From a virus, in IMG/VR virus record IMGVR_UViG_3300032323_003671, positions 9,263 through 73,262 of that record: a stretch of 64,000 nt of DNA. The stretch is one strand, 5' to 3'. Shown one piece after another: positions 1 to 64,000 of this stretch. A program made the translations under genes and the position numbers. Numbering within the stretch: position 1 is the stretch's first letter; each line of letters begins with the position of its first letter. The notes under the pieces are model-generated. The model did no database searches. It worked only from the letters and a program-made list of their open reading frames with translations, and was not told the origin of the DNA.

Positions 1-224
1 AGACCAATCCTCAAAATACTAGTCAAAATGTTTCTAATATGTTGTCAGATGAAACAAATAAAGAAAATTCTAAATTTGGTAATATAACACCTAAAAATAG
101 TATATTTGAAAAAGAAATAACTGGTCAAGAAAACAAAAACAATTTATCCCGATTTAGTTCAAGTTTTGATAACCCCATAGATGAAATAGATTTTAATTCA
201 AACGAAGAAGAAACACCATTTTAA
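1..224 (+). CDS. C-terminal part of a gene starting before the window; acidic tail ending EEETPF
   Basis: Frame is open from position 3 to the stop at 224; an acidic ...PF terminus is typical of SSB/helicase-type replication proteins. Confidence 0.5.
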   Translation, partial: TNPQNTSQNVSNMLSDETNKENSKFGNITPKNSIFEKEITGQENKNNLSRFSSSFDNPIDEIDFNSNEEETPF

Positions 225-227
225 ATT

Positions 228-746
228 ATGGAATCAAAAAACAAGAAAATAGAAGAGATTATTTCTATTGTTTGCAATCATCAAAATATTGATCCCAAAC
301 TTATAGAAGAGACAAGTAGAAGACCACCAATACCATTTTTGAAAAAAGTAGTTGCATACATGTTACATAGACATCTTTCATTAAAAACCGAAGCCATTGC
401 CGAGTTGTTGAAATTCAAAACTCATTCAAATGTGGTAACTCACTTGAAACGATTAGACGAGCAAATGAGCTACGATAAAAAGTTGAAAAATGAAATCGGT
501 GAATTGAACACAATAATTATTGAAAAGGGAATTTCAAAGTATTCAAACAAAAATAATAAGTGGTATTTATTTCTGGATTTGAATGATTTTTTCATAGCCA
601 CAAAAGGAGAAAAATCAATCTTATTTCACAACCATACTCTGAATGAAATTGAATTCATATTAGGCGATGGATGGCAAATTACTGAACATACTAAAACCAA
701 TAAATTCTTATTCCAGAATTACAAAAGTTTAAACAACAAAAATTAG
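228..746 (+). CDS. DnaA domain IV (Bac_DnaA_C)-like DNA-binding protein
   Basis: IEEIISIVC..NID..LI..SRR..I...KKVVAYML..HLSL....IAELL..KTHSNVV matches the DnaA C-terminal HTH pattern; no AAA+ domain. Confidence 0.7.
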   Translation: MESKNKKIEEIISIVCNHQNIDPKLIEETSRRPPIPFLKKVVAYMLHRHLSLKTEAIAELLKFKTHSNVVTHLKRLDEQMSYDKKLKNEIGELNTIIIEKGISKYSNKNNKWYLFLDLNDFFIATKGEKSILFHNHTLNEIEFILGDGWQITEHTKTNKFLFQNYKSLNNKN

Positions 747-768
747 TAACCAATCAAAACAAATAAGT

Positions 769-1014
769 ATGACCGAAGAACAATTAGAAGAGTTTAAAAA
801 TTCTGGAATACTTCCCATGGAAGTTTATGATGATACAGATAAAACTGAACCAACTACAGAGATAACTATTTGCGATAGCATTTCAGGTGGCGTACAAGAA
901 ATAGATAACATGCCTAGAACAATTAGTTTAGTTCGATTAAAACTAATTAATGGCAAGTGGAAGGAGTTTCGTGCTGAATATATAATGAGAATGACAGACA
1001 TACCAGGTTTATAA
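769..1014 (+). CDS. hypothetical protein
   Basis: 81-aa ORF preceded by the AGTAACCAAT motif. Confidence 0.6.
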   Translation: MTEEQLEEFKNSGILPMEVYDDTDKTEPTTEITICDSISGGVQEIDNMPRTISLVRLKLINGKWKEFRAEYIMRMTDIPGL

Positions 1015-1034
1015 ATACCCTTAAATAAATTAGA

Positions 1035-1427
1035 ATGGAAATTATTTTTACAAGACATATCGTATCTGCTGAATTAGTGAGTTCAAAACCAGCAAGAGGT
1101 TATTATGTATTTGATACTCGAAAAGTTCGTATTGGCTCTAAATTTTTTGGATTGATTCCTATTTATGCAAAAATGTCTGGAATATTCGATGAAGAACCAT
1201 TTTCTTCTGGAGAATATTATGGATCAATAGATGAATTTAATTCTGCACATCCACATTTTTATTTTGATCAATTAAAAAATCGTCTTTATCATAAAGACCA
1301 TGTAAAGATTGTTCTGAGAAATGGAACTACTACAGATATATATTCAAGATATCCAAAAGTTTTAGAAAATCTTTTCGAAAAAATCAAAACGGAAAAGTTC
1401 ATTGAACTAAAACGAAAAATTTTTTAA
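1035..1427 (+). CDS. hypothetical protein
   Basis: 130-aa ORF in a co-oriented gene run. Confidence 0.65.
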   Translation: MEIIFTRHIVSAELVSSKPARGYYVFDTRKVRIGSKFFGLIPIYAKMSGIFDEEPFSSGEYYGSIDEFNSAHPHFYFDQLKNRLYHKDHVKIVLRNGTTTDIYSRYPKVLENLFEKIKTEKFIELKRKIF

Positions 1428-1502
1428 TCAAAATAAATAAGCATGTATGAACTGCACTTATTTCTTAAAAGACAAAAAAAGTAACCAATAAAATAGAATA
1501 GA

Positions 1503-2108
1503 ATGGAAAGAGAAAAAACAATAACTCATTATGAGGAAAATCCTATTACAATTTCAATTAAAAATCCAACAAACGAACAAAAAAAATGGGTTTTATTTGG
1601 GACAAATGTATTTTTACATGAAGATAATTTTGGTTCGGATGAAGGATTAAAAATTGAGAATAATGGTAATTATTCATATCAATCAATTTTACAAGATTTA
1701 TCAAGCAAAAAAATACCAATAAGTATGTTGAGAATAATGACTGACGTTAAAGTCAATTTTAATCAATGTATTTATTTTGAAAAAATAACTAATAGTACAA
1801 AACAGTTTTCTTCTGATAAAATATCTGAACATCTTGATCGATATCAATTTCAATCAAATATAATTCAAATGCCATGCAGCCTATTTTTAGATAAAGAACA
1901 TACAATATCTGGAAAAATAGAACCTAATTCACAAATGATTTTCTCATTTTATTCTCCAAAATTAGAATCTGAAGAAAAAACTAAATCCAGAAAAATTATC
2001 AAGAAAGAATATTTTTTACTTCGAATGGCAAGAAATATTTATTCAAAAACGAAAACATTTAAAACAAAATTATTGACTTTAATAAAAATAAATAAGCATG
2101 GAAAATGA
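1503..2108 (+). CDS. paralog of the putative major capsid protein
   Basis: Shares N-P..I.I.N.T.....VLFG.N.F, SY..., D.YQFQS.I and FSFY/ISMF blocks with 28160..28912. Confidence 0.65.
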   Translation: MEREKTITHYEENPITISIKNPTNEQKKWVLFGTNVFLHEDNFGSDEGLKIENNGNYSYQSILQDLSSKKIPISMLRIMTDVKVNFNQCIYFEKITNSTKQFSSDKISEHLDRYQFQSNIIQMPCSLFLDKEHTISGKIEPNSQMIFSFYSPKLESEEKTKSRKIIKKEYFLLRMARNIYSKTKTFKTKLLTLIKINKHGK

Positions 2109-2376
2109 AACAACTAAACCATTGACACTTGGAGAACAGAGATGTCACATTGACTTCAATCCTTCAGCAGATGATAAGATTGGAAAATTCAAAAGAATGA
2201 TGGCTGATGCTATTGACTTTCTTAATCAGGAAGATAAAGACACAGAATTAAGAGGAGATGAATATATGGAGCAAGCAAGATGTTTTAAAATCGCAATGGA
2301 ACATTTAGAAACAGCTCAAATGTATGGCGTTAAAGCAATTTCCAAATCACTTAAAGTAACCAATAAAAATAAATAA
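2098..2376 (+). CDS. Acb2/Tad1-hairpin-like small helical protein (candidate anti-defence nucleotide sponge)
   Basis: C-terminal ARCFKIAMEHLETAQMYGVKAI resembles the R..A.A.T.LE.A.MW..KA helix of Acb2/Tad1-type proteins; 92 aa. Confidence 0.5.
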   Translation: MENETTKPLTLGEQRCHIDFNPSADDKIGKFKRMMADAIDFLNQEDKDTELRGDEYMEQARCFKIAMEHLETAQMYGVKAISKSLKVTNKNK

Positions 2377-2378
2377 AT

Positions 2379-2999
2379 ATGCAAATCACAGAAAACTGGG
2401 GTAAAGACGAAAACGGTGAACAATTGTACATTGAGTTCGGTAAAAATGGCCAAGGAATCACAGAAGAATTGGTCGCCATTGGAAAAAGAATTGAAGAATT
2501 GAGTAAACAATACAATGTTTACCTTCATCACGAAAGTTTCATAGACACTGCGGATGATGTGTACACTTTGAAATTTCAGCTAGTTAAAAAAGAAAATACC
2601 TTAACTAATGAAAGTCGTATTCCATTGCAATCCTTAAAAGTTTCAGAAAGCACATGTAATTGGAGTCCAGATCAAAAAATGGATACATGCAATTGGATTC
2701 CACCTACAAAATCAGATACATGCACATACCCTTTTCAAAATGAAACACCCGAACCAAAATTTGTCGAGTTTGAAACCCCAGAAACAAGAAGTTTATCCTT
2801 GGATTTAGTTTCTCCAATTCGTGTTGTGGATCTTGATAAAGGAAGTTTTAAAATTGTGGATTCCGAGGATTCAGAATACTTCTTTTACCAAACTAAAACA
2901 GGAAAACTTGCCTATGATGGTTGTTGTGTTGCTGTTGAGAACAAACAAAAGGTATTTGATCATTTGGAGACTCCTAAACCAGAACAAGAAGCAAAATAA
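2379..2999 (+). CDS. hypothetical protein
   Basis: 206-aa ORF with internal TCNW.P repeats; preceded by AGTAACCAAT. Confidence 0.65.
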   Translation: MQITENWGKDENGEQLYIEFGKNGQGITEELVAIGKRIEELSKQYNVYLHHESFIDTADDVYTLKFQLVKKENTLTNESRIPLQSLKVSESTCNWSPDQKMDTCNWIPPTKSDTCTYPFQNETPEPKFVEFETPETRSLSLDLVSPIRVVDLDKGSFKIVDSEDSEYFFYQTKTGKLAYDGCCVAVENKQKVFDHLETPKPEQEAK

Positions 3000-3181
3000 A
3001 AATAAAGAAGTATGAACGCTTACTATCACTATAAATATAGTAATGGATTACAATTTGTATCAACTGCAAACGAAACAATAATAAGATTAAAAACAGATTT
3101 CGGTTGCGAAATACCAAAGTGTATAGGCGTTTGGAGATTTAAGAAAGTAAACAAAAAAGTAACCAATAAAAACAAATAAAT

Positions 3182-3559
3182 ATGAAAGAAAAATCACTTC
3201 ACAACACAACTGCAAATGGCGCAAAAGAGAACGTTAAAGACATTCAATTTTGGGGCGATGAGGATACATTCCTTTTAATTTCAAAAGCATCTTCTGAATC
3301 GGAAGGTTGGATGAAATCAACCAAAGCAATGCCTGCAGGAAATTCAGTTGTAGTTCAAGTAACGACACAACAAAGAAATCCAAACCTAACTAATTCAATT
3401 GCCGAAGCATTGACTACTGTTGATAATGCCATTATTTGGGAATTGATAGGCCAAGATGGTAAAGCAGAATATCGCTGTATTGTTCAAAGAACAGACAAAC
3501 ATAAAGGAATGCGAACATACAAAACAAGTAACGGGCAAATCATTAATTCAGAACAATAA
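3182..3559 (+). CDS. phage hypothetical protein
   Basis: 125-aa ORF preceded by AGTAACCAAT. Confidence 0.65.
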   Translation: MKEKSLHNTTANGAKENVKDIQFWGDEDTFLLISKASSESEGWMKSTKAMPAGNSVVVQVTTQQRNPNLTNSIAEALTTVDNAIIWELIGQDGKAEYRCIVQRTDKHKGMRTYKTSNGQIINSEQ

Positions 3560-3599
3560 GCGAAATAAAATCAAATCTTTTTAAAAGATTGATTGGTTT

Positions 3600-3671
3600 A
3601 TTCACGTGGCGGAATTGGTAAGACGCAAGTTATTTATACGAAAGTTATAGGTTCGAATACTATCCTGAATA
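3600..3671 (+). pseudogene. degenerate tRNA-like element
   Basis: D-arm TGGCGGAATTGGTAAGACGC, T-arm ATAGGTTCGAATACTAT, acceptor ATTCACG/CCTGAAT-A (one mismatch); no proper anticodon stem. Confidence 0.55.
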
Positions 3672-3685
3672 CAAAGCAAACAAAC

Positions 3686-4345
3686 ATGCAAATCACAGAT
3701 AAAATATCAATTACTAATGAGGATAATATGGCATTGATGTCTCGTTATCCAGATAAGTATTTTGATTTGGCGATTGTAGATCCTCCCTATGGCATTGGTG
3801 AAGATGGTGCTAAAAACCATTCTCGAAACAAAGCAGCAAGAGCCACTAAATACACATCAAAAAGTTGGGATTGTTCTCCACCTTCTATTGAATATTTTAA
3901 TGAATTATGTAGAGTTTCTAAAAATCAAATTATATGGGGCGCAAATCATTTCATTAGTCGTATTCCTTTAGATAGCAGTTGTTGGCTTGTTTGGAATAAA
4001 TTAAATTCTGGAGATTTTGCAGATTGTGAATTAGCATATACTTCATTTAATTCATCTGTTAGAAAGTTTGACTTTAGATGGAATGGAATGATTCAAGGTG
4101 ATATGAAAAACAAAGAAATCAGAATTCATCCAACTCAAAAACCTGTTGCACTTTACAAATGGATTCTTGACAAGTATGCCAAACCAGGTGATAAAATACT
4201 TGATACCCATTTAGGAAGTGGATCAATAGCGATAGCATGTCATGACTACGATTTTGAATTGACTGCATGCGAGCTTGATTCCGAATATTACCAAAAAGCA
4301 ATAGAAAGAATAAAAAAACATACTAATCAACAAAAACTATTTTAA
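3686..4345 (+). CDS. DNA N6-adenine/N4-cytosine methyltransferase (beta class)
   Basis: DPPY, HPTQKP and DTHLGSGS motifs; start moved from 3593 to ATG 3686 because the extension overlaps the tRNA-like element. Confidence 0.9.
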   Translation: MQITDKISITNEDNMALMSRYPDKYFDLAIVDPPYGIGEDGAKNHSRNKAARATKYTSKSWDCSPPSIEYFNELCRVSKNQIIWGANHFISRIPLDSSCWLVWNKLNSGDFADCELAYTSFNSSVRKFDFRWNGMIQGDMKNKEIRIHPTQKPVALYKWILDKYAKPGDKILDTHLGSGSIAIACHDYDFELTACELDSEYYQKAIERIKKHTNQQKLF

Positions 4346-4654
4346 ATGTCGAAACAAAAAATTTACATTGCTGGCCCAATTACTGGATATGATTTATCAG
4401 AGCGTGATGCAACTTTTAAGAAATATCAATTATTTCTAGAAGACAATGGTTTTGAGGTTGTAAATCCTATGACCTTACCACATGATCATGATAAAAGTTG
4501 GGAAAGTTATATGCGTGAATGCATTACTGAATTAGTGAAATGCGACAAAATATTTTTAATTCCAGATTGGCATAAATCAAGAGGTGCAAAATTAGAGTTC
4601 GAAATTGCTGATAGTTTGAATATGGGAATGATTACTTACAGTGGAAATTTATGA
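4346..4654 (+). CDS. DUF4406 / nucleoside deoxyribosyltransferase-like protein
   Basis: KIYIAGPITG...VVNP...W..YMR.CI..L..CD.I....W..SRGA.LE pattern. Confidence 0.8.
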   Translation: MSKQKIYIAGPITGYDLSERDATFKKYQLFLEDNGFEVVNPMTLPHDHDKSWESYMRECITELVKCDKIFLIPDWHKSRGAKLEFEIADSLNMGMITYSGNL

Positions 4655-4797
4655 TTAATATTAAATTCAAGAAGTGTCTCCCATTTACTCACAAATGGAT
4701 ATTATTCAATTACGATGGATACAGTAAAATCTTTTGGTGTAAAAAATGCGATAAAGTCAAATCAATAAAAATTAGTAACCAATAAAAATAAATAAAC

Positions 4798-5310
4798 ATG
4801 ATTAATTATTTTCAAGTAAAAGTAAGAGTAACAAGAACTATTAAAGGTAAACCAAAAAGAGTTTTTGAAAATTACCTAGTATGGGCGCAATCATTTACAG
4901 AGGCCGAAGCGAATATCATGCAATCTCTGTTAAATCCAGAAAGAGAAAATTTCGAGCAAAACAAAACAATGACTATCAATGCCATTGATCGATTCCAGAT
5001 TGATGATATTTTTGGTTCAGATTTTTCTGAGAAGTATTGGTTAGTAAAAGTTGACTACAATGTTCTAGATGGTAAACCAGTAAGATTAAAATATCTTATC
5101 AATTCAGCATCACCTGAAAAAGCATCAAGTGAATTGCTTGAAATTATTGCAAAGAATGAATCATCATCAAGATTTGAAGTTACCTCAATTTCTGCTTCTT
5201 CAATTTTAGAAGTTTTCACTTATGAAACTTCAAATTCAACTACAAATGAAAGCGCAGAAGAATCAGAAGAAGTTGAAGAATCAGAAGAAATGAATGTTAA
5301 CGAAGACTAA
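4798..5310 (+). CDS. DUF4494-like protein
   Basis: ENYLVWAQSFTEAEA motif typical of this Bacteroidota family; acidic tail. Confidence 0.65.
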   Translation: MINYFQVKVRVTRTIKGKPKRVFENYLVWAQSFTEAEANIMQSLLNPERENFEQNKTMTINAIDRFQIDDIFGSDFSEKYWLVKVDYNVLDGKPVRLKYLINSASPEKASSELLEIIAKNESSSRFEVTSISASSILEVFTYETSNSTTNESAEESEEVEESEEMNVNED

Positions 5311-5312
5311 CC

Positions 5313-5516
5313 ATGACTTACATTAAAGGAAATCGAATTAATTCTTGTCTCTATGAAAGAAATATGACAAGATCTGAATTGATTGATAAAACTGGTATTG
5401 ATGCATCCATGATGTCAAAAATTATTAATGGTTCAAAAAAGGATCTTAGATTGACAACAGCTCATCGTATTGCCAAAGCACTAGATTATCCATTAGAAGT
5501 AGTTTTTATTTTGTGA
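5313..5516 (+). CDS. XRE/Cro-type HTH transcription regulator
   Basis: MTRSELIDKTGIDASMMSKIING..DLRLTTAHRIAKAL. Confidence 0.85.
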   Translation: MTYIKGNRINSCLYERNMTRSELIDKTGIDASMMSKIINGSKKDLRLTTAHRIAKALDYPLEVVFIL

Positions 5517-5518
5517 TT

Positions 5519-5671
5519 ATGTTCAAAGTAGGAGATAAGGTTAATATAAAAAACCTAACACAGACAGGAGTTATTGTAGAAATCAGAAAAGACAAATTCA
5601 AGATTGAACTTGATGGTGGTTTCGGATTTTGGGTAGTTCAAAAAAACCAAATTTCATTGGTTGAAAAATGA
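5519..5671 (+). CDS. small KOW/SH3-like protein (50 aa, not in ORF track)
   Basis: MFKVGDKVNIKNLTQTGVIVEI...; stop overlaps the next ATG (ATGA). Confidence 0.6.
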   Translation: MFKVGDKVNIKNLTQTGVIVEIRKDKFKIELDGGFGFWVVQKNQISLVEK

Positions 5672-6780
5672 AATCAATCAAAGTAGGATCAGATTTTTCT
5701 GGTGTAGGTGCATTTAACCAAGCACTTATGCGTTTAGGTATCGATTTTAAAGAAGTTTTCGCATGCGACATGGACAAGTATGCTAGACAAACTTTTATTG
5801 CAAACTATGGAGAGCCTGAGTACTATCCACTGAATGTTTATGATCGAGAAATACCAAAAGAATCTTTGGATATCTATATGACTAGTCCTCCCTGCCAAGC
5901 ATTTAGCCTGGCAGGGAAAAGACTAGGTAAAGACGATAAAAGGGGAATTCTCTTTTTCAATAGTCTTGAATTCATTCAGAAAAATAAACCAAGGTATTTC
6001 ATTTTTGAAAATGTAAAGGGATTACTTTCTGATGATGGTGGCAAGACTTTTCAGGAATGGGTGAATCTTTTAGGCGGCAAATCAGTCAATGGCCTACCAG
6101 TTTTATTTCCATACGAAGAATCAGTGCCTTATCATCTATATTGGAAAGTTCTCAATGCAAAGCACCATGGAGTTCCGCAAAATCGTGAGCGAGTGTTCTT
6201 GGTTGGCATTCGAGATGATTCCGACAACAAATTTCAATTTCCAAGAGAGGAGCATTTATCCAAACGATTAAAAGATGTGCTTGAGCAAGAAATCGATCCA
6301 AAGTATTTTCTGAGTGAGAAATTATTATCCTATTTTGCAGACCATAAAGAAATGCATAAAGAACGTGGTAATGGATTTAAATTTGAACCTCATACAGACA
6401 CCACAAAGGTATCAAATGCCATCAGTACAAAATGTGGAAGTAGACAAACAGATCCATTTATTAAAATAAAATCAGCTACGACCAAAGGTTACGAAGAGGC
6501 GCAAGAAGGTGATTCAATAAATTTCAGCGTTCCGAATAGTGAAACTAGAAGAGGCCGAGTTGGAAAAGGAGTAGCTCAAACTTTGGATACTGCTTGTAAT
6601 CAAGGAACTTTAAAATCAGGAGAAATTCGAAGGCTTACACCTAGAGAATGTTTCCGATTAATGGACTTCCCAGATACATTTACTTGGCCTGTGTCCGACT
6701 CTCAAGCATACAAGCAAGCTGGCAATTCAATTGTGGTTGGAGTATTGTACAAAATAATTGCAAAATTCAAACTTAATTAA
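5668..6780 (+). CDS. dcm: DNA cytosine-5 methyltransferase
   Basis: FSGVGA, SPPCQAFS, ENVKG, PQNRERVF, RRLTPREC and QAGNS motifs. Confidence 0.95.
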   Translation: MKSIKVGSDFSGVGAFNQALMRLGIDFKEVFACDMDKYARQTFIANYGEPEYYPLNVYDREIPKESLDIYMTSPPCQAFSLAGKRLGKDDKRGILFFNSLEFIQKNKPRYFIFENVKGLLSDDGGKTFQEWVNLLGGKSVNGLPVLFPYEESVPYHLYWKVLNAKHHGVPQNRERVFLVGIRDDSDNKFQFPREEHLSKRLKDVLEQEIDPKYFLSEKLLSYFADHKEMHKERGNGFKFEPHTDTTKVSNAISTKCGSRQTDPFIKIKSATTKGYEEAQEGDSINFSVPNSETRRGRVGKGVAQTLDTACNQGTLKSGEIRRLTPRECFRLMDFPDTFTWPVSDSQAYKQAGNSIVVGVLYKIIAKFKLN

Positions 6781-7268
6781 TGAGTTCAAAGGCATCTATC
6801 GGTACACTATACATTAACAATGGTAGTGTATCGATTATTGAAGAAAAGTGTTTTGTCTTGGATTCAAGTCGTAAATACTTTCTATTTGATGTTGTTCCCA
6901 TGGGTGCAGTACGCATGTCTCAGAGTGATAAATGGAAATTAAATCCTAACCACCACAATATTCTTCAAAGGCAAAGACCAGAGGTTACTAGGTATTTCAG
7001 ATTTAAAAGAACTATCAAAGAACAATCGGTAAAAATGGGATATGTTCAAGATGCAACACTTGAAATTATATTTTTAGTTCCAATGCCAAGCAGTTGGTCC
7101 AAAAAGAAAAAGGAAAGACAAAATCGAATGCCTGTAAAAACAAGACCTGATATCGATAACTATGTAAAGGCATTTTTGGATGCATTATTAGTTGATGATG
7201 GATTTGTTTGGAAAATAATTGCAGAAAAGAGATATGCATACAAGGGATCAATTATCGTTTACAAATAA
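6780..7268 (+). CDS. rusA: RusA-family Holliday junction resolvase
   Basis: RPDIDNYVKAFLDAL..DD..V motif. Confidence 0.85.
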   Translation: MSSKASIGTLYINNGSVSIIEEKCFVLDSSRKYFLFDVVPMGAVRMSQSDKWKLNPNHHNILQRQRPEVTRYFRFKRTIKEQSVKMGYVQDATLEIIFLVPMPSSWSKKKKERQNRMPVKTRPDIDNYVKAFLDALLVDDGFVWKIIAEKRYAYKGSIIVYK

Positions 7269-7271
7269 GTC

Positions 7272-7460
7272 ATGAGTAAAAATATTTTATTTGGAACTAT
7301 CAAAGTCCAAGAAGGAAAATCATCCAAAACTGTTGAAAAGGCTGTGTTCATAGAAGGATCAGAATACTATGTTTCGCATGCAGATAAAAAACAACCACCA
7401 AGAAAAATACTCCAGGTAATCGAAACTAAAATAATTGGCAAAACAAATCAAAATGCTTAA
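7272..7460 (+). CDS. hypothetical protein
   Basis: 62-aa ORF tightly packed in the operon. Confidence 0.55.
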   Translation: MSKNILFGTIKVQEGKSSKTVEKAVFIEGSEYYVSHADKKQPPRKILQVIETKIIGKTNQNA

Positions 7461-7656
7461 AAGACATATACTTAAAGCGATATCTTATAGAATGTTAGGT
7501 ACGCTTCAAACAATGACTATTGGATATTTCTTTACAGGAAGTTTTATCATTTCAGGATCTATAGGAATAACTGAATTGTGCGTAAAACCAATGATATACT
7601 TTCTTCACGAAAGATTTTGGTACAAGTACGTTAAGTTTGGATTGGATAAAAAATAA
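7453..7656 (+). CDS. DUF2061 membrane protein
   Basis: KRH..KAISYR..GT...YFLHERFW pattern; ATG 7453 preferred. Confidence 0.8.
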   Translation: MLKRHILKAISYRMLGTLQTMTIGYFFTGSFIISGSIGITELCVKPMIYFLHERFWYKYVKFGLDKK

Positions 7657-7685
7657 AAAGGGAGACTACTATTATTCATCTCCCC
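7657..7685. terminator. intrinsic terminator between convergent units (U-tail on - strand, ends the tmRNA)
   Basis: GGGAGA...TCTCCC hairpin followed by TTTTT on the - strand. Confidence 0.7.
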
Positions 7686-7930
7686 AGTTTTGTTCCTAAG
7701 CTACTGCTCGTAGTTTAGGAAACATTTCAATAACGTTTCCGTTTATTTTTTTTGTTGACCAAATTCACACCTCTTTCTAACTGTCAAAACCAACGACATC
7801 CCCAATGAACTTTGGTAGGTTTGCAAGATGCCTAACTACCAGTTGACAAACACTTGTGGAGATGGAGGGATTCGAACCCTCGTCCAAATTAGCGACTAAT
7901 GTCAATTCGATATTTCTATCAAGTCAACGT
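7657..7930 (-). ncRNA. ssrA: circularly permuted (two-piece) tmRNA; tag (A)GNVIEMFPKLRAVA
   Basis: T-arm GAGGG-TTCGAAT-CCCTC plus CATCTCC-A (to 7857) lies upstream of the 5' end GGGGATG (7803); acceptor stem with G3:U70; inter-piece pairing; tag ORF 7740-7696 after ATAAAC. Confidence 0.9.
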
Positions 7931-7931
7931 T

Positions 7932-7939
7932 CAAAGATA
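7932..7939 (-). promoter_or_regulatory. Bacteroidota -7 promoter element for the tmRNA
   Basis: TATCTTTG matches TAnnTTTG immediately upstream of the acceptor piece. Confidence 0.7.
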
Positions 7940-7945
7940 AAATAA

Positions 7946-8509
7946 TTATTTTGATTCAGGTCTAGTGTAATACCAAAAAGCAAGAGCAAAAGCTGTTAAG
8001 CCTAATCCAATTGCAATATTACGATACTGAGTGGCAGTCAATCCTGATTTGTTGAAAGTATCGTTAGATGGGCTATATCGAAAATGCCAATCTTCTCCGA
8101 TTGATTTTCCTTCATCCCACATCCAACCATATTTCTCACCATTTTTCTTTACCCAATCTTGTGCAGATTTTGGATATAAGTCAATAGCTAATCCATAACC
8201 ATGATTTGATTTACAACCTTTTGAAGTGGATGGATCAGCTGCAACTGCATTTTTGCCAGCTTTATATTTTTCCCACAGACACCATTGTGTAGCACCACCT
8301 TTGCAATTACGCTCAGTGTAGTCTCCTTTTCGACCACATTTACGATAAGAAGATACCAAATTAAAAGTTACTCCAGAATCCTCTGCAGCAGCTTTCATTC
8401 TCAAATAAGAATCGGCAGCAGTTTTGAATAAAGCATGATTACCTCCAACACTTTTTAATACAGAGCTAGATAGTTTACCATTCTCACCGATTCCTTCTTT
8501 GTATGCCAT
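7946..8509 (-). CDS. M15B (VanY-like) peptidoglycan peptidase with C-terminal membrane anchor
   Basis: SSYR, SNHGYGLAID, EDWHF; hydrophobic C-terminal helix. Confidence 0.85.
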   Translation of the reverse strand: MAYKEGIGENGKLSSSVLKSVGGNHALFKTAADSYLRMKAAAEDSGVTFNLVSSYRKCGRKGDYTERNCKGGATQWCLWEKYKAGKNAVAADPSTSKGCKSNHGYGLAIDLYPKSAQDWVKKNGEKYGWMWDEGKSIGEDWHFRYSPSNDTFNKSGLTATQYRNIAIGLGLTAFALAFWYYTRPESK

Positions 8510-8979
8510 TATTTTACAGTTGTAACGACAGTTTTATCAGGTTTCATAATCGTAAACTCTACTCTACGATTTTTATCTCTACCTTCTGAAGTTTCATTAC
8601 TTGCAATTGGCATGGATTCTCCTTTTCCATCGGTAGCGATTCTTGAAGCATCAACTCCTTTAGAAACTAAATAATTAGAAACTGCAATGGAACGTTTTTT
8701 AGAAAGTTCTAAATTGCTTGCATCACTACCAACGTTATCGGTATGTCCAACAATTTTAATTTTCCAGGTTGGTTCTTTCACCAGTACATCTGCTAATTCA
8801 TCTAAAAAAGGAAAAGATTCCGCTTTGATAATTGCTTTACCATATTCGAAATTCAGATTATCAAACACATCTCTCAATGTTTGTTTGTCGGTCTTGCGAT
8901 ATTTAGTATAGTACCAAATACCTCCAATTAATAGAAGTATTACTGCGCCAAGTGCGATTTTTTGATTTTTTTTCATCAT
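8509..8979 (-). CDS. OmpA-like peptidoglycan-binding protein with N-terminal TM helix
   Basis: LNFEYGKA, GHTDNVG...NLELSKKRS..V, G.GES.PIASN, NRRVEF. Confidence 0.95.
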   Translation of the reverse strand: MMKKNQKIALGAVILLLIGGIWYYTKYRKTDKQTLRDVFDNLNFEYGKAIIKAESFPFLDELADVLVKEPTWKIKIVGHTDNVGSDASNLELSKKRSIAVSNYLVSKGVDASRIATDGKGESMPIASNETSEGRDKNRRVEFTIMKPDKTVVTTVK

Positions 8980-9662
8980 GCTACTTTCAAATCGTTTACT
9001 GCGATATCTAATGATCCATTTTTGCCAAGCATCTTTTTAATGTAACCAGCAGTGATTGCTGGTACTGAAGTAACAACTTGTGCAGTATCTTTATTTGCTA
9101 TTCCAGTGTTATTGAATCCTTTCAAGCCCCAATTGTAAAGGGCAATGATTCTATCCATACGGATAGCACCATTCGTAGTACCCCAAGGCTTATCCATATA
9201 CTGTCCTAAAATGATAGAACCAATCAAAATGTTTAATTCGGGATTCATTTGATCCTGCATAGTCAACTTTCTTGTATTACCTTTTGCATCAAAAGTTATT
9301 CCGAAAGATTTTAGCTTTTGTTTTTCAAATTCTGATAGACGACCTTGATTAAATTCTTTTGTCAAGGTAAAGTCAGGATTTCCTGTTCCTGCAACAAATT
9401 GTCTATTCCATTGCATTAAGCCAGTAGTTGGAGAATTATTTTGTGATCCTGCAGTTGGATTACCATTTGATTCAACCATAGTGAATGCCAAAAGAACAGC
9501 AGGTGGGATTCTAGAACTTTCGCCATATTGTTTAAAGAATGTACCATACTTAGACCATACATCTTTCATTTGTTTTGCTAGAGCTTCACGACTTGAATAC
9601 CAATTACTAGGACTTACTAGATTTGGATTTTTTTGAGGAACGGATAGTGTATAAGTAGCCAT
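8976..9662 (-). CDS. SLT-type lytic transglycosylase
   Basis: VESNGNP, GLMQ, NILIG, LYNWG motifs. Confidence 0.85.
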   Translation of the reverse strand: MATYTLSVPQKNPNLVSPSNWYSSREALAKQMKDVWSKYGTFFKQYGESSRIPPAVLLAFTMVESNGNPTAGSQNNSPTTGLMQWNRQFVAGTGNPDFTLTKEFNQGRLSEFEKQKLKSFGITFDAKGNTRKLTMQDQMNPELNILIGSIILGQYMDKPWGTTNGAIRMDRIIALYNWGLKGFNNTGIANKDTAQVVTSVPAITAGYIKKMLGKNGSLDIAVNDLKVA

Positions 9663-9667
9663 AGTTC

Positions 9668-9805
9668 TTAGTTAAATACGATTTTACGATTATTCTTTTT
9701 TTCGTCTTGTGTTTTCAGAGGACGAACTACAAAATAGTAATAGCCAGTACCTGCTAATAAAACGACTGCACCTAGCCCTAATATGAGTTTAAAATTTGAT
9801 TTCAT
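9668..9805 (-). CDS. small membrane protein (45 aa, not in ORF track)
   Basis: MKSNFKLILGLGAVVLLAGTGYYYF...; TACATTTG promoter element at 9832-9825. Confidence 0.65.
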   Translation of the reverse strand: MKSNFKLILGLGAVVLLAGTGYYYFVVRPLKTQDEKKNNRKIVFN

Positions 9806-9931
9806 TTCTTTGGTTTTTGTTAAACAAATGTAATTATTTTATTCTTTATTGAATGAATAACTATTTATATATCAGTTTTTTTACTATAAAATAGGGATTT
9901 TTTGATTAAAATTGTACATTAATTTAAAGGT

Positions 9932-12900
9932 TTGAAAAAGATAAAAAAAACTAGCGATGCCAAGGATGGAGGACTATTTGTTGGCAAATCACATGACGAT
10001 GGTGGGATTCCTGCTATAGTTGTAGATACTGGACAACCTATTGAGGTTGAAGGTGGTGAAGCTATTATTAATAAAAAGGCCACAGCCAAACACTGGAAAG
10101 AATTATCAAAAATCAATCAAAGTACTGGTGGCGTTCCAATTCCTCCTCCTGATCGAGCAGATGAACTTATGGACAAGTTTGAAAAGGGAGGAAAGTTAAC
10201 TCAATTGGAGAAAAAAACTATTCACAACAAGTGGAAAAACTTGGTGAATATGACATACACTGAATTGAGAAAGTATTATGATTCCAAAGATGGCAAAACT
10301 AGTGGCTTAACTCAAAAAGAAGCTGATGATTTAGGTATTGATTCAGGTCGTGAAAGTGCTGTATGGATCATGAAAATGAAACGCACAAACTACAAGGATT
10401 GGACACCTGAAATGTGGCGTTGGGCTAAAAAACAAATAAGTTTTATATCTCGAATGAGAGGTAACCAAGGCGAGTTAATGGAAAATGGCAGAAGAACTCC
10501 AAAATTAAAATCATTATTGATTTGGGGTCATAATCCTTACAAATATGCAGGAGGCGGAGACATTCCAGCTGAAGCAAAGTATCCAGTTGATGCAAATTCT
10601 CTTCAAGTAATGCTTAAATATGCATCAAAAGAAGATGCACCTGCTATTCAGGAACAAATAGCCAAACTTAAACAAGAACATAAAGAAAAGTACCAAAAGA
10701 ATCGGAAAAAATATAAAGGAGGTGGTAAACCATCGGATATTGCCTCTGCAATACTTGGATTGAAAGCACTTTTGAAATATCCAGAATTACTAGAAAAATT
10801 TGATAAGGAAAATATAGAATACACTATCAAAGGATTAGAAATTCTTGATAAAATGCATCCTTCTGAAATTGATCCTAACGATACAAGTAGTGGAGTGAAA
10901 TTTATTCCATACAAGGATTACGAAATAATGTATGATCCATATACTAAAAACTACTATGCTAACGATGCTGAATTTGATTCTTTAGAAGATGCAAAAGCAT
11001 TTTTAGATTCAGGTAAAATTTCTGATTCAATTAGAGGTGCAATGCATTATGAAGTGTATGGATATTCAAAAGGTGGGTCAGTAAATAATCAAACACTTTT
11101 AGCACCAAATGGTAAACCAACTAAATTAACTCCAGAACAATACAAATTAGTTCGTACACCAGAATTCAAAGCCTGGTTTGGAGATTGGGAAAATGATCCT
11201 GAAAGCGCAAGTAAGGTAGTTGATAGTAATGGTGAGCCTAAAATATATTATCAAGGCGTACCATATTATCTATATCCTAATGGAAAATTTATTTACGAAA
11301 AAGATAATAATGGAATATTTTTTACATCTGATAAAAGAATCGCTTTAACATATGGGGTAGTAAAAGAAGTATTCATCAATTGCAGAAATCCAAAAGATAT
11401 CAGAAATTATTTTGGATTCGATGGTAAAAAAATACCGAATAGTGTCAGAAATGATAGAAACTATGATTTTAAATCGGAAGAAGAAATCCAATATGCCAAT
11501 TCAGATAAAGAAGTCATTAAATTTTATAAGGAAGTTATCAATAAGTATGGTAAACCCATTGAAATAACTGTTGATTCTACTGGTGAAAAATTCAAATTTA
11601 AGAGTGTAGAAGAAATAAAAAAATTCTTAATTCCAACTTCAGAAAAAGGATTTTCATTTTTGAATTTTACACGTAGAAGTCTTTTTTGGAATTGGATAGC
11701 AGAATATATTAAAAATTCTGAATACGATGGGATATTTGCAACTGATGAAGATCGTCTTTCTGAAGAAATATCAGATAGTGTAGTTGTTTATAATTCTAAT
11801 CAAATAAAACTTGCAGATGGAACGAATACTACTTTTGATTCTGAAAATCCTGATATTCGATTTGAAGATGGAGGATCAGTAAATAATCAACCACTTTTAG
11901 CACCAAATGGTAAACCAAGTAATCTATCGCCAGAACAATACAAATTAGTTCGCACACTAGAATTCAAAGCATGGTTTGGCGATTGGGAAAAATTGATTCA
12001 AGTCAAAATGAATGATTCTGCTATAGATGAAATTTCTCTGAAAAAAATATCAGATACAGTAAGTAAGGTCGTGGATTCAAATGGCGAACCTATGGTGGTT
12101 TATCACACAACTGACAAAGAATTTTTTATTTTCGATAAAAAAAAATCAAAAGAAGGATTCTTTTTCTCACCTCAAAAAGAAAGACTTTCAGTATATAATA
12201 AATCAAAAATAGGTCAGTATTTTTTAAATGTAAAAAATCCTTCTCACGAATTGTTTAAATCAGATGTGAATTATATTTTATCGAAAGGATACGATGGAAT
12301 TATGGATTATGGCCATGCAAGAAAAATAAATGAATCCTTGTATGAAATAATTGTTTTCGAACCTAATCAAATAAAACTTGCAGATGGAACGAATACTACT
12401 TTTGATTCTGAAAATCCTGATATTCGATTTGAAGATGGTGGCAAGACTGATTTAACATACAAAGAAAAATACAACAAGAAATATGGGTATGATTTGGATA
12501 AGTCTCACAGTCTTGAAGAAATAGCATCAAAAACAGGTATTTCACTTGAAGGGCTTCAAGAAATTTTCAATAAAGGTGTGGGTGCTTATAGAACAAATCC
12601 TGAAAGCGTTAGACCAAATGTAAAATCTCCAGAACAATGGGGAATGGCTAGAGTTTATAGCGCAGTCATGGGCGGTAAAACAGCAAAGATAGATTCAAAA
12701 GAACTTAAAATGGAAGGCGGAGGCAAAACCGATTCAGAAATGAATATAGAAAGATACGTTGTCAAACCTAGAGTAAAATTTGGGATGGTATTTGGGTATG
12801 TTGTTTACGATAATTTAGAAAAAAAGAATTTGCCTTATGATTATGATGAAGATGAACAATGGAAAGCTCAATCAAAAGCAGATTTACAAAACGAATTGGA

Positions 12901-13345
12901 GAAAAATCGTTTAAATAAAATGGAAGAAGGTGGCGTAACAGATAAAAAAGATACAGTAACCTTAGATATTCCATTACTCATAAGATTATTAGAATTATCA
13001 AGAGAAGACATTCAATCAGATGCTGACTTACACAAGGTTGTAGAAAATATGCTCGATTTAAAAAATAAGGAGGTCTTAACAATGGAGGATTATGATAAAA
13101 TTTCTCAAATCGCAAAAGAAAAATTAATTTCCCAAGCGCATTATAATTTGACAAGAAAACAAGGCCGACCTGAATACGCACCGAATTCACGTGAAATTGA
13201 AGCAGAGATTGAAAGAATGATAAATACAGAAAAATCAAAATTTGCCGATGGTGGAATACTAGAATCTGATACAATGGTAGTTCTACAATCACCAACTGAA
13301 ATGTTGGATGAAATCAACTTTAATGCACAATTTAAACCAGAATAA
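9932..13345 (+). CDS. large modular polyvalent protein (DUF3140-like, two ART-PolyVal-like modules, DUF5824-like)
   Basis: Two LAPNGKP...FKAWFGDWE...SKVVDSNGEP...QIKLADGTNTTFD modules; W..LVNMT..EL and KGVGAY...QWGMARV blocks; about nine [FMY]xxGG linkers. Confidence 0.7.
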   Translation: MKKIKKTSDAKDGGLFVGKSHDDGGIPAIVVDTGQPIEVEGGEAIINKKATAKHWKELSKINQSTGGVPIPPPDRADELMDKFEKGGKLTQLEKKTIHNKWKNLVNMTYTELRKYYDSKDGKTSGLTQKEADDLGIDSGRESAVWIMKMKRTNYKDWTPEMWRWAKKQISFISRMRGNQGELMENGRRTPKLKSLLIWGHNPYKYAGGGDIPAEAKYPVDANSLQVMLKYASKEDAPAIQEQIAKLKQEHKEKYQKNRKKYKGGGKPSDIASAILGLKALLKYPELLEKFDKENIEYTIKGLEILDKMHPSEIDPNDTSSGVKFIPYKDYEIMYDPYTKNYYANDAEFDSLEDAKAFLDSGKISDSIRGAMHYEVYGYSKGGSVNNQTLLAPNGKPTKLTPEQYKLVRTPEFKAWFGDWENDPESASKVVDSNGEPKIYYQGVPYYLYPNGKFIYEKDNNGIFFTSDKRIALTYGVVKEVFINCRNPKDIRNYFGFDGKKIPNSVRNDRNYDFKSEEEIQYANSDKEVIKFYKEVINKYGKPIEITVDSTGEKFKFKSVEEIKKFLIPTSEKGFSFLNFTRRSLFWNWIAEYIKNSEYDGIFATDEDRLSEEISDSVVVYNSNQIKLADGTNTTFDSENPDIRFEDGGSVNNQPLLAPNGKPSNLSPEQYKLVRTLEFKAWFGDWEKLIQVKMNDSAIDEISLKKISDTVSKVVDSNGEPMVVYHTTDKEFFIFDKKKSKEGFFFSPQKERLSVYNKSKIGQYFLNVKNPSHELFKSDVNYILSKGYDGIMDYGHARKINESLYEIIVFEPNQIKLADGTNTTFDSENPDIRFEDGGKTDLTYKEKYNKKYGYDLDKSHSLEEIASKTGISLEGLQEIFNKGVGAYRTNPESVRPNVKSPEQWGMARVYSAVMGGKTAKIDSKELKMEGGGKTDSEMNIERYVVKPRVKFGMVFGYVVYDNLEKKNLPYDYDEDEQWKAQSKADLQNELEKNRLNKMEEGGVTDKKDTVTLDIPLLIRLLELSREDIQSDADLHKVVENMLDLKNKEVLTMEDYDKISQIAKEKLISQAHYNLTRKQGRPEYAPNSREIEAEIERMINTEKSKFADGGILESDTMVVLQSPTEMLDEINFNAQFKPE
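11796..12438 (+). repeat. 76-bp exact direct repeat (11796-11871 and 12363-12438)
   Basis: ctaatcaaataaaacttgcagatgg...tttgaagatgg is identical in both copies; module starts near 11077 and 11877 are also near-identical. Confidence 0.9.
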
Positions 13346-13348
13346 TAA

Positions 13349-16300
13349 ATGGAAGCCCAAGATATTCAAAAACAGGTAGAAGAAAGATTAAAAGCTCAAC
13401 AAGAAGGCAAGGAATTCAAAGACATTGGTAAGGTTGCATATACTAAAAAAGAAATGGCAGCCTACAGATTAATATCATCAAAAATGCTTGTGGATTTAGA
13501 AGTAGATCCTACAATAGCATTTAACATGGTCAAAAAAGAAAATGTTTGGCCTGCATATAATGTTCAAGAATTAAAAGAAAAAGGTGTTTCTAGTGGTGCT
13601 GCATTTATGATGGTTAAATTAAGGACATCAGTTCCTAATAAACCTGAAAACTCTCCAAATAAGAGATCAAGTTATGTTCATTTTTTAGAATTACTTCAAT
13701 CAGATTTACAAAAGTGTATGACTTACTCTGATGTTTACAATTTGGCTCAAGAGTATCAAAAAATGCCATTGGATAAATTGATTGAATACTTTATCGATCC
13801 ATCTATTTTCCAGATGGATGAAGAAAATAGAATACTTGTTTTAGAAAAAGCCAAAAATAATCCTTCTATTCAGAAATTTACAAGTCGAGGATCTATATAT
13901 AATTTATTTAAAGAAGTATTTGCAACAACATTTGCAAATCTCATTTTTAACAAGACAGATGCAACTAATGCAGTATGGTATCAAGCTAGAGAATTTGCAG
14001 CACTTTCAGAAGAAGATTCTAAAACGCTTATTGACAAACAAATTGAATCGACAAAAAAGCAAGTAGAAGAAAATAATGCTGAAATTGAAAAAATCAAATC
14101 TGCATCATTTTCAGAACTAAAAAAAATAGCTGAAAAATATTACAGATTAAGTTCAGCAGCTAAAAAAATATACTATAGTGATCAACCTAAGTTGATGGAA
14201 TTTCTATTAGAAACCTTTCAAAGGAAAAATCAAAGGAGGGAGCTTGAACTTGCGGCATACAAACAAAAATATTCTCCAAGGTTAGAGGATTGGAGTTGGT
14301 TTGAAAAACCTAAAACTGAATCAGATACTCCAACAAAAAAGAGAGAGAAATCTATTAATACCAAAGAACCTTTATCTTATATAAAAAGAATAGGTGGATA
14401 TAAAATAAACACTGTCAAGGCACAAGAAATTATTGATTTATTTGGTTTTTCAGCTGTCAATTATGGAAAATATGTTGATGATGCCTGGTCGAAGCAACAC
14501 ACTAAACATTTTTTAGGTGCAATTTCAGATTTAGGTGATGTTTTAAACATTGATATTAAAAAAGTAAATGAGATAGGTGGATTGTCTATTGCTTTTGGTG
14601 CGAAAGGTATTGCTGGACACATGGCAACATATTTTTCTCAAAGTCATGATATAAATCTTACTAGAGGAAATGGAGATGGTTCAGTTGCTCATGAATGGGG
14701 ACATTATTTTGATAACATACTTTGTGATTTATCTGAAAAGAAAGCAGAACCAAAATTTGCATCAGCATCAAAAGCTGATAACGCAAGTATATCTGATATA
14801 GTTTCAAAAATAATGAACTTTATTTATAAAGGAGATCCAGAATATACCCCTAGAATTCCAATGACTTTTTATGCCAAAAAGTCTAGTTCTGTACCTTCGT
14901 ATTATAGTTATAAATATGGCAATCAGTCTATAAAAATTTTAGATACTATTGAAGAAACGTTAGATCAGTATTTAGATTTAGCAGAAGTAAATAGAGATAG
15001 ATATAATACTCAGTTAAGAGTTTTTGGATATATCATCGATGCCTTCGGTTTGGATAAATATTTGATTCCTATGAAATTGACTACAAGTTATCACTTTCAT
15101 AAATCTGCTTATTTTTCTTTCGTTTATTCAGGCACAAAAGAAAATGGTCAGCCTGCAATAATTACTGGTACAAGATCAGCCTATTGGACAAAAAATGTTG
15201 AGTTGTTTGCAAGAGCTTGGGAAACAGTAATTCTTAAAAAATTACTAGACAAAAATAGAGTTAGCAACTATTTAGTTGCTGATATTAATATGCAAGATGT
15301 CATTGATGAAAATTGGTTTCAACCTTATCCACAAGGAAAAGAACTTGAATATCTTGAAACTTTAATTGATGAACTAATAGATGCATTCAAATTAGTTTAT
15401 TCGGTGGGAGATTTCAATCCACCAAGTAGTATCAGAGAGGATGAATATTTAGATTTATCTCCGAATACAGATGAAGGTAAAACTGAATCAGGAATGGTAA
15501 TTGATAAATCAACCGAAACAAAAACAACAACTTTTATTGAAAACGATAAGGTAGTTGAACAAATTAAAAAACCAAGAAAACCTAGAACAAAGAAAACCGA
15601 AGCTGTCTCTCCAGAACCAAGTGTGGCAGCAATTGAAGAAAATTCTCTAGAATTACAAGAAGATGAAGAACCAAAAGTAGAAGAAATGCAAGAACAAGTA
15701 AAAAATGAATCGATTGACGATTCTCAGATAAATGTTTCTCTTTATGCAAATAATTGGAATCAAGTTCCTATTCGATGGAAAAATGTCAAAGGTATTCGTC
15801 CAATAGTAGTCAGTTTAAATCCATTTGATAAAAACCTATTAAGTCTTGCAAAAATTATTGTCAATACAAACATTAATTTCACCCCAAAACCAATTTTTAG
15901 TGCAATGTCTTTTGATAGCTCTGGAGTAACTTTTACAGATGCAAAGAAATTAGTTCATATCGCAGGTGAAAACATAGATTACACAGGAAACTATCCTACT
16001 TCTGAAACATCAAAATTTTTTCCAGGTTCAATTGAAAAACAAACCAAAGAATTGAATGCTATTCAATATCCGAATTGGAGATCGATAGTACCTAAAGAAA
16101 GCAAAGTAGAAAAAATAGAGATTGATAAACTTTATCAGTATGTTGTAGTTGCACTAAACTATGCAAACAAAATAAATCATACCATTGGATTTAAGTTTAG
16201 CAATTCAGATTTTATTGGATTTGATGGTGAGTTTCTAAAAGACATTTTAGAAGTACTTATGAAACTGCAACATACCAAAGATATCTATGTTCATTGGGCA

Positions 16301-17770
16301 AGTTCAAGTAGAGCTGTTTTATTTAGTTATGAAAAATCAATTGACATTGAAAAATCAACTTATGCGTTATTAATGCCGATGATGTTGCATGATGGTATTA
16401 ATCAATTAGGTGCATCAGATATTGATTACAAAAAAGATTTGAATTGTTATTTTGATTTTTCTGATAATCAAATTTATAATGCCGATGGATCAGTAGCAGA
16501 CTACAAAGAAAACTATGGAGATGCACCAGGAATGTCTTTGAATTTAATTTCAATGTTCGCTTCTTTCTTAAAATCAAGTAAATCAAAAAAAGACGCATAT
16601 TTTTATAGCTACATAAGAGTAGATAACGATAGTATATTGGTTTCTGATAAGAATACAAGACTTGAAATTCCAAATGATTATGATTTAATAACAGGTCTTT
16701 ATACTATTGAGAACAATGTTTTAATTCGTGATATTTCTGCAGATATAGATAACTATTCACTCGAAAAGAGAATAGCTACAAAAGATCCGATATTTGTTGC
16801 TAACACAGAGCAATTGCTTTTTTATATGAACAAAATGTCAAATCACCTATCTGATGATGATGATTTCAGACCTAAATTATCTGGATATATTTTTGAGAAA
16901 AAAGATAATCAAGTAAATGCAGTATCTACAGATGCTCATACTTTGATCAAACTTGATATCACAAATGCAATTGAATCTTCAATCGATGAATTCAATGTAA
17001 TTCTTGGGAATGCCACAACATTAATGAATGTTTCAAAATCTTGGGATTCAAAAAAAGTTGCGGTTTACATTGATAGTAAGGAAGAAAAATATCGTATCGT
17101 TTCAGATAGAATTCATTTTGAAGGTAAATTATATGACAAAGGCGTTACAAATTGGCGAGCAGTAACTCCAAACATTGTAAATAATCAATTGAAATTTAAT
17201 GTTAAAGATTTATTCTCTTGTTTGACTAATCCCGAACTTAAAAAGTATGCCGATAAATTCGGATCAAAAGTAAAAGACCTAGCTTTGTATAACAACTTTA
17301 ATGAAGTTTATGCGATTTATGATGCAAAAAACAATAATGAAAGTATCAAAGTTTGTGATTTAAAATTAAATCATACTGAAATAAACGAGTTGTTTAATAT
17401 CAATGAATCTTATGTTTTAATAATGCCTGTTGTATTTACGAATGGAAATTATTTCAATTTAGGAATAGGCAAACTTGAAGATGTAATGAATTCTATTGGT
17501 AAAGAAGAATGTACAGTAGTATATAAGGAATTAAATAGTGGCTATGTCTTCACTTCTGAAAATCTTTATTACAAAAACTCGGATGTTTACAAACCTGAGA
17601 AACCTAAAAAAGTTCAAAAACCAGTTGTCAAACCATCTGAACCTACTAATCAAAAGCAAGAAATATTAGATGCTTTAACTGGTGCGAAAACACTACTAAA
17701 ATACGTATCAGGAGAGGATAAATCAAATCTTTCGGCTTATATTAGAGGACTTGAAATCCTAATGAAATAA
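13349..17770 (+). CDS. large polyvalent protein: LPD1-like zincin region plus C-terminal beta-clamp-like domains
   Basis: HEWGH and ELFARAWE motifs; RPKLSG...VNAVSTDAHTL and YPNWRSIVP resemble DnaN motifs. Confidence 0.65.
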   Translation: MEAQDIQKQVEERLKAQQEGKEFKDIGKVAYTKKEMAAYRLISSKMLVDLEVDPTIAFNMVKKENVWPAYNVQELKEKGVSSGAAFMMVKLRTSVPNKPENSPNKRSSYVHFLELLQSDLQKCMTYSDVYNLAQEYQKMPLDKLIEYFIDPSIFQMDEENRILVLEKAKNNPSIQKFTSRGSIYNLFKEVFATTFANLIFNKTDATNAVWYQAREFAALSEEDSKTLIDKQIESTKKQVEENNAEIEKIKSASFSELKKIAEKYYRLSSAAKKIYYSDQPKLMEFLLETFQRKNQRRELELAAYKQKYSPRLEDWSWFEKPKTESDTPTKKREKSINTKEPLSYIKRIGGYKINTVKAQEIIDLFGFSAVNYGKYVDDAWSKQHTKHFLGAISDLGDVLNIDIKKVNEIGGLSIAFGAKGIAGHMATYFSQSHDINLTRGNGDGSVAHEWGHYFDNILCDLSEKKAEPKFASASKADNASISDIVSKIMNFIYKGDPEYTPRIPMTFYAKKSSSVPSYYSYKYGNQSIKILDTIEETLDQYLDLAEVNRDRYNTQLRVFGYIIDAFGLDKYLIPMKLTTSYHFHKSAYFSFVYSGTKENGQPAIITGTRSAYWTKNVELFARAWETVILKKLLDKNRVSNYLVADINMQDVIDENWFQPYPQGKELEYLETLIDELIDAFKLVYSVGDFNPPSSIREDEYLDLSPNTDEGKTESGMVIDKSTETKTTTFIENDKVVEQIKKPRKPRTKKTEAVSPEPSVAAIEENSLELQEDEEPKVEEMQEQVKNESIDDSQINVSLYANNWNQVPIRWKNVKGIRPIVVSLNPFDKNLLSLAKIIVNTNINFTPKPIFSAMSFDSSGVTFTDAKKLVHIAGENIDYTGNYPTSETSKFFPGSIEKQTKELNAIQYPNWRSIVPKESKVEKIEIDKLYQYVVVALNYANKINHTIGFKFSNSDFIGFDGEFLKDILEVLMKLQHTKDIYVHWASSSRAVLFSYEKSIDIEKSTYALLMPMMLHDGINQLGASDIDYKKDLNCYFDFSDNQIYNADGSVADYKENYGDAPGMSLNLISMFASFLKSSKSKKDAYFYSYIRVDNDSILVSDKNTRLEIPNDYDLITGLYTIENNVLIRDISADIDNYSLEKRIATKDPIFVANTEQLLFYMNKMSNHLSDDDDFRPKLSGYIFEKKDNQVNAVSTDAHTLIKLDITNAIESSIDEFNVILGNATTLMNVSKSWDSKKVAVYIDSKEEKYRIVSDRIHFEGKLYDKGVTNWRAVTPNIVNNQLKFNVKDLFSCLTNPELKKYADKFGSKVKDLALYNNFNEVYAIYDAKNNNESIKVCDLKLNHTEINELFNINESYVLIMPVVFTNGNYFNLGIGKLEDVMNSIGKEECTVVYKELNSGYVFTSENLYYKNSDVYKPEKPKKVQKPVVKPSEPTNQKQEILDALTGAKTLLKYVSGEDKSNLSAYIRGLEILMK

Positions 17771-17797
17771 ATAATAACTTTGTTAAAATCTTTTAAA

Positions 17798-18262
17798 ATG
17801 AATATTGCAGAAATCAAATCAGACATTCGAGATCTTGAAGCAGCTATAAAATCTCCTCAAACTCCAGATAACTTTAAAGAAAAAATGAAAGCGCAAGTTG
17901 AAGTTCTTAAAGTTAAACTTGAAGAGGCCGAATCCAAAGCCAAAGAACCAGCACCTGCTGAACCAAAAATTGAGCCGAAAAAAAAAGGTGTTCCATTACC
18001 TAAAGATCAACAACAAAAAGTTGAATACGATTGTGATGAACTAATTGCTCAGGCAAAGGCTAGACGTAAAGCAGCTAAAGAGCGTTCAAAAGCTCCTAAA
18101 AAAACCGAAGCGACAAAGAACAAAGAAAAAATCGAAACAGTATTTGATAATGTGAAAAAACGTGCAGACGAAAAAGACATTTCAAAAGCAGAAATTGAAA
18201 AGCTAATTTCTGAGACAAAAACATTATTAAAATTATTAGAGACTAAATTATCATCTCTTTAA
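17798..18262 (+). CDS. coiled-coil/basic hypothetical protein
   Basis: Helical, Lys/Glu-rich; ATG 17798 preferred over TTG 17780. Confidence 0.65.
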   Translation: MNIAEIKSDIRDLEAAIKSPQTPDNFKEKMKAQVEVLKVKLEEAESKAKEPAPAEPKIEPKKKGVPLPKDQQQKVEYDCDELIAQAKARRKAAKERSKAPKKTEATKNKEKIETVFDNVKKRADEKDISKAEIEKLISETKTLLKLLETKLSSL

Positions 18263-18279
18263 AATCAAAAGTTCTTATC

Positions 18280-20811
18280 ATGGAATATAAATTGAAATTT
18301 GAAAATGGTCGCAGTTGTGAAATTTACTGTGAATCAGATGGCAAACCTTTGCAAGATAAAATAAATGCTGCCGAAGAAAGATTTGGTAGTAAAGTAAAAA
18401 CCATCAATGGCAAAGAAGTAACTGAACATGGTCTTGGTGGATTCTTAGTTGGTGCGATTATCGGTGGTTTAGCTGGTAATTCTGTATCCAAACAAGGCGT
18501 TAAAAAGACTATTAAATCAGTAGGTACAGAAGCCAAAAAAGTTGTCAAGAAAACAACAACAATTGCAAAAAAAGCAGTTGATGCAGTAAAAAAAAAAGAA
18601 GCACCAAAAAGTAAAAAATCAAACTACGTTCCAAATAGACTAATTGATTCAATAGAAACAAAGTCAGGAAAAAAGATTGATAATAAGGATATTATCGATG
18701 GCGCACATACTAAAAAGAAAATTTTAGTTTCTAAAAAAAGAGTTGCATCAACTCCAAAAGATATCGATAAAGAAAAAGCACTTAAACTTCAAAGTGATTA
18801 TCTATCTGCTAGAGAAATTAAAGTAGTAAACACTACCTATGGTCGTAAAATCAAAGGATCTGAAATCATTGATGGTGCATACGTCAAAAAAGGTGTTTTT
18901 GCCGATGGTGGTTCAATAGAAGGGTTCAATTGGAAATCATTTACCATATCTGAGCTTATTGAAGTTCTACCAGAAGATGTTCAATTTCTTTATTTCCAAA
19001 GACCTGATAAAAAAGAGTACATTAATTATTCAGATGTATTGAAAGATAAATCATTATTGAATACTACATGGACTATTTCAGATTCTGGAGACATGAGTTT
19101 ATCAAAAGGTTCTGAAAACTTGTACTTGGACATTGTAGTTTATGATCAGGCTACACGATCAGAGCAAGAAAATAAAATATCAATTTACACAAAAGATAAT
19201 CATTCAGGATTGAAGAAGTTTGCATCTTCTTTAATTGAGAAATTCAAATCAGGCGGTAAAACAAAAGATAAATATGAAGGAGATATTGTAGAAATACGTC
19301 CTGCTTCTAAAAAATCAAACAAATTCATTATTTGGTCAGTTAAAAATGATATGATTTGGGCTAATGAAAAATTTGATTCAGTTTCTGAAGCCAAAGAATT
19401 TATTGAGCAAAACAAATTAGTTCTAAAAGACTCTTCAATCTTTGAAGGCGGAGGCAAAACCGACTATCGCTATGAATACATGTTATTAGATCGTTTACGT
19501 CAAGACAATGATTACTTCCTAGGTTTCGGTGCTAGAAATCCAAATAGATTGTGGGCAGGTAATGTAGACGAACAAATAGCCGAAATGAAAAAATTGTATA
19601 ATAGTCTGCCTGAAAAGCCTGAATGGATTACCATGGAGGATATCGAAGAATATGAACGCAAAATGAAAACCGAAGAAATGGCTAAAGGTGGTGTGATTGG
19701 CGACAGTGGTACAATTACTGACACCAAAAGCATGTATCAAGGAAAGATGGGATTCATTGAGATGGACATGGGCAACGAATGGATTGTTAAAGTTCTGGAT
19801 AATGGTAAAGAAAAAAGCGTAACAGTTCGTAAATCTGGATTTAAAATACTTGAAGACGAAGAGTTTGGTGATGGTGGCAAAACTTCTAAAGAATATAAAA
19901 TCTTTGAAGGATTTGATCATCTAAAAAAGAAAAATGTCTATCGAGTTATTGGTGTAGAAAACGATTATGTTGGTGAATGGCATAATACTCGTGAAGAAGC
20001 TCAATCTGAGATTGATTCAATGAGTCAAAAATTTGCATCAGGTGGGATTGTAGGCAAGGACGTTACATTTAACCACTGGTCTGGTGATATTCGAAAAGGT
20101 ATCATTACAGAGCAACTTGAAGATGGCCAATATGCAGTAAGTTCTGGTTATGGTTCAGTTTTAGTTAGTCCTGATGATATAATCTCAACAAGTGAAAGAG
20201 TTCCGCAAAAGAAATTCTTAGGAATTTTTGAAAAAGGCGGTATCGCAAATGATAAAAAAAAGTATGCTAAAGGTGGCAGCATAACATTTTCAGAAGATGA
20301 TCAAGAAGGATTTGATTATTGGATTGAAGATGGTAATGCAAGAAAAAATGCAGATGGTACTTATTCCACACAAGATGCTCAATATCGAAATAAATTAACT
20401 TTAGATGAGTTAAAAAGATATTTTGTTAAAGAGTATTTGCCTGATAGCGATTATTTGAATCCAAGAGTTGAATCAAATCTTTTGACTGATGAAGAAAATG
20501 ATACCTTAAATGAAGAATTAGAATCATTTGAAGACCTAATTGATTACAAGGATATAAATACCTTCAGTTCGGGAGGGAATATGAATCACACTATGATTTT
20601 GTTAGATAATGGTCATATTTTGACTATTAATTGGGATTCAAAAGATGTTCAGTATTCTTTAGAAACATATCCTTCTATTGAGCAATATGCTTTTTCAGAA
20701 GATGGAGAATCAGGTTGGGATAATGAGTACTACACAGAAAACTCTGAATCTAGAATGAGTAACTTAAATGATGAAAGTTTATATTCATTTCTTTACAGAT
20801 TGGTTGATTAA
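18280..20811 (+). CDS. modular protein with LPD11-like domain, glycine zipper and SH3-like modules
   Basis: YMLLDRLRQDNDYFLG..LWAGNVDEQI.EMK.LY..LPEKPEWIT is LPD11-like; about nine [FMY]xxGG linkers. Confidence 0.7.
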   Translation: MEYKLKFENGRSCEIYCESDGKPLQDKINAAEERFGSKVKTINGKEVTEHGLGGFLVGAIIGGLAGNSVSKQGVKKTIKSVGTEAKKVVKKTTTIAKKAVDAVKKKEAPKSKKSNYVPNRLIDSIETKSGKKIDNKDIIDGAHTKKKILVSKKRVASTPKDIDKEKALKLQSDYLSAREIKVVNTTYGRKIKGSEIIDGAYVKKGVFADGGSIEGFNWKSFTISELIEVLPEDVQFLYFQRPDKKEYINYSDVLKDKSLLNTTWTISDSGDMSLSKGSENLYLDIVVYDQATRSEQENKISIYTKDNHSGLKKFASSLIEKFKSGGKTKDKYEGDIVEIRPASKKSNKFIIWSVKNDMIWANEKFDSVSEAKEFIEQNKLVLKDSSIFEGGGKTDYRYEYMLLDRLRQDNDYFLGFGARNPNRLWAGNVDEQIAEMKKLYNSLPEKPEWITMEDIEEYERKMKTEEMAKGGVIGDSGTITDTKSMYQGKMGFIEMDMGNEWIVKVLDNGKEKSVTVRKSGFKILEDEEFGDGGKTSKEYKIFEGFDHLKKKNVYRVIGVENDYVGEWHNTREEAQSEIDSMSQKFASGGIVGKDVTFNHWSGDIRKGIITEQLEDGQYAVSSGYGSVLVSPDDIISTSERVPQKKFLGIFEKGGIANDKKKYAKGGSITFSEDDQEGFDYWIEDGNARKNADGTYSTQDAQYRNKLTLDELKRYFVKEYLPDSDYLNPRVESNLLTDEENDTLNEELESFEDLIDYKDINTFSSGGNMNHTMILLDNGHILTINWDSKDVQYSLETYPSIEQYAFSEDGESGWDNEYYTENSESRMSNLNDESLYSFLYRLVD

Positions 20812-20820
20812 AAGCAAATT

Positions 20821-21585
20821 ATGAAAAAAGAAACTATTGTAAGAAACACAATGCGTGAATTCAAGGAAGGGAAATTGCGTTCATCAAGTGGAGAAAAAGT
20901 TACTAGTCGCAAACAGGCGATTGCTATTGCTTTAAGTAAATCAGGTCAGTCCAAATTTGCTGCAGGTGGTATGGTAGGTCAAAACTTAGTTTTTGATCGT
21001 TGGGATGAAAAGTTAGAAGGCCGAATTATTGAAATAACTGATTCAGGTGATTATATCGTTTCTTCTGGATCGAGAACTATTCTTGTTAGTCCTGATGATA
21101 TCATTTCTTATGGAGACATGAAGCCTAAAAAAAGATTTTCTTTTTTCAAGGATGGTGGCACTACAAGTTCAGAGACGATTCTTTGGGCGGTAAAAGTAGG
21201 AGAACCTGATTGGAAAGAAGTTCTGATTACAAATAATCCAGATAAAATTGATGAAGCTCGAAAATGGGCTTCAGAAAATGGATTTGATAGATTTAGAGTT
21301 GCTTCTGTGGATATGTCAAGTCGTCCAGACTTTACCAAAACTTTTAAAGATGGAGGTGATGTAATGAAATACGATTGGGCTTCAATGTGGAAAAAACCAT
21401 CTAAGTCTAGTAGAGTTATGATTGGTGATGTTGTTTTTCAAAAACATTCAGACCAACCTTACAAAATCATTGAATTACTTGATGATCAATACACAGTTGC
21501 GAAAATCGTTAATAATGAAGAAACCGAATGGAAAACCTTCAATAAGGATTTTTATGAGCATCGTATGTTTGAAAAACGTAATTAA
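20821..21585 (+). CDS. modular protein, N-terminal DUF6496-like domain
   Basis: MREFKEGKLRSSSGEKVTSRKQAIAIALS; FAAGG/FKDGG/FKDGG linkers. Confidence 0.7.
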   Translation: MKKETIVRNTMREFKEGKLRSSSGEKVTSRKQAIAIALSKSGQSKFAAGGMVGQNLVFDRWDEKLEGRIIEITDSGDYIVSSGSRTILVSPDDIISYGDMKPKKRFSFFKDGGTTSSETILWAVKVGEPDWKEVLITNNPDKIDEARKWASENGFDRFRVASVDMSSRPDFTKTFKDGGDVMKYDWASMWKKPSKSSRVMIGDVVFQKHSDQPYKIIELLDDQYTVAKIVNNEETEWKTFNKDFYEHRMFEKRN

Positions 21586-21595
21586 TATTTAGGCT

Positions 21596-22303
21596 ATGCT
21601 ATTTTCAAGAAGCAATTTAAAAACTTTCTTTGATTCGGTATTAACTGGTGAAAGCAAGACTTATGATGATCACAATTGGTACACTTCTTCAGGATTAAGA
21701 TCATATATTAGAGGAGTCAATCAGAATCGCAACTCTGCATTAAGTAAGGATTTATCTGATACCACTATTGCCGATGTCATGAAATTCCAAAAGAACCAAC
21801 GTTCTAGCACTTCTGGCCAACTTTGGGCTACTGGAAGGTATCAGATTATTCCGACAACCTTAAAAGGCCTTGTGGATAACTATAAAATAAATCCAAATCA
21901 AAAGTATAGTGAAGCGGTTCAGGATGAACTTGGCGAAAAACTTTTACTTGGCAGAAGTAATCTTAGGAAGTACTTAAAGAAAGAAGTTCCTGATACCAAA
22001 GAAAATCGTGAGAAAGCAGCATTGGATATGGCAAAAATATGGAGTTCTATCGGAGTTCCATACGATATGCAAGGTTCAAGAAAAGCTATTAAGAAAAACC
22101 AAAGTTATTATTCTGGAGGTGGTGATACTGCATCTGTAAAAACCGAAACAGTTCAAGCAGCATTGCAAAAATTACGAAACTCAGATAATACAACACAAGA
22201 AAGTCCAAAACCAAATAATAATGGTAAAATTTTGGATAGTGTTTTCATTGCATTGTTTGTCATTGGATCTTACATTTTCTACAAAAAAATGACATCTATT
22301 TAA
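21596..22303 (+). CDS. lysozyme-fold muramidase/transglycosylase with C-terminal membrane anchor
   Basis: GES..Y, ATGRYQIIPTTL, QD motifs; hydrophobic C-terminus. Confidence 0.75.
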   Translation: MLFSRSNLKTFFDSVLTGESKTYDDHNWYTSSGLRSYIRGVNQNRNSALSKDLSDTTIADVMKFQKNQRSSTSGQLWATGRYQIIPTTLKGLVDNYKINPNQKYSEAVQDELGEKLLLGRSNLRKYLKKEVPDTKENREKAALDMAKIWSSIGVPYDMQGSRKAIKKNQSYYSGGGDTASVKTETVQAALQKLRNSDNTTQESPKPNNNGKILDSVFIALFVIGSYIFYKKMTSI

Positions 22304-22337
22304 ACTCTATTGTGTAGTTTGAATCATAGATATTGAT

Positions 22338-22345
22338 TATATTTG
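22338..22345 (+). promoter_or_regulatory. TAnnTTTG promoter element
   Basis: TATATTTG in the intergenic gap upstream of 22362. Confidence 0.6.
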
Positions 22346-22361
22346 AACAAAATAAATTTGT

Positions 22362-22934
22362 ATGAAATTAGGTATTGAAAAATTAATCGAGGAGCAAAAA
22401 CTTGATTTGGAAAATTTACCAGCTGATATTCAAAAGCTGATTACCGATATTAAAAAATCGAAAAGTTCTATTGAATATAGAATTTCAATTGGTCAAAATA
22501 TCAATCCAAAAACGATTGAAAGTCTCAAAGAAAGAGACCAGGAATTGATTGAAAAACTATATGATCATTTAGATATTTCCTCAGACGATGATTCGCAAGA
22601 AGAAGAGGAGGAAGAAGATGATGATGATTCAACCGAAGGTGGCGAGGAAGAAGATGATGATTCACAAGAAGATGAAGAAGACGAAAACCAAGAAGAAAAC
22701 ATGGTAGATTTAAGTAAATACGATGCAAACAAAATAGATTCAGAGTTATCTAGTCTGATTGATCAAGGAATCACAGAAATTAACTTTATGGACATTCGTT
22801 CTGCATGTCCGCATGCTTATGAACTTTTGTTTGAAGCGTATGAAGCCAACAAAGAAAACGGAGTTCGTACAACCTTCTATGAAATGATAGAAACGCAACC
22901 AAATTCAGAAACATTTAAAATCACAAAATTATGA
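22362..22934 (+). CDS. protein with long acidic tract
   Basis: About 40-aa Asp/Glu run. Confidence 0.7.
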   Translation: MKLGIEKLIEEQKLDLENLPADIQKLITDIKKSKSSIEYRISIGQNINPKTIESLKERDQELIEKLYDHLDISSDDDSQEEEEEEDDDDSTEGGEEEDDDSQEDEEDENQEENMVDLSKYDANKIDSELSSLIDQGITEINFMDIRSACPHAYELLFEAYEANKENGVRTTFYEMIETQPNSETFKITKL

Positions 22935-23122
22935 TTGCAACTTTAAGTTCAAGCATGCCTGCAGCACCAACTTCAACAACAGGAGGCGGTGGCGATAAAA
23001 CACTTTTAATTGCGGGTATAATCCTTGGTAGCTTTTTATTGTATAAATTTGTTATCAAGCCAGAAATGGATAGACAAAAAGCATTAAAATATGAAAATAG
23101 CAATGGTGGGGGGCTTGAATAA
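22931..23122 (+). CDS. small membrane protein
   Basis: Single TM helix LLIAGIILGSFLLY. Confidence 0.6.
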   Translation: MIATLSSSMPAAPTSTTGGGGDKTLLIAGIILGSFLLYKFVIKPEMDRQKALKYENSNGGGLE

Positions 23123-23303
23123 AGCTCAAACAATAGGATTAATCACAGCAGTAGGTGTATCTTTGGCAGGTATTATTGCGGTAATTGAGTATGTGAATTC
23201 AAGAAAACACAGAGAATTACAACGTAAGAATGCTGAATTGGAAAATCAAATTAAGCAGTTACAACTTTTGAAGTTGTCAAGCGATTTATCTGGGGAAGTA
23301 TAA
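23091..23303 (+). CDS. small membrane protein with coiled coil
   Basis: TM helix followed by heptad repeat. Confidence 0.6.
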   Translation: MKIAMVGGLNKAQTIGLITAVGVSLAGIIAVIEYVNSRKHRELQRKNAELENQIKQLQLLKLSSDLSGEV

Positions 23304-23569
23304 TCCAAAGCTAAATCCAATAGATAAGCTGTAGTGTACCAACGATCACTTTTCTTATTTGAAACTATATAAAATTGGGCGATTAATTTATCACCTATTT
23401 TGTAGTTTTTAAATATGTTTTTGAAATATTGAGTTTTTGTTGATAGGCAAACATTTCTTTCATTTGTCAATCCAACTTTCAAAACTATATTACAAAAGTC
23501 TTCGGCCTGATTAATTTCTATCAGTTCACCTTTTACCTTATTGAAATGTACTTGGTCGTTTTTTATCAT
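23246..23569 (-). CDS. DUF3127-like OB-fold (ssDNA-binding-like) protein
   Basis: KGELIEI...KIGDKL...F.I.S......RWYT pattern; lone antisense gene. Confidence 0.5.
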   Translation of the reverse strand: MIKNDQVHFNKVKGELIEINQAEDFCNIVLKVGLTNERNVCLSTKTQYFKNIFKNYKIGDKLIAQFYIVSNKKSDRWYTTAYLLDLALDYTSPDKSLDNFKSCNCLI

Positions 23570-23606
23570 ATCTGGAGATAAAGATAATCATTTCAATCAT
23601 AATTAG

Positions 23607-23614
23607 TATATTTG
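23607..23614 (+). promoter_or_regulatory. TAnnTTTG promoter element
   Basis: TATATTTG upstream of 23652. Confidence 0.6.
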
Positions 23615-23651
23615 TTCAAAACAGCACAATTAAAATATAGAGAAGTGAACA

Positions 23652-24083
23652 ATGGAGAATGAAATTCATAAATCAGTATCTTCATTATTGAAAAACATTT
23701 CAGATGGCCTTTCAATGATGTCAATAGACGAATTAAGCAAAGCTATTTCTGATCTTGTTATCAAGAAAAAGTCAAATGTTGGGGATTTAGATAAATTGTA
23801 TAACATAGTATGTGTTGAGTATGATGTATCTAAAAAATCCTTAAACGAAAAATACTCTAGGGGTAATATTTACTTCGCTAAGATTACTCTTTGGACGATT
23901 ATGAATAAACACCTGGGCATTTCAAAAAGAAAGATTGCATCGATGTTTGAAACTTATCCTAATGCAGTCAATGTAGCGATTTCGTATTTCGAAAAATTGA
24001 ATCCCCAAAAATTCAAAGCGGATGATAAGTTTCTTTCAAAATATCAGGTGTGCTTAAACGAATTTTATCAACAAATTAACTAA
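23652..24083 (+). CDS. second DnaA domain IV-like HTH protein
   Basis: IVCVEYDVSKKSL...SR.NI..AK......M.KHLG.S...IA..F pattern. Confidence 0.55.
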   Translation: MENEIHKSVSSLLKNISDGLSMMSIDELSKAISDLVIKKKSNVGDLDKLYNIVCVEYDVSKKSLNEKYSRGNIYFAKITLWTIMNKHLGISKRKIASMFETYPNAVNVAISYFEKLNPQKFKADDKFLSKYQVCLNEFYQQIN

Positions 24084-24085
24084 GG

Positions 24086-25252
24086 ATGGCAAATAAGTAT
24101 TACAAGAAAAGAGGCAATTTAAATTGGAAAGAGCGTAAATTAATTGGCGATATTGAAGAGGCAATTGAAAAGAATCCAAATCTAGCCGATATTGAACCAG
24201 CAACGACTTTTGATGAATTGGAAAAATTGCATGTGAAGGTTACAGCACCTGATGCAAATTTTGAAGAAGTGAAACCTGATACTGAGACTTTGCCAAAAGA
24301 TTCAGGTGAGAAAAAGCCCCAGTCAAATCCTTTTATTGATCCTTTGAATCGTGAAGAACCGAATGTTCGTGATTACGTTCTTGAAGATCAATTTGACCCT
24401 TTTGCCGACCATAATAGTGCAACAAAAAGTACAAGTACTTTTTCTGAACCTACTGATTATGATTCTGCCTTTGGTATTCCAGATGAAGAAGAACTTCGTA
24501 AGCAAGCCAAAGAATCGCAACAACGTCCAGGACAAGCGCAAACACAACAACGTCCACAACCAAGTAATAATCCCCAACCTTCGCAGGATTCAGCTCGTGA
24601 TACTCGAAAGTCAAAACGATTTGCAAAGACAGTAGTAAATACTGTTTGTAATTTGTTTGAAGTTGGTTTTGTTTGGTATGCCACAAAAGATATTTCAGAA
24701 CAGCGATTGACTGAATATGAAATGTCAGGTGAAATGGACTTATCGGTATTGGTTGAATTACCTGATGGTAGTGAAGCTACGGTAAAACAATTCTTTTTAA
24801 ATCAATTAGGTGATATTCAAGCAGCATCAAAAATTGATAAAGAAAAGCGTGATATGCTTGTTGATTCCTTGACTGAGTTATTCATTGAGAAAAATATTCA
24901 GCCAAGTAATACGGTAAACTTTGCAATTGATGCAGTTACTGTTGGTGCAGAGCAAATAATGAAATTGGTGATGATTAGTTCACAAAACAATGCTATCCTC
25001 AATCAACTACGTGAGAGAAATGCAATGATGAAAGAGCAAGGCATGCCTACTCCACCACCTGCGCCAACTCCACCGCCAGCACCTACGCCAACTCCTACTT
25101 CTACGCCAACACCTGCGCCAGAGCCAACTCAATTTGTTCAGACAATGCCATTGACAAATGAAGCAATGCCTATTGAATTTTCTGATCAAGCATTGAGCAA
25201 TGAAATGTCTATGGACTTATCTTTGTTAGATTCAATTGAAACTTCAGAATAA
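24086..25252 (+). CDS. hypothetical protein with Gln- and Pro/Thr-rich linkers, adjacent to packaging ATPase
   Basis: 388-aa ORF, PTPPPAPTP repeats. Confidence 0.7.
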   Translation: MANKYYKKRGNLNWKERKLIGDIEEAIEKNPNLADIEPATTFDELEKLHVKVTAPDANFEEVKPDTETLPKDSGEKKPQSNPFIDPLNREEPNVRDYVLEDQFDPFADHNSATKSTSTFSEPTDYDSAFGIPDEEELRKQAKESQQRPGQAQTQQRPQPSNNPQPSQDSARDTRKSKRFAKTVVNTVCNLFEVGFVWYATKDISEQRLTEYEMSGEMDLSVLVELPDGSEATVKQFFLNQLGDIQAASKIDKEKRDMLVDSLTELFIEKNIQPSNTVNFAIDAVTVGAEQIMKLVMISSQNNAILNQLRERNAMMKEQGMPTPPPAPTPPPAPTPTPTSTPTPAPEPTQFVQTMPLTNEAMPIEFSDQALSNEMSMDLSLLDSIETSE

Positions 25253-25254
25253 TT

Positions 25255-26094
25255 ATGTCAGATTCAAATCTTAGAGAAGCAGGTATGATGGCCATTACTG
25301 GTATTCAAGGTGTCGGAAAGACATACTTGAACCAGCATATTATTTACGACTATGTTCGTGATAAAGTGGCTATTAAAGTACGTGGTAGAAAGTGTCTTAT
25401 TTTTGATACCAATGGTGAGTACACTAAAAGTCAATTTGAGAAAAATGGCATGCAAAACTTTGATGCCAAAATCATTGCCATAAAAGACGTTGGTCAATGG
25501 AGTAAGTCTCCAGGAATTGAATGCCGAAGAATTGATGCAAAAACTTTGCCGATCATGCAAAAGCGTGAGGCTATCGAGTATATCATGAGACATTTTAGAA
25601 ATGGCATGTTAGTACTAGAGGATGTCAACACATATATTCTCAATGTAACACACATGGAGAAAATTGTATCAGGTCTTGTATCTCTTCGACATAGGGCAGT
25701 TGACATTTTGATTTCATATCAGTCTTTGCGTGTAGTAGAGCCTCGTATTTGGCAAAATAGCCGATGGGTGCGCATGCATTACCAAGCGGATAATGTAAAT
25801 GATATCAAGGGTAAAGTAAATAACCCTACGATGTTTAAAATCGCTCAGTACGTTGTAAATAATCGTTATTTCGATGGTGATAAGCGTTTCTATGTTTACA
25901 TTCACAATTTTGCCAATAAGATCGAAGGTGATTTTACTTTGGATGAATTCAAAAAAGCATGCGCTCAATATATCAATGCCAACAAGAAGTATTTGAAAGA
26001 ATATAAAGAAATGAGTAATTGTTCAGATGCCGAAGCTATTGAAGGATTAACAAACCAATATATTTCTCAGTATTATGGAAATGACAATCAATAA
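25255..26094 (+). CDS. FtsK/HerA/A32-like genome packaging ATPase
   Basis: Walker A GIQGVGKT, Walker B MLVLED, then LRH..VDILISYQ (Arg finger and Gln sensor); 279 aa, no nuclease domain. Confidence 0.8.
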   Translation: MSDSNLREAGMMAITGIQGVGKTYLNQHIIYDYVRDKVAIKVRGRKCLIFDTNGEYTKSQFEKNGMQNFDAKIIAIKDVGQWSKSPGIECRRIDAKTLPIMQKREAIEYIMRHFRNGMLVLEDVNTYILNVTHMEKIVSGLVSLRHRAVDILISYQSLRVVEPRIWQNSRWVRMHYQADNVNDIKGKVNNPTMFKIAQYVVNNRYFDGDKRFYVYIHNFANKIEGDFTLDEFKKACAQYINANKKYLKEYKEMSNCSDAEAIEGLTNQYISQYYGNDNQ

Positions 26095-26305
26095 TTTCTT
26101 AGTTATCTGGTTATGTTTGAATGCTATTGCTATTCTATTAGGCATGCTTCGAACTGACTTTTGGAAAATCCAAAAAGACACTGAATTGATTTTTAAAAAT
26201 CATAGCTTTTTGTATAAAACATTTATCAGCATAACTTTATTTATGCTTTTGCCTTTTACTATCGGAGAAACCTTAATTAATATCAAAAATCGCTTAAAAA
26301 AATAA
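26075..26305 (+). CDS. two-TM membrane protein
   Basis: Two hydrophobic segments. Confidence 0.6.
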   Translation: MEMTINNFLVIWLCLNAIAILLGMLRTDFWKIQKDTELIFKNHSFLYKTFISITLFMLLPFTIGETLINIKNRLKK

Positions 26306-26307
26306 GT

Positions 26308-26787
26308 ATGAAACCAATGAAAATCGTAATGTCCAAATTTCCTCACTTGTCAAACGTGAAGAATAATATCTCAACCATGCAACGTGAGATTGAACTTTTG
26401 AATAAAAGAAAACGTCTTTGGACAGCAGAACTTGCAAACAAAACTCCATACGAACAAAATGAAATGGAGCTTTTGATTTTGAGAACCGATCGTGAATTGT
26501 CAAGATTATTCAAAGGATTGAGTGATCAAGAAATTCACTTCAAAAACTACAAAGCAAATCTTGATGAAAATATCAAGAAACTGAATCTCAATTATGATGA
26601 GTTTGTTGATGAGTGCAAAAAATTAAAATCAACCAACGAAGAGGTTAAGAAAATTTTCGATGAGTTTACTCAATTTGATTTTAATGCAAACTGGGAGGCC
26701 AAGGTAATGTTCTATGCATCTTTGAAAAGGGCAACTGAACCTAAGGTTAAGCAAGATTCTGAAAAAGTATTAAGCGTAATGCCTTAA
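26308..26787 (+). CDS. coiled-coil hypothetical protein
   Basis: 159-aa helical ORF. Confidence 0.65.
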   Translation: MKPMKIVMSKFPHLSNVKNNISTMQREIELLNKRKRLWTAELANKTPYEQNEMELLILRTDRELSRLFKGLSDQEIHFKNYKANLDENIKKLNLNYDEFVDECKKLKSTNEEVKKIFDEFTQFDFNANWEAKVMFYASLKRATEPKVKQDSEKVLSVMP

Positions 26788-26801
26788 ATCTTGAAAATCA
26801 G

Positions 26802-27728
26802 ATGAATTTAACGTCAGTATTAGTTGTACTGAATGAAAAATTTTATGCTCTCGATGTCCTAGAAGATAACATTAAAACAGCTGGAACTAAAATCCAGCTG
26901 TTAGTTTATAATCATGGATTGCTGGATCCTGAAATGATTGAATCCATTAAGGCAATATCCTCGGAATACATTGAAGATTTCAGTCCAATTAAAAAAACAT
27001 TTTCTGAATGTTGTAATGCTTTGCTTCGAATAGCATCAGGTAAATATATATGTGTCTTCTACGATTATGGATATTTGAATGATGATTGGTTAAGCATGCT
27101 CATTGCAAGCCATAAAAACATAGGTAAAAGTGGCGTAGTTGCCATTAACAATTTGCGATGTCATGATGTTTCTTTCGAAATGAATTCAGAATTTGAATTA
27201 GAACCAGTTTATAGAAATGAAGAAAACTTAGTTTCTGGAATCATACTATTCAACAAAGAAGTCTTAATTACTATTGGTGGATTCAAGCCTGATTTGAATT
27301 TACATTATTCAGCATTTGATTTTTGCGATAGATTATCATTATCAGGATTCGTTAATTATTACGTACCTGGCACTTCAATAATAAAACATAGTGAATATGT
27401 TGATTCTTACGTTAGTGATACTTATCATTTCAAGAAAGCAAAAGTCCAAAACCAAAAACAATTATTTGTCAAGATTTATCATATTGAAGAGAATGATCAA
27501 AAATTCATAGATGATATTAATAAACACCTTGACATTCCTATTTACTATAGTGATAAATTTGGATCGGTAATATTTATTACAGATACGCTAAATCCCTTGC
27601 AGCTTCAAATTATCAATGTTTATTTAATTAAACACAATAAACAGTTGGAGTTGAAAAGCATCAGCTATTTTGATGAATTTCTCCTTAAAAATTCTATTTT
27701 AGGTATTATAGTACCAAACAATATTTAG
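26802..27728 (+). CDS. GT2/GT-A-like glycosyltransferase (divergent)
   Basis: N...ASGKYICVF.D......WL, IGGF...D...RL...GF patterns. Confidence 0.6.
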   Translation: MNLTSVLVVLNEKFYALDVLEDNIKTAGTKIQLLVYNHGLLDPEMIESIKAISSEYIEDFSPIKKTFSECCNALLRIASGKYICVFYDYGYLNDDWLSMLIASHKNIGKSGVVAINNLRCHDVSFEMNSEFELEPVYRNEENLVSGIILFNKEVLITIGGFKPDLNLHYSAFDFCDRLSLSGFVNYYVPGTSIIKHSEYVDSYVSDTYHFKKAKVQNQKQLFVKIYHIEENDQKFIDDINKHLDIPIYYSDKFGSVIFITDTLNPLQLQIINVYLIKHNKQLELKSISYFDEFLLKNSILGIIVPNNI

Positions 27729-27745
27729 TATTTGTTCATAATTGA

Positions 27746-27786
27746 TGCCTTGTATCCTTTACCAATAAGGGATACAGGGCATTTTT
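27746..27786 (+). terminator. intrinsic terminator
   Basis: TGCCTTGTATCCTT / AGGGATACAGGGCA hairpin plus T-run. Confidence 0.75.
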
Positions 27787-27833
27787 GCGTTATTTGAACA
27801 ATAAGTTAACAAGTGTAGTACTTAATCATTTTC

Positions 27834-27841
27834 TAAATTTG
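27834..27841 (+). promoter_or_regulatory. promoter element of the capsid operon
   Basis: TAAATTTG just after the terminator. Confidence 0.55.
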
Positions 27842-27878
27842 AATGATTAGTTCTTATTAATAACTTAAAAATCGAAAA

Positions 27879-27983
27879 ATGAAAAAACCAACTTTAAACG
27901 CAACAGACTTTGTAGTAATCTTAGGATTATTCATGGTAGGTTTGGCTGTTCACCAGAAAGTGGTAGCACCTCGCCTCAAATAA
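27879..27983 (+). CDS. 34-aa membrane peptide (not in ORF track)
   Basis: MKKPTLNATDFVVILGLFMVGLAVHQKVVAPRLK; leader AAAATCGAAAAATG like those of 38017 and 43919. Confidence 0.65.
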   Translation: MKKPTLNATDFVVILGLFMVGLAVHQKVVAPRLK

Positions 27984-28159
27984 GTCTTTATCGCTTTAGA
28001 CTTGTTCTGCTATCAGCTTTATGTTGAATGTGTAGAATTCGAAAAAACAAAAGTGAAAAAGTCAGCGTATCGCTGGTTTGAAATTTTTTAGAGTTTTAGT
28101 AAAAACTTGACAATTAAACCAATTTAAAAACCTCCTTAATAGGAAAAATACTTAAAAAA

Positions 28160-28912
28160 ATGAACGCAACAGAAAAAGAATTGCATCGCTTTTTAGGGGT
28201 AGCTGAAAAAATGTCTGGATACGATGGTATGGACTATGAAGGCGACCTTTCGTCTTTTGACGATATGGATTTCTTTGATGGTGGAGAAGGTATTAACGAC
28301 CCGATGTCTTTCGCTGATGGTGGAGCATCAACCGTTAACGTTTCTAACCCATACGTTATCCAATATGTTAACTCAACACCAGGTACTCTTACCGCTGTGT
28401 TGTTCGGTTACAACAACTTCTTTAATGATCCAACAGGTCAGTTCGGCAACCCAGTGGGTATCACCGTAACCAACTTGCAAGGTTCATCTTATGCTGCCTT
28501 GATTGGTCAGACTTCAAACAAAGCATTCCAAATTGGAAAATGGCGTTTTCAGTCTGCTTCAGCTGGTCAGTTGAGCCAAACACTTACTGTATCACATTTC
28601 GATGCGAACGGTAACCAATACTCAACTCCGTTGAACTTATCAATCATGCGTGATGCTTACCAGTTCCAGTCAGATATCTTGGATATCACCAAGGTAATCA
28701 CAGTGGACGGTAACACTCAAATCACGTTCCCATTGTTAGCGTTGACTACATTGGTAATCTCTATGTTCCCAGTAAGCGTTGTTAGTACTAAAGCAGTACT
28801 TAACGGTGGTATAGCTCTTAACAAAGCAGTTGCTCCACGTCTTTCTGGTAAAAACGTAGCACCAGTGATTATCAACACTAATCAAAGAGTTGGTGGCGTA
28901 ACCAAAGCGTAG
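28160..28912 (+). CDS. putative major capsid protein (beta-rich, possibly single jelly-roll) with acidic propeptide
   Basis: Strong high-expression codon bias (AAC/TTC/ATC), own terminator, near packaging ATPase, two paralogs; fold is inferred. Confidence 0.6.
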   Translation: MNATEKELHRFLGVAEKMSGYDGMDYEGDLSSFDDMDFFDGGEGINDPMSFADGGASTVNVSNPYVIQYVNSTPGTLTAVLFGYNNFFNDPTGQFGNPVGITVTNLQGSSYAALIGQTSNKAFQIGKWRFQSASAGQLSQTLTVSHFDANGNQYSTPLNLSIMRDAYQFQSDILDITKVITVDGNTQITFPLLALTTLVISMFPVSVVSTKAVLNGGIALNKAVAPRLSGKNVAPVIINTNQRVGGVTKA

Positions 28913-28936
28913 ATAAAAAACCGATCGCTATAAAAG

Positions 28937-28972
28937 AAAGGCAGAGTCGTATAACGTCTTTGCCTTTTTTTT
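28937..28972 (+). terminator. intrinsic terminator after putative MCP
   Basis: AAAGGCAGAG / CTTTGCCTTT hairpin plus T-run. Confidence 0.8.
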
Positions 28973-28987
28973 CTTAAAATCATTAGT

Positions 28988-29488
28988 ATGAGAAGAAATC
29001 CAGAACGTACAAATCAACTTCAACAGCGAGTAACTTTACTTGGTACTATTGCCAATGGTTCTACAGCAAAAGCTAGAAACCTATTGAAAAAATACAAGAT
29101 GCCAGATGCAGTTAATCATGAAGATTTAGAATATAAGCTAACTCAGTTATATCATCAGCAAGGTGATAAGATTGAGCTTGAAAAAGATTTGGCAATGATT
29201 CATCCTCACAAAGATTTTATCTTGAAATATTCTCAAATTAAAAAAGAAGAGCCAACAGATATGGAAGCACCTTTGGAAAAAACAAAGCAAGCCATTACAG
29301 AAACTAGTTCTTGTGCTTGTGGTTGTGGATCAATGGGATTTGATGGAGTAAAATCGAATGCATCAGGTTATTCAAATGCTGCTGGTGATGCCTCAGTAGC
29401 AAGCCCAATGGGTACAAATACAGGCATGATAGTTATCGGAGTTCTTGGGATGGTTACAGTCCTTGCATTAACTCTAAATAGACAATAA
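28988..29488 (+). CDS. tail-anchored virion membrane protein
   Basis: C-terminal TM; SNASG/SNAAG motifs; CACGC cluster. Confidence 0.65.
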   Translation: MRRNPERTNQLQQRVTLLGTIANGSTAKARNLLKKYKMPDAVNHEDLEYKLTQLYHQQGDKIELEKDLAMIHPHKDFILKYSQIKKEEPTDMEAPLEKTKQAITETSSCACGCGSMGFDGVKSNASGYSNAAGDASVASPMGTNTGMIVIGVLGMVTVLALTLNRQ

Positions 29489-29946
29489 TGGACGTAGTTT
29501 GCCTTGATAAGACACCAATTCTGATTCATAACACAGAGCATAAAAACTTTGTTGAAACAGATAAGTCAGTTCCGAAAGGAACAAAAATGACAGGTCAATT
29601 TATGAATGTTATTGGCAAAAGAAAAGGAAAAGAATTTACATATCGCCTATTCAAAGATGAAGATGGCGTAATTGTTTACCAAAATAAAGTAAAACCGATG
29701 GAAGTAACATTGAACGCAACAGGAGATGATGAAACAAGAGTTATCACATTCCCAAATGTACAAGACAATCTAAAAACGCATGCTATTGTTTCAGCAGGTG
29801 CAGCAGTAATTGCTTTTGCTGTGGCAAAACGCATGGGCAAAGCCAACAAAACAGCATTTTGGGCAGCGGCAGGTTCTGCAGTTGTAGGTTATGTAGCTGT
29901 AAGTATGATTGCAAAAAACCAAAGAATTAAATACCAAAAAATTTAG
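29488..29946 (+). CDS. membrane protein, two C-terminal TM helices
   Basis: Hydrophobic hairpin at C-terminus. Confidence 0.65.
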   Translation: MDVVCLDKTPILIHNTEHKNFVETDKSVPKGTKMTGQFMNVIGKRKGKEFTYRLFKDEDGVIVYQNKVKPMEVTLNATGDDETRVITFPNVQDNLKTHAIVSAGAAVIAFAVAKRMGKANKTAFWAAAGSAVVGYVAVSMIAKNQRIKYQKI

Positions 29947-29948
29947 TC

Positions 29949-31196
29949 ATGGAAGAAATTCAAAACTATAACCAGGTTGTCGTAAATCTTGATTCTGAAG
30001 GTGGTATTAGTGTGAACACACCTACAACTACTTTCGAGGAGGCGTTTATGGGTGAAGAATTTTCTGAAGCTCAGGGTAAAAGAAGAGCAAAGAAACAATC
30101 TCGCAAAATCCAAAAAACTACTGATAAGCGTGCAAGAAAAACTGCAAAACGTGGCAAAAAGTCTGATCGTCAAGAAGAAAGACTTGGCAGACGTGCTACT
30201 CGTAAGTCTTTAAAACAAGACATTCGTGATGAGCAAGCGGAACGCAGACAAACACGTAGGTCAAGAAGACCATCTGCAGTTGATCAAATCGTTTCAGCAA
30301 GGGAAAAAATGCGCCCAGAAGAAGAATACGTTGAAGAAACATTCCAAGAAGGTTTCAGAGATGAAGAATATGATAACAAATATTATCCTTCTGATGAGCA
30401 AGAAGAACAAGAATACAATGATTCTGAAGAATTAGATCAAGATTACCAAGATGATCAAGATTATCAAGATGAATCAGAGTATGAAGAAGACGAAGCTGAT
30501 TATGGTGATGATTCTGAATCCGAAGGTATGGATGAAGAAATTATCTATGACGAAGAGAATAATTTCACAGGAGAAATGAGTGGTAAAAAACCAGTTCCCA
30601 AAGAAATTATGGATTGTTGTATGAAAATCGAATGGAACGATGAACTAATTGCTCGCTTGAAAGATGCAAAGCAAAAAAATAGTTTGTCTGATGTTTCAAC
30701 GATGAGAATTCAAGATGTCATTGATGAGAAACAATCTCGCATGAATGAATTAAAGAGTTCACTTGATGATTATGCTAAACAATCTCCTGAGAATGCTGCA
30801 ATTGCGAAAGAAGCTAGAATGAAAGCTCGTAAAGAACGCATGAAAATTTGTCCTTATCCAATTCGCAAAAGACTTCGTGAACGTGGAATGAGTGATCAAC
30901 AAATAAATGAGTGGTGGACAAAAACAGGTCAACAAAAAATTGAGCAAAAAATGTCCAACGCTGCTGGTATGCCAAGCGTAAGTACTCGTGAAGAATCTAC
31001 AAGAATTGCAGATTTTGAAGAGCCAGTTTTGGACTATGATCAACCAAAAACACAAGTAGTTGATATTGATGAGAATGGAGAAGTAAAATCAAACATGACA
31101 GGTGAAAATAAAGACTTTTGGAAGTCTGTACTCATTGGTTCATTAGTCGGTTTTGCAGCTATTTATGCCATTAACAAATACAAATTGTTGAAATAA
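29949..31196 (+). CDS. tail-anchored protein with basic and acidic tracts (core/DNA-condensing candidate)
   Basis: FSEAQG, then Arg/Lys tract, then D/E/Y tract; C-terminal TM. Confidence 0.65.
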   Translation: MEEIQNYNQVVVNLDSEGGISVNTPTTTFEEAFMGEEFSEAQGKRRAKKQSRKIQKTTDKRARKTAKRGKKSDRQEERLGRRATRKSLKQDIRDEQAERRQTRRSRRPSAVDQIVSAREKMRPEEEYVEETFQEGFRDEEYDNKYYPSDEQEEQEYNDSEELDQDYQDDQDYQDESEYEEDEADYGDDSESEGMDEEIIYDEENNFTGEMSGKKPVPKEIMDCCMKIEWNDELIARLKDAKQKNSLSDVSTMRIQDVIDEKQSRMNELKSSLDDYAKQSPENAAIAKEARMKARKERMKICPYPIRKRLRERGMSDQQINEWWTKTGQQKIEQKMSNAAGMPSVSTREESTRIADFEEPVLDYDQPKTQVVDIDENGEVKSNMTGENKDFWKSVLIGSLVGFAAIYAINKYKLLK

Positions 31197-31468
31197 TGAC
31201 TATCTATCAAACACTTTACAATTCTGATAACAAGGAAGCTGAATATCAGAAAAGAGGTAAAACCTGGTACAAAAGAAAGAAAGGTTCAAGTGAGAATTGG
31301 TATAAAGTGGATTCTAAATATTTTTCCAATTTGAACTCTAAATTTAAAGATGCACCATTTCTTTACAACTATACTACTACTGCAAAAGTAGGAGCGGCAG
31401 CGTTATTGGTTTTAGCTGGTTACATCACTTATAAGAAGTTTTATGGACTACAAAAGATATCAAAATAA
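31196..31468 (+). CDS. small tail-anchored membrane protein
   Basis: C-terminal TM. Confidence 0.6.
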   Translation: MTIYQTLYNSDNKEAEYQKRGKTWYKRKKGSSENWYKVDSKYFSNLNSKFKDAPFLYNYTTTAKVGAAALLVLAGYITYKKFYGLQKISK

Positions 31469-32054
31469 GCATCGTAAAATGATGAATAAACTTGGTCAGA
31501 TTATCGTTACTGATAAATCAGACTTTGTTTCTATGCTTGATGCATCAAATACTCCTTACGCAAGTCAGGATGATTCTGATTTAATCAAGGCATTCATTAT
31601 TGATATTCCAGAAAATGATCAGTTGAAAGTTTTGACTTCATACATGCTTGAAGACAAACTTTCGGCAACTCCATCAGTAGATAATGAAGCAGTTTATGAA
31701 AACTACGAAACTATTTACAATTATTGGGATTTTGATGTTACTGAAGATTACATGAAATCAAATGCTGTAGGTGCTATTGCAGGTGCAGTAAGTGCAGGTG
31801 CAAACTTGACAAATACTGCATTACAAGGCCGACAACAGCGTAAATATGGTGCTACAATGGCAGCACAAAAGCAAGCTGAATCAAAAACAGAGCTTTTAAA
31901 AGGATTAATCGCTCAGAAACAAGCGGAGGCGGATAAAACTAAATCCATTGAAGAGAATAAATCCAAGACTAAAAGAAATCTGATTATTGCAGGATCTATT
32001 GTCGCAGGATTGACAATTGTTGGCGTGGCTATTTACTTTATAAGAAGAAAATGA
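31443..32054 (+). CDS. tail-anchored membrane protein
   Basis: KSNAVG followed by Gly/Ala segment; C-terminal TM plus RRK. Confidence 0.65.
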   Translation: MDYKRYQNKHRKMMNKLGQIIVTDKSDFVSMLDASNTPYASQDDSDLIKAFIIDIPENDQLKVLTSYMLEDKLSATPSVDNEAVYENYETIYNYWDFDVTEDYMKSNAVGAIAGAVSAGANLTNTALQGRQQRKYGATMAAQKQAESKTELLKGLIAQKQAEADKTKSIEENKSKTKRNLIIAGSIVAGLTIVGVAIYFIRRK

Positions 32055-32158
32055 GAAAGATTTTATCCATAATCGCTTTAGGTGGTGTCCTTTATGGTAT
32101 TTATAAAGGATATGAAAGAGCCAAGCGAACTCAGCAAAACGTAAAATTGCAATCATGA
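32051..32158 (+). CDS. 35-aa membrane peptide (not in ORF track)
   Basis: MRKILSIIALGGVLYGIYKG...; ATGA overlaps at both ends. Confidence 0.65.
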   Translation: MRKILSIIALGGVLYGIYKGYERAKRTQQNVKLQS

Positions 32159-32469
32159 AACTCAGTAAAAAACATTATATGATTGGTGGTGGATTGCTAC
32201 TCGCAAGTTTGGCTGCATATTACTATTTTGGTTCGGCAACAGTAAATCAATTTTACGAATTCGAAGTAGCTTCTAATCAATCAGGCCAAGGCATTTTCTA
32301 TAGCGTAGATATGCGTAAATATGAGAAAGCTAGAAATGAGTTTTCAAGGAACTTAACTCGTTCAGAAGCCAGAGAATTGATTAACTTAGTAAAACAAAAA
32401 AAATATAACCAACGATATGAAACCCTAATTAAAAAATGGGGATTGACATCGGTTAAATCTGAAAAATGA
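32155..32469 (+). CDS. N-anchored membrane protein
   Basis: N-terminal TM. Confidence 0.6.
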   Translation: MKLSKKHYMIGGGLLLASLAAYYYFGSATVNQFYEFEVASNQSGQGIFYSVDMRKYEKARNEFSRNLTRSEARELINLVKQKKYNQRYETLIKKWGLTSVKSEK

Positions 32470-32963
32470 AAAAGTCATATATCATAACAAAAGACGTAAA
32501 ATCTCCAGTTGTTGTAAGTAGCCAAGTCGCTCACAAACCAGCACAAGTAAGATTTCAGACATTTCGCAGAGGACAAATTGTTCAAGGTGAATTAAAACAT
32601 GCAGACAATAAGCCTGCATTTGTTTTGGTCGGACGTATGTGTGTCATTCCAGTAAATTGCGTAAAAGAATTGCAAGGAAAAGAAATTACATCAAATTTCA
32701 ATGATCAAGATGGCCAAAGCCAAGCACCTGCTCAAAAGAAAACAATTCAAGTAGAGAATCCAAAAATCAAATACATGGATGCCCTTTTGATTGGTGGTGT
32801 GGTTGGATATGCAGCAGTGCATGTAGCAATTCAGAAAGGTTATATTCAAAGTGAAGATCCCAAAGCAAAAATTTATGGTGCTTTAGGTGGCGCAGTGCTA
32901 GGCATGTACCTAGTATATAGAAATGTTAGTAGTCAAAAACCAAAAACAACTCCAAAACAATGA
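32466..32963 (+). CDS. membrane protein, two C-terminal TM helices
   Basis: Same architecture as 29488..29946. Confidence 0.65.
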   Translation: MKKSYIITKDVKSPVVVSSQVAHKPAQVRFQTFRRGQIVQGELKHADNKPAFVLVGRMCVIPVNCVKELQGKEITSNFNDQDGQSQAPAQKKTIQVENPKIKYMDALLIGGVVGYAAVHVAIQKGYIQSEDPKAKIYGALGGAVLGMYLVYRNVSSQKPKTTPKQ

Positions 32964-33325
32964 TTAGTGTAGAAACAGCTCGTCCAGTATATTCAGCTTT
33001 TGGTGGTAAGGATCTTACTCCAGAACAAAAGAAAGAACGTCAAAAAAAACGTATCGAAAAAGCAAAACAAATCTATCAAACTGCAAAAGAGACAGGTAGC
33101 TTAACAGCACTTGAAAATATTGCAATGAGAGCAGGTGCGCCATTAGCTCCCACAACTGATCCAAACTCAGGTGGTGGTGCAGGTGTTGGCACAAATGGTG
33201 ATCCAAAAGGAAAAGGATGGGCAGACCTATCTACTCCTTATAAAGTAGGTATCATTGGTGGCAGCCTTTTAGTTGTAGGTGTAGCTGTTTGGTATTTTGG
33301 ATTTAGAAACAAAGCAAAGAAGTAA
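32960..33325 (+). CDS. tail-anchored membrane protein
   Basis: N-terminus MISVETARPVYS shared with 45720; C-terminal TM. Confidence 0.65.
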   Translation: MISVETARPVYSAFGGKDLTPEQKKERQKKRIEKAKQIYQTAKETGSLTALENIAMRAGAPLAPTTDPNSGGGAGVGTNGDPKGKGWADLSTPYKVGIIGGSLLVVGVAVWYFGFRNKAKK

Positions 33326-34101
33326 TGGAACAAACTTGGGAAACGGATAAAAGATCGCTTTCCTTGAATGTTTCAATTAAATGTCAAGGCAAATGCAAAT
33401 TTCGTGTAGTTGCCACAGATTTTAATGTAAACACCAAGTATGCTGATCGTACAATTGAAGTAGATGGTTTTCGAACAATCTATTTGTCTTTTGTAACATC
33501 TCCAGAGAAAGTGAGAATCATTGTAACTCCAAAAGGAGATACAAACAACTATTTGGTGGATATCAAAGAGAAACCACTAAAGACATATCAGATTTATCTT
33601 GACGAACAAGCGAAGAAATTTGTAAAGTTTGCACAAGAATTTTCTAGTGTATGTGGATACTCTAAAGCAACACCACAAGGCCGATTTTTCAGAACTAAGG
33701 ACAAAGAGTTCTCAATTCGTTTTTATCCTTTCATTTCCCAAAATGGAAAAGTAAGCACCTCGCCTGCTAGAATTGGCCACAATACTGGTATTATTGACGT
33801 ATCTAAACTTCATTTTGATAGATATACAATACCAATGAGAATGATTATTCTTTTACACGAATTTTCTCATAAGTATCGTAATCCTAAGATCGATCTTGAA
33901 ATATCAAATGAGTTTGGGGCAGATTTAAACGCATTATACATATATTTGGGATTAGGTTACTCCAAGGTGGATGCAATCTTTGTTTTTGCTAATGTATTTT
34001 TGAAAGCTCAGACCGATCAGAATATAATGCGCATGCGTAAAATCATGGATTACATTCAGAAATTCGAAAATGGAGAAATCGCCAAACCATTGACAAATTA
34101 A
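33325..34101 (+). CDS. HExxH zinc metalloprotease (candidate maturation protease)
   Basis: ILLHEFSH ... NEFGAD zincin motif inside the structural operon. Confidence 0.7.
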   Translation: MEQTWETDKRSLSLNVSIKCQGKCKFRVVATDFNVNTKYADRTIEVDGFRTIYLSFVTSPEKVRIIVTPKGDTNNYLVDIKEKPLKTYQIYLDEQAKKFVKFAQEFSSVCGYSKATPQGRFFRTKDKEFSIRFYPFISQNGKVSTSPARIGHNTGIIDVSKLHFDRYTIPMRMIILLHEFSHKYRNPKIDLEISNEFGADLNALYIYLGLGYSKVDAIFVFANVFLKAQTDQNIMRMRKIMDYIQKFENGEIAKPLTN

Positions 34102-34102
34102 T

Positions 34103-35047
34103 ATGAATATCTGGGAAGAAGATATCAATGAATGGGATGGATCATCTTACGATGATTTGTTCGAAAATAATTCTCAAAACTTAGATGATTTTGAGAATGA
34201 ACCTGATATTATGGATATCGAGGATATCGATTTTAGTGGCATTAATGGAAAATCAACAAAAGAAAAACTTCGCAAAATTTCCAGAAAGACTGTTTCAGCT
34301 CGTATAGTTCCCAAAAAAAAAAGACTGAGTAGTGATAAGTCAATTTCAAGAAAAATAGTTGCGAAGCGAAATGTTGAATATGTTTTTAGTAAAAACAAAG
34401 GCCGACAAACCACCACTGAGATAAAACTCCCTGATAATCGTGAGGTTCTTATTAAAGGTGTAGATGAGTTTATTCTATCCCAAGGTAGTGATCAAGTAAA
34501 GAATATAGGTTATTACAAAGGCGAGAAACTTCGTGAGCTTGTCCTAATCATAAATAATACTACTCCAAACGACATTGACATTGAATTTTTCAATCTTTCA
34601 ACTCCTTTGGATTACATGTATGCAACTGCCAATAACTTAAACAATCTGATTCAAGTAGCTGGTGATAACAAGGTTAGTTACTCCGACATGTTGTTTAACT
34701 TATTAGCAAATCCAACAATTTTGCCAAACGCAAAATTTAGTTTATCTGGGCCTTTCAAAGATGCTCAGTATGCTCAACCAATGATTTTCAAGAATAAAAA
34801 TATTGCAGGTTTTGAAAAAGTACATCCAATTCAAAACTCCTTGAATATCGATATAGATCAGAATCAAAATGATATTGTTTATTGGGATATAGAACAGAGC
34901 TTAGGACGATTATTTTGTCCTGATGGTATGGACGTGATGCAATATAAAGTTCTTGCAGGCATGTCCGTTATTTTTGGCTTCTACTATAAGCAAATCAGTT
35001 TGAAAAAAGTATTTATCCCAGAACTTAGAAATAAAGGTATCCTATGA
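34103..35047 (+). CDS. capsid-protein paralog with acidic then basic N-terminal extension
   Basis: C-terminal half aligns by eye with 28160 (I.N.T, SY..L, D.DQNQ.DI, .DG). Confidence 0.55.
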   Translation: MNIWEEDINEWDGSSYDDLFENNSQNLDDFENEPDIMDIEDIDFSGINGKSTKEKLRKISRKTVSARIVPKKKRLSSDKSISRKIVAKRNVEYVFSKNKGRQTTTEIKLPDNREVLIKGVDEFILSQGSDQVKNIGYYKGEKLRELVLIINNTTPNDIDIEFFNLSTPLDYMYATANNLNNLIQVAGDNKVSYSDMLFNLLANPTILPNAKFSLSGPFKDAQYAQPMIFKNKNIAGFEKVHPIQNSLNIDIDQNQNDIVYWDIEQSLGRLFCPDGMDVMQYKVLAGMSVIFGFYYKQISLKKVFIPELRNKGIL

Positions 35048-37281
35048 TGCTCGATTCACAAAAATATCAGAATACTACTAGGACAATTACTGGTCTAGTG
35101 AATTTCGTATTTAATACGGATACGATTATCATTTGCGATACAACACTTGGGCCAGTGCAAATCGAATTGTTAGAAATTCCTGCAAATAGTTGGAACACAA
35201 CTAGGAAATTCTATTTTTTAGATTCTGGTAATGCTACAGCAAATAACATTACGATTACTGCACCTGCAGGTTATACGATTAATGGTCAATCTACTTTAGT
35301 ATTGAATGCCAATAATCAAAATGCTTTAGTTCGAGTGGGATCAAATACTGATTATCTCGCATATACTTCTACTGGTAATGGGTCAAACCTTGCAGTTCTA
35401 AATCAAGGCGTTCAGATTACTCCTAGTGCTGTTTCAATGAACTTCTTAGGAATTCAAGCTACAGCTGTAGGAAATGCTGTTACGATTCAGAATAATTTCA
35501 TTTCTGGAACGTATGCTCAGATCGCTTTACTTGCATCTTCAAATCAATTGATACCAAGTCAAGGATATCAAATTACCAATGCCTTGTTTGGATCATTACC
35601 AACAACAAATATATCGGTCTATCTTCAAGCCATTTCTTCAAATGAATTATCGTTATCAGGTTCAGGTTATTTCTTCAATGCCGATTACGATGGTGCTGGT
35701 GTCTATACAGGAATCCCTGGTTTTGTTGCTCAATTAGGTATTTGGTCTTTGAGCCTATTGCCTGTTATTGGAGACGTATGTATTTGGAACAATTTACATT
35801 ACGTGAATACGACAGGAGCAAATGGGTTGACTAATCCTCAATCAGATGCAGTAAACTGGACTTTGTTAAGCTATAGTGCTACTAACGGTTATATCGTTGA
35901 AGTAGATGCAATAGAATACGATTTTAGCACCAATAGAATTATCAGAAGAACGGATAAAAGATTAAATACAGTCGAATGGTGTATTGCTTTTGCTGGATAT
36001 GATAGTTTCAATCATTTTAGATGGGGTGATAACAAATGTTTCAACAATATTATTTTAGGATCTGTTCTTTACAATTGTAATAATCAAAAAGATTCAGTAT
36101 TCAATACTTTGAACAAGTCTTCGGTTATTGTAGGATCTGCCACTGTAGGTGGTAGTGTAGAAATGACTCAAAATCAAATTTCAAATTCTTTGGTATTCAT
36201 GCCTTTTGAATCATTAGGAGGCGAATCATTCTTTTTGAACTCAATTAATTTTTGTTCACTTGTATTTGGTAAGAACAATTTTACAATTACCGACACAGGC
36301 ACTTTCGGTAGAAATGTCATGAACAATTCTACTTTGGCAAATATTACTTTTGAAGGCCAATACACAAATAATATTTTTGATAATTGTACTTCTGGCACTT
36401 TGAATCAAAATAGATTTGGTTCTATTTCATATAATGTTATTGATAATTCAAATTTTGATATTTTCAATAATAGTGGAGTAGTTTTAAATAATGAAATCAG
36501 ATCTAGTAGTACATTCTCTATTACTAGTCTCAACACTGGTGATATTATTTCTAATGAAGTTTCATTTGCTTCAGTATTTACAATTGGCATTAACTCATCA
36601 AATATTGAGAAAAACATTATTAAGAGTACTTCCAATGTTTTATTGGCAAACAATTCAAATCAGGTATTTAATAATTTCATTATGAATACCACATTTAATT
36701 GTGCGAATACTCAAACTTCTAGAGTTATTGGAAATACATGGTACACTTCTTCGGTAAGTATTGCTAATTGTAATGGTAACGTTACTGACAATACATTCAA
36801 AAATAGCAGTCTAACAATTTCAACATTAAGTGTATCAATTTCTGAAAACAATGTCAATAATGGAACGCTTAATGTAACAACTTTGAGTACAGCAATTTCT
36901 GGTGGTATTTATATCGATGGAGTAGCCACAACGCAATATGTACTTAATTTGAATGATCCTGCAGTGTTCAATGCAGGAACTTTAACTATTGCAAATGGTA
37001 TTGCTTCATTCTTTGGAGTTTACACTTTGCTAAATTGTGCAGGACAAAACATTACCAAAATTGTAAATCCAAATCCAAACGTTCCAATTCGTTTAATTCC
37101 AGATGCAAACACTGTTATTTTGACTAGAACAGCAGTAGGTGGAGCGGTAGCAAACGATATTATTGCTTCCACAGCCACAGCATCATGGACATTGACTTAT
37201 AGAGCATCAGGTTGTGATTCAATTCAGTTAAGAAGATTAAATACTCTCAATGGAGTAATAGAAACAGAAATTTACGTTTAA
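35044..37281 (+). CDS. spike/fibre protein with Asn-rich beta-helix
   Basis: 745 aa, periodic N-x-I repeats. Confidence 0.65.
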   Translation: MMLDSQKYQNTTRTITGLVNFVFNTDTIIICDTTLGPVQIELLEIPANSWNTTRKFYFLDSGNATANNITITAPAGYTINGQSTLVLNANNQNALVRVGSNTDYLAYTSTGNGSNLAVLNQGVQITPSAVSMNFLGIQATAVGNAVTIQNNFISGTYAQIALLASSNQLIPSQGYQITNALFGSLPTTNISVYLQAISSNELSLSGSGYFFNADYDGAGVYTGIPGFVAQLGIWSLSLLPVIGDVCIWNNLHYVNTTGANGLTNPQSDAVNWTLLSYSATNGYIVEVDAIEYDFSTNRIIRRTDKRLNTVEWCIAFAGYDSFNHFRWGDNKCFNNIILGSVLYNCNNQKDSVFNTLNKSSVIVGSATVGGSVEMTQNQISNSLVFMPFESLGGESFFLNSINFCSLVFGKNNFTITDTGTFGRNVMNNSTLANITFEGQYTNNIFDNCTSGTLNQNRFGSISYNVIDNSNFDIFNNSGVVLNNEIRSSSTFSITSLNTGDIISNEVSFASVFTIGINSSNIEKNIIKSTSNVLLANNSNQVFNNFIMNTTFNCANTQTSRVIGNTWYTSSVSIANCNGNVTDNTFKNSSLTISTLSVSISENNVNNGTLNVTTLSTAISGGIYIDGVATTQYVLNLNDPAVFNAGTLTIANGIASFFGVYTLLNCAGQNITKIVNPNPNVPIRLIPDANTVILTRTAVGGAVANDIIASTATASWTLTYRASGCDSIQLRRLNTLNGVIETEIYV

Positions 37282-37291
37282 AATATAAAAT

Positions 37292-37801
37292 ATGGCAGCA
37301 TCATCCGCAGCAAGCGCAGTATATAGTGGTCTTGATCCAAGATTGAAATTTGGTTTACAAATTGGCGCAGTAATAGTAGTAGGAGTAGTAGTATATCAAT
37401 TGGTGAAAAAATCAAATCAGTTTTTTGATGATCAAGCTAACAGAGACGAAAACCAAAGTACAGCTAATGAACTTGAACAACTAAACAAGAATCCATCTAC
37501 ACGCCAAAAGATTTCTAATTCTCAGGCGCAAGCCTATGCAAATAGTATCTATGGATCGATGCAAGGTATTGGTACAGATGAGCAAGCTATCAAAGACATT
37601 TTCTACAACATTAAAAATGATGCAGACTTTCTTGCCATCAAAAAATATTTTGGCACAAAAACAATTTGGTCAGGAACTCCAGTTTTCGTAGCTGATTTCA
37701 GAGGAACTTTAGTGCCATGTTTAAGAAATGAACTAAGTGCATACTGGGTCAATGCAATCAACAAAATACTTCGTGATAAGAAAATCAAGTATCGTGTATA
37801 A
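37292..37801 (+). CDS. membrane-anchored annexin-repeat-like protein
   Basis: A..IY.SMQGIGTDEQAI..IF matches the annexin GxGTDE motif; N-terminal TM. Confidence 0.6.
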   Translation: MAASSAASAVYSGLDPRLKFGLQIGAVIVVGVVVYQLVKKSNQFFDDQANRDENQSTANELEQLNKNPSTRQKISNSQAQAYANSIYGSMQGIGTDEQAIKDIFYNIKNDADFLAIKKYFGTKTIWSGTPVFVADFRGTLVPCLRNELSAYWVNAINKILRDKKIKYRV

Positions 37802-37849
37802 AAAATAAGTATTTTTATACCAGATATTTTGATCCATCGCCTAATTTAG

Positions 37850-37881
37850 AGTGCATTTTTATCATGAAAATGCACTTTTTT
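37850..37881 (+). terminator. intrinsic terminator
   Basis: AGTGCATTTT / AAAATGCACT hairpin plus T-run. Confidence 0.75.
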
Positions 37882-37898
37882 ATTTATATCAATTTTGT

Positions 37899-38016
37899 TA
37901 GTGGTTAATTTCGAACAATTTAATCTTTCATGAATTGAATTGAAGGCCATTCGTATTATTTATATTTGAAGATTAAATCTATTGATTTACTATTTATTTA
38001 TCAAAAATCGAAAAAA
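37899..38016 (+). promoter_or_regulatory. 118-bp promoter/leader element, copy 1
   Basis: Colinear similarity to 43801-43918; contains TATATTTG at 37961. Confidence 0.75.
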
Positions 38017-38232
38017 ATGAAATTAATTCAAGATTCAACAGCGAAAATTAAAGCAAATCCTATCTCTTCTGTAGTAGGTGGTGTAGCAGGTTTTTACGTA
38101 ACTCGTAAATATATCTCTACAAAATGGTGGGCTTTAAGTCTTGGTGCAGTAGTTGGTTTAGTTGGTGGTGCAATGACAGGAAGTGCTATTGCAGCAAAAT
38201 CAACAACTCCAAAAGCAGCAGACGTAAAATAA
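38017..38232 (+). CDS. small glycine-zipper membrane protein
   Basis: Two Gly-rich hydrophobic helices; ATG 38017 preferred. Confidence 0.7.
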   Translation: MKLIQDSTAKIKANPISSVVGGVAGFYVTRKYISTKWWALSLGAVVGLVGGAMTGSAIAAKSTTPKAADVK

Positions 38233-38333
38233 GAAAAACGTCTTTCTTAGATCTTTAAGGGCAAAGAATCCAATATGTCAATGTATAGTGGTTAATAGCA
38301 CCTTTGCCCTTATTTCTTATTTAATTTCTGTTT

Positions 38334-40862
38334 ATGTCAAGTAGGTCATTTGGTTTTTCTGGTGGAAATAGTGGCAGTGGCCCAGTTCCTCCAGGTGGTG
38401 TAGTAATATTAGGTGCAGGTGCAGGATCATCCGAAAGATGTGGTAATAGTAATTCCGCATCGGGTGCTTATGCAACTGGATTAGGTCGTTGTAATAATGC
38501 CTCAGGAGATTTTTCAACTATCAGTGGCGGTTATTCTCATTCTGCTAGTGGATGCTATGCTACAATCAGTGGCGGTTACAATAATAATGCTAGTGCCTAT
38601 TCAACTACAGTTGGAGGTGGTGCATTTAACACTTCATCAGCATTTGGTTCAACTGTATCAGGAGGAAGGGCAAACACAGCGAGTTCTTTGTATGGATACA
38701 TAGGTGCTGGTTTTGCGAATACTGTATCAGGAAACTATGCCTTAATAAGTGGCGGTAAATTTAATACATCTAGCTGTTATGCATCGGTTGTTGCAGGTGG
38801 ATATGGTAACGATGCTACAAATTGTTTTTCTGCAATAGGTGGCGGTTTAGACAACACATCTTCTGGTTGCGTTTCATTTGTTGGTGGCGGTAAACAAAAT
38901 AGTGCCAGTGGTCAATATAGTACTATTAGTGGTGGTTACAATAATAACTCTAATTGTTATTCTTCTTCAGTAAATGGTGGTGCATTTAACACTGCAAATT
39001 CTTTTTATTCAGTTGCAACTGGTGGTAGAGGAAATACAGCTTCTGGTTTTTCAGCTACAGTTAGTGGATATTTTAATACATCCTCAAATGACTATGCTGT
39101 TGTATCTGGTGGTGCATTTAATACATCGAATGGAGTTCTATCCGCAATATTAGGAGGTTTACAAAATACAGCATGTGCAAATTATTCGGTTATAACTGGC
39201 GGTAGACAGAATGGTGCAAATGGAGGATATTCATTTATAGGCAGCGGAAGACAAAATACAACCAGTGGTGATTATTCAGTAGTAACTGGTGGAACTTTAA
39301 ATCGTGCAACTGCTAATTGTAGTGCTGTAGTTGGTGGTGCATTTAATTGTGCTTCTGCAGACTTCGCATTTATTGGTGGCGGTGGACGGAATACGATATC
39401 TGCTTTTCAATCAACTATTTCAGGAGGTTATTGCAATAATATATGTTCTGGTTCTCAATGGTCTACAATTGCAGGCGGTTGTTGCAATTTAGTTGATCCT
39501 AATTCATCAGTTTCAACAATTGGTGGGGGTTCATGTAATGAAACAGGTAATGCTTATTCAACAATAAGTGGAGGATACAAAAACTTTGCGTTTGGTATTT
39601 ATTCAAAAATTGGTGGTGGTAGACAAAATAGTGCCAGTGGTCAATATAGTACTATTGGTGGCGGTGGTGGTAATCCTGTTATTGGTTACGGAGGCAACGC
39701 AGCCTTTGGTGGTCATTCAACTATTGGTGGAGGACATAGTAACAGTACTTCAGGATATTATGCTACCATTGGAGGTGGTTATTGTAACCAAGCAACAACT
39801 ACTTCAGCAACAATAAATGGCGGTAATCGAAATACAGCCTCTTCCTACGCATCATTTATTGGTAGTGGTACTCGGAACACAGCATCGGGAGATAATTCTA
39901 TTGTGGTTGGTGGTTTTCTAAATCAATCTACTGGTGAGCAAGCTAGTATAGTTGGGGGTAGATTTAATTCTGCAACAAGCCCATATAGTTCAATTGTTAA
40001 TGGTTTAGCAAATTCAATTCAAACTACAGACCCTAATTTCCTTGGTGGTAATTACTATTCTCATATTAGTTCAGGTTGTTGTAATACAATATGTACATTT
40101 ATAAATGATTCAAATCCTCTATTACTTAATAGTTATTATGATTCTTCTTTTATTGGAGGTGGTAGAAATAATATAATTCGTAACACAATTAGCTCATATT
40201 ATGGAAGTTGTTTTAATACTTTTTCTTTATCTCATGTCATTTCTGGAGGTAATTTAAATAGAATTGATATTAATACACTTCCGTTTCTTGGAAATTTTAG
40301 ATATTATCCATCTACAATATCAGGTGGATATAATAACATTATCCAAATGCCTAATTTTGGTATTTTAAATGGATCTACAATTGGTGGTGGATTATGTAAC
40401 TCAATTGATTCTGCTTCTTATGCTACAATTGGAGGTGGTAGATCTAATTGTATGAGTTATATAATGGGATCTCCTGACTATTCAACAATATCAGGTGGTT
40501 ATGCCAATTCTTCTGTTAATTCTTGTAATGCTATTTCAGGTGGTGCATTCAACACAATTTCAGGAAGTAGATCAGTAATTGGTGGAGGTAATAATAATAC
40601 AATTTCAGCATATACAAGTTTTATCGGTGGTGGTGTTATTAATACAATTTCAGGAACATACTTATCTGGTATCTTAGGTGGTGGATTTAACACAATTAGT
40701 GGTTACAATAATGCTTTTATAGTTGGTTCAAATATTGTAGCTGATAGATCATGTACAACATTTGTGAATAACCTTTCAATAAAAAATATTCCAACAAGTG
40801 CTGCTGGTTTACCTTCAGGATCAGTATGGGCAAATGGTACTATTTTAGAAATTGTACCGTAA
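38334..40862 (+). CDS. Gly-rich repeat fibre/adhesin (YadA-head-like beta-roll)
   Basis: Dozens of ~14-aa S.I.GG..N.AS repeats, Cys-rich. Confidence 0.75.
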   Translation: MSSRSFGFSGGNSGSGPVPPGGVVILGAGAGSSERCGNSNSASGAYATGLGRCNNASGDFSTISGGYSHSASGCYATISGGYNNNASAYSTTVGGGAFNTSSAFGSTVSGGRANTASSLYGYIGAGFANTVSGNYALISGGKFNTSSCYASVVAGGYGNDATNCFSAIGGGLDNTSSGCVSFVGGGKQNSASGQYSTISGGYNNNSNCYSSSVNGGAFNTANSFYSVATGGRGNTASGFSATVSGYFNTSSNDYAVVSGGAFNTSNGVLSAILGGLQNTACANYSVITGGRQNGANGGYSFIGSGRQNTTSGDYSVVTGGTLNRATANCSAVVGGAFNCASADFAFIGGGGRNTISAFQSTISGGYCNNICSGSQWSTIAGGCCNLVDPNSSVSTIGGGSCNETGNAYSTISGGYKNFAFGIYSKIGGGRQNSASGQYSTIGGGGGNPVIGYGGNAAFGGHSTIGGGHSNSTSGYYATIGGGYCNQATTTSATINGGNRNTASSYASFIGSGTRNTASGDNSIVVGGFLNQSTGEQASIVGGRFNSATSPYSSIVNGLANSIQTTDPNFLGGNYYSHISSGCCNTICTFINDSNPLLLNSYYDSSFIGGGRNNIIRNTISSYYGSCFNTFSLSHVISGGNLNRIDINTLPFLGNFRYYPSTISGGYNNIIQMPNFGILNGSTIGGGLCNSIDSASYATIGGGRSNCMSYIMGSPDYSTISGGYANSSVNSCNAISGGAFNTISGSRSVIGGGNNNTISAYTSFIGGGVINTISGTYLSGILGGGFNTISGYNNAFIVGSNIVADRSCTTFVNNLSIKNIPTSAAGLPSGSVWANGTILEIVP

Positions 40863-40873
40863 AACATTGTATA

Positions 40874-41338
40874 ATGAAACTAAGTAATAATTTTTGGTTA
40901 ATTGAATTCACTAGAAGTGATTTAGCTAAACGCCTTGGCATTAGTAATCAACCTACCAAAGCGCATTTAGAAAATATCAAATTACTTTGTGAAAAGGTTT
41001 TAGAACCGATTCGAGAACACTTTGATACTCCTATTTATATTAGTTCGGGATATAGATCGATAGAACTAAATAAGAAAACTCCTGGTGCATCTACTACTTC
41101 TCAACATTCAAGTGGAGAGGCAGCAGATATCGATATGGATGGTAGCATCATTTCAAATGCGGATGTCTTTAATTACATAAAAGAAAATCTAGAGTTTGAT
41201 CAACTTATCTGGGAATTTGGTACAGATACAAATCCTGATTGGGTTCATGTATCCTTTGAATCCTCAGGTAAACAACGTAAACAAATTCTTAAAGCGGTTA
41301 AATCAGGCGGAAAGAAATTTTATAGAAAGTTTAAATAA
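40874..41338 (+). CDS. M15A peptidase (endolysin)
   Basis: SSGYRS..LN, SQH..GEAADI, WVHVS; ATG 40874 preferred. Confidence 0.9.
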   Translation: MKLSNNFWLIEFTRSDLAKRLGISNQPTKAHLENIKLLCEKVLEPIREHFDTPIYISSGYRSIELNKKTPGASTTSQHSSGEAADIDMDGSIISNADVFNYIKENLEFDQLIWEFGTDTNPDWVHVSFESSGKQRKQILKAVKSGGKKFYRKFK

Positions 41339-41368
41339 AATACTACTTTTATGTTCAAATAATAAAAA

Positions 41369-41701
41369 ATGGCAAACGAAACTCAAACTTGGAACACTAT
41401 TCACATCTTTGGTTATGGTGAAACTCAAATCATCGGCAAAGATTTAAATAAAAAAGTACCTACATCTGTTTTGACTACAGTTCAAGCGGTTGTGGATAAT
41501 GTATATTCTTTCAAACCAGAAGGAAACACAGCGACAGAAGAATATCATGCTGTAAATATCTTTAACACTATGTTTGCTGATTGGCAAACAAAACAACAAG
41601 GCGTTCAGGGTTGGAGAGTTCAATATGCTGATCTTGATAGTGCGGCAATTGAAGCACTTGCAGCAGAAATCGTTGCATACGTAGCACCAGTTACAGAGTA
41701 A
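41369..41701 (+). CDS. hypothetical protein
   Basis: 110-aa ORF. Confidence 0.65.
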   Translation: MANETQTWNTIHIFGYGETQIIGKDLNKKVPTSVLTTVQAVVDNVYSFKPEGNTATEEYHAVNIFNTMFADWQTKQQGVQGWRVQYADLDSAAIEALAAEIVAYVAPVTE

Positions 41702-41726
41702 TAAACTACACATCAAATAAATAAGT

Positions 41727-42671
41727 ATGAAAAACATCATTTTCAAAATTGATGGTGGGATTGGTAAATCCATCATGGCAACTGCAGTTTGTGAGGCAAT
41801 TAAGAAACAATATCCAAACGATAAATTAATTGTTATCACAGCCTATCCAGACGTATTTCTTTGCAATCCAAATGTAGATAAGTGTTATACACATAACAAC
41901 TTATTCTACTTTTATCAGGATTTTGTAGACAATAAGTCTATTCGTGCATTCTTGCATGATCCTTATTTAGAGACATCTTTCATTAAAAGAGAGTGTCATT
42001 TAATTGAAACATGGTGTTCAATGTTTTCTATTAAATACAATGGAGAACAACCAAAATTATATTTGACTGATAGAGAGGTTAATTTCTATGCAAATCAATT
42101 TGCATCTGACAAGCCAATTTTCTTGATTCAAACAAATGGGGGTGGTGCAGAACAAGGAATTAAATATTCTTGGTCTAGAGACATTCCTCAACAAGCTGCA
42201 CAACAAATTGTCAATCATTATGCAAGTAATGGTTTCAATGTAGTGCATATTCGTAGAGAAGACCAATTAGCATTACAGAATACCACTCCAGTATCTGCAG
42301 ATTTTCGTGCAATTGCATCTTTGATAAAATTGTCAAGTGTTCGTCTATTCATGGATAGTTTTGCTCAACACGCAGCAGCAGCACTTGAATTACCAAGTAC
42401 TGTTCTTTGGATTGCAAATACTCCAGAACAATTTGGATACAATATCCATAGCAATATCATTGCGAACAAAGAAACTGCAACTCCAGAATTGAAAAATTCA
42501 GTATTTTCTAGATACAATATTGCAGGTGGCCTTTTAGAATTCCCATACAACTCTGAATCAGAAATTTTCGACTTAGAAAAAGTTGTAAAGTCTATCGATG
42601 ATTTTATCAATCCAGTAGAAACTGAAATTGAAGAAGTACAATTACCGAAGAAAAAATTAAATTCTAAATAA
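41727..42671 (+). CDS. GT9-like (GT-B) glycosyltransferase
   Basis: GGIGK.IMATAV..AIKKQYP, NPNVD, MDSF..HAAAAL.LPS.VLW. Confidence 0.75.
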   Translation: MKNIIFKIDGGIGKSIMATAVCEAIKKQYPNDKLIVITAYPDVFLCNPNVDKCYTHNNLFYFYQDFVDNKSIRAFLHDPYLETSFIKRECHLIETWCSMFSIKYNGEQPKLYLTDREVNFYANQFASDKPIFLIQTNGGGAEQGIKYSWSRDIPQQAAQQIVNHYASNGFNVVHIRREDQLALQNTTPVSADFRAIASLIKLSSVRLFMDSFAQHAAAALELPSTVLWIANTPEQFGYNIHSNIIANKETATPELKNSVFSRYNIAGGLLEFPYNSESEIFDLEKVVKSIDDFINPVETEIEEVQLPKKKLNSK

Positions 42672-42677
42672 TTCGTT

Positions 42678-43502
42678 ATGCCGAAAAAGATTTTTTTTCA
42701 GTCTAGCATGCCTAGATCGGGTTCTACTATTTTACAAAATATCGTAGGTCAAAATCCTAACTTTTATGTTACGCCAACATCAGGTGTTTTGGAATTAGTT
42801 TTTGGTGCTAGAGCCAACTATACAACTTCTCCAGAATTCAAAGCGCAAGATTCTGAATTGATGGCCAAAGCATTTAAGAATTTTTGTGTTCAAGGAATAA
42901 ATGGTTTTTACGATGGTATTACTGACAAACCTTATGTTTTAGACAAAAGCAGAGGTTGGGGAGTTTATCGACCTTTTTTAGATGAATTCTATCCTGATCC
43001 TAAAATCATTTGCATGGTTAGGGATTTAAGAAGTGTTTTGGCTTCTTATGAAAAAATATATCGAAAGTCTCAACTGAAACATGATCCTATTCGTGATGAT
43101 GCCTCAGCTAGGGGTACTACAGTACACAAACGTATTGATGAATGGGTAAATCCTCAGAATACGATTGGTCGTGCAGTAGAGCGTATTTTTGAAATGATTC
43201 GACTTGGATATGATGATAAGATTCTATTTGTAAAATTTGAGGATCTAGCACTTTATCCAGACTTGGAGATGAAACGTATCTATAACTACTTAGGTTTAGA
43301 TTATTTCGAACATGATTTTGATAATATTCAACAAATTACCAAAGAAGACGATGCAGTTTACGGACTGACATCCGATTTACATACAATTAAGCCAAGATTA
43401 GAACCTTTGAAAAAGGATTTCAAAGAAATTCTTGGTAAAGATATTTGTGATTGGATTCAAAATAATTATTCCTGGTATCAAGAAAAATTCAATTATAGAT
43501 AA
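42678..43502 (+). CDS. PAPS-dependent sulfotransferase
   Basis: 5'-PSB MPRSGST, DKSR, 3'-PB VRD.RSVLAS, VKFEDL. Confidence 0.9.
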   Translation: MPKKIFFQSSMPRSGSTILQNIVGQNPNFYVTPTSGVLELVFGARANYTTSPEFKAQDSELMAKAFKNFCVQGINGFYDGITDKPYVLDKSRGWGVYRPFLDEFYPDPKIICMVRDLRSVLASYEKIYRKSQLKHDPIRDDASARGTTVHKRIDEWVNPQNTIGRAVERIFEMIRLGYDDKILFVKFEDLALYPDLEMKRIYNYLGLDYFEHDFDNIQQITKEDDAVYGLTSDLHTIKPRLEPLKKDFKEILGKDICDWIQNNYSWYQEKFNYR

Positions 43503-43536
43503 TTACTATCTTTGAAAGAATTAAATACTTAACACT

Positions 43537-43803
43537 ATGGGAGTTTCTCAAAACATTTGGACATATAAATTATCAGCAGGTACATTGAACATTGATTCAA
43601 ACTATGGATTACTTGTAATTTCAATCATACTTGAATCTGGTACAGGTACAGTTACGGGGACTGCCCTTTTAAATGGTGTGGCATCAACTCCAATAGATCT
43701 TGCAGTAGGTGTTCCTTTGACTATTTCAACAGATGGAAACACAATTCTTGGAGACGTAAGTATTACTACAACAGGTGTAGTTTCTATTGTCGGTAGGTCT
43801 TAG
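43537..43803 (+). CDS. small beta-rich structural protein, paralog of 47744
   Basis: QNIWTY.L....IDS.YGL..IS..L.SG shared; TATCTTTG at 43507. Confidence 0.7.
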   Translation: MGVSQNIWTYKLSAGTLNIDSNYGLLVISIILESGTGTVTGTALLNGVASTPIDLAVGVPLTISTDGNTILGDVSITTTGVVSIVGRS

Positions 43804-43918
43804 TGGTTAATTTTGAACAATTTAATTTCTGAATATTTCAATTCAGATGCTTTCGTATTTTCTATATTTGAAGAATAAATGTATTGAATTGTTTATTAAT
43901 TAATTAAAACCGAAAAAA
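43801..43918 (+). promoter_or_regulatory. 118-bp promoter/leader element, copy 2
   Basis: Colinear with 37899-38016; TATATTTG at 43863. Confidence 0.75.
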
Positions 43919-44296
43919 ATGCCAACAGTACAAGGAACAAACTATCTTCGAGTAGCTACCACAGCAGTATTAGCAGATAGCACATACGATCTTACTTTGA
44001 AAGATAACAATGGTAACGTTTTCCCAAAAACAACCATTGAAATTAACACAACATTGGGTGATGGAGAGTTCAATCTTCCTTCAATTGCCTCTTTAGGTGC
44101 AGCAGCACAAAATTGTCAGGTAGTTATCGTAGTGGATAACTCTACAAATGATGTAATTGTTGATCCTGCATTAACCGATAAAATCGGTGGTTTAGCAGCA
44201 GGCGCACCATACACTATTGCGGCAGGTGCAGCAGGTCAAAATATAGTTCTATATCCAGTGGATGGAACTACATGGGGATTTGTTTACACAGCATAA
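43919..44296 (+). CDS. highly expressed beta-rich structural (decoration/spike-base) protein
   Basis: Own promoter and terminator; resembles N-terminal domain of 35044 (I..(D/N)TTLG......P). Confidence 0.6.
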   Translation: MPTVQGTNYLRVATTAVLADSTYDLTLKDNNGNVFPKTTIEINTTLGDGEFNLPSIASLGAAAQNCQVVIVVDNSTNDVIVDPALTDKIGGLAAGAPYTIAAGAAGQNIVLYPVDGTTWGFVYTA

Positions 44297-44316
44297 TCTA
44301 AACATTCTAGAAAGCA

Positions 44317-44346
44317 AAGGTAGGTAGCAGAAATGTTACCTACCTT
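44317..44346 (+). terminator. hairpin terminator
   Basis: AAGGTAGGTAGCA-GAAA-TGTTACCTACCTT. Confidence 0.7.
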
Positions 44347-44360
44347 ATAATTCATTTTAC

Positions 44361-45170
44361 ATGAAGAACAAGAACATTCTTACTATTGCAGGTATTTTGA
44401 TTGCTGGTTCGGCAATTTATTTTGGTATTAAATGGTATCAAAAAAATCAAGAAGAAAAAAATCAATTACCTAAGCCAGATCCAGTTGTTACTCCTTCTGG
44501 TAATGGTACGGATTTAGCTCCGAGCGATGTGGAAAATCCATTCTTAAATATTGACGAAGTAAAAGCGTTTCAAGATTGGATGGATGCAAAGCACCCTAAT
44601 TGGGTAAATGGTAAGAATTTAAATAAAGGTGCAGGATATGGTAATTTTGGCCCAGCTACAAAGGCAGCCTTTACTACTTATGGTGCTGAATACCTTAAAT
44701 CATTACAACCAGCACCTGCTCAATTGTCTGAGAATCAGAAAAAAGATATTCAGACTATCATGGCTCATGGAACTGGAGATAAATCAAAAGAATCATATTT
44801 AAAAGCAACAATTGCAAAGTATCCTAACTACACTGCTAATTGGGCTAATTCAATTCGTAGAAGAATAGAAACTAATGGCCAACAAGGAACAACTTTCCTT
44901 TTTGCTAATCAGATTTATGAATCTTTTTCTGGAAACAGAATCTATCGTGGCACTTTGCTAGGTAAAAAGCCAGAAGTAAAGGCTAACGCTAAATTGCGTA
45001 GAGAATCTAAATGGAATACAAGCACTCAACCTGTAGGTGTAGGTGCAGACTTAGGTAAAGTCAAAGGTTATTTTTACAATAAAAATGACAAGGCTTTATT
45101 TGTCTATGTTCCAGACCAAAATAAATCCCTAACAAATAAATGGATTTGGGTAGGATCAATAAAATTTTAA
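44361..45170 (+). CDS. membrane-anchored protein with peptidoglycan-binding-like domain
   Basis: N-terminal TM; VKAFQ.W...G.FGPATKAAF motif. Confidence 0.6.
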   Translation: MKNKNILTIAGILIAGSAIYFGIKWYQKNQEEKNQLPKPDPVVTPSGNGTDLAPSDVENPFLNIDEVKAFQDWMDAKHPNWVNGKNLNKGAGYGNFGPATKAAFTTYGAEYLKSLQPAPAQLSENQKKDIQTIMAHGTGDKSKESYLKATIAKYPNYTANWANSIRRRIETNGQQGTTFLFANQIYESFSGNRIYRGTLLGKKPEVKANAKLRRESKWNTSTQPVGVGADLGKVKGYFYNKNDKALFVYVPDQNKSLTNKWIWVGSIKF

Positions 45171-45171
45171 T

Positions 45172-45723
45172 ATGAGAGAGCAAGAAATTAGACCAGTTCG
45201 TTTTATGGTGGCCAATGGATTTTCTGAGTTACGTCCGCCAACAATTTATGGTGATGTATCTCCGATGTCCGCATTTGATGGAGAACCTATCAATGATACA
45301 GAATTCCCATTCACTGAGGAAATTATGCTTGAATTTTCAAATGCCGATGGTAAAGCTAGACGTGCTAAAAGACGTTCTGCTCGATCAGATAAAAAGCAAG
45401 GTAAGGCTAGTGCCAAAAAAGACCGCCAATCAGATAGATCAGCTGCTAGAAAACAGCGTGCTGATATTCGTGAAAGAAGAATGTCTTTGAAAGAAAAAGA
45501 ACAAGCAACACAAGCGGAAGTTGCTAAGAAAATCGGTGAACAATCTCCTGAAGAAATTGCTTTGATGAATCAAATTGCTAGTCAAGGTACTACCAAAAGT
45601 GAAACCGCACCAAAAGTAGGCATGAGTAAAGGTCTTAAAATTGGCCTTATTGCTGGATCCGTTGCTGTTTTGACAATTGTAGTCATTGCCATTGTTAAAT
45701 CCCGTAAAAAATCTAAAAAATGA
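45172..45723 (+). CDS. tail-anchored basic protein
   Basis: FSNADG, then Arg/Lys tract; C-terminal TM. Confidence 0.65.
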   Translation: MREQEIRPVRFMVANGFSELRPPTIYGDVSPMSAFDGEPINDTEFPFTEEIMLEFSNADGKARRAKRRSARSDKKQGKASAKKDRQSDRSAARKQRADIRERRMSLKEKEQATQAEVAKKIGEQSPEEIALMNQIASQGTTKSETAPKVGMSKGLKIGLIAGSVAVLTIVVIAIVKSRKKSKK

Positions 45724-46403
45724 TTGAAGTAAACACAGCTCGTCCAGTATATTCTAATGCTATAGGTGATAAATTAAAAAGATCACCAGAAAAAAAAGCC
45801 AAAACTCAGGAGAATAGAGCCGAACGTGCGGAAAAAAGAAGTGGTCGTAAGGCAAAAAGAAATGCCAAGAAACTTATCCGCATGGAAAATAAAGGCAAAA
45901 AGAAGTTTTTCTATCCTTTAACAAAGATTTTTGGCAAAAAGAAAAAGTACAAAGATGGATCAACAATTGAAGTTCCTGCCGAAAATACAGTTGTAGTTTC
46001 AACCAAAGATGGTAAAACAGCATCTTTGGATAAAACAGAGATTGCAAAAGCACTCAATATTCCTGAAAGCCAGGTTACGCCAGCAAAAGTTCAAGAAGTT
46101 GTTGTGAATGTACCACAAGCAAGTGCAGGCCCAGCAGCAAACGAAACAGGAACTCCAGTAGGTGAGCCAGTTCTTGCAATTCCAATAAAAGATGAAGATG
46201 TAATCATTACAGACGATGGTTCAGCGTATTTATCTGATGATACTCAATCTCAGGATGAAAAATTGAAAAATGTTGCCGATGATGATAAAGAAGCACAGAA
46301 AAAAATTAAAATCGGAAAAATTTTATTGATTTCTGGTGTTGTAATCGTTGTTTTAGGTGCAGTCGTTTACTTTATGAATAAAGATTCAAAAGCTGAAAAA
46401 TAA
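45720..46403 (+). CDS. tail-anchored basic protein
   Basis: MIEVNTARPVYSNAIG, then Lys/Arg tract; C-terminal TM. Confidence 0.65.
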   Translation: MIEVNTARPVYSNAIGDKLKRSPEKKAKTQENRAERAEKRSGRKAKRNAKKLIRMENKGKKKFFYPLTKIFGKKKKYKDGSTIEVPAENTVVVSTKDGKTASLDKTEIAKALNIPESQVTPAKVQEVVVNVPQASAGPAANETGTPVGEPVLAIPIKDEDVIITDDGSAYLSDDTQSQDEKLKNVADDDKEAQKKIKIGKILLISGVVIVVLGAVVYFMNKDSKAEK

Positions 46404-46406
46404 ATC

Positions 46407-46769
46407 ATGGGAAAAGAAAAAGATTTGTTGGGTAATCCATATAAGCAGTCTAATCCTACATTAAGTTTAGGATCAACATTAAGCATCAATACCCCTGCTC
46501 CAATCATCGGAACAAATGGTATTTCATACAAACCAGGTAAGTACACTACTCTTACAAATCCAGATTTAGGCAATCCTTTTAGAAAGAATCCATCAGGAAA
46601 AACAGATATGAGTTTAAAGAAACCTTCTGAAATGAAAATGGATCGCAAAAAATCTGAAACCACTGATCAAACTCAGTCAAATACAATGGGTAAAACTACT
46701 ACTTATGTAATCGTAGGGATACTTGCTGTAGTTGGAATTAGTTTATTATTAAGAACAAATAATGAATAA
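46407..46769 (+). CDS. tail-anchored membrane protein
   Basis: Two LGNP[YF] repeats; C-terminal TM. Confidence 0.6.
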   Translation: MGKEKDLLGNPYKQSNPTLSLGSTLSINTPAPIIGTNGISYKPGKYTTLTNPDLGNPFRKNPSGKTDMSLKKPSEMKMDRKKSETTDQTQSNTMGKTTTYVIVGILAVVGISLLLRTNNE

Positions 46770-46781
46770 ATTTATTGAAAC

Positions 46782-47228
46782 ATGGAAACTATGTTTTATT
46801 TTAGAATTCAAAGTCGTATGAAAATGACCATTTTTTTAACCATTATGTTCCCTCTAGTATCCATGTCATTTATTGCATCATATTGTTATGAAGCAACTTT
46901 ACTTTATTGGCAAGAATACTTTGCCCTATCGATGGCTATTGGTCTTGATGGATTTTTTGGGATGATTAATGGTATTAAGAAAGAAGGATTTAAATCTTTC
47001 AAGGCACTCAGAATCGGTAAATCATTCTTTTCTTGGAATCTTATTCTAACTTCAATACTCATTACACAAAAAGCGTTTCCAGCAGCGTCTTGGCTTGATG
47101 AGACTTTTATTATTCCAGTAATCAGCTTCTTACTTATTTCCACTATTAAAAATGCAAGTCAGGCAGGTTTTATTAAGGCCGAACTTGTAAACGTAATCAT
47201 GGAAAAAATTGACCAACATAAAAATTAA
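46782..47228 (+). CDS. putative holin
   Basis: Multiple TMs, D..FG...G.K, S.IKNA...G pattern of holin_4-like proteins. Confidence 0.6.
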   Translation: METMFYFRIQSRMKMTIFLTIMFPLVSMSFIASYCYEATLLYWQEYFALSMAIGLDGFFGMINGIKKEGFKSFKALRIGKSFFSWNLILTSILITQKAFPAASWLDETFIIPVISFLLISTIKNASQAGFIKAELVNVIMEKIDQHKN

Positions 47229-47231
47229 GCC

Positions 47232-47744
47232 ATGAAATTCGAAAAAAAATACGCTATTGGTGCAGCTATTGGACTTGTTTCTTTAACAGGTTTTTATCTC
47301 TATACTCAGATCATGAAAGTCTTAAACTATCGCTTGGATTTCAAGGGATTTAAGAACGTTTCTATCAATCAGAAAGGCATGTCCTTCACGATTGTATATG
47401 AGTATGAAAATAAAGCAAATATCAGCATCACTTTGGCAGAACAAAAGTATGAAGTGTATATTGATGGAGTGTATATTACGACATTGACAAACTTTGCACC
47501 AAATACTTTGTCGGGAAGCAAGCCTTCTCTTATTGAGGTGAATGTAAATCTTACGCTTGACGAACTCAAAAAAGTAAAATTACCTTGGGCTAGATTACTT
47601 CTTAAACCAGGTGAAGTTGAAGTAACCAATGTAATGCGTTGGAAAGTCAAATATGGCATTTTGAAAATTCCTTACAAATACACTTACAAAGTTTCTTTAA
47701 AAGAAATCATCGGATGGTACGTTCCGATTGTCAATAAGCTCTAA
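47232..47744 (+). CDS. LEA_2/WHy-like membrane-anchored protein
   Basis: N-terminal TM; EN.ANISI.L....Y.VYIDG pattern. Confidence 0.55.
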   Translation: MKFEKKYAIGAAIGLVSLTGFYLYTQIMKVLNYRLDFKGFKNVSINQKGMSFTIVYEYENKANISITLAEQKYEVYIDGVYITTLTNFAPNTLSGSKPSLIEVNVNLTLDELKKVKLPWARLLLKPGEVEVTNVMRWKVKYGILKIPYKYTYKVSLKEIIGWYVPIVNKL

Positions 47745-48013
47745 TGAATAGCATTGGCCAGACAATTTGGACGTATGAGCTAAACAATAATTCGATTTTA
47801 ATTGATCGTACTTATGGTTTAACTATCATTTCATTTACATTAATTTCTGGTGCAGGATTTTATCAAGGTGCAAGTCTAGCCAATTCAATTGCTTCTACGC
47901 CTGTAAACCTAGTAGTAGGTCAAGCTGTAACCATTTGTAGTGATTCAAATAATCCATTAGATCAGTTTCTTATTTCCACAACTGGAGTAATTGCAATAAT
48001 TGGAAAACAATAG
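47744..48013 (+). CDS. small beta-rich structural protein, paralog of 43537
   Basis: Full-length similarity to 43537..43803. Confidence 0.7.
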   Translation: MNSIGQTIWTYELNNNSILIDRTYGLTIISFTLISGAGFYQGASLANSIASTPVNLVVGQAVTICSDSNNPLDQFLISTTGVIAIIGKQ

Positions 48014-48015
48014 AT

Positions 48016-48528
48016 ATGTGTGATAGCTTTGGATTTGATTCAATAAATTCTGGTTCAGCACCTGCAGCACAAAATATCTATGGTAGTTATTTTGATACTA
48101 CTATTCAACAAGCATTAGTTATCAATACTCCTTATGCCATGCTGCTAGATACGGTTGATGTGCAAAATGGCGTACAATTACTTGCTGGATCTCAAATAAA
48201 AGTATTCAATACTGGAGTTTATAATTTGCAATTCTCAGCACAATTATTTAGAACGGGAGGTGGTAATCCTGCATCTATCGATATTTGGATTCGGAAAAAT
48301 GGAACTACAAACGTACCTCATTCAAACACTAAAGTTGACATTCAATCAAATAGTGTATTTCTTGTAGCTGCATGGAATTGGTTTGTTTCTTTGAATGCAG
48401 GCGAATTTGTAGAAATAATGTGGTCAGTTACCGATAATAGGATTCAACTTCAATCAGCACCAGAAAATTTAATAATTCCACATCCTGCAATCCCATCTTT
48501 GATTACGACTATCAATAAAGTTAGTTGA
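48016..48528 (+). CDS. C1q/BclA-C-like beta-sandwich protein (receptor-binding/decoration candidate)
   Basis: I.V..TGVYNLQFSAQ, IWIRKNG, L.AG.FVEI. Confidence 0.6.
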   Translation: MCDSFGFDSINSGSAPAAQNIYGSYFDTTIQQALVINTPYAMLLDTVDVQNGVQLLAGSQIKVFNTGVYNLQFSAQLFRTGGGNPASIDIWIRKNGTTNVPHSNTKVDIQSNSVFLVAAWNWFVSLNAGEFVEIMWSVTDNRIQLQSAPENLIIPHPAIPSLITTINKVS

Positions 48529-48598
48529 TTTTTTATAGTCAACTTTATTAACAATCTGATTTATTGAATTATATTTGTTCAAACTTAAATAAATAGAT

Positions 48599-48838
48599 AT
48601 GAGCTTAACTGGAATGCTTGGCGGATTAATTGACAGTGAAGGAATAGTAACTGAGAAAATCCAAACAACTCTTGATGATTTATCAGAGGAACTAAAAGAA
48701 CCTAACTTTCGTAATTTCTTTATTACGATTATCCCAATCAATGAAGAATTTGATTTTCAATGCGTTGTTTATCATAGAACACCAGAAGGAATAAAAATGG
48801 TTAGAGAAATCACTATCAAAGAAATCGTTGAAAAATAA
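48599..48838 (+). CDS. hypothetical protein
   Basis: 79 aa; TATATTTG promoter element at 48570. Confidence 0.6.
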   Translation: MSLTGMLGGLIDSEGIVTEKIQTTLDDLSEELKEPNFRNFFITIIPINEEFDFQCVVYHRTPEGIKMVREITIKEIVEK

Positions 48839-49197
48839 TGAAAATCGATAGAATATATATCAGTCTATCGTTATCGCTATTTTGCTTAATATTTAGTATC
48901 TGGAGTTATTTCAATTCGAATAAAAAGGATTCAATTAACTCCAATGATACTATTGAAAATTATTTTCTCGATCAAAGAAAATCGATTGAGAAACAAAATC
49001 AATTGCTCATTCACAAACTGGATAGTTTAGAAAAAAAGATTGACAAGAATCAAATTAAACTTGTCCAAATCCAAAACCAGAAAAAAGAAATCGAGTATGT
49101 CTACCAAAATAAAATTAATCAGATTGATGCTTACTATACTAATGGTATCGTCAATGAATTCAATTTGCTTTTCTCAAAAGGTAATTTCCGAAAATAA
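48838..49197 (+). CDS. spanin-like inner-membrane coiled-coil protein
   Basis: N-terminal TM plus coiled coil; overlaps next gene. Confidence 0.5.
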   Translation: MKIDRIYISLSLSLFCLIFSIWSYFNSNKKDSINSNDTIENYFLDQRKSIEKQNQLLIHKLDSLEKKIDKNQIKLVQIQNQKKEIEYVYQNKINQIDAYYTNGIVNEFNLLFSKGNFRK

Positions 49198-49537
49198 TGA
49201 CACTTTGATATGTTTTGATTTAGAACAATCAAAATACATTCTTAAAGAAATGAATCATGCTATCTTTTTAGATAGCATTAATCGCCTCTCGCAATCCGAA
49301 ATAAGATTATTGAACACTACTATCAAAGATTTACAGATAATCGTTGAGAGCCAAAAAGAACAGATAATTTTAAGAGATGTCGATTACAAGATATCCAAGA
49401 CCGAAACAAAATTGCTAAAAGAAAAAAACGAATCCCTTAAAAAAGAGATCCGTTTACAAAAGTTTTACAAATGGCTGTCAATTGGCGTAGGTACAATAAC
49501 TACTTCATTTATGACTTATTTGTATCTGACAAAATAG
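49127..49537 (+). CDS. spanin-like coiled-coil protein with signal peptide and C-terminal TM
   Basis: Starts within the previous gene; ATG 49127 preferred. Confidence 0.5.
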   Translation: MLTILMVSSMNSICFSQKVISENNDTLICFDLEQSKYILKEMNHAIFLDSINRLSQSEIRLLNTTIKDLQIIVESQKEQIILRDVDYKISKTETKLLKEKNESLKKEIRLQKFYKWLSIGVGTITTSFMTYLYLTK

Positions 49538-49745
49538 ATTTACCCTTAGTATTTAAGTACTCAGTGTAATCTGAAATTAAATAGCAAGACCAAGCCTTAT
49601 CCTTTTCTTTTCGAACTACAGGACATGATCTACCAAGGCAGAATTTCATGAATGGAATTCTGTGTTCTTTCGGAATATCATCTATCACAATGTAGTGAAC
49701 ATTTCGAATAGGATTTTTCCAATTAATTTCAGGTGCGCTTTTCAT
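49509..49745 (-). CDS. hypothetical protein
   Basis: Last ORF of the - strand run. Confidence 0.55.
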   Translation of the reverse strand: MKSAPEINWKNPIRNVHYIVIDDIPKEHRIPFMKFCLGRSCPVVRKEKDKAWSCYLISDYTEYLNTKGKSILSDTNKS

Positions 49746-49811
49746 TATTTTTTTGTTATTGTACCTTAGTGTGCTTTAAATAAAATAAAGGATTTCTTAT
49801 TTTAATTTTGA

Positions 49812-50087
49812 CTAAACACCAGAATATTGTCTTTCTGTGATATTCGCATGCGTAAGATTATTTTCTTCATCTGTAATTAATGACATGTATCCCATCGTAG
49901 AGATATGGTACTTGTAATCATTAATTTCAGGAACAAAATCTTTGGTGGTGGTAGCTATTGCAAAGATAGTAATTCCTGCAACAAGAATTTCTTGATCATC
50001 AAATAGAATCCTCCATTGTTCACCAGGATTATTAGCTGCAGTATTAAAACGAATTTTGTAAGTTTTCAGATTCAATTCAGTTGACAT
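49812..50087 (-). CDS. hypothetical protein
   Basis: 91-aa ORF. Confidence 0.6.
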   Translation of the reverse strand: MSTELNLKTYKIRFNTAANNPGEQWRILFDDQEILVAGITIFAIATTTKDFVPEINDYKYHISTMGYMSLITDEENNLTHANITERQYSGV

Positions 50088-50092
50088 AATTT

Positions 50093-50836
50093 TTAGTATT
50101 TATTGGTAATTAACCATCTTAAAATGGTTTGAACATTGACTACAATTTCAGGATTCATATATTTTCTAGCAAATGCTCTAGCAATTGGGAATCCATATTT
50201 TGCATCTCTTACAGAAAAAAGATGATGATTGATTAGTTGAGTGGTATGATCATAAATCTCTTTACTAGTTTTTCCCCAAACTTTTGAAATTAATTTTCTT
50301 TCATAATCCACTTTTACTTCAAAATCATTATCGGCAGCTTCAAGGCATAAATTCAATTGATCAGGAGAATATCTATTTAAGTAAGAATTTACTTCAATTA
50401 AAAAATCTTTGATTTTATTATCATAATTCTCTAGACCATTAACGATATCTTCATTATTTTTCATCTGCTCACGAATTTTTGTAGCTGAAATATCAGCAAC
50501 ATCTGCAGGCGGAAGATGCTCTATAATGTCATAACCAACACCTCTACCAAAGTTTACACTTTCGATATCTGGAACAATAATTACTTTGATGCATCCTTTT
50601 TCAATTTCTTTAAAAAATCGTAAGTTCAATGCCTTTTCAATTTCTAATGCTGGCCATGGATTTTTATCATCTACTGGAACATCTCGAATGGCAATACAAA
50701 CATTTTTACCTTCGTTCAAAGATTGATTAATTAGCCATTGGTGGCCATCATGCCAAGGTTGCCATCTACCGATATACAAACAAAATTTGTTAGGTGCATC
50801 GGTTTTGTTTTCAGAAGTCTTATGATATAAATTCAT
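50093..50836 (-). CDS. HxGH nucleotidyltransferase (cytidylyltransferase-like; candidate ATP sulfurylase)
   Basis: GRWQPWHDGH and ISATKIR motifs; stop/start overlap with APS kinase. Confidence 0.8.
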   Translation of the reverse strand: MNLYHKTSENKTDAPNKFCLYIGRWQPWHDGHQWLINQSLNEGKNVCIAIRDVPVDDKNPWPALEIEKALNLRFFKEIEKGCIKVIIVPDIESVNFGRGVGYDIIEHLPPADVADISATKIREQMKNNEDIVNGLENYDNKIKDFLIEVNSYLNRYSPDQLNLCLEAADNDFEVKVDYERKLISKVWGKTSKEIYDHTTQLINHHLFSVRDAKYGFPIARAFARKYMNPEIVVNVQTILRWLITNKY

Positions 50837-51303
50837 TAGATAAGAATAGTTAAAAGATTGATAAACGATTGAAAAGGAGTTAATCCTGTAGTATCAATTG
50901 CAACTGCATCAGATATTTCAAAAGGAGAAGGTTGTTCAAAATAGTCTACAAAGTATTCTTCTCTACCTCTTTTTTCTGAACAATGGACGTATATTTCAAC
51001 ACCACCTACTTCTTTGCAGAAATCCATTCTCTGATCACGAAAAGGACTAACCATACAAACGATAACAATAATATCGTTTTGGATTAGAAATCGGCAACAA
51101 GATTGAACCAAGTCAACGTTTTTCAATCTACCTTCTTTGGAGTAGTCTTGATTCTTAAAAATGTCTCTGATATTATCACCATCGAGAATGACAACTTTTT
51201 TTCCAATTTCAAATTTGTCGATGTGTTCTTTTAGCAAATTAGCTAAAGTGGTTTTACCAGCACCAGGTTGGCCAGTAAACCAATAAAGGTTTCTTAATTC
51301 CAT
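50836..51303 (-). CDS. cysC: adenylyl-sulfate (APS) kinase
   Basis: WFTGQPGAGKTT, LDGDNIR, YS.EGR..N, VSPF...R. Confidence 0.9.
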   Translation of the reverse strand: MELRNLYWFTGQPGAGKTTLANLLKEHIDKFEIGKKVVILDGDNIRDIFKNQDYSKEGRLKNVDLVQSCCRFLIQNDIIVIVCMVSPFRDQRMDFCKEVGGVEIYVHCSEKRGREEYFVDYFEQPSPFEISDAVAIDTTGLTPFQSFINLLTILI

Positions 51304-51432
51304 GCTTATTTATTTGAAGTAAAATACCCATAAAGGGCTAGTGTAAAGATAAGTAAAAATAGGCAAATTAAAGCGTAAAAAGCAGCTTTAGATGTATATT
51401 CATACTTCAAGTTTGACCTCTGATCCCAAACT

Positions 51433-51666
51433 TCAATTTGTCGTTTCTTCGGTTTTTTCATCTTGGTAAAGATTATCGATTTTTACTACAGCTTCATAAA
51501 TGGTTAAATTATCATTTGCATGTTCAACCAAAGTCGCCATTATTTGTCTTTTACAATCCTTAACATTTTTATTGATGTTCCAGTTGATAAGTCTGATAAT
51601 TTCCTTTTTCTTATCTTTTGGAATTTCAGTTAAGGACTGAATCAATTCTTCTAAAGATTCATCCAT
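51433..51666 (-). CDS. hypothetical protein
   Basis: 77-aa ORF. Confidence 0.55.
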   Translation of the reverse strand: MDESLEELIQSLTEIPKDKKKEIIRLINWNINKNVKDCKRQIMATLVEHANDNLTIYEAVVKIDNLYQDEKTEETTN

Positions 51667-51675
51667 AAATAAAAA

Positions 51676-52140
51676 CTATTTTTTTAAAATTCTCTTAGTC
51701 GGCACATAACAAAAAACGGAATCATCATCATAAGAATAGAATCTCTTCAAATATCCTTTCTTGAAAAATTTGGACAACAATCTAGAGATATCTTTTCTAG
51801 TTAATTCAAAGTTTTGTTCTTTGATAAGAAAATTAGCTATCGTGCTTGTTGTAAAGGTAGTATCATAAAAAGATTCTCGAATAGTATCTTTTACCAATTT
51901 TGTCTTGTTTTCAACTTTTTTTGGCGTACTCTCCACTTGTGCATCTTCTACCACATTAATAACAATTACGTTTGGATTATTAGGATCTTGCTTGGCACTC
52001 TGATGAAGATTATCAACCATTTTATCCCAATCAGCTTCTTTATCCACTTCTTGCTCTGTAGATTCAATCTTTGAACACTTAAAAAATTTACACCAAAAAC
52101 GAACAACGAAGTCTGGCATAGAATAGAATAACTTTTTCAT
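51676..52140 (-). CDS. protein with C-terminal winged-helix-like domain
   Basis: FTTSTIA..L....TRKDISRLLSKF.KKGYLKR. Confidence 0.55.
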   Translation of the reverse strand: MKKLFYSMPDFVVRFWCKFFKCSKIESTEQEVDKEADWDKMVDNLHQSAKQDPNNPNVIVINVVEDAQVESTPKKVENKTKLVKDTIRESFYDTTFTTSTIANFLIKEQNFELTRKDISRLLSKFFKKGYLKRFYSYDDDSVFCYVPTKRILKK

Positions 52141-52159
52141 AGTTTAAGTTTATTAAATA

Positions 52160-52411
52160 TTAATTATGATTCAACTGATCAACCTGAATCAATCCCATTA
52201 CAGTTGATTTATTCATGCTAATTGATTGACTTTTTTCATTGATCACATCTCCTTTGTTGACACAGTACAATGGCTCAATGCCTGGATAATTCTTGTAATG
52301 AATGTTTAAAGCTGATTGCATGTCCTTAGCTTCAATATTGTACGAATTCAAATACATCGTCTCAGAATTTGGATAAAAGACAACATGGTACAATTTTAAG
52401 ATACTTTTCAT
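52160..52411 (-). CDS. hypothetical protein
   Basis: 83-aa ORF. Confidence 0.55.
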   Translation of the reverse strand: MKSILKLYHVVFYPNSETMYLNSYNIEAKDMQSALNIHYKNYPGIEPLYCVNKGDVINEKSQSISMNKSTVMGLIQVDQLNHN

Positions 52412-52435
52412 TCTTATTTATTTAGGGGTTAAAAA

Positions 52436-52684
52436 CTAATTCCAGGTTACTTGATGCTTAATAATATCCAAGGCAACTTTAAAATGTACAAAGTTGTAAG
52501 GATCTAATCTATTTTGTTTACAAACCTGTTTTACCATCAGCATAGTTCCATACATGTCGTTTGACATCATTTTCATAACGTCTTGTTCGGCAAGAGGTAA
52601 GTAACTGATTTCAATCACTTTCACATTTTTTAAATTGTCCATTTCAGTATGATTTAACAGAACAAATATATAAACAATTAACAT
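52436..52684 (-). CDS. hypothetical protein
   Basis: ORF; true start may be internal MDNLKN. Confidence 0.5.
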   Translation of the reverse strand: MLIVYIFVLLNHTEMDNLKNVKVIEISYLPLAEQDVMKMMSNDMYGTMLMVKQVCKQNRLDPYNFVHFKVALDIIKHQVTWN

Positions 52685-52756
52685 TTGTTGTGTTATCGTA
52701 CAACATATTTATTAACAATAGATTGTAAATAATTAACAATACGTGAAAATTTAGGG

Positions 52757-52787
52757 AAAAAGAAAAGGCATCGTGTAGCCGATGCCT
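52757..52787 (-). terminator. intrinsic terminator
   Basis: AGGCATCG / CGATGCCT hairpin plus TTTTCTTTTT on the - strand. Confidence 0.75.
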
Positions 52788-52851
52788 CTCCCATAAGAAC
52801 GAATGAATATCAAAGATAATAAATAGTTTGAATCCGATATCGTCAATTAAA

Positions 52852-53295
52852 TTATTTACTTGAAGAATCCCATTCTTTCTCTGTCTGCAGGTATTTCTGA
52901 TAATCGTTTGTTACGCAAATAAAAATAGTATTTGAATGGCTTTCGTATTCGTATTCTGCTATCCACAACCATCCATGAACAAAGTCCAGATAAAAAGGCT
53001 TATCTTCATCAATAGTACCAACATAGTTTTTGAATATTCTACTATCAGTTATGCTTTTCAAATCAATATTGGTATCAGACTCTACATGAGGAATAATATT
53101 ATCAATAAAAGCTGGTAAAATTCTGGATTCTAAGATAGCTCCTTCAAGTTCTGTTATTTGATCTTCACTTAATCCGATTTTACTACCTAGTGGTAAAATA
53201 TGTGGTAAGTAAAAGTCAATACCTATATTATGATTAATGTTATCCCATGGATCTAACACAACCAATCGATAAGATACTTTTTGCTCCATTACCAT
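52852..53295 (-). CDS. hypothetical protein
   Basis: 147-aa ORF. Confidence 0.6.
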   Translation of the reverse strand: MVMEQKVSYRLVVLDPWDNINHNIGIDFYLPHILPLGSKIGLSEDQITELEGAILESRILPAFIDNIIPHVESDTNIDLKSITDSRIFKNYVGTIDEDKPFYLDFVHGWLWIAEYEYESHSNTIFICVTNDYQKYLQTEKEWDSSSK

Positions 53296-53792
53296 ATGTT
53301 ATAGCGTAAAACATCCATACCGAAAGACAAATCATATTTTTGCATGATTTTGTCTTTGATTTCTTCTAAGCTGGTTTCTCCTAAATTTCTAAAACGAAGT
53401 AGTCGCTTCTCTTCTAGGGAAACCAAATCCCCAAGGATTTCAACATCACCACCCAACAAACAATTCTTGGTTCTTTCTGATAAACCTAAATGAATGATTT
53501 TCGTTTGCAGTAATTTTTTCATTGCATTGAAGCGTTTTTTATAGCCTATCAAATCAAAAGTTTCATGATATATTTGCTTAAAATCAATATCTTCAATATC
53601 AGATTTTGAGTTGGCATTTTTCAAACAATTTTTTGCAAAGTCTACACAATCATTATAATGTCGATTGTCAGCCTCTTTCAAAATTGAACTAAATTTTACC
53701 ATGAGTTCGTATGAATTGTAACGATTTCTTTCAATTTGTGTGAGCAAAAATTGTATTTCATCGCTTAACCATTGTGTTGAATGTTCTTGCAT
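53289..53792 (-). CDS. RNA polymerase alpha C-terminal domain-containing protein
   Basis: LGLSERTKNCL....V..LGDLV......LLRFRNLGETSLEEI....LSFGMD. Confidence 0.85.
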   Translation of the reverse strand: MQEHSTQWLSDEIQFLLTQIERNRYNSYELMVKFSSILKEADNRHYNDCVDFAKNCLKNANSKSDIEDIDFKQIYHETFDLIGYKKRFNAMKKLLQTKIIHLGLSERTKNCLLGGDVEILGDLVSLEEKRLLRFRNLGETSLEEIKDKIMQKYDLSFGMDVLRYNIW

Positions 53793-53995
53793 CGTTCTTG
53801 TTTTTTAAAGTTGTGGTTGATAATTTTAGCATTAAAATTTAATTGTCCTTTGTAGTATTTGGTAAGGTAATCAGCTTCAGTTCTATTGAATCTAAAAGAA
53901 GCACTAAACTTTTTATTGGATTCCTTTAAAATGTTATCCCAATCTCTGATATTGCTAGAATTCAGTTCTTCTACAAATTCAATAATTCGGTTCAT
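53765..53995 (-). CDS. hypothetical protein
   Basis: 76-aa ORF. Confidence 0.5.
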   Translation of the reverse strand: MNRIIEFVEELNSSNIRDWDNILKESNKKFSASFRFNRTEADYLTKYYKGQLNFNAKIINHNFKKQERCKNIQHNG

Positions 53996-54007
53996 ATTGA
54001 AATTGAA

Positions 54008-54154
54008 TTAAAACCATTGTTTTGAACATTTTTGACATTCATAAATTAATGAAGTTCCTTCTATATCTACAATTTCCATTTTGGTATTGCAGCATGGACT
54101 TTTTTTTCTAATGTAATTGATAATATCAATGATTCCCAAAAATATTTTTTTCAT
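54008..54154 (-). CDS. small zinc-ribbon-like protein (48 aa, not in ORF track)
   Basis: SPCC...YECQKC. Confidence 0.5.
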   Translation of the reverse strand: MKKIFLGIIDIINYIRKKSPCCNTKMEIVDIEGTSLIYECQKCSKQWF

Positions 54155-54179
54155 TCTTCTATTTGTTTTTCTTGTTTTT

Positions 54180-54211
54180 TAGACATTTTCTAGACATTTT
54201 CTAGACATTTT
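54180..54211. repeat. 11-bp tandem repeat x3 (TAGACATTTTC)
   Basis: Seen directly in the intergenic gap. Confidence 0.85.
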
Positions 54212-54346
54212 TTAAATTAATCCAATATAAATACCTAAGCCAATTGTAATCAGAGTTATTAGTTCCAAAATAAGAAATCCCCAACCTTCCTGGTCTTCTT
54301 TGCGATCACGACCATGGTCATGATTATTTTGGTTTTTATAGTTCAT
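54212..54346 (-). CDS. 44-aa membrane peptide (not in ORF track)
   Basis: Preceded by the AACAAGAACAATG junction motif; C-terminal TM. Confidence 0.55.
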   Translation of the reverse strand: MNYKNQNNHDHGRDRKEDQEGWGFLILELITLITIGLGIYIGLI

Positions 54347-54358
54347 TGTTCTTGTTGT

Positions 54359-54595
54359 TTAGTTAGTTCTTTCACTAATTTGATATTTATTCCATTTAAA
54401 AGGATTTGTAGTATCAATTTCTCTCCAAATTCCTATTATTCCAAACATAACTAAACCTATTAATACTCCGAAAATAATAACTACATAGGTCAATGGATTA
54501 AATGGGTTGATTCTAAATTTAATCCAAGTTCCATATGAATCTTCATATTGCTTTTCCTGTTTAATATATAGATACTTAAATATTTTATTCTTCAT
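54359..54595 (-). CDS. small membrane protein
   Basis: RINPFNPLTY plus TM. Confidence 0.6.
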   Translation of the reverse strand: MKNKIFKYLYIKQEKQYEDSYGTWIKFRINPFNPLTYVVIIFGVLIGLVMFGIIGIWREIDTTNPFKWNKYQISERTN

Positions 54596-54824
54596 TATTT
54601 TTGTTATTAAAGGTTTCTAACTCTTGTGTAAGAATAGCATTCATTTCTTTTTGTGATTCAAGTTCTGATTCTAACTGAATAATTCTTTCAGCACTAAACT
54701 CTTTTAGTCTTTTTTGATAATGTTCAAGTTGTACTTGTTGGGATATTGCTATTATCCTTAAAGCATTAAATTGAATAACCAGTCCATCGTAATCTTTTGC
54801 TAAATCTATCTTTTGAAAGTTCAT
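54585..54824 (-). CDS. coiled-coil hypothetical protein
   Basis: 79-aa ORF. Confidence 0.55.
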   Translation of the reverse strand: MNFQKIDLAKDYDGLVIQFNALRIIAISQQVQLEHYQKRLKEFSAERIIQLESELESQKEMNAILTQELETFNNKNNEE

Positions 54825-54826
54825 TG

Positions 54827-55075
54827 TTAATGTTGTTTACATTGTTTGTAATAGACTTCTAAAATTTCTTTATCTGTATAAGTCCAACCATCATACTGCC
54901 ATCCACCTTGAACTTCAACTGCATTATTTCTAATCCATTCTAACAAAGAAATTTTCTGATCCTTCTCCATTTCTTTGGCTTCAAGTTCTAATTGACATAA
55001 AAGTTCATAATGTTCTTCTTTAGTTACACCAAGTGATTGCAACTTAGTCATCAACCATTCTACTGCTATTTTCAT
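54827..55075 (-). CDS. phage hypothetical protein
   Basis: MK.AVEWL...EAKEMEK.Q pattern. Confidence 0.6.
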   Translation of the reverse strand: MKIAVEWLMTKLQSLGVTKEEHYELLCQLELEAKEMEKDQKISLLEWIRNNAVEVQGGWQYDGWTYTDKEILEVYYKQCKQH

Positions 55076-55431
55076 TGTTCTTGTTTAAAGGTTTCAAAAT
55101 AAAATTTAACATCCGTATTAGTTTCAGTAACTAATCCGTAACGCTTGGCAAACTTGTATTGCGTACTATATTGATTTAGTGAGTTAACAAATTGTTTTAT
55201 GTTATTTCTAAATTGTTCAAGTGAATATGAGTTCTTTTGAATGTTGCAACTTGCACAAGCAGGATTCATATTGTCAATGTTATGATTGTGAGGTTTTTCA
55301 CAAGAACTATCTCTCAAACTTCTAACAATCGGTTCAATGTGGTCTATATGCCAACCTTTTTGCAACTCGCATCCGCAATAAGCGCACTTGCCTCCATATT
55401 TATTAAAGATAATCTGCCTATCTTTCTTCAT
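55072..55431 (-). CDS. HNH endonuclease
   Basis: CAYCG, HIDHIEP, N..PACASCN..K. Confidence 0.9.
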   Translation of the reverse strand: MKKDRQIIFNKYGGKCAYCGCELQKGWHIDHIEPIVRSLRDSSCEKPHNHNIDNMNPACASCNIQKNSYSLEQFRNNIKQFVNSLNQYSTQYKFAKRYGLVTETNTDVKFYFETFKQEQ

Positions 55432-55817
55432 TGTTTTTGTTGTTTAAGTTCTTCTCCTGTTAATACAAAGTATAGGTTTTGAAGTTGGTGGACATATTCT
55501 ATATTAACACAAAAATCACCTGTACCTGTTGTTAATATAAGTTTGCCTTGACAAAAACTAAATGGTGTATTTGGTAAGTTAAATGTACAAGGTAAGTTTA
55601 ACGGTGCAATAGCAATACTTGTTAGTGCAATACCTACTTTATCAAACCCAAACTTCAACAACCATTCTTCGGTTAATGGGATAGGCTCAACATCCATCAT
55701 ATTATTAAGAAACAGAAGAAAATAATATTCATTAAGTTCTACAGGTTCTTCATATACTTTTTTTTCGGGTGATTTACCTTTAATCAAATTACCAATTCTT
55801 AATTCACTTGCTTTCAT
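55428..55817 (-). CDS. MKASELR-family protein, copy 1
   Basis: MKASELRIGNL / PIPLTEEWL.KFGF / YVHQLQNLYF. Confidence 0.75.
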   Translation of the reverse strand: MKASELRIGNLIKGKSPEKKVYEEPVELNEYYFLLFLNNMMDVEPIPLTEEWLLKFGFDKVGIALTSIAIAPLNLPCTFNLPNTPFSFCQGKLILTTGTGDFCVNIEYVHQLQNLYFVLTGEELKQQKQ

Positions 55818-56089
55818 TGTTCTTGTTGTTTAAATGTATTATTGTAATATTCTTCTGCTGTTATGTGATCATCTTCTTTAAAAAATGACTGATAATTGCT
55901 GCACATTAAATCACCTGCCCAATATGAATCAAGTAAATGCTGCCTTTCCAATGGCAAAAGCCTTTCCGCAACTTGGATAGCTTGTTTTAATCCATATTTA
56001 TGACCAATATTTATTGCTCCATTACAACCTTCTCTTTCCTTCAATTCAGCTTCAAGTTCACTGATCAAAGTTTGTAGTGATGTTTTCAT
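55814..56089 (-). CDS. hypothetical protein
   Basis: Ends AEEYYNNTFKQQEQ. Confidence 0.6.
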   Translation of the reverse strand: MKTSLQTLISELEAELKEREGCNGAINIGHKYGLKQAIQVAERLLPLERQHLLDSYWAGDLMCSNYQSFFKEDDHITAEEYYNNTFKQQEQ

Positions 56090-56099
56090 TATCCTTATT

Positions 56100-56411
56100 T
56101 TAATATAGATTTAGCTCAATCGCTTTTTCCAAACTGATAACAATAAATTTTCGCTCAATTGCTTTGTTCAAACTAATTAAACAATCTTCACCTGGGATAT
56201 AGCAAGTATTTTCTTTAAACCAATTCCACATGTGAATTTTCCAACCGAAAGTGCTTGCGTCTTTATAAACTGAAGCACACTTTTTAAATTCTTCTTTTGA
56301 TTTTAATCTGATAACATGCATGACATTATTTTTCTTTTTGATTGTAATGTTCAATTGCTTGTTTAATTTCTTTATTGAAATCCAGATAGTCAAGTTCAGG
56401 ATCACAAACAT
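56100..56411 (-). CDS. hypothetical protein
   Basis: ORF; true start probably internal (MHVIRLK). Confidence 0.45.
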   Translation of the reverse strand: MFVILNLTIWISIKKLNKQLNITIKKKNNVMHVIRLKSKEEFKKCASVYKDASTFGWKIHMWNWFKENTCYIPGEDCLISLNKAIERKFIVISLEKAIELNLY

Positions 56412-56682
56412 TGCTTACTAAAGTCTCATATCCAAAAATTATTCTTGTATGAATATGATAAATATATGTTTGAAAATAATCCATGTAGTAATCCCAATCA
56501 AATGATTTTTCACATTCACAATGTTCAATGATTTTATTAAAATCATCTTCATCTGACCAATCTTCTTTGAATCGTGACCATTCGTATTCATTTTTCGGAT
56601 TTATTTTGCACAACTCATCATTGAATTGTAACCATGTTCTTAAAGTGTTCACATCCTTTTGTGAGGCTTTTGCTATTCTCAT
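56326..56682 (-). CDS. hypothetical protein
   Basis: 118-aa ORF. Confidence 0.6.
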   Translation of the reverse strand: MRIAKASQKDVNTLRTWLQFNDELCKINPKNEYEWSRFKEDWSDEDDFNKIIEHCECEKSFDWDYYMDYFQTYIYHIHTRIIFGYETLVSNVCDPELDYLDFNKEIKQAIEHYNQKEK

Positions 56683-56684
56683 AA

Positions 56685-57362
56685 TTAAATATTTTTTGGT
56701 TTTTCAATGCGTTCAAACTCGATTACCCATACCCATGGATTGTCATTCCATGACTTATAACCATTAATTGATTTCCATAATGATTTAAATGTATCTGATG
56801 GAATTTTAGTCCAAGAAGTAATAGATTTTGATTCCACAATTTCAAATCCATTTATTTCTTTTTTCCAAAAGATTTCAATCCCTTCTTTTCTTGCATCTGA
56901 ATCTGAAATAGCTTGCAAACGTTCAATTCTTACGTCTCTGATACGAAGCCAAATACGTGCAGCATCTTTTGGCATGTATATAGATGGTTTCCATGAGTAA
57001 TCTTTTGCTTCTAATGTAAATTTTTCATTAGGATTCCACTCAGTACCTTCATACGTAATTGGAAAATCAGCTTTATACAAAATTGGATATCCGCTTTTAT
57101 CAGGAGTTGGATCTGTAAATGTCTCACGCACCCAAAGAATATCACCTCTTTTTCCGTATGGGCATGAAACAATTGGATGAGAGCTTCCACCATCGTGGAA
57201 ATAAAAATGCCAATTGCAACCATCAGTATTAGATGGAGACATTCTAGCATCTGGATTTAGATTAACTTTTTCTAATCCTTTTGTCCTTCTAGTCTGTGTC
57301 TTGTGTCCTGCAAGTATTGCCTGCACCATTTCAGTGCTAAATAAAATTGGTTTTTGTTTCAT
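56685..57362 (-). CDS. ASCH/PUA-like phage protein
   Basis: PILFS..MV.AIL.G.KTQTRR, GD.LWVRET, WKPSI.MP, NPWVWVIEF. Confidence 0.75.
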   Translation of the reverse strand: MKQKPILFSTEMVQAILAGHKTQTRRTKGLEKVNLNPDARMSPSNTDGCNWHFYFHDGGSSHPIVSCPYGKRGDILWVRETFTDPTPDKSGYPILYKADFPITYEGTEWNPNEKFTLEAKDYSWKPSIYMPKDAARIWLRIRDVRIERLQAISDSDARKEGIEIFWKKEINGFEIVESKSITSWTKIPSDTFKSLWKSINGYKSWNDNPWVWVIEFERIEKPKNI

Positions 57363-57385
57363 AATTCTTATTTATTTGTTTGTTT

Positions 57386-57625
57386 TTACTTTCTGGAATA
57401 CAACGATCCAGTTCTATAACCTGTAGCATACGCCTTTATACATTGAGCAGCTATTTTTTTGTAATTAGCATTTCTGGCTTCTTCAAAGTATTTTTTTAAA
57501 TCCTCACTTGAAATAGTAATAACATGATTATTCCGATTGCTTCCCTTGGAACGATGAGATTTAATTTTTGCTTCAAGATCAGTAATTGCGCATGTCTCAA
57601 TTGGCATTTGATTTTTTATAAACAT
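57386..57625 (-). CDS. hypothetical protein
   Basis: 79-aa ORF. Confidence 0.5.
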   Translation of the reverse strand: MFIKNQMPIETCAITDLEAKIKSHRSKGSNRNNHVITISSEDLKKYFEEARNANYKKIAAQCIKAYATGYRTGSLYSRK

Positions 57626-57631
57626 TGCTTT

Positions 57632-57898
57632 TTAATTTTTACTGATGTGGTACTTAATCCATTTGATTCTTGGCTTGATTTTTTTAGGTTTCCAATAAAA
57701 TCCACCTCTCCACTTAATCAAATAACTTTTCAAAATTCCTTTTGGTTTGTTATTTTGAATGTATTGGTCAAGAGTTATATACTCTTCGTATGTTATTTGA
57801 TCATATATATTACAAGATACAACCCATTGGCAAAGACCAGTCGAAAAAAGATGATGATTATCTAGCATTACCTGTAATAATTCTTTAATACTTCTCAT
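57632..57898 (-). CDS. hypothetical protein
   Basis: 88-aa ORF. Confidence 0.6.
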   Translation of the reverse strand: MRSIKELLQVMLDNHHLFSTGLCQWVVSCNIYDQITYEEYITLDQYIQNNKPKGILKSYLIKWRGGFYWKPKKIKPRIKWIKYHISKN

Positions 57899-57916
57899 AT
57901 AATTAATTTTTAGTTA

Positions 57917-58435
57917 TTAATTAACCAATTCTCTACTCAAAATAGATATCGCTTTAGCTGAACAATACATGTCTAATCCCTTTTCAGAATTCGTATTGAC
58001 AAAATTATTTCGCTGTGTATATAACATATCTGTATCATCATCTAGGATTACATATTGATAATCTATACCCAACTTTTTTCTTTTAAAGTTCTTCCCATTT
58101 TCTGAATGAATATGGGTATCAATCCATTGTTGGATCTCAACACCTCTTGGAATAGAAAGATGTATTTTTGAAGACTTATCAATGTAATGATATGCTCGAA
58201 TAGTAACCCCTATGATATCATCAACAAATAAGAAACCTTCTTCTTTCATCTTAGCCTTAGTATCTTCAAGCGTGTGAAGTCTCCATGAAGAACTCAAAAC
58301 AATCTTTGCACCAGTTAGCTTTAGAATTTTTCCAAGTATTTCTTGTTTTTCAGGATTTAACGCCCATTGGCCATCTTTTAGATAATCAGGAGTAGCTACA
58401 ACACCATCGATATCTAGAAAAATTATTTTTATCAT
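57917..58435 (-). CDS. HAD-superfamily protein (HAD_SAK_2-like)
   Basis: IIFLDIDGV, IVLSSSWR, RG.EI..W, YVILDDD; start MIKIIF at 58435 preferred. Confidence 0.85.
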   Translation of the reverse strand: MIKIIFLDIDGVVATPDYLKDGQWALNPEKQEILGKILKLTGAKIVLSSSWRLHTLEDTKAKMKEEGFLFVDDIIGVTIRAYHYIDKSSKIHLSIPRGVEIQQWIDTHIHSENGKNFKRKKLGIDYQYVILDDDTDMLYTQRNNFVNTNSEKGLDMYCSAKAISILSRELVN

Positions 58436-58436
58436 A

Positions 58437-58808
58437 TTATTGAAATTTAACTTTTGCAAAAGATTTTTTCCAGCCAAGAACACTGCAAGAATGAAAGAAA
58501 TCATTATTTGGAAGTAAGAATAAATCTTCATTCGACATGTAGACACCTGTATGATAAGTGTAATGATCAGTAATAAAATCACATATCTGTAAATGTGGTG
58601 GCTTTTGTTTTTCAATCAAAGTATAACCTGGTTCTGATACAAAATCAGCTTTAGGAAAATCATTTGGAGCAGGAATTGAAGTTAGATTTTCTACTCTTTG
58701 ATCATTAACTACTTCATTCAATTTTTCCACCATTCTACTCATGGTTATCTTTTCATCAATCAATTCTTTAAAGAACTTACGAAAATCTGCCACTTTTATT
58801 TTTGCCAT
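58437..58808 (-). CDS. hypothetical protein
   Basis: 123-aa ORF. Confidence 0.6.
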   Translation of the reverse strand: MAKIKVADFRKFFKELIDEKITMSRMVEKLNEVVNDQRVENLTSIPAPNDFPKADFVSEPGYTLIEKQKPPHLQICDFITDHYTYHTGVYMSNEDLFLLPNNDFFHSCSVLGWKKSFAKVKFQ

Positions 58809-58813
58809 TGCTA

Positions 58814-59242
58814 TTATTTTTTAAAGGTTAATTCTTCTGCTACCAATGAAAAGTACAGATTTTGAAGTTGGTGAACGTATTCAATTTTACAAGTAATAAT
58901 ATCTCCAACTTCACAATTACCATCAGAGTATAAAACAATTGCATAATCATTATCTCCTACTGATAACCTATGTGAATTAAAGTTGTCCCATTCAGTTTTC
59001 TCAAACCCAAACTTGAACTTCCATTCTTCGGTTAGTTGGATTGGCTTAATAAATTCATTAAATTGTGAAATTTCCCAACAATTTTTGGGATCGGTAAAAC
59101 TAATGACTGAATTAGAATTAGGAAATAAAGGTTCATCCCTAAGTTTTATTCCAATTATCTTCAAAGGAATATCTTTTAAATCAGAAAAGAAGGGATTATC
59201 TACATTAACAAGATTCCCGATTCTCAATTCACTTGCTTTCAT
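58814..59242 (-). CDS. MKASELR-family protein, copy 2
   Basis: Same three conserved blocks as 55428. Confidence 0.75.
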   Translation of the reverse strand: MKASELRIGNLVNVDNPFFSDLKDIPLKIIGIKLRDEPLFPNSNSVISFTDPKNCWEISQFNEFIKPIQLTEEWKFKFGFEKTEWDNFNSHRLSVGDNDYAIVLYSDGNCEVGDIITCKIEYVHQLQNLYFSLVAEELTFKK

Positions 59243-59269
59243 TGCTCTTCTTATTAAAATGTTTAATTA

Positions 59270-59866
59270 TCAAATACTTTCGCAACACTCACGACTACAA
59301 TCTTTGCAACAATGACAAGTAACATGTTCTTCATTTATTTCTAATTGGTAAGGACATTCCGATTCTTCAACACCTTCAGAATTACCGCATTTTTCACACT
59401 TTAATGTTTCATTTGTTTCATCAGGTGTCAATTCTTTCCCAGATAATGCAAACCAGATGTTTTGAAGTTGATGAACATAGTTGATTCTGTTTAGGTATTG
59501 ATGACAATCTCTATACTCATCCTGACCACATTCTTTATCATGATGTTCAATCCGCCACATATCAAATAAATTTTCCGATTCAGAATATACAGAATAAAAT
59601 AGAGCATACTCAGGTTCAAATTTATCCAATCCTTTTTGTACCCACCTACCTCGCTCATTCTGATAAAAACCTAATTTGAATAACCATGCCTCGGTTAGTG
59701 GAATTGGTTTCCACGATTGGTAATTTTCATGACATTGCTGAAATGAGTCATTTACTTTTGCATAAATCATTTGTCCGACAATGCCATTTACTTTAACTGG
59801 CAACAATTCTTGATTTGGTTCGTACCACCCAATAATGTTATTCATTCTCAATTCACTTGCTTTCAT
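59270..59866 (-). CDS. MKASELR-family protein, copy 3, with Cys-rich C-terminal extension
   Basis: Same blocks plus CxxC...CPY...CHCCKDC tail. Confidence 0.75.
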   Translation of the reverse strand: MKASELRMNNIIGWYEPNQELLPVKVNGIVGQMIYAKVNDSFQQCHENYQSWKPIPLTEAWLFKLGFYQNERGRWVQKGLDKFEPEYALFYSVYSESENLFDMWRIEHHDKECGQDEYRDCHQYLNRINYVHQLQNIWFALSGKELTPDETNETLKCEKCGNSEGVEESECPYQLEINEEHVTCHCCKDCSRECCESI

Positions 59867-60110
59867 TGTTCTTATTTAAAAATAGATTTATAGATTGGTC
59901 GATCTTCTGAATCACATATTTTAATTCATCGACATTATTCATCGCCCATTGCTCTGTTTTTAAAACATAGTAACAACCTTCCGTATTGGATATACCTAAA
60001 TCAGATACACACTCAATAGTCAATGTTTCTATGCCTTGCATTTCATTCGACATGCAATGTTCTTCCTGAGTAAACTCAAAAACAACTTTGTCTAATTTGA
60101 TTTCACTCAT
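59853..60110 (-). CDS. hypothetical protein
   Basis: 85-aa ORF. Confidence 0.6.
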   Translation of the reverse strand: MSEIKLDKVVFEFTQEEHCMSNEMQGIETLTIECVSDLGISNTEGCYYVLKTEQWAMNNVDELKYVIQKIDQSINLFLNKNNESK

Positions 60111-60112
60111 TA

Positions 60113-60451
60113 CTAAAAGAATTTTTCGTTCAATTCTTCATCAGTCAATGGAACAGGTCTTTCTTCCCAAGTAATTGATTTTCCCAAAGCACTTTCAGTG
60201 ATAGTAGGCTTGAAGTACTTATATTTTAATTTAGAAATTCTCTGCCTTTCTAGCCCATCAGCTACTAAGGCTATCATTCCACCAAATGAACCCATTATCA
60301 AGTAAAATCTAATTACTTTCAACTTCTCCTTAAAAGTCCTTTTTTTAAAAGGAATATTAGTTAATTCATGATCTTTAAAAAACCAATTTTTACTTCCTGT
60401 TTCGGTAGTTGAATTATCTTCTGACAATACATATTCTTCACTTGCTTTCAT
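60113..60451 (-). CDS. membrane protein with MKASE start and PVPLTDEE end
   Basis: Retains two blocks of the MKASELR family around an unrelated core. Confidence 0.55.
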   Translation of the reverse strand: MKASEEYVLSEDNSTTETGSKNWFFKDHELTNIPFKKRTFKEKLKVIRFYLIMGSFGGMIALVADGLERQRISKLKYKYFKPTITESALGKSITWEERPVPLTDEELNEKFF

Positions 60452-60467
60452 TTTGTAAGATTTAGAG

Positions 60468-60644
60468 TTAAATAGATTGAGCTATAGCAAAAAGAACTAC
60501 AAAAATCAACACACCAACTACAACCATCGTATAAATTGCAGAGGTTCTATTTCTTTGTTCTTTCTGATAATCTTGGTATTCTTTTTGCGCTTTGCGTTTT
60601 GCCTGGTGTTCAATTGAATTAGGCTTCTTAAAATTACCCTTCAT
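60468..60644 (-). CDS. small tail-anchored protein
   Basis: Start MKGNFKK preferred; C-terminal TM. Confidence 0.55.
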   Translation of the reverse strand: MKGNFKKPNSIEHQAKRKAQKEYQDYQKEQRNRTSAIYTMVVVGVLIFVVLFAIAQSI

Positions 60645-60942
60645 TGTTTTGATTATTAGTGTTGTTGAATCTCTCATCAAAGTTTTCAAGTGCTTTATCA
60701 GCATAATGAGAAGGAGGAAAATTCAGATCAGCTGGACAATTAAGAATTTCTAAGTAAGCAGCTTTCCAAAATTCTTTTCTTTCTTCTTGAATGGCGATTT
60801 TTCTTTGAGCTTCTTTTTCTTTAATTAACCTTTGTCTTTTAGCTTCTCTAATTTTTTGCTTAAAAGAGGTGCGAAAATGAGCATTTATAATAATATCAGC
60901 AATTGCTTTAATTTTTTCTTCTTTTGCTTGTTGTTCAGTCAT
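60634..60942 (-). CDS. hypothetical protein
   Basis: 102-aa helical ORF. Confidence 0.6.
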   Translation of the reverse strand: MTEQQAKEEKIKAIADIIINAHFRTSFKQKIREAKRQRLIKEKEAQRKIAIQEERKEFWKAAYLEILNCPADLNFPPSHYADKALENFDERFNNTNNQNNEG

Positions 60943-60947
60943 GATTT

Positions 60948-61175
60948 CTATTTTTCAAGTTTATGAATTGGATTACTACAATTTCCTTTATGACACATAC
61001 TCATGCTTCTATCATACTGCATAAGAAAGTATTCACAGCCTTCAATTGTAACTACATCAACTTCTTCACCAAAAGTTCCTACTTTATGTTGAGTAGTTTT
61101 ACTATCTACATTTGGCTTATCAATACAAGATGCTAATCCAATTAGCACTATTGGAATTATCAAAATTCTTTTCAT
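60948..61175 (-). CDS. small lipoprotein
   Basis: Signal peptide with LASC lipobox; IEGCEY..HKGNC.NPIH. Confidence 0.7.
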   Translation of the reverse strand: MKRILIIPIVLIGLASCIDKPNVDSKTTQHKVGTFGEEVDVVTIEGCEYFLMQYDRSMSMCHKGNCSNPIHKLEK

Positions 61176-61254
61176 TGTTCTTTGGTTTAAAGTTTTTCAA
61201 TAAGTATGAAAATAAATCCTACAAAGGCAATACAAACAATTCCTGCTATTATTA

Positions 61255-61473
61255 TCATTGTTCTTCGTATTTTTTAATTGCTAATTCATAAAGACGTGCA
61301 ACTGGCATAAGATACATGCATATTGCTACTAAAAACACATAATGTAGAATCTGATCACAGATTTTTTCTGCATCTGACATCGGATATAAATTCCATCCAA
61401 AATATGAGTTGTAAATAACCCAATATAAAAAGTTGAATTGAATAATTGCTTTGGCTAATTTGATTGTTTTCAT
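61255..61473 (-). CDS. small membrane protein
   Basis: Two hydrophobic segments. Confidence 0.55.
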   Translation of the reverse strand: MKTIKLAKAIIQFNFLYWVIYNSYFGWNLYPMSDAEKICDQILHYVFLVAICMYLMPVARLYELAIKKYEEQ

Positions 61474-61814
61474 TGTTCTTGTTGTTTTAATCTGATTACT
61501 GTTGATGGAATTTTTTTAGAATCTTTAAGAATTAAACATCCCTTTTCATCTAATTTTGGACTTTCAAATGTTGCAGAATTTCTTTCGAATTTTTCCATCT
61601 CAATTTCAACTATACATTGATCAGAGTCTGGGTATTCCAAAAATATTTCATAACAGTTTTTATAAGATAGTTTGCCGCCTGCACCATAATTTTTCATCAA
61701 TCCTGATACAATAGGATGTGTATGATAAATATTTCCGTTTAAATATATGTGATAATCATGACCATCAATAGTCTGAAATCCAATTCCTTTTTCTCTAATT
61801 AGTGTCGTCTTCAT
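61470..61814 (-). CDS. hypothetical protein
   Basis: Ends KQQEQ (junction motif). Confidence 0.6.
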   Translation of the reverse strand: MKTTLIREKGIGFQTIDGHDYHIYLNGNIYHTHPIVSGLMKNYGAGGKLSYKNCYEIFLEYPDSDQCIVEIEMEKFERNSATFESPKLDEKGCLILKDSKKIPSTVIRLKQQEQ

Positions 61815-61817
61815 TGT

Positions 61818-62165
61818 TTAAAGGTTAGTTAAATAGTATAATGATAGATAGTTACATACTAAATGAAATGTATTATCTACCGCAAATATTGACCATGGTG
61901 CTAATGGTGGTTGTGCAAAATCACCTTTGCCAGTAACTCTCATAAACCACATAACAAACTTACTTCGATCAATGGCATAATGTGTTAGATATATGGCAAG
62001 CACTGCAGACCAACTACCAATTAATAAAAATGGTAATGAATAAGTAATGCAATGAACTTGACAAGCCAATTCGCCTTTCCAAGACATAACTTTTTTGTTT
62101 TGTGCCATCCAATCATTCTGGACTAGATAATCACCTACTGCGTGTAATATTAATTGCTCAAACAT
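61818..62165 (-). CDS. DUF3307-like membrane protein
   Basis: H.VGDY.VQNDWMA..K, H..ID, DNTFH. Confidence 0.8.
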   Translation of the reverse strand: MFEQLILHAVGDYLVQNDWMAQNKKVMSWKGELACQVHCITYSLPFLLIGSWSAVLAIYLTHYAIDRSKFVMWFMRVTGKGDFAQPPLAPWSIFAVDNTFHLVCNYLSLYYLTNL

Positions 62166-62193
62166 GGTTGATTTTATTTTGATTTGTTAATGA

Positions 62194-62643
62194 TTATAAA
62201 GATTCAAATTCTGATTCTAAAAACTTTATTCTCTCCTCGTTAGCAGCTATGTTTAACTCAGTATGTTTTAAAATAATATCTGCTGGAATGATAATATCAA
62301 CATCACCAAATGAAAGTGTCTTACCAGTTAATCCATTTGGGAATGGTATATCTATAGATTTTTTAATCTTATTAAGATAACTAGAAATAGTTTTTAATTT
62401 GTTATTATAATCCAAAATTGAATCAATCTGTTCTTTGAGATCAATTGCTTTTTGTAAATTTTCTATTTTCATTTGTTCTTCTTTTTTAGGTTTTGTTTTT
62501 GAAACTAGTTCTGAATCCAAAGATTCTAATTTTATGCCTATAAATCCAGCAGTTCGAGTAATTTCATCAGCTAAGGCATTAAGCTGTTCATCGGTCATTT
62601 CTGCTTTGATATGGATTTCTGTGTAGTATTTACAGTCGCTCAT
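62194..62643 (-). CDS. hypothetical protein
   Basis: Start MSDCKY at 62643 preferred (junction motif). Confidence 0.55.
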   Translation of the reverse strand: MSDCKYYTEIHIKAEMTDEQLNALADEITRTAGFIGIKLESLDSELVSKTKPKKEEQMKIENLQKAIDLKEQIDSILDYNNKLKTISSYLNKIKKSIDIPFPNGLTGKTLSFGDVDIIIPADIILKHTELNIAANEERIKFLESEFESL

Positions 62644-62656
62644 TGTTCTTATTTTT

Positions 62657-63322
62657 TTAAAATAAATACTTACCGACCCATTCAGTTCTACCTTCTGAGT
62701 TGGTGGTTGTTTTTGGAACAATAGAGTTACCATTCAGAAATCCTTTTCCTCTTTCTCTTATCTCGTCTATATCAAGGTATCTAGGCTCGCACTCAAAAGC
62801 AATAGGTAGTTTTTGTTGGTTGAGTGAAAGTTTTATTTGTTCCTCTGAATACTCAAAATAATAATTAGGACAGCCAGGAGAATAATAACCAATATTTCCC
62901 TCTTTAGCCATTTGAATAGCGTTTATCAAATCTTCCTCAGTGTACTTGTAGGTTTCTTTAGCTTTGTTATAGCCATCTTTGAAACCCACACAAGCACCTC
63001 CATAAATTCCAATTTTAGAGTTCAAATCATAGCTTCTTGGTTCTATGTCAATCTTAACCACAGATTGTACATATTCATCAGCCAACTTTTCTACTTGCTG
63101 ATCTTTCAATTCTGGCAACACATCCACACCATCAAGATATGGTGATCCGTTTAATGGTAGGTGAGCTAGTACCTTAAACTGGTTATCATCATCTTGGTAT
63201 ATACCTGCTGTTATTTTATTTATATTTTTATTAAAGATGGTATCATTACCACTTTGTTCTCTTATCTCTTCATTACTCACAACAAGTAGATAGTCATCTG
63301 TTTTAATTAGTTCGTGTTTCAT
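62657..63322 (-). CDS. phage hypothetical protein
   Basis: 221-aa ORF. Confidence 0.65.
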   Translation of the reverse strand: MKHELIKTDDYLLVVSNEEIREQSGNDTIFNKNINKITAGIYQDDDNQFKVLAHLPLNGSPYLDGVDVLPELKDQQVEKLADEYVQSVVKIDIEPRSYDLNSKIGIYGGACVGFKDGYNKAKETYKYTEEDLINAIQMAKEGNIGYYSPGCPNYYFEYSEEQIKLSLNQQKLPIAFECEPRYLDIDEIRERGKGFLNGNSIVPKTTTNSEGRTEWVGKYLF

Positions 63323-63334
63323 TGTTCTTTTTGT

Positions 63335-63751
63335 TTAAAATGCGTATGGGCCATCCCATTCTGGTATGTTTGGTTGTCGTTGTTTAATTTCTACAATCTC
63401 AATCAGTTTGTCAAGAGCGAAAAGTTCTGCCACTTCGTAGGTTTTGTAGTCTTCTTCTCTTGCATCGTTAACCGCTATTTTATTAATCGTTATTACAAAA
63501 TCAGTTTGACAAGCTGTTGAATACATGATTGAAACAAATAATTTGTGTTCCTCTATAAACCATCTAAATGCTTGTGAGAAGGTTGGTGCTGAAATATAAC
63601 GACCCAATTCAAATTCTGAGTTGTATTTTCTTGGCGCTGAATAGTCATTTGAGAAATTACCATAAGCAGTATAGTATGATATACAAGGTTCATCAAATCC
63701 GAGTTCTCTGAGTTTAACCGCCCTCTCATAAGGAAGAAATTCTTTTTTCAT
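63335..63751 (-). CDS. phage hypothetical protein
   Basis: A.KL.ELGFDEPC, SAPTFSQAFRWF, TYE.AE..AL pattern. Confidence 0.65.
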   Translation of the reverse strand: MKKEFLPYERAVKLRELGFDEPCISYYTAYGNFSNDYSAPRKYNSEFELGRYISAPTFSQAFRWFIEEHKLFVSIMYSTACQTDFVITINKIAVNDAREEDYKTYEVAELFALDKLIEIVEIKQRQPNIPEWDGPYAF

Positions 63752-63909
63752 TATACCTATTTATTTGAATCAAAAATACAACAAAAACAAATACAAACGA
63801 ACAATATTGAACAATAAAAGAAAAAATATTTTTTTTCTAGAACAAATTCTAATCAGGTGAGGATCAACCCATAAACACCAGAAAGAAAAAAATAATAGAA
63901 AACAAAATC

Positions 63910-63972
63910 AATCCGAAGGATGAGGATTGAAAGAGAAAAAATAAAAAGATAAATCCGAAGAATGAGGATTGA
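63910..63972 (+). repeat. 21-bp direct repeat AATCCGAAG(G/A)ATGAGGATTGA x2 in an A-rich non-coding region
   Basis: Copies at 63910-63930 and 63952-63972. Confidence 0.75.
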
Positions 63973-64000
63973 TCAAGAAAAGAAAGCAAAAGAAAGGAAA

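What the first reader, a model, noticed from the sequence alone, without database searches (positions are those of the whole stretch)
7657..7939. Phage-encoded circularly permuted (two-piece), minimised tmRNA
Seen on the - strand in this order: TATCTTTG promoter; acceptor piece ending GGAC-GAGGG-TTCGAAT-CCCTC-CATCTCC-A (7857; CCA not encoded); about 50-nt intervening hairpin; coding piece starting GGGGATG (7803); tag ORF GNVIEMFPKLRAVA* (7740-7696) with a hairpin over the stop; terminator. The acceptor stem is 7/7 with the alanine determinant G3:U70. The pieces pair further (AGTTAG/CTAATT, GTGTGAATTTGGT/ATCGAATTGACAT, GTCAAC/GTTGAC). No room for the usual pseudoknots is apparent. Known: permuted ssrA occurs in alphaproteobacteria, some cyanobacteria, some betaproteobacteria and certain mitochondria, while Bacteroidota normally have one-piece tmRNA with a Gly resume codon. 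Inference: an independent permutation in a phage, perhaps to sustain ribosome rescue when host defences cleave RNA, or to redirect tagging.
Basis: partly seen in the sequence, partly recalled or inferred. Interest (0 to 1): 0.88.

Follow-up and report, generated by a model that had tools for sequence, protein, structure and literature searches.

The report
Compact two-piece tmRNA gene in phage
This uncultured virus carries a real, back-to-front and unusually small gene for tmRNA, the RNA that frees stalled ribosomes; it belongs to a sizeable family in viruses of Bacteroidota that public records label simply as tmRNA.

Summary
ARAGORN calls one permuted tmRNA at 7605-7948(-), tag GNVIEMFPKLRAVA*. 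Rfam's tmRNA_permuted model scores 61 bits against a cut-off of 47.

It is not a lone event. I collected 36 relatives with 29 distinct tag genes from viral contigs, Chryseobacterium phage MA9V-3, crAss-like phages and three Bacteroidota genomes that also keep a normal one-piece tmRNA. In this family the tag frame stays open, the acceptor stem covaries, and the two pieces fit their own partners better than others'.

The family has no room for pseudoknots. None of 8 members tested passes the alpha, beta or cyanobacterial models. It shares signature bases and the Gly resume codon with Bacteroidia one-piece tmRNA.

Phage two-piece tmRNAs are already published (PMC9004378), and close relatives are annotated in GenBank. 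This scan reported the same family at least seven times on other DNA. Processing, charging and tagging remain untested.

The parts
7932..7939 (-). TATCTTTG, a candidate Bacteroidota-type -7 promoter box directly after the stop (7948-7946) of the upstream M15/VanY gene
   Evidence: Read. The motif alone is common in this AT-rich window: 121 matches against 101.6 expected, with 3 of 100 shuffles reaching 121. Its position is what recurs. In 10 of 34 distinct family upstream regions a TAnnTTTG starts 41-54 nt before GGAC, 7 of them at 41-43. The sigma-70 scanner found no - strand promoter here. Its role as a promoter is inferred.
7857..7928 (-). Acceptor piece, with the 5' end estimated just downstream of the promoter box. 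It holds the P2c strand GTTGAC (7928-7923), the P2b strand ATCGAATTGACAT (7911-7899), the P2a strand CTAATT (7892-7887), the T-arm (7881-7865), the acceptor 3' strand CATCTCC (7864-7858) and discriminator A (7857). CCA is not encoded.
   Evidence: ARAGORN 3' tRNA domain; two-strand fold. The 5' end is inferred, not mapped.
7804..7856 (-). Intervening sequence of 53 nt between the two pieces, presumed to be removed during maturation
   Evidence: Its own hairpin is not better than chance (z -0.73). Removal is inferred from known two-piece tmRNAs (PMC3985003, passages read).
7741..7803 (-). 5' part of the coding piece. It holds the acceptor 5' strand GGGGATG (7803-7797), the D-loop analogue GGTTTTGAC (7791-7783), the P2a strand AGTTAG (7782-7777), the P2b strand GTGTGAATTTGGT (7770-7758), the P2c strand GTCAAC (7759-7754) and an A-rich linker with the resume context AATAAAC. 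Only 42 nt lie between GAC and the resume codon.
   Evidence: In three Bacteroidia one-piece genes the same interval is about 73-79 nt.
7696..7740 (-). Tag reading frame GGA...TAG encoding GNVIEMFPKLRAVA*
   Evidence: The frame is conserved in 29 of 29 distinct family tag genes. Lengths are 10-23 codons and 25 of 29 end in VA or AA. The other two frames are short with random ends.
7691..7724 (-). Hairpin that encloses the stop codon, the equivalent of tmRNA helix 5
   Evidence: MFE and centroid structures.
7648..7685 (-). Intrinsic-terminator-like hairpin GGGGAGAU/AGUCUCCC with an 11-nt loop and a U-run. It is the presumed 3' end of the coding piece and abuts the stop of the convergent DUF2061 gene (7435-7656, +).
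   Evidence: The simple scanner missed it: its loop limit is 8 and this loop has 11 nt.

Best explanation
This is a working two-piece tmRNA (ssrA) gene of a virus that very probably infects Bacteroidota.

Proposed mechanism:
1. One precursor is transcribed from the box at 7939-7932 to the terminator at about 7650.
2. Host RNase P cuts 5' of G7803. The acceptor piece is trimmed after A7857 and the host enzyme adds CCA. The 53-nt spacer is discarded.
3. An acceptor piece of about 70 nt and a coding piece of about 150 nt stay together through the 7-bp acceptor stem and the three-part helix 2.
4. Host AlaRS charges the RNA via G3:U70. Host SmpB and EF-Tu deliver it to ribosomes stalled on broken mRNA.
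5. Translation resumes at GGA (7740) and adds (A)GNVIEMFPKLRAVA. The stop codon then releases the ribosome, and the VA/AA-type tail probably marks the product for proteolysis.

Shown here: gene identity, architecture, family-wide conservation of the tag frame, and covariation of the acceptor stem and of the inter-piece pairing.

Inferred: every biochemical step, the promoter, the ends of the pieces, and the benefit to the virus. The likely benefit is keeping ribosomes free while mRNA is being degraded during infection.

The family is pseudoknot-free. It most likely descends from, or is tuned to, the one-piece tmRNA of Bacteroidia.
For: Detection: ARAGORN and Rfam RF04321 both call it.

Relatives in phage records: MA9V-3 has tag GNVIDINKYVAKLEVAA** and RF04321 at 64.7 bits. 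crAss-like cr50_1 scores 60.3 bits.

Family size: my pattern scans gave 36 compact relatives with 29 distinct tag genes, all with an open frame of 10-23 codons, and 25 of 29 ending VA or AA.

Acceptor stem: pair 5:68 occurs as G-C 14, C-G 13, A-U 3, U-A 2 and U.G 1 among 33 distinct sequences.

Inter-piece pairing: each acceptor arm pairs better with its own coding arm. Mean duplex energy is -15.4 against -10.9 kcal/mol, and 0 of 10000 derangements are as good. For the window the value is -19.4, with 1 of 58 foreign combinations as good.

Host link:
- 4 of 5 hits in cellular genomes are Bacteroidota.
- Three of those genomes also carry a normal one-piece tmRNA at 141-157 bits, with tags GENNYALAA or GESNYALAA.
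- 28 of 31 compact members have U before GAC and 17 of 31 have UUUGGAC, as in Bacteroidia one-piece genes. Among other permuted genes the counts are 2 of 27 and 0 of 27.

Strain variation: four variants inside the gene (7752, 7793, 7796, 7929) all fall at positions I place as unpaired.
Against: - There are no expression data. No RNA holder is on record, and only contigs could be laid.
- No SmpB gene was found in the 73-kb record, so host SmpB must serve. The record is only 48% complete.
- There is no pseudoknot 1. A review says two-piece coding pieces typically keep PK1 and PK2 (PMC3985003, passage read). Whether a pseudoknot-free tag-encoding tmRNA works has not been shown for this family.
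- The pairing test is uneven. In 7 of 30 members (for example L057 with 47 of 58 and L016 with 36 of 58) 20 or more of 58 foreign combinations were as good as the cognate pair or better.
- RNAalifold on a MAFFT alignment recovered only the T-arm and acceptor stem.
- A longest-helix count barely separates cognate from foreign pairs (7.1 against 6.07, sd 1.31).
- The promoter motif is frequent by chance.
Confidence: 0.78

Rival explanations
1. It is a decoy. The RNA, or its tRNA-like domain, titrates host SmpB, AlaRS or EF-Tu and so blocks the host's own trans-translation, as proposed for the tRNA-like-domain-only gene of mycobacteriophage DS6A.
For: A DS6A-like molecule is reported to inhibit tmRNA when expressed in E. 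coli (PMC4131195 and PMC11915505, passages read). The window RNA lacks all pseudoknots. No SmpB gene was found in the record.
Against: A decoy needs no tag. Here the tag frame, the resume context, the protease-type VA/AA ends and the stop-codon hairpin are kept across 29 distinct tag genes.
Confidence: 0.1
2. It is a working tmRNA whose longer, different tag does not feed host proteolysis. Instead it changes the fate of rescued products, for example by sparing them or handing them to a virus-specific adaptor or protease.
For: The family tags (consensus about G-K/N-V-I-x-M-F-x-x-P-x-L-R-x-V-A, mode 15 residues) are unlike the host tags GENNYALAA and GESNYALAA. The MA9V-3 paper lists a phage ClpX gene beside its tmRNA (PMC13120357, Table 2 passage read).
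Against: 25 of 29 tags still end in VA or AA, like ordinary degradation tags. No ClpP or ClpX-type AAA domain was found in this 48%-complete record.
Confidence: 0.1
3. It is a dead remnant: an att-site duplication or a scrambled fragment of a host ssrA gene picked up by imprecise excision.
For: tmRNA genes are common integration sites, and fragments occur in prophages (PMC9004378 and PMC4131195, passages read).
Against: - Both halves are complete, in the same permuted order and with similar spacing in 36 relatives.
- The stems covary and the frames stay open.
- No integrase was found in the record.
- The gene differs widely from host one-piece genes (RF00023 gives only 30-32 bits).
Confidence: 0.02

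Closest known systems
Two-piece (circularly permuted) tmRNAs of Alphaproteobacteria, a betaproteobacterial group and cyanobacteria (Rfam RF01849, RF01850, RF01851; merged model RF04321; PMC11915505 and PMC3985003, passages read)
   Same: The gene order is the same: acceptor 3' half, spacer, acceptor 5' half, tag. Both have a tRNA-like domain with G3:U70, a tag ORF and a helix 2 that holds the pieces together. The window passes RF04321 at 61 bits.
   Different: - It fails all three lineage models: alpha gives no hit at the locus, beta 35.7 against 84, cyano 39.7 against 70. The same holds for 7 of 7 further compact relatives tested.
- It has no PK1 or PK2.
- CCA is not encoded (encoded in 1 of 31 compact members against 19 of 27 others).
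- The resume codon is Gly, not Ala.
- It is carried by viruses of a phylum whose cells use one-piece tmRNA. RF04321 passed its cut-off in 1 of 151 Bacteroidota genomes, and that one was the known carrier.
Phage-encoded two-piece tmRNAs of marine myophages (OM43 phage Melnitz, pelagimyophages; PMC9004378, passages read: 53 of 133 unique phage tmRNAs called two-piece by ARAGORN)
   Same: A virus-borne permuted ssrA with no virus-borne integrase. The proposed role is to maintain the hijacked translation machinery.
   Different: Those belong to the alphaproteobacterial type, with Ala-resume tags and pseudoknots. In my viral sample such genes passed the alpha or beta models (6 of 7). The paper's Table S1 could not be opened. 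An earlier scan note says it lists crAss-like entries, which I did not check.
tmRNA features annotated in Chryseobacterium phage MA9V-3 (PV245944; PMC13120357) and crAss-like phage cr50_1 (MT774375)
   Same: They are the same compact permuted family. MA9V-3 has tag GNVIDINKYVAKLEVAA** and RF04321 at 64.7 bits, with the same resume context AATAAACGGAAACGTTATTGA.
   Different: The records and the MA9V-3 paper say only 'tmRNA, SsrA'. In the three passages of the paper that mention tmRNA, permutation and missing pseudoknots are not mentioned. The window's virus shares no long DNA with them.
One-piece tmRNA of Bacteroidia (Sunxiuqinia indica, Carboxylicivirga sediminis, a Bacteroidales MAG; loci L079-L081)
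   Same: Gly resume codon, GG(U/A)UUUGAC followed by AG, UUUGGAC before the T-arm, and CCA often not encoded.
   Different: These are about 395-402 nt with standard gene order, about 73-79 nt between GAC and the resume codon, a pseudoknot region of about 235 nt after the tag, and tags GENNYALAA or GESNYALAA.
Reduced tmRNAs: the tRNA-like-domain-only gene of mycobacteriophage DS6A, and plastid and jakobid mitochondrial forms (PMC4131195, PMC11915505, PMC3985003, passages read)
   Same: Loss of pseudoknots and strong size reduction.
   Different: DS6A and the mitochondrial forms have no tag frame. This family keeps a conserved tag.

Membership tests
tmRNA, permuted (two-piece) gene form (Rfam RF04321) | Score at or above the curated gathering score over the full model | tested here: met
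   61 bits against 47, model positions 1-213. The same result came from the whole 73-kb record.
tmRNA, permuted (two-piece) gene form (Rfam RF04321) | tRNA-like domain: 5-bp T-stem with 7-nt loop, 7-bp acceptor stem formed by distant halves, G3:U70 and discriminator A | tested here: met
   GAGGG-TTCGAAT-CCCTC, and GGGGATG/CATCTCC+A. Acceptor pair 5:68 covaries in four Watson-Crick forms across 33 relatives.
tmRNA, permuted (two-piece) gene form (Rfam RF04321) | Permuted order: the acceptor 3' half lies upstream of the 5' half on one strand | tested here: met
   3' domain at 7894-7856 and 5' domain at 7803-7775, by ARAGORN's numbering.
tmRNA, permuted (two-piece) gene form (Rfam RF04321) | Tag reading frame with resume context, conserved in relatives | tested here: met
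   29 of 29 distinct tag genes are open for 10-23 codons, and 25 of 29 end VA or AA.
tmRNA, permuted (two-piece) gene form (Rfam RF04321) | Helix 2 pairing between the two pieces, kept by covariation | tested here: met
   Cognate duplex energies beat foreign ones, with 0 of 10000 derangements as good. Support is uneven between members, and RNAalifold on MAFFT did not recover the helix.
tmRNA, permuted (two-piece) gene form (Rfam RF04321) | Pseudoknots (PK1 and PK2 typical of two-piece coding pieces, per PMC3985003) | tested here: not met
   There are 42 nt between GAC and the resume codon, all taken by helix 2 strands and an A-rich linker. Only a stop hairpin and a terminator follow the tag. 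This feature is typical rather than defining, since plastid forms also lack pseudoknots.
tmRNA, permuted (two-piece) gene form (Rfam RF04321) | Maturation into two RNAs, CCA at the acceptor end, alanine charging, SmpB binding, tagging | not testable with these tools
   No RNA run on record. The contigs laid show presence only.
alpha_tmRNA (RF01849) | Gathering score of 50 bits | tested here: not met
   No match at the locus. The only matches in the record are two unrelated ones at 3.1 and 2.4 bits.
beta_tmRNA (RF01850) | Gathering score of 84 bits | tested here: not met
   35.7 bits, a local match to model positions 81-162.
cyano_tmRNA (RF01851) | Gathering score of 70 bits | tested here: not met
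   39.7 bits.
Standard one-piece tmRNA (RF00023) | Gathering score of 47 bits with standard gene order | tested here: not met
   30-32.4 bits, and only the 3' tRNA-like part aligns with confidence.

The most novel reading that the evidence does not exclude
The compact family would be a fourth bacterial-type lineage of two-piece tmRNA. It would have arisen by its own permutation of the Bacteroidia one-piece gene inside virus genomes. It would work as a complete tagging tmRNA with no pseudoknot at all. Here it would also sit in a virus that an earlier scan note reads as tailless and membrane-containing, which would take tmRNA carriage beyond tailed phages.
Probability: 0.3. Interest if true: 0.6.

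Novelty: new variant of a known kind. Interest (0 to 1): 0.42.

Why it matters
The kind of gene is known, and relatives are already labelled tmRNA in public records, so the window's gene is not a discovery in itself.

What is not in the papers I could search is the lineage. That lineage is a pseudoknot-free, Gly-resume, CCA-less two-piece tmRNA carried by viruses of a phylum whose cells use the one-piece form.

If it works, three things follow:
- It sets a natural lower size limit of about 220 nt for a tagging tmRNA.
- It gives another case of gene permutation to compare with the three known ones.
- It offers a cultivable system (MA9V-3 on Chryseobacterium) for asking why viruses bring their own ribosome-rescue RNA with a tag unlike the host's.

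Tried and rejected
DNA and protein similarity
- DNA similarity to GenBank phages was uninformative for the virus. The only hit was a 111-nt methyltransferase stretch.
- For the gene itself, hits were T-arm-sized only, except for MA9V-3.
- A tblastn search with the 842-aa protein gave one weak hit.

Pattern scans and script errors
- The second viral pattern fixed the spacer length too tightly and found only 4 stretches. I replaced it with the pattern.
- Two scripts had errors. One was a regex slip that gave 0 rows. The other was a wrong group index. I corrected them, and the faulty outputs are not used.

Structure tests that gave little
- MAFFT plus RNAalifold on 31 sequences recovered only the T-arm and acceptor stem. 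Helix 2 strands are too variable in length for that alignment.
- A fixed-register count of helix 2a gave 148 of 231 standard pairs, against 127.4 for shuffled partners (0 of 1000 as high). But the register shifted by one gave 167, so the register is not uniform and I do not lean on this count.
- A first duplex test on 23 sequences was redone on 30.
- The longest-helix count was nearly uninformative in this AT-rich RNA (7.1 against 6.07).
- The simple promoter and terminator scanner found nothing on the - strand.
- I built no covariance model and ran no R-scape-type test.

Expression
- No RNA holder is listed.
- The one run labelled RNA-Seq (X14, which the tool rates as probably DNA) gave a 466-nt contig over 7647-8111 that ends at the terminator. 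I treat this as no evidence.
- The depth peak at 7828-7915 comes from short T-arm matches of other organisms.

Gene content and literature
- SmpB, ClpP, AAA_2 and integrase searches of the 48%-complete record were blank.
- The paper with PubMed id 19617710 (Variations on the tmRNA gene) is not held.
- Supplementary tables of PMC9004378 and PMC11915505 were closed. They may list members of this family.

Readings rejected
- I considered and rejected the att-site remnant reading (see rivals).
- I considered and rejected membership of the alpha, beta or cyanobacterial lineages.

Full report
1. What is there

The 289-nt gap between the VanY/M15-type gene (7946-8509, -) and the convergent DUF2061 gene (7435-7656, +) has no ORF of 60 aa or more.

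- TATCTTTG is at 7939-7932.
- Three stretches later pair with the coding piece.
- The T-arm GAGGG-TTCGAAT-CCCTC is at 7881-7865.
- CATCTCC plus discriminator A ends at 7857 and is followed by CAA, so CCA is not encoded.
- 53 nt of spacer follow.
- GGGGATG starts at 7803, and GGTTTTGAC follows.
- The frame GGA...TAG at 7740-7696 encodes GNVIEMFPKLRAVA*.

ARAGORN finds exactly one RNA gene in the 64 kb. It is a permuted tmRNA with this tag. Rfam's only hit above threshold in the window is tmRNA_permuted (RF04321). It scores 61 bits against 47, with E 2.3e-9 over the full model. This is far more than chance.

2. Anatomy

These are CUAAUU/AGUUAG, AUCGAAUUGACAU/GUGUGAAUUUGGU (12 of 13) and GUUGAC/GUCAAC.

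The stop codon sits in the 3' strand of a hairpin. A GGGGAGAU/AGUCUCCC hairpin with a U-run follows (91 nt folded, z -4.2, 0 of 200 shuffles as stable). The spacer's own hairpin is not better than chance (z -0.73).

Only 42 nt separate GAC from the resume codon. Helix 2 strands and an A-rich linker use all of them, and only a stop hairpin and terminator follow the tag. There is therefore no room for any pseudoknot.

Three Bacteroidia one-piece genes that I fetched for comparison are 395-402 nt long. They have about 73-79 nt before the resume codon.

3. Relatives

The nearest GenBank phage match is Chryseobacterium phage MA9V-3. Its annotated 'tmRNA SsrA' is also permuted, with tag GNVIDINKYVAKLEVAA** and RF04321 at 64.7 bits. 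crAss-like phage cr50_1 has one too, at 60.3 bits. Cellulophaga phage Calle_1 has a standard one-piece gene.

Three pattern scans of IMG/VR returned 64, 4 and 30 stretches. They fall into three groups.
- Ala-resume genes. CCA is encoded in most, and they carry a PK1-sized segment.
- A CCA-less group with spacers of 32-37 nt that also has a PK1-like segment.
- The compact group to which the window belongs.

By my rules the compact group has 36 members, plus one cut by a contig end. It has 29 distinct tag genes. The patterns fixed parts of the T-arm and acceptor stem, so those parts are biased by the search. The tag, helix 2 and spacer were left free.

Tag frame. All 29 distinct tag genes are open for 10-23 codons (mode 15), and 25 of 29 end in VA or AA. 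Resume codons are GGC in 20, GGA in 4, TCA in 3 and GAC in 2. The two other frames give short peptides with random ends. Many tags share G-K/N-V-I-x-M-F...L-R-x-V-A with the window.

Acceptor stem. Pair 5:68 occurs as G-C 14, C-G 13, A-U 3, U-A 2 and U.G 1 among 33 distinct sequences.

Inter-piece pairing. Across 30 sequences the acceptor-piece arm pairs with its own coding-piece arm at a mean of -15.4 kcal/mol. With foreign arms the mean is -10.9 (sd 3.4), and none of 10000 derangements reaches the cognate mean. The window's pair scores -19.4, with 1 of 58 foreign combinations as good.

Results against. In 7 of 30 members 20 or more of 58 foreign combinations were as good as the cognate pair or better, for example L057 and L016. 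RNAalifold on MAFFT did not recover helix 2. A fixed-register count was ambiguous. A longest-helix count was nearly blind.

Att-site remnant. This reading is excluded by the complete, ordered, covarying halves in many viruses. No integrase was found in the record.

5. Host and origin

Four are in Bacteroidota: Sunxiuqinia indica, Carboxylicivirga sediminis, a Bacteroidales MAG and an Aequorivita MAG. One is in a Deltaproteobacteria MAG.

The first three genomes carry the compact permuted gene, with tags GKTIQMFDYEAKVAA*, GKTITHDFTQLRAVA* and GKTIKMFTQPLRMVA*. They also carry a normal one-piece tmRNA at 141-157 bits, with tags GENNYALAA or GESNYALAA.

In 151 Bacteroidota genomes RF04321 passed its cut-off only in the centre genome, which was already known. 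Ten of the 12 loci fetched from that search (the known permuted gene plus the best sub-threshold hits) were ordinary one-piece genes.

The lineage-specific models reject the window. Alpha gives no hit at the locus, beta 35.7 against 84, and cyano 39.7 against 70. Seven further compact members also pass RF04321 alone, at 55-73 bits. By contrast 6 of 7 non-compact viral genes pass the alpha or beta model, and all 7 score 84-153 bits on RF04321.

Signature bases that the search patterns did not fix point to Bacteroidia.
- U before GAC: 28 of 31 compact members against 2 of 27 other permuted genes.
- UUUGGAC before the T-arm: 17 of 31 against 0 of 27.
- CCA encoded: 1 of 31 against 19 of 27.
- The three Bacteroidia one-piece genes have U before GAC in 3 of 3, UUUGGAC in 2 of 3 and a Gly resume codon in 3 of 3.
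- Ten Ala-resume one-piece genes from other Bacteroidota classes have C before GAC.

This fits descent from the Bacteroidia gene, or tuning to that host's machinery. It is not a phylogenetic proof.

6. Expression signals and strains

TAnnTTTG alone is common in this window, with 121 matches against 101.6 expected. Its placement is what recurs: 10 of 34 distinct family upstream regions have it 41-54 nt before GGAC, and 7 of those are at 41-43. Several other members sit directly behind tRNA-like 3' ends instead.

No RNA run is on record for this virus. Contigs of four runs show related strains. Four differences fall inside the gene, at 7752, 7793, 7796 and 7929, all at positions I place as unpaired. 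Thirty fall in the 1017 nt of flank examined. The numbers are small.

7. How it most likely works

See Best explanation. The steps follow established knowledge of two-piece tmRNA: RNase P and 3' processing of a permuted precursor, alanine identity via the acceptor stem, and SmpB dependence (PMC3985003, passages read). All are inferred here.

The record holds no SmpB, ClpP or ClpX-type domain, but it is only 48% complete.

8. What is known

- Two-piece tmRNA genes in phages are published. In the Melnitz study 53 of 133 unique phage tmRNAs were called two-piece by ARAGORN, mostly marine (PMC9004378, passages read).
- The 2025 tmRNA database counts 79 phage sequences and built RF04321 from alpha, beta and cyanobacterial seeds (PMC11915505, passages read).
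- The MA9V-3 paper lists the tmRNA and a ClpX gene. In the three passages that mention tmRNA it does not mention permutation (PMC13120357, passages read).
- My searches found no paper that describes a Bacteroidota-virus lineage or a pseudoknot-free tagging two-piece form. For some searches I saw the listings and opened PMC6235969, PMC12291355, PMC13503771, PMC8776804, PMC11590407 and PMC10013915 at their tmRNA passages. Supplements were closed.
- This scan has reported the same family on other DNA at least seven times, with the same reading. I reached my reading before seeing those notes, and they are not independent evidence.

9. Verdict

It is a new member of a compact family that is itself an undescribed variant of a known kind. 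Interest is moderate.

Noticed in passing
window 7946-9662 (-); L101 5266-5721; L027 10710-11081: The tmRNA gene follows three cell-wall genes on the same strand: SLT transglycosylase 8976-9662, OmpA-like 8509-8979 and VanY/M15 peptidase 7946-8509. The window's other M15_3 endolysin (40826-41338) has homologues right beside the compact tmRNA in L101 (same strand, 63% identity) and L027. The family may therefore tend to sit next to lysis genes.
   Followed up: partly
L075, L073, L100, L051, L057, L072, L099 (acceptor-piece leader and coding-piece arm): Between helix 2c and 2b many members keep an asymmetric internal loop. One strand reads stem-GUU-GA-AG and the other reads UG-GA-stem. By eye this fits a kink-turn consensus (3-nt bulge, tandem G.A). 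The window lacks it and has an 11-nt bulge instead (sequences). This was read by eye only.
   Followed up: no
L075, L087, L100, L102, L051 (intervening sequences): A subgroup shares a spacer motif GYTAAYC, then a stem, then a C(G/A)C..TAGT loop, then the stem again. The stem covaries as CTGT/ACAG, CCGT/ACGG, CAGC/GCTG and ACGC/GCGT (alignment). In that subgroup the 'discarded' spacer is therefore structured. The window's spacer instead shares AGTTAGGC...GCAAACC with L057 and L088.
   Followed up: no
L016, L027, L077 (TCA); L057, L099 (GAC): Some family members appear to resume at Ser (TCA) or Asp (GAC) codons instead of Gly, with otherwise homologous tags (SKVINLFREPLRMAV, DKVIQMNRPAKLVA). ARAGORN missed or mis-framed several of these.
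   Followed up: partly
L084-L086, L089, L091, L092, L095-L097: This is a third kind of viral permuted tmRNA. CCA is not encoded, the spacer is only 32-37 nt, a PK1-like segment is present, and tags such as GTFNSPLALAA occur. Of the three tested, L084 passes the alpha model, L085 passes the beta model and L091 passes neither.
   Followed up: partly
L005, L019, L021, L022, L031, L060 (crAss-like contigs): The compact tmRNA is followed at once by, and overlaps at its 3' end, a tRNA that ARAGORN cannot name ('tRNA-???', anticodon given as 'tt'). Rfam scores it as tRNA at 54.4 bits in L005.
   Followed up: no
L073 about 5005-5040 (-), L074 about 3660-3690 (-): Directly upstream of the permuted tmRNA in two Bacteroidota genomes lies a further T-arm plus acceptor-3'-like stretch that ARAGORN does not call as a tRNA. 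It may be a tRNA 3' end or a second half-molecule.
   Followed up: no
window 9932-20811 (+): Three very large neighbouring ORFs (1137, 1473 and 843 aa) carry polyvalent-protein domains: ART-PolyVal, DUF5824, LPD1, a DNA pol III beta-like piece and LPD11. Five large ORFs further on (29949-31196, 24086-25252, 35044-37281, 38334-40862 and 8976-9662) had no PHROG family. Earlier scan notes read the virus as tailless and membrane-containing. I did not test that.
   Followed up: no
window 3593-4345, 5668-6780, 6780-7268, 4798-5310 (+): Upstream on the other strand lie two DNA methyltransferases, a RusA-like resolvase and a DUF4494 protein. Homologues of the 250-aa methyltransferase recur on five other compact-tmRNA contigs (L016, L033, L071, L087, L099).
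   Followed up: no
window 8509-8518: Contigs of two runs (X5, X7) carry 571 other letters in place of 8 bases at the OmpA/VanY gene junction. This is a strain-level insertion or replacement (table 5).
   Followed up: no

What the first reader, a model, noticed from the sequence alone, without database searches (positions are those of the whole stretch)
9932..21585. Candidate polyproteins: domains delimited by a recurrent [FMY]xxGG motif
Seen: about 20 copies across three ORFs. 9932 has FEKGG, YAGGG, YKGGG, YSKGG, FEDGG x2, MEGGG, MEEGG, FADGG. 18280 has FADGG, FKSGG, FEGGG, MAKGG, FGDGG, FASGG, FEKGG, YAKGG. 20821 has FAAGG and FKDGG x2. They fall at domain borders: the LPD11-like, DUF5824-like, DUF3140-like, DUF6496-like and both ART-like modules start and/or end at the motif. 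The MCP candidate also has FFDGG/FADGG ending its acidic N-terminus. Known: adenovirus protease and ASFV pS273R cut virion precursors after GG motifs. Inference: these are packaged polyproteins cut into many small effectors, or the motif is a packaging/docking tag that also acts as a recombination joint for swapping domains.
Basis: partly seen in the sequence, partly recalled or inferred. Interest (0 to 1): 0.88.

Follow-up and report, generated by a model that had tools for sequence, protein, structure and literature searches.

The report
Gly-Gly seams in phage cargo proteins
Three neighbouring genes of an uncultured phage encode chains of small, swappable protein modules joined by one conserved eight-residue Gly-Gly peptide, which may be a cutting signal for a viral protease, although no cut has been shown.

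Summary
[FMY]xxGG occurs 21 times in ORFs 9932-13345, 18280-20811 and 20821-21585, against 1.35 expected from shuffles. The stricter form [KR][FMY]xxGGx[VILT] occurs 11 times in the 73-kb record, always in these ORFs. No Pfam domain straddles a site. In relatives, homology breaks and modules are inserted, replaced or lost at the sites. The signal is a Pro-free peptide, K-[FYM]-x-x-G-G-x-[IVLT], and its codons vary. It recurs in all 150 best metagenome relatives, 1105 sites against 104 shuffled. Two crAss-like/Bacteroides polyvalent proteins with the same ART domain have 0 and 4 loose matches, none in seam-like context. Stand-alone LPD11 genes have none.

Cleavage is inferred, not shown. No GG-specific cysteine protease or prohead protease was found. 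The "MCP" is a jelly-roll protein of unproven role, and its orthologues keep only [FY]AxG.

I give cleavage about 0.45 and an uncut hinge or docking peptide about 0.3. This scan has already noted the same seam on other DNA. I found no published description.

The parts
9932..13345 (+). Seam-jointed modular protein P0001 (1137 aa), 10 segments. They are: a conserved N-terminal domain (1-87), DUF3140 (88-209), two unassigned (210-265, 266-382), two ART-PolyVal modules (383-648, 649-837), DUF5824 (838-931), two unassigned (932-1001, 1002-1108) and a 29-aa tail.
   Evidence: Translation; Pfam; segment map; 775 local BLAST HSPs against relatives.
13349..17770 (+). Neighbouring giant polyvalent protein P0004 (1473 aa). 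It has HEWGH at about aa 448-452, LPD1 at 609-680 and a beta-clamp-like region at about 1166-1294. It has no seam.
   Evidence: Its zincin part (aa 301-720) had no blastp hit in 10 related contigs.
17780..18262 (+). Small ORF (160 aa) inside the cluster. No family match and no seam.
   Evidence: Homologues in G001, G002 and G005.
18280..20811 (+). Seam-jointed modular protein P0002 (843 aa), 10 segments. These include an N-terminal region with a hydrophobic Gly-zipper-like stretch (aa 53-70), LPD11 (393-471) and an SH3-like module (590-654).
20821..21585 (+). Seam-jointed modular protein P0003 (254 aa), 4 segments: DUF6496 (1-50), an SH3-like module (51-113) and two unassigned (114-179, 180-254).
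21596..22303 (+). Endolysin-like ORF that closes the cluster. It has one seam-like YYSGGG at aa 171-176.
   Evidence: PHROG phrog_90 'endolysin', E 3.8e-16.
10178..10192 (+). Seam FEKGG (P0001 aa 83-87)
10544..10558 (+). Seam YAGGG (P0001 aa 205-209)
10712..10726 (+). Seam YKGGG (P0001 aa 261-265)
11063..11077 (+). Seam YSKGG (P0001 aa 378-382)
11861..11875 (+). Seam FEDGG (P0001 aa 644-648), end of ART module 1
12428..12442 (+). Seam FEDGG (P0001 aa 833-837), end of ART module 2
12710..12724 (+). Seam MEGGG (P0001 aa 927-931). Bases 12713-12732 are identical to 19444-19463.
12920..12934 (+). Seam MEEGG (P0001 aa 997-1001)
13241..13255 (+). Seam FADGG (P0001 aa 1104-1108)
18898..18912 (+). Seam FADGG (P0002 aa 207-211)
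19243..19257 (+). Seam FKSGG (P0002 aa 322-326)
19441..19455 (+). Seam FEGGG (P0002 aa 388-392), immediately before LPD11
19678..19692 (+). Seam MAKGG (P0002 aa 467-471), immediately after LPD11
19864..19878 (+). Seam FGDGG (P0002 aa 529-533)
20032..20046 (+). Seam FASGG (P0002 aa 585-589)
20227..20241 (+). Seam FEKGG (P0002 aa 650-654)
20263..20277 (+). Seam YAKGG (P0002 aa 662-666), only 12 aa after the previous seam
20563..20577 (+).
20956..20970 (+). Seam FAAGG (P0003 aa 46-50)
21145..21159 (+). Seam FKDGG (P0003 aa 109-113)
21343..21357 (+). Seam FKDGG (P0003 aa 175-179)
28160..28912 (+). P0006 (250 aa). It has a disordered acidic N-terminus ending in FADGG (aa 51-55), then a jelly-roll-like core from about aa 62.
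33325..34101 (+). P0005 (258 aa): a beta-sandwich (1-85) followed by a zincin-like domain with HEFSH (178-182) and Glu196. It is the candidate trans-acting peptidase and is conserved in relatives.

Best explanation
ORFs 9932-13345, 18280-20811 and 20821-21585 encode polyvalent, cargo-type proteins of an uncultured phage. Each is a string of small, autonomous modules: two ART-PolyVal, DUF3140, DUF5824, LPD11, DUF6496, SH3-like and several unassigned, 24 segments in all. Every junction carries the same eight-residue seam, K-[FYM]-x-x-G-G-x-[IVLT]. The seam acts as a peptide, not as DNA. It is free of proline and appears only where one module is followed by another. Relatives gain, lose and exchange modules at the seams. 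These points are shown. The following is inferred. The seam is the recognition site of one trans-acting endopeptidase that releases the modules as separate small proteins, either in the particle or after delivery into the host. This would be the processing step that Iyer et al. (2017) postulated for polyvalent proteins. The only conserved protease-like gene nearby is the stand-alone zincin 33325-34101. The seam would then serve two purposes: a processing code, and a neutral in-frame joint at which recombination can swap cassettes without harming either neighbour.
For: 1. Enrichment: 21 sites against 1.35 in shuffles, and strict form 11 of 11 in these ORFs.
2. Extended specificity at positions that were not used to define the motif, from 983 sites in 171 proteins with ART-type ends removed. 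Lys at -1 is 42% (background 10.6%). I/V/L/T two residues after GG is 83%. Pro is 0-1% from -1 to +6 (background 3.3%) and rises to 6-8% just outside.
3. One seam per junction. Median spacing is 76 aa (IQR 62-111) in 21 ORFs of six genomes.
4. The seam is present only between modules. Stand-alone LPD11 genes of Cellulophaga phage phi17:2 and of a faecal phage contig lack it. P0003 stops exactly where its orthologues continue with FGAGG plus one more module. Only 2 of 21 ORFs end at a seam.
5. Homology breaks at seams. HSP ends lie within 5 aa of GG in 51.5% of 103 HSPs against 10.6% random, and in 45% of 775 HSPs against 9% for P0001.
6. Multi-domain neighbours of the P0004 type are poor in seams: 0 in 1473, 1 in 2255, 2 in 1503 and 6 in 2368 aa. 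The seam is therefore not this phage's generic linker.
7. Synonymous codons vary at the seam.
8. A related [FY]-A-x-G lies between the disordered acidic N-terminus and the folded core of P0006. It is the only such conserved column among 16 conserved proteins of the neighbouring module.
9. P0005 has invariant HExxH and Glu196 in 11 of 11 aligned orthologues and an HExxH in 13 of 13 homologues. Its model has pLDDT 90.4, with the helix, sheet and two helices that passages of Iyer et al. describe for zincin-like MPTases. It aligns with BepA at Z 7.4, rmsd 3.5 over 113 residues. A homologue is present in 10 of 10 related contigs and in 10 of 18 further contigs, including 3 of the 4 that are at least 90% complete.
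Against: No cleavage product has been observed, and no proteomic data were available. No protease co-varies with the seam independently of descent: P0005 is a core gene of the whole virus group, and it is also present in G006, a 146-kb contig with only 15 loose and 1 strict match. P0005 lies just upstream of probable fibre genes, so it could be a host-envelope-directed virion enzyme instead. Its fold match is within the range the tool calls common (Z below 8), and no Pfam or PDB sequence hit is significant. Orthologues of P0003 join two modules with no seam between them, so separation is not obligatory. In 41 of 103 HSPs homology runs across a seam. For P0003 the HSP starts are not enriched near seams (17% against 27% random). 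In phiCrAss001 the cargo protein gp45 is modelled as one chain reaching from tail to capsid, and the words 'cleav' and 'proteoly' do not occur in that paper. Large virion proteins can therefore work uncut. The GG of P0006 is not conserved.
Confidence: 0.45

Rival explanations
1. The seam is an uncut functional peptide. It could be a hinge or unfolding joint, or a repeated docking handle. The proteins would stay whole as beads on a string. The seam would then let modules unfold and thread one by one through a narrow exit channel. Alternatively it would bind one common partner many times: the capsid interior, a chaperone, or the clamp-like domains of the neighbouring protein P0004.
For: Gly-Gly gives flexibility. 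A Pro-free stretch with two hydrophobic anchors six residues apart suits binding to a groove as well as it suits a protease. phiCrAss001 gp45 is described as a continuous chain spanning tail and capsid that is ejected with partial unfolding (passages). Like gp45 in that paper, P0002 has an N-terminal hydrophobic segment. No dedicated GG protease was found. Some modules are joined without any seam.
Against: A docking tag is needed once per protein, not at every junction. A passive hinge does not explain 42% Lys at -1 or 83% I/V/L/T at +6. The multi-domain neighbours and two crAss-like/Bacteroides polyvalent proteins with the same ART domain do without it: 0 in 2232 aa, and 4 in 3633 aa in a different context. 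The modules also exist as free-standing small genes elsewhere.
Confidence: 0.3
2. The seam is mainly an evolutionary device with no biochemical partner. It would be a tolerated, standardised in-frame junction that persists because recombination between seams creates viable new module orders.
For: Modules are replaced, inserted and lost exactly at seams. Two seams in different genes share 20 identical bases (12713-12732 and 19444-19463). Two FADGG seams share 14 identical bases within a 24-nt repeat that is 83% identical overall. The two ART modules share near-identical flanks. Two seams 12 aa apart (aa 650-666 of P0002) look like the scar of a deleted module.
Against: Across 131 sites the third codon positions use all four bases. 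There is therefore no conserved DNA target, and the usual microhomology is only GGN GGN. Recombination benefit alone does not maintain Lys, the aromatic residue and the beta-branched residue in thousands of diverged proteins. The seam is kept at orthologous junctions where no exchange has happened.
Confidence: 0.12
3. The pattern is a chance or compositional effect of Gly- and Lys-rich, low-GC coding sequence.
For: The motif was defined after it was seen. Gly-rich proteins such as ORF 38334-40862 give loose matches.
Against: 21 observed against a maximum of 8 in 20,000 shuffles. The strict form gives 11 against a mean of 0.048. In 150 independent cluster representatives there are 1105 against 104 shuffled. 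Flanking positions that were not used in the definition are conserved.
Confidence: 0.01

Closest known systems
Polyvalent proteins of phages and conjugative elements (Iyer, Burroughs, Anand, de Souza, Aravind 2017, J Bacteriol; PMC5512222; passages read)
   Same: Many unrelated small domains in one polypeptide. The signature families ART-PolyVal, LPD11 and LPD1 are present. The genes are phage genes next to a conserved, probably virion, gene module. The paper postulates processing into individual units by a zincin-like peptidase.
   Different: In that paper the peptidase (MPTase) sits in the same polypeptide, and no cleavage or junction motif is described: the words 'glycine', 'linker' and 'boundar' occur 0 times in its main text. 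Here the three seam-bearing proteins carry no peptidase, the Pfam MPTase-PolyVal model finds nothing in the record, the candidate zincin is a separate gene, and a defined eight-residue seam marks every junction. I could not see the paper's supplementary alignments, which might show GG at domain ends.
T4 prohead protease gp21 with the capsid protein, internal proteins and the ADP-ribosyltransferase Alt (recalled, not read here)
   Same: A packaged ADP-ribosyltransferase and small internal proteins would share one short cleavage consensus with a structural protein. This would parallel the seams plus the [FY]AxG site of P0006.
   Different: The T4 consensus is (L/I)-x-E and the enzyme is a serine protease (S77). 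No S77 or S78 model matches here. T4 substrates are cut once near the N-terminus, not at about ten junctions per protein.
Adenovirus protease (adenain) and ASFV pS273R acting on virion precursor polyproteins
   Same: A Gly-Gly pair preceded by a hydrophobic residue a few positions upstream, used repeatedly in virion precursor proteins.
   Different: Those enzymes are clan CE cysteine proteases. Pfam C5 and C48 models find nothing in the 73-kb record. If the cut came after GG, the hydrophobic residue here would be at P5, not P4, and a conserved beta-branched residue would sit at P2'.
Cargo proteins gp45 and gp46 of Bacteroides phage phiCrAss001 (Bayfield et al. 2023, Nature; PMC10172136; passages read)
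   Same: Proteins stored in the particle and ejected ahead of the DNA. They have an N-terminal hydrophobic segment and a probable beads-on-a-string organisation.
   Different: gp45 is modelled as uncut, and no seam is reported. The crAss-like protein I checked (cr85_1 RNAP subunit) has 0 seams in the 2232 aa read (a partial read; the CDS is cut by the locus). No sequence relationship to gp45 was tested here.

Membership tests
Polyvalent proteins (Iyer et al. 2017) | Several unrelated domains with disparate activities in one polypeptide | tested here: met
   Pfam: ART-PolyVal, DUF5824 and DUF3140 in P0001; LPD11 in P0002; DUF6496 in P0003. There are 24 seam-delimited segments.
Polyvalent proteins (Iyer et al. 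2017) | Signature 'PolyVal' or LPD families | tested here: met
   ART-PolyVal E 5.5e-24, LPD11 E 1.5e-30, LPD1 (in P0004) E 2.3e-12.
Polyvalent proteins (Iyer et al. 2017) | Encoded by a phage or conjugative element beside virion or transfer genes | tested here: inconclusive
   The record is an IMG/VR virus record. The genes lie on the same strand as, and directly upstream of, a module conserved in 10 of 10 relatives. None of that module's proteins was identified as a known virion protein.
Polyvalent proteins (Iyer et al. 2017) | Delivery into the host together with the DNA | not testable with these tools
   Needs virion proteomics or an infection experiment.
Polyvalent proteins (Iyer et al. 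2017) | Zincin-like MPTase in the same polypeptide (frequent, not obligatory) | tested here: not met
   No peptidase family in P0001, P0002 or P0003. PF18818 has no match in the record. HEWGH is present in the neighbour P0004.
Clan CE Gly-Gly-specific viral processing (adenain, pS273R, ULP-like) | A clan CE cysteine protease gene in the genome | tested here: not met
   PF00770 and PF02902 have 0 matches at E<=1 in the 73,262-bp record. The record may be incomplete (CheckV 48%), and very divergent members could be missed.
Clan CE Gly-Gly-specific viral processing (adenain, pS273R, ULP-like) | Observed cleavage after GG in virion precursors | not testable with these tools
   No proteomic data.
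Double-glycine leader processing (C39 peptidase) | A C39 peptidase domain | tested here: not met
   PF03412 has 0 matches in the record.
Prohead-protease processing of capsid plus cargo (T4 gp21 / HK97-type) | An S77 or S78 prohead protease gene | tested here: not met
   PF03420 and PF04586 have 0 matches in the record.
Prohead-protease processing of capsid plus cargo (T4 gp21 / HK97-type) | The same consensus in a structural protein and in cargo proteins | tested here: inconclusive
   P0006 keeps [FY]-A-x-G at the junction of its disordered and folded parts, in 8 of 11 sequences and throughout the 32. The second Gly is not conserved, and a capsid role is unproven.
Zincin metallopeptidase (gluzincin, M48-like), for P0005 (33325-34101) | HExxH motif | tested here: met
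   H178, E179 and H182 are invariant in 11 of 11 aligned sequences. 13 of 13 homologues carry an HExxH.
Zincin metallopeptidase (gluzincin, M48-like), for P0005 (33325-34101) | A third-ligand Glu on the next helix | tested here: met
   E196 is invariant within N-E-x-G-A-D and lies at the start of helix 196-210 in the model. The likeness to thermolysin's NExxSD is recalled.
Zincin metallopeptidase (gluzincin, M48-like), for P0005 (33325-34101) | Fold similarity to solved zincins | tested here: inconclusive
   VIA-align gives BepA 6sar_A at Z 7.4, rmsd 3.5, 113 aligned, and 3c37_B at Z 6.4. This is within the range the tool calls common. Foldseek hits were dominated by the N-terminal sandwich.
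Zincin metallopeptidase (gluzincin, M48-like), for P0005 (33325-34101) | A significant sequence match to a curated peptidase family | tested here: not met
   No Pfam or PHROG hit. The best among 11 members is Peptidase_M56 at E 0.025, in 2 members. PDB profile search best E 0.079, to a non-catalytic stretch. Atlas leads only: DUF4344 0.88, M48 0.80.

The most novel reading that the evidence does not exclude
The seams are cut. A large, abundant group of aquatic dsDNA phages would then use a true polyprotein strategy: a few genes encode dozens of small effectors (ADP-ribosyltransferases, acetyltransferases, LPD and DUF modules) that are released at a universal code, K-[FYM]-x-x-G-G|x-[IVLT], by a novel stand-alone zincin. 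The same code would double as a standard plug-and-play joint for exchanging effector cassettes between phages.
Probability: 0.35. Interest if true: 0.85.

Novelty: new variant of a known kind. Interest (0 to 1): 0.6.

Why it matters
Polyvalent proteins are thought to be the first weapons a phage or plasmid delivers into a host. How one giant chain serves many targets is an open question, and proteolytic release has been proposed but has no known site. A short, sharply defined junction peptide makes the question testable with one co-expression experiment or one semi-specific proteomic search. The peptide is present in all 150 best representatives examined of more than 8,000 matching cluster representatives. 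It also gives a practical rule for cutting these unannotated giant ORFs into their real functional units. Many of those units are candidate anti-defence or host-takeover proteins. Finally, it shows how phages shuffle such units.

Tried and rejected
Searches that found nothing useful:
- Megablast of the 11.6-kb region and tblastn of P0006 against GenBank phages gave no match. No cultured relative, and so no published virion proteome, could be used.
- The search for related loci with P0004 alone found nothing.
- The search for related loci with the P0003 alignment returned 9 loci that share only DUF6496. None of them had a seam-rich ORF with the seam's sequence context.

P0004's HEWGH zincin as the seam protease: rejected as a general answer. 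Its aa 301-720 have no blastp hit in the 10 related contigs that do carry seams, although those contigs are incomplete.

A protease embedded in the seam proteins: none found. Pfam on 40 of the 150 representatives gave ART-PolyVal in 38, DUF5824 in 20, DUF3140 in 14, DUF5661 in 12 and others. The only peptidase-like hit was one NlpC/P60.

A DNA-level recombination signal: rejected as the main cause, because third codon positions vary.

The N-terminal domain of P0001 (aa 1-87; found in 163 IMG/VR contigs): a profile search of the PDB found nothing. Its function is unknown.

Complex prediction of P0005 plus Zn with residues 20-70 of P0006 gave no verdict. It is neither evidence for nor against.

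P0006 as MCP: Foldseek against the PDB gave no hit at E<=0.001. BFVD and VIA-align gave only jelly-roll matches at noise level, best Z 5.8.

Protein-primed polymerase (PF03175): absent from G000 and from three complete relatives.

Literature: four searches found no description of the seam. They used motif strings, bacteriophage/polyprotein/virion/Gly-Gly, ejected proteins/polyvalent/linker/glycine and cargo protein/crAss001/proteoly. Most subscription journals are not in the library, and supplements were not opened.

Full report
WHAT IS THERE. The window is bases 9263-73262 of a 73,262-bp IMG/VR virus record. It has about 32% GC, and CheckV estimates it as 48% complete. Between a leftward lysis-like operon and a long rightward block of conserved genes lie six tightly packed rightward ORFs:
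- 9932-13345 (P0001, 1137 aa)
- 13349-17770 (P0004, 1473 aa)
- 17780-18262 (160 aa)
- 18280-20811 (P0002, 843 aa)
- 20821-21585 (P0003, 254 aa)
- 21596-22303 (235 aa)

Pfam finds these families:
- P0001: ART-PolyVal (three stretches), DUF5824 and DUF3140.
- P0002: LPD11.
- P0003: DUF6496.
- P0004: LPD1 and a weak beta-clamp domain.

P0004 also carries HEWGH. The last ORF matches endolysin PHROGs. By content these are polyvalent proteins in the sense of Iyer et al. 2017.

THE OBSERVATION. [FMY]xxGG occurs 9, 9 and 3 times in P0001, P0002 and P0003.
- Shuffling each protein 20,000 times gives a mean of 1.35 sites (sd 1.15, maximum 8) against 21 observed.
- Of 28 non-overlapping GG pairs, 17 have F/M/Y at -3, where 11% is expected (p 3.5e-10).
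- The 67 other ORFs of at least 100 aa (15,096 aa) hold 14 loose matches. I had dropped 10 of the 80 ORFs because they overlap longer ones. Most of the 14 are clearly something else: FxGGG repeats of a Gly-rich fibre-like protein, a membrane segment and a Walker-A-like GGIGKT.
- The stricter [KR][FMY]xxGGx[VILT] occurs 11 times in all six-frame ORFs of at least 80 aa in the record. All 11 lie in the three ORFs (shuffle mean 0.048, maximum 3).

P0004 is as long and as multi-domain as its neighbours, yet it has none.

THE SITES ARE MODULE BORDERS.
- The printed (best) Pfam stretch of each family lies inside one seam-to-seam segment. The other two ART-PolyVal stretches were not printed.
- The two ART modules begin five residues after a seam with the same sequence and end in ...NPDIRFEDGG.
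- LPD11 begins four residues after FEGGG and ends at MAKGG. The free-standing LPD11 genes of Cellulophaga phage phi17:2 (gp130) and of a faecal phage contig start and stop at the same places and have no seam.
- Three orthologues of P0003 (P0008, P0009, P0010; about 50% identical to it in alignment A1) keep all seams. Between the second and third seam, however, they carry two different modules. In this genome those modules sit in P0002 (aa 534-589) and P0001 (aa 932-1001). After the point where P0003 stops, the orthologues continue with FGAGG plus a further module.
- The SH3-like module of P0003 (51-113) recurs in P0002 (590-654). It has a seam on both sides in both places.

Quantitative tests:
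- In an all-against-all BLAST of 21 seam-rich ORFs from six related genomes, 51.5% of 103 HSP ends lie within 5 aa of a seam, against 10.6% for random placement. Starts lie within 10 aa in 40% against 20%.
- For P0001 against 178 relatives (150 representatives, 7 other homologues and 21 ORFs), 45% of 775 HSP ends do so, against 9%. Starts: 54% against 16%.

Results that go the other way:
- 41 of 103 HSPs run across a seam, so neighbouring modules are often inherited together.
- For P0003 the HSP starts are not enriched (17% against 27%).
- The orthologues of P0003 join two modules with no seam at all.

THE SEAM IS A PEPTIDE SIGNAL AND IT IS WIDESPREAD. Fourteen IMG/VR contigs share the conserved downstream genes, and I fetched ten of them whole.
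- Five close relatives carry clusters of seam-rich ORFs in the same position. Examples are a 1732-aa ORF with 17 sites, and five consecutive ORFs with 8, 4, 14, 7 and 10.
- More distant relatives have fewer. G006 (146 kb) has only 15 loose matches and 1 strict match.
- A full HMMER search with P0001 found 8,643 cluster representatives at E<=0.001 and 860 at E<=1e-30. The best 150 (206,909 aa) carry 1,105 sites against 104 after shuffling, and none lacks the motif.

After removing ART-type ends, which would bias the logo, 983 sites give this pattern:
- Lys 42% at -1 (background 10.6%).
- F 39, Y 39 and M 22% at position 0.
- A/K/E at +1 and K/D/E/N at +2.
- G-G, then any residue.
- I/V/L/T 83% two residues after GG.
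- Pro 0-1% from -1 to +6 (background 3.3%) and 6-8% just outside.

Spacing has a median of 76 aa in the close relatives. Third codon positions at the seam use all four bases, so selection acts on the peptide. One 20-base stretch is nevertheless identical at two seams in different genes, and the ART modules share near-identical flanks. This is what recent exchange at seams would leave.

The seam is not a property of the domains or of polyvalent proteins in general. A crAss-like protein with the same ART domain has 0 sites in the 2232 aa read (a partial read; the CDS is cut by the locus). A Bacteroides phage protein has 4 in 3633 aa, in unrelated contexts. In Roseobacter phage CRP-701, DUF5824 is fused ahead of what looks to me like a protease-scaffold-capsid chain. 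No family search was run on that protein, and it has no seam.

WHAT COULD READ THE SEAM. Pfam models for adenain (C5), ULP (C48), C39, the prohead proteases S77 and S78, and MPTase-PolyVal find nothing in the record. Forty representative seam proteins contain no peptidase domain apart from one NlpC/P60. Any protease would therefore act in trans.

Its features:
- No Pfam, PHROG or PDB sequence match.
- HExxH and a Glu 14 residues later, in N-E-x-G-A-D, are invariant in 11 of 11 aligned orthologues. 13 of 13 homologues keep an HExxH.
- The AlphaFold model is confident (pLDDT 90.4). It has an N-terminal beta-sandwich (1-85). This is followed by a helix, a small sheet and two helices that carry HExxH and the Glu. 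That is the arrangement the Iyer paper gives for zincin-like MPTases.
- VIA-align places residues 116-249 on BepA, an M48 peptidase (Z 7.4, rmsd 3.5, 113 residues), and on another zinc peptidase (Z 6.4). The tool warns that such Z values are common.

P0005 is present in all ten related contigs. It is also in 10 of 18 further long contigs that carry the N-terminal domain of P0001. Those ten include three complete genomes of 64-84 kb. The one complete genome without it (355 kb) is seam-poor in the stretch I saw.

This co-occurrence cannot be separated from common descent. P0005 also lies next to fibre-like genes, so a role against the host envelope is equally open.

P0004's own zincin part has no homologue in the relatives.

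THE 'MCP' SITE. P0006 (28160-28912) belongs to a large, well-conserved family (625 hits).
- Its first 61 residues are acidic and predicted disordered. FADGG sits at 51-55, and the ordered core starts at about 62.
- Across 32 orthologues the conserved string is M-S-[FY]-A-x-G. The second Gly is not conserved.
- Among 16 conserved proteins of this block it is the only one with a conserved seam-like column.
- The core is a beta-sandwich with weak jelly-roll matches only.

I therefore treat it as a possible second substrate class, not as a proven capsid precursor.

INTERPRETATION. Shown: a specific, Pro-free eight-residue peptide marks the junctions of small autonomous modules in this phage and in thousands of related metagenomic proteins. 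It appears only between modules, and module exchange happens there.

Inferred: because there is one site per junction, and both flanks carry conserved side chains, a single reader protein is likely. A trans-acting endopeptidase is the simplest such reader. This would supply the missing cleavage code for the processing that Iyer et al. proposed. I put this at about 0.45, with P0005 as the enzyme at perhaps half of that.

The main rival, at about 0.3, is an uncut hinge or repeated docking peptide for packing and threading cargo. It is supported by the uncut model of phiCrAss001 gp45 (passages). A purely evolutionary joint (about 0.12) explains the shuffling but not the conserved flanks.

PRIOR NOTES AND LITERATURE. 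This scan has already recorded the same Gly-Gly seam on other DNA, in five followed-up findings on aquatic and crAss-like phages, with the same open question. They agree with what I measured here, and one led me to the Bayfield paper. I found no published description in four full-text searches or in the passages of Iyer et al. that I read. Supplements were not seen.

The specificities of adenain, pS273R and T4 gp21, and the thermolysin NExxSD motif, are recalled rather than checked.

Noticed in passing
window 25255-26094, 28160-29946; relatives G016 and G022: The most conserved genes of the block are a 279-aa P-loop ATPase and jelly-roll-like small proteins. The ATPase has weak HerA/FtsK/TrwB/Zot-type matches and is 57-83% identical in 10 relatives. 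No terminase, portal or HK97 capsid protein was recognised among the 10 block ORFs (24086-42671) run against PHROGs and the 20 ORFs run against Pfam. Two complete relatives (84 and 68 kb) are classed as having inverted terminal repeats. This could be an unusual, possibly non-tailed, virion type. No protein-primed polymerase was found.
   Followed up: partly
window 13349-17770: P0004 combines an HEWGH zincin-like region (matching giant-protein PHROGs), LPD1 and a DNA-polymerase-clamp-like region (phrog_947). Relatives share the clamp part (G005 41%, G006 29%) but not the zincin part.
   Followed up: partly
window 9932-10192 (P0001 aa 1-87): A very conserved N-terminal domain (GK.H..GGI.A.V.D...P.E.E.GE.IINK.A...HW.ELS.INQS) heads the first seam protein in all ten relatives. 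It occurs in 163 IMG/VR contigs. It has no Pfam or PDB match. It might be a packaging or targeting domain.
   Followed up: partly
seam codons, window and G001-G005: The first Gly of the seam uses GGC in 44 of 131 sites, against 152 of 986 Gly codons elsewhere in the same proteins. Unexplained.
   Followed up: no
window 12713-12732 and 19444-19463: Twenty identical bases encode E-G-G-G-K-T-D at seams of two different genes with unrelated flanking modules. This suggests recent exchange or gene conversion at seams.
   Followed up: partly
window 18436-18489 (P0002 aa 53-70): A hydrophobic, Gly-zipper-like stretch lies in the conserved N-terminal region of P0002 (also conserved in G001 and G005). 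It is reminiscent of the N-terminal transmembrane helix reported for phiCrAss001 gp45.
   Followed up: no
window 21596-22303: An endolysin-like ORF (phrog_90, E 3.8e-16) directly follows the seam proteins and carries one seam-like YYSGGG. It may be a virion-associated lysin of the same cluster.
   Followed up: no
L070 (Roseobacter phage CRP-701) 2599-5223: The 874-aa protein annotated as 'major capsid protein' carries DUF5824 at its N-terminus. What follows looks to me like a protease, scaffold and capsid part, but no family search was run on it. DUF5824 may therefore travel as capsid-internal cargo in an unrelated phage.
   Followed up: no
window 5668-6780, 42678-43502, 57917-58615: A C-5 cytosine DNA methylase (E 4e-70), a sulfotransferase (E 7e-19) and a HAD_SAK_2 domain protein (E 5e-21) are encoded elsewhere in the window.
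   Followed up: no
window 7657-7939: A first-stage note proposes a two-piece tmRNA here (seen). I did not examine it.
   Followed up: no

What the first reader, a model, noticed from the sequence alone, without database searches (positions are those of the whole stretch)
21596..49537. Virion module of a large tailless, membrane-containing Bacteroidota virus
Seen: a 279-aa ATPase with Walker A/B plus the RH...Q signature; a highly expressed beta-rich 250-aa protein; more than 20 proteins with a single terminal TM helix; fibre-like proteins; and no recognisable terminase, portal, HK97 capsid, tape measure or tail genes in about 28 kb of contiguous structural genes. Known: FtsK/HerA/A32-type ATPases package genomes of Varidnaviria-type viruses with internal membranes (PRD1, PM2, sphaerolipoviruses), whose genomes are about 10-30 kb. 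Inference: a virus of at least 64 kb with this architecture may be an undescribed lineage.
Basis: partly seen in the sequence, partly recalled or inferred. Interest (0 to 1): 0.92.

Follow-up and report, generated by a model that had tools for sequence, protein, structure and literature searches.

The report
Large tailless jelly-roll phage assembly module
This stretch is the particle-building gene block of an uncultured freshwater bacterial virus that has jelly-roll coat-type proteins, a small packaging-type ATPase and many membrane proteins but no tailed-phage genes, in a lineage whose genomes (63-146 kb) are several times larger than those of known bacterial viruses built this way.

Summary
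The window is 64 kb of a 73-kb virus contig. Thirteen genes of 22.3-37.3 kb are shared in order by eight related contigs. One relative (63.3 kb) ends in exact 127-130-nt inverted terminal repeats. Another (146 kb) has at least 48-nt ones. Four contigs stop next to the same first gene, so these are linear genomes with real termini.

Seven Pfam models (large terminase, portal, HK97 capsid, tape measure) hit 0 of 5 genomes. The 63-kb genome has no unexplained ORF of terminase size.

The ATPase has Walker A/B and only sub-threshold HerA/TrwB hits, so membership of the PRD1 P9/A32 clade is not shown. The membrane is inferred from 21 of 42 ORFs with hydrophobic helices.

A Bacteroidota host fits Saprospiraceae bins and genes without Shine-Dalgarno sites.

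No relative exists among 50,697 deposited phages, and six literature searches found no description. This scan noted the same lineage on five other genomes.

The parts
9932..21585 (+). Four ORFs (1137, 1473, 843 and 254 aa, plus one of 160 aa) with polyvalent-protein domains. They lie directly upstream on the same strand and are probably packaged effector or core proteins. They are outside the finding's coordinates but contiguous with it.
   Evidence: Pfam hits above the curated cut-offs: ART-PolyVal, DUF5824, LPD1, LPD11 and DUF6496; DUF3140 scores exactly at its cut-off (25.0 bits against 25). Giant homologs of 1127-2180 aa occupy the same position in G008.
21596..22303 (+). Lysin-like protein of 235 aa with a C-terminal hydrophobic helix. 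Candidate virion-associated wall-degrading enzyme.
   Evidence: phrog_90 'endolysin' E 3.8e-16. Hydrophobic segment at residues 210-228.
22362..24083 (.). Conserved block: an acidic 190-aa protein, two small single-helix membrane proteins (22931-23122, 23091-23303), a conserved minus-strand 107-aa ORF (23246-23569) and a 143-aa protein.
   Evidence: 22362, 23246 and 23652 have homologs in all 8 genomes compared. Hydrophobic helices. No family hits.
24086..25252 (+). Conserved 388-aa protein immediately upstream of the ATPase. It has low-complexity ends. Function unknown; a scaffold or vertex role is a guess.
   Evidence: Homologs lie next to the ATPase in all 8 genomes. No Pfam hit.
25255..26094 (+). 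P-loop ATPase of 279 aa, the candidate genome-packaging motor.
   Evidence: Walker A and B and the RHR...YQS motifs are invariant in 36 homologs. Pfam DUF87/HerA matched 29 of 36 members and TrwB 21 of 36, at whole-protein E 0.01 or better. For the window's own protein both scores fall below the curated cut-offs, and the match covers only residues 7-72. 552 homologs in metagenomes.
26075..26305 (+). 76-aa protein with two hydrophobic helices. Its start overlaps the end of the ATPase gene. Candidate membrane partner of the ATPase, by analogy with PRD1 P20/P22.
   Evidence: Coordinates. Two hydrophobic segments. Homologs in G001, G004 and G005. PRD1 gene order seen.
27744..27783 (+). Terminator-like hairpin of 18 pairs after gene 26802-27728. 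It is followed by TAAATTTG at 27834 and a 34-aa hydrophobic mini-ORF (27879-27983). This marks a transcription-unit boundary just before the coat-candidate gene.
   Evidence: The mini-ORF was read by eye.
28160..28912 (+). Single jelly-roll protein of 250 aa: a short N-terminal helix (residues 3-17), a disordered acidic stretch to about residue 55, then a jelly roll at 60-210. Major capsid protein candidate.
   Evidence: AlphaFold2 pLDDT 86. Fold searches. 625 homologs. 457 clusters at 50% identity. Present in all 8 genomes.
28988..33325 (+). Eight ORFs, mostly with a charged or basic body and one C-terminal hydrophobic helix. Candidate internal-membrane or core proteins.
   Evidence: scores hydrophobic segments in 28988, 29488, 29949, 31443, 32466 and 32960; 31196 and 32155 were judged by eye. 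Four of them (28988, 29488, 31443, 32466) are conserved in all 8 genomes.
33325..34101 (+). 258-aa protein with an HExxH motif. Candidate zinc metallopeptidase, possibly a maturation protease.
   Evidence: H, E and H are invariant in 8 of 8 genomes. Atlas lead: DUF4344 metallopeptidase, score 0.88 (a lead only).
34103..35047 (+). Second jelly-roll protein of 314 aa, with a disordered N-terminal 130 aa and a jelly roll at 140-300. Candidate vertex (penton) protein or second capsid protein. Its stop overlaps the start of the next gene.
   Evidence: AlphaFold2 pLDDT 63 overall, 70-88 in the C-terminal domain. Homologous to the 250-aa family: hhalign probability 95.5%, E 1.5e-8, 140 columns. Fold search. 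425 homologs.
35044..37281 (+). 745-aa N/S/T-rich protein. Candidate spike or fibre attached at the vertex.
   Evidence: Composition. Homologs in all 8 genomes, with variable length of 270-894 aa. No family hit.
38334..40862 (+). 842-aa G/S/N-rich repeat protein, a second fibre-like candidate. No homolog in the seven other contigs at the BLAST threshold used.
   Evidence: Composition. It is absent from the homolog tables. No family hit.
40826..41338 (+). Endolysin (M15 peptidase).
   Evidence: Pfam Peptidase_M15_3, 63.5 bits against a cut-off of 23.2. phrog_894 'endolysin' E 1e-35.
41727..43502 (+). Non-structural insert: a 314-aa ORF without a family hit, and a sulfotransferase.
   Evidence: Sulfotransfer_3 E 7e-19.
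43537..49537 (+). Distal part of the module. It holds two paralogous 88-89-aa beta-rich proteins (43537, 47744), membrane-anchored proteins (44361, 45172, 45720, 46407), a holin (46782-47228) and small conserved ORFs up to 49537.
   Evidence: Holin family 22.3 bits against a cut-off of 22.2. Hydrophobic helices. Synteny with G001, G003, G004 and G005.
1503..2108 (+). Third jelly-roll paralog (201 aa, no acidic leader), located among the early genes.
   Evidence: hhalign of the 250-aa family profile against this ORF: probability 99.4%, E 3.2e-21, 147 columns.

Best explanation
The region is the late (morphogenesis and lysis) operon of a large, non-tailed, probably icosahedral dsDNA virus with an internal membrane. 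The host is a Bacteroidota bacterium, and the genome is linear with inverted terminal repeats.

Proposed working, with each step marked as shown or inferred:

1. A single-strand late transcription block (9.9-49.5 kb) first makes giant polyvalent proteins, which are packed into the particle (inferred).
2. The 250-aa single jelly-roll protein is made from its own transcription unit and builds the capsid lattice. The fold is shown; the role is inferred.
3. Its 314-aa paralog is translationally coupled to a 745-aa fibre gene. It forms the vertices, or acts as a second lattice protein as in two-coat-protein viruses (inferred).
4. About 17-20 small single-helix proteins populate a lipid layer under the shell (inferred from gene content).
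5. The 279-aa P-loop ATPase, together with the overlapping two-helix 76-aa protein, pumps the linear genome into the preformed shell at one vertex. The motifs are shown; the role is inferred by analogy with PRD1 P9/P20/P22.
6. An HExxH protein may trim precursors (inferred).
7. The holin and the M15 endolysin release the progeny. Family membership is shown for both.
For: The lineage and its termini are real.
- Thirteen genes between 22362 and 37281 are shared in the same order by all 8 contigs compared.
- G008 (63,287 nt) has 130-nt terminal inverted repeats at 99.2% identity. IMG/VR also labels it as having ITRs. Each repeat contains a TATCTTTG motif and the ATG of an inward-facing terminal gene.
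- G006 (146,216 nt) has a repeat of at least 48 nt, with one end 17 nt shorter.
- G000, G001, G005 and G006 all stop within about 260-400 nt outside the same first gene.

There is no head-tail module.
- Pfam Terminase_6N, TerL_ATPase, Terminase_3, Phage_portal, SPP1_portal, Phage_capsid and PhageMin_Tail each hit 0 of 5 genomes in six frames at E 0.1 or less, while the control genomes rang.
- None appeared among the 97 window ORFs scanned with Pfam.
- In G008 the 10 ORFs of 300 aa or more are: four polyvalent giants, RecT, an aminotransferase-like protein, the homologs of 24086, 29949 and 34103, and a 738-aa fibre-like protein.

The proteins are jelly rolls.
- 57 BFVD matches have E 1e-3 or less, and the picorna-like capsids lead them.
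- Paralogy is shown.

The host is bacterial and the element lyses it.
- Endolysins and a holin.
- VanY, OmpA and SLT domains.
- DnaB, and RusA, HNH and Acb2/Tad1.
- 2 of 3 genome-collection hits lie in Saprospiraceae MAGs.
- Only 4 of 97 genes have a Shine-Dalgarno core, and the upstream regions are A-rich.

Membrane proteins are enriched: 21 of 42 ORFs in the region against 11 of 73 outside it.
Against: - P23-77 VP16/VP17 do not appear in the 50 rows shown for either model.
- HMMs of the three families find nothing in PRD1, P23-77 or SSIP-1 (best E 1.3).
- The ATPase profile finds no solved structure (best E 0.48, an unrelated enzyme). It aligns to PRD1 P9 and P23-77 ORF13 only over Walker A (probability 0.6% and 2.9%).
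- The ATPase's Pfam hits are below the cut-offs, and they include the conjugative coupling protein TrwB as well as HerA.
- The ATPase was not folded here.
- Membrane, particle shape and packaging are inferred, with no direct evidence.
- The summary outputs showed only the first 25 families, so weak structural hits could be hidden.
- CheckV rates all these contigs 19-74% complete, and Atlas clusters carry the label Uroviricota. I take both as defaults for unknown phages, but I did not verify that.
Confidence: 0.68

Rival explanations
1. It is a virus, but with another particle design. The jelly-roll paralogs would be spikes, turrets or minor proteins, and the shell would be built from a protein not recognised here. 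Alternatively the particle is enveloped or pleomorphic, and the ATPase acts in membrane-linked assembly like Zot/pI.
For: - Atlas neighbours of the ATPase carry Zot on 11-14% of members as well as DUF87.
- Half of the ORFs have hydrophobic helices.
- Only two of the region's 42 proteins were folded.
Against: - The 250-aa protein is one of 13 genes universal across the 8 genomes.
- It sits behind its own terminator and promoter-like boundary.
- It has 457 clusters at 50% identity.
- No other conserved beta-rich protein of coat size exists in the 63-kb ITR-bounded genome.
- Genomes of 63-146 kb are large for the pleomorphic or filamentous bacterial viruses I can recall.
Confidence: 0.17
2. It is a tailed phage whose terminase, portal and HK97 capsid genes are too divergent to detect, or lie on unassembled parts of the genome.
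For: CheckV completeness is 19-74% for all contigs. Atlas clusters are labelled Uroviricota. G000 itself is incomplete at its right end, which lies in a repeat.
Against: - Seven hallmark Pfam models hit 0 of 5 genomes while the controls rang.
- G008 is bounded by terminal repeats and has no unexplained ORF of terminase size.
- G006 spans 146 kb between inverted repeats without such genes among the 119 ORFs of 140 aa or more that were scanned. Only the best 25 of 42 families were shown, and 5 ORFs that straddled fetch boundaries were left out.
Confidence: 0.06
3. It is not a virus but a linear plasmid-like or conjugative element. The polyvalent proteins and the small ATPase would then serve DNA transfer.
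For: Polyvalent-protein domains are, as I recall from Iyer et al. 2017 (a paper I did not see), also typical of conjugative elements (domains found). TrwB-type hits occur in 21 of 36 ATPase homologs.
Against: - No relaxase, VirB4, TraG or other transfer family appears among the 24 families found in 77 ORFs (a complete list) or.
- The ATPase is 279 aa, far shorter than coupling proteins; the TrwB Pfam profile alone has 387 positions.
- No match in 72,556 plasmid records.
- A holin and endolysins are present.
- The jelly-roll protein family is conserved.
Confidence: 0.05
4. It is a virus of a eukaryote. One relative carries a giant-virus MAG name.
For: One of the 18 related IMG/VR contigs is named GVMAG. 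The low GC content (32%) and the jelly-roll proteins also fit.
Against: - Peptidoglycan hydrolases, a holin and an OmpA domain are present, together with DnaB, DnaA-type HTH, RusA, IS605 TnpB, a tmRNA gene and Acb2/Tad1.
- The genes are tightly packed on single strands.
- Related contigs are binned with Saprospiraceae.
Confidence: 0.02

Closest known systems
Halopanivirales (Thermus phage P23-77, haloarchaeal SH1-type viruses; kingdom Helvetiavirae)
   Same: The coat-type proteins have one jelly roll each and are present as paralogs. A small P-loop ATPase gene lies close upstream, and many small membrane proteins are present. In P23-77 the order ATPase, then VP16, then VP17 was seen. I recall, without checking, that SH1 has a linear genome with ITRs.
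   Different: - Genomes are 63-146 kb, against 17 kb for P23-77.
- The two jelly-roll genes lie 5 kb apart, not adjacent.
- There is no sequence or profile similarity to P23-77 proteins.
- P23-77 coat proteins are not among the 50 best fold rows shown.
- Polyvalent giant proteins are present.
- The host is a Bacteroidota bacterium.
Tectiviridae (PRD1/PR772) and other bacterial double jelly-roll viruses such as PM2
   Same: - A linear genome with ITRs (recalled for PRD1).
- An ATPase flanked by tiny membrane proteins (P9, P20 and P22).
- A single jelly-roll vertex protein followed by a spike gene (P31 then P5), like 34103 followed by 35044.
   Different: - No double jelly-roll protein was found in this genome.
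- No protein-primed polymerase or terminal protein was detected.
- The genome is 4-10 times larger. Prokaryotic double jelly-roll viruses are 'roughly between 7 and 18 kb' (passage of PMC5894146).
- hhalign against PRD1 P9 aligns only Walker A.
Salisaeta icosahedral phage 1 (SSIP-1)
   Same: It is a tailless phage, which I recall as membrane-containing, of a halophilic bacterium, with a comparatively large genome (43,788 nt). It has a giant structural protein, gp43, whose gene spans 6,960 nt. This resembles the polyvalent giants here.
   Different: Its genome is circular. The profiles of the two jelly-roll families and of the ATPase find nothing in its ORFs (best E 1.3).
FLiP / phiCjT23 (lipid-containing phages of Flavobacterium)
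   Different: Those viruses have small ssDNA genomes and a double jelly-roll coat protein (phiCjT23 is described as a lipid-containing ssDNA phage in the abstract listed). I recall that they lack a packaging ATPase.

Membership tests
Caudoviricetes (tailed phages) | Large terminase subunit | tested here: not met
   PF03237, PF03354 and PF04466 each hit 0 of 5 genomes at E 0.1 or less, and the controls rang. No unexplained ORF of 400 aa or more exists in ITR-bounded G008. This test is by sequence only.
Caudoviricetes (tailed phages) | Portal protein | tested here: not met
   PF04860 and PF05133 each hit 0 of 5 genomes. This test is by sequence only, and other portal families were not searched.
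Caudoviricetes (tailed phages) | HK97-fold major capsid protein | tested here: inconclusive
   PF05065 hit 0 of 5 genomes. Only two proteins were folded, so a divergent HK97 fold among the unfolded proteins is not excluded.
Bamfordvirae-type viruses (PRD1, PM2, FLiP) | [quoted passage not shown] | tested here: not met
   The 250-aa and 314-aa models each contain one jelly roll. However, 5 of 150 family representatives from other sources carry 2-3 tandem domains.
Helvetiavirae-type viruses (P23-77, SH1) | Two single jelly-roll capsid proteins | tested here: inconclusive
   Two conserved single jelly-roll paralogs are present. Their role in the lattice, their vertical orientation and their kinship with VP16/VP17 are not shown (and the lists).
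A32 / PRD1 P9 / STIV2 B204 packaging ATPases (FtsK-HerA superfamily) | Walker A and Walker B motifs | tested here: met
   GIQGVGKT and MLVLED are invariant in 36 sequences.
A32 / PRD1 P9 / STIV2 B204 packaging ATPases (FtsK-HerA superfamily) | Detectable homology to FtsK-HerA members beyond the P-loop | tested here: inconclusive
   DUF87/HerA matched 29 of 36 members and TrwB 21 of 36, at whole-protein E 0.01 or better. For the window's protein both are sub-threshold and cover only residues 7-72. The PDB profile search found no member. PRD1 P9 and P23-77 ORF13 align over Walker A only.
A32 / PRD1 P9 / STIV2 B204 packaging ATPases (FtsK-HerA superfamily) | Fold with the clade-specific arginine finger and sensor arrangement | not tested
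Conserved R91/R92, R145, R147 and Q156 are candidates only.
Membrane-containing icosahedral phages | Lipid bilayer under the capsid | not testable with these tools
   The only evidence is gene content: 21 of 42 ORFs have a hydrophobic helix.
Polyvalent proteins (as I recall from Iyer et al. 2017, a paper I did not see) | Large proteins that combine LPD and ART-PolyVal type domains | tested here: met
   ART-PolyVal at 86 bits, LPD1 at 47 bits, LPD11 at 105.5 bits and DUF6496 at 33 bits, all above the cut-offs.

The most novel reading that the evidence does not exclude
These contigs represent a previously undescribed, high-rank lineage of non-tailed dsDNA viruses of aquatic Bacteroidota. Their genomes are linear, ITR-bounded and 63-146 kb long, in the size range of large tailed phages.

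The shell would be built from single jelly-roll paralogs that are unrelated in sequence to any classified virus. The same protein family also occurs naturally as two- and three-domain fusions. It could therefore be a living series for the step from single to double jelly-roll capsid proteins.

The particles would also carry giant polyvalent effector proteins, a feature so far tied to tailed phages and conjugative elements.
Probability: 0.35. Interest if true: 0.95.

Novelty: new variant of a known kind. Interest (0 to 1): 0.85.

Why it matters
The bacterial and archaeal jelly-roll viruses that could be checked or recalled here are small. Prokaryotic double jelly-roll viruses span 7-18 kb (PMC5894146 passage). 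P23-77 has 17 kb and SSIP-1 has 43.8 kb. Large genomes among bacterial viruses have been the preserve of tailed phages.

A widespread lineage with this gene set at 63-146 kb would show that the non-tailed design scales up in bacteria as it does in eukaryotic giant viruses. The lineage has 457 clusters at 50% identity for the coat candidate. Near-identical DNA occurs in 20 runs of 11 studies.

It would also point to a blind spot of marker-based virus classification. These contigs are rated 19-74% complete, their protein clusters are labelled Uroviricota, one contig is binned as a giant-virus MAG and another as an archaeon.

Finally, it offers testable material for two open questions: how double jelly-roll coats arose, and how large genomes are packed through a membrane-lined vertex.

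Tried and rejected
- Complex prediction on the jelly-roll domains of the 250-aa and 314-aa proteins returned 'no answer' (score 0.00, mark 0.32). This is no evidence either way.
- The look-up of sequencing runs listed no RNA holder. One row is only a guessed RNA run kept as contigs. Expression was therefore not tested.
- Read laying on 50001-64000 used contigs only. It did not define the right terminus. It showed that 54.3-55.8 kb and 63.4-63.8 kb share a repeat that breaks assemblies.
- P23-77 VP16/VP17 and SH1-type coats were not in the 50 rows shown. That does not exclude them.
- The ATPase profile against PDB sequences found only an unrelated enzyme at E 0.48.
- tblastn of the ATPase against phage records found no match at E 1e-3 or at E 10. 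Against plasmid records there was no match.
- tblastn of the coat candidate against phage records gave one hit at E 0.3.
- HMMs of A2, A3 and A4 against the ORFs of PRD1, P23-77 and SSIP-1 gave nothing better than E 1.3.
- The TANNTTTG count in the window was 121 against 101.6 +/- 10 expected, and 3 of 100 shuffles reached it. Density was 3.8 per kb in intergenic DNA against 1.7 per kb in coding DNA. This is only weak support for Bacteroidota-type promoters.
- G000's own two ends showed no terminal repeat.
- A 111-nt inverted repeat in G003 is not terminal on its right side, and I left it aside.
- Six literature searches listed no paper on such a lineage. I saw listings and abstract starts only, apart from passages of PMC5894146.
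- Notes of this scan on five other genomes reach the same reading. I treat them as leads, not as support. I could not test their claim that the ATPase resembles STIV2 B204 structurally.

Full report
WHAT THE WINDOW IS. The window is bases 9263-73262 of a 73,262-nt IMG/VR virus record. The record is labelled linear, and CheckV rates it 48% complete. GC content is 27-39%. The 9.2 kb upstream of the window hold small ORFs and a DnaB-type helicase. Within the window:
- 0-7.6 kb carries early-type genes on the + strand, including DNA methylases and a DnaA-type HTH protein.
- 7.9-9.7 kb carries VanY, OmpA and SLT genes on the - strand.
- 9.9-49.5 kb is one uninterrupted + strand block.
- 49.5-64 kb carries small - strand genes.

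THE OBSERVATION. The 279-aa ORF has GIQGVGKT, MLVLED and LRHRAVDILISYQS motifs, which are invariant or nearly so in 36 homologs. A hydrophobicity scan finds a helix-like segment in 21 of 42 ORFs of the region. Seventeen of these have a single terminal segment, one of which is a false positive. Outside the region the figure is 11 of 73. The two long N/S/T/G-rich proteins hit no family. The block is not purely structural. It holds an M15 endolysin, a holin, a sulfotransferase and glycosyltransferase-like ORFs. Upstream, four large ORFs carry polyvalent-protein domains above the Pfam cut-offs.

RELATIVES AND GENOME ENDS. The ATPase finds 18 IMG/VR contigs of 19-146 kb. I fetched seven of them whole. 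Thirteen genes between 22362 and 37281 occur in the same order in all eight genomes.

G008 (63,287 nt) carries 130-nt inverted repeats exactly at both ends, at 99.2% identity, and IMG/VR labels it so. Each repeat holds a TATCTTTG motif and the ATG of an inward-facing gene, which argues against an assembly artefact. G006 (146,216 nt) has a repeat of at least 48 nt that runs to the contig end on one side and stops 17 nt from the end on the other. The left ends of G000, G001 and G005 and the right end of G006 all lie 260-400 nt outside the same first gene.

I conclude that the lineage has linear genomes with inverted terminal repeats, that G008 is complete and that G006 is nearly so. G000 lacks its right end, which lies in a repeat.

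ABSENCE OF A HEAD-TAIL MODULE. Seven Pfam hallmark models were searched in six frames in G000, G002, G004, G006 and G008 at E 0.1 or less: three for the large terminase, two for portal, one for HK97 capsid and one for tape measure. Each hit 0 of 5 genomes, while the control genomes rang.

Per-ORF scans showed no such family:
- Pfam on 97 window ORFs (the list was complete at 24 families).
- PHROGs on 87 window ORFs.
- Pfam on 119 G006 ORFs.
- Pfam and PHROGs on 78 G008 ORFs.
Searches displayed only the top 25 families.

All ten G008 ORFs of 300 aa or more are accounted for otherwise.

THE JELLY-ROLL PROTEINS. The 250-aa protein has 625 homologs and 457 clusters at 50% identity. With 109 sequences, AlphaFold2 gives pLDDT 86. 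The model has a short N-terminal helix, a disordered acidic stretch and an eight-stranded sandwich at residues 60-210.

Foldseek against the PDB finds only weak matches (best E 1.4e-3), and picorna-like capsids lead them. BFVD gives 57 matches at E 1e-3 or less of the same kind.

The 314-aa protein has 425 homologs. It has a disordered N-terminal 130 residues and a C-terminal jelly roll, with a similar hit list. Profile comparison shows that the two families are homologous: probability 95.5%, E 1.5e-8. A 201-aa ORF at 1503-2108 is a third paralog: probability 99.4%. Five of 150 family representatives have two or three tandem domains.

THE ATPASE. It has 552 homologs at 67% identity or more among the 120 listed. 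Pfam gives DUF87/HerA in 29 of 36 members and TrwB in 21 of 36, at whole-protein E 0.01 or better. For the window's own protein both are below the cut-offs and cover only the first 70 residues. Atlas neighbours carry DUF87 or Zot on 11-20% of members. A profile search of PDB sequences finds nothing relevant. PRD1 P9 and P23-77 ORF13 align over Walker A only.

The protein fits the FtsK-HerA superfamily in a loose sense.

HOST.
- Two of three hits in the species-genome collection lie in Saprospiraceae MAGs, and the third lies in a bin labelled archaeon.
- Only 4 of 97 genes have a Shine-Dalgarno core, and positions -13 to -10 and -4 to -3 are A-rich. I recall this pattern as typical of Bacteroidota.
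- The TAnnTTTG motif is only mildly enriched.
- Near-identical DNA occurs in 20 runs of 11 studies, and the labelled ones are freshwater, aquatic, wastewater and subsurface.

COMPARISON WITH KNOWN VIRUSES. The gene logic matches non-tailed, membrane-containing viruses: an ATPase with a tiny membrane partner, a jelly-roll coat, membrane proteins, and a jelly-roll vertex candidate followed by a fibre. PRD1 and P23-77 show this order. No sequence or profile link to PRD1, P23-77 or SSIP-1 was found.

Size is the main difference. Prokaryotic double jelly-roll viruses are 'roughly between 7 and 18 kb' (passage of PMC5894146). P23-77 has 17 kb and SSIP-1 has 43.8 kb. The polyvalent giants are a second difference, although SSIP-1 also has a giant structural protein.

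NOVELTY. There is no relative in 50,697 deposited phage genomes or in 72,556 plasmids. Six literature searches listed no description. This scan has noted the same kind of virus on five other genomes. I did not test those notes, except for the SSIP-1 genome length.

VERDICT. The reading as the morphogenesis module of a large non-tailed, probably membrane-containing virus of Bacteroidota is the best supported (about 0.68). The main rival is a virus with a different particle design (0.17). A tailed phage, a plasmid-like element and a eukaryotic virus are each unlikely.

Noticed in passing
L050:1-130 and L053:3158-3287 (G008 ends): The 127-130-nt inverted terminal repeat holds a TATCTTTG motif about 40 nt before an ATG. 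Both terminal genes therefore start inside the repeat and read inward.
   Followed up: partly
P0155, P0177, P0232, P0238, P0261 (family representatives): Five of 150 representatives of the 250-aa family carry two or three tandem copies of the jelly-roll domain in one polypeptide.
   Followed up: partly
window 7605-7948 (-): ARAGORN calls a permuted tmRNA gene with tag peptide GNVIEMFPKLRAVA.
   Followed up: no
window 33325-34101: A conserved 258-aa protein with an invariant HExxH motif in 8 of 8 genomes, directly upstream of the second jelly-roll gene. It is a possible maturation protease.
   Followed up: partly
window 54300-55800 and 63400-63800: Repeated sequence with several-fold higher contig depth and many joints in four runs. 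The 138-aa ORF at 63335-63751 has five paralogs in the long arm of G006.
   Followed up: no
L054:332-1594 and two further ORFs of G006: Three IS605 OrfB/TnpB-type genes lie in the 146-kb relative, one at its extreme left end. The same arm carries thymidylate synthase, NAPRTase and RNA ligase genes.
   Followed up: no
window 23246-23569 (-): This is the only minus-strand ORF inside the late block. It encodes 107 aa and is conserved in all 8 genomes. Function unknown.
   Followed up: no
window 27879-27983: A 34-aa hydrophobic mini-ORF lies between a strong terminator-like hairpin and the coat-candidate gene. I read it by eye.
   Followed up: no
whole window: Only 4 of 97 genes have a Shine-Dalgarno core. 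The upstream regions are A-rich at -13 to -10 and at -4 to -3.
   Followed up: yes
L007/L037 and L062: One relative is filed as a giant-virus MAG contig and another sits in a bin labelled archaeon. These are probably binning errors.
   Followed up: no
window 1-7600 and 49500-64000: Accessory genes found by Pfam include an Acb2/Tad1 hairpin domain, a Zeta-toxin-like kinase, APS kinase, RusA, HNH endonucleases and an RNA polymerase alpha C-terminal domain. I did not work out which ORF carries which domain.
   Followed up: no
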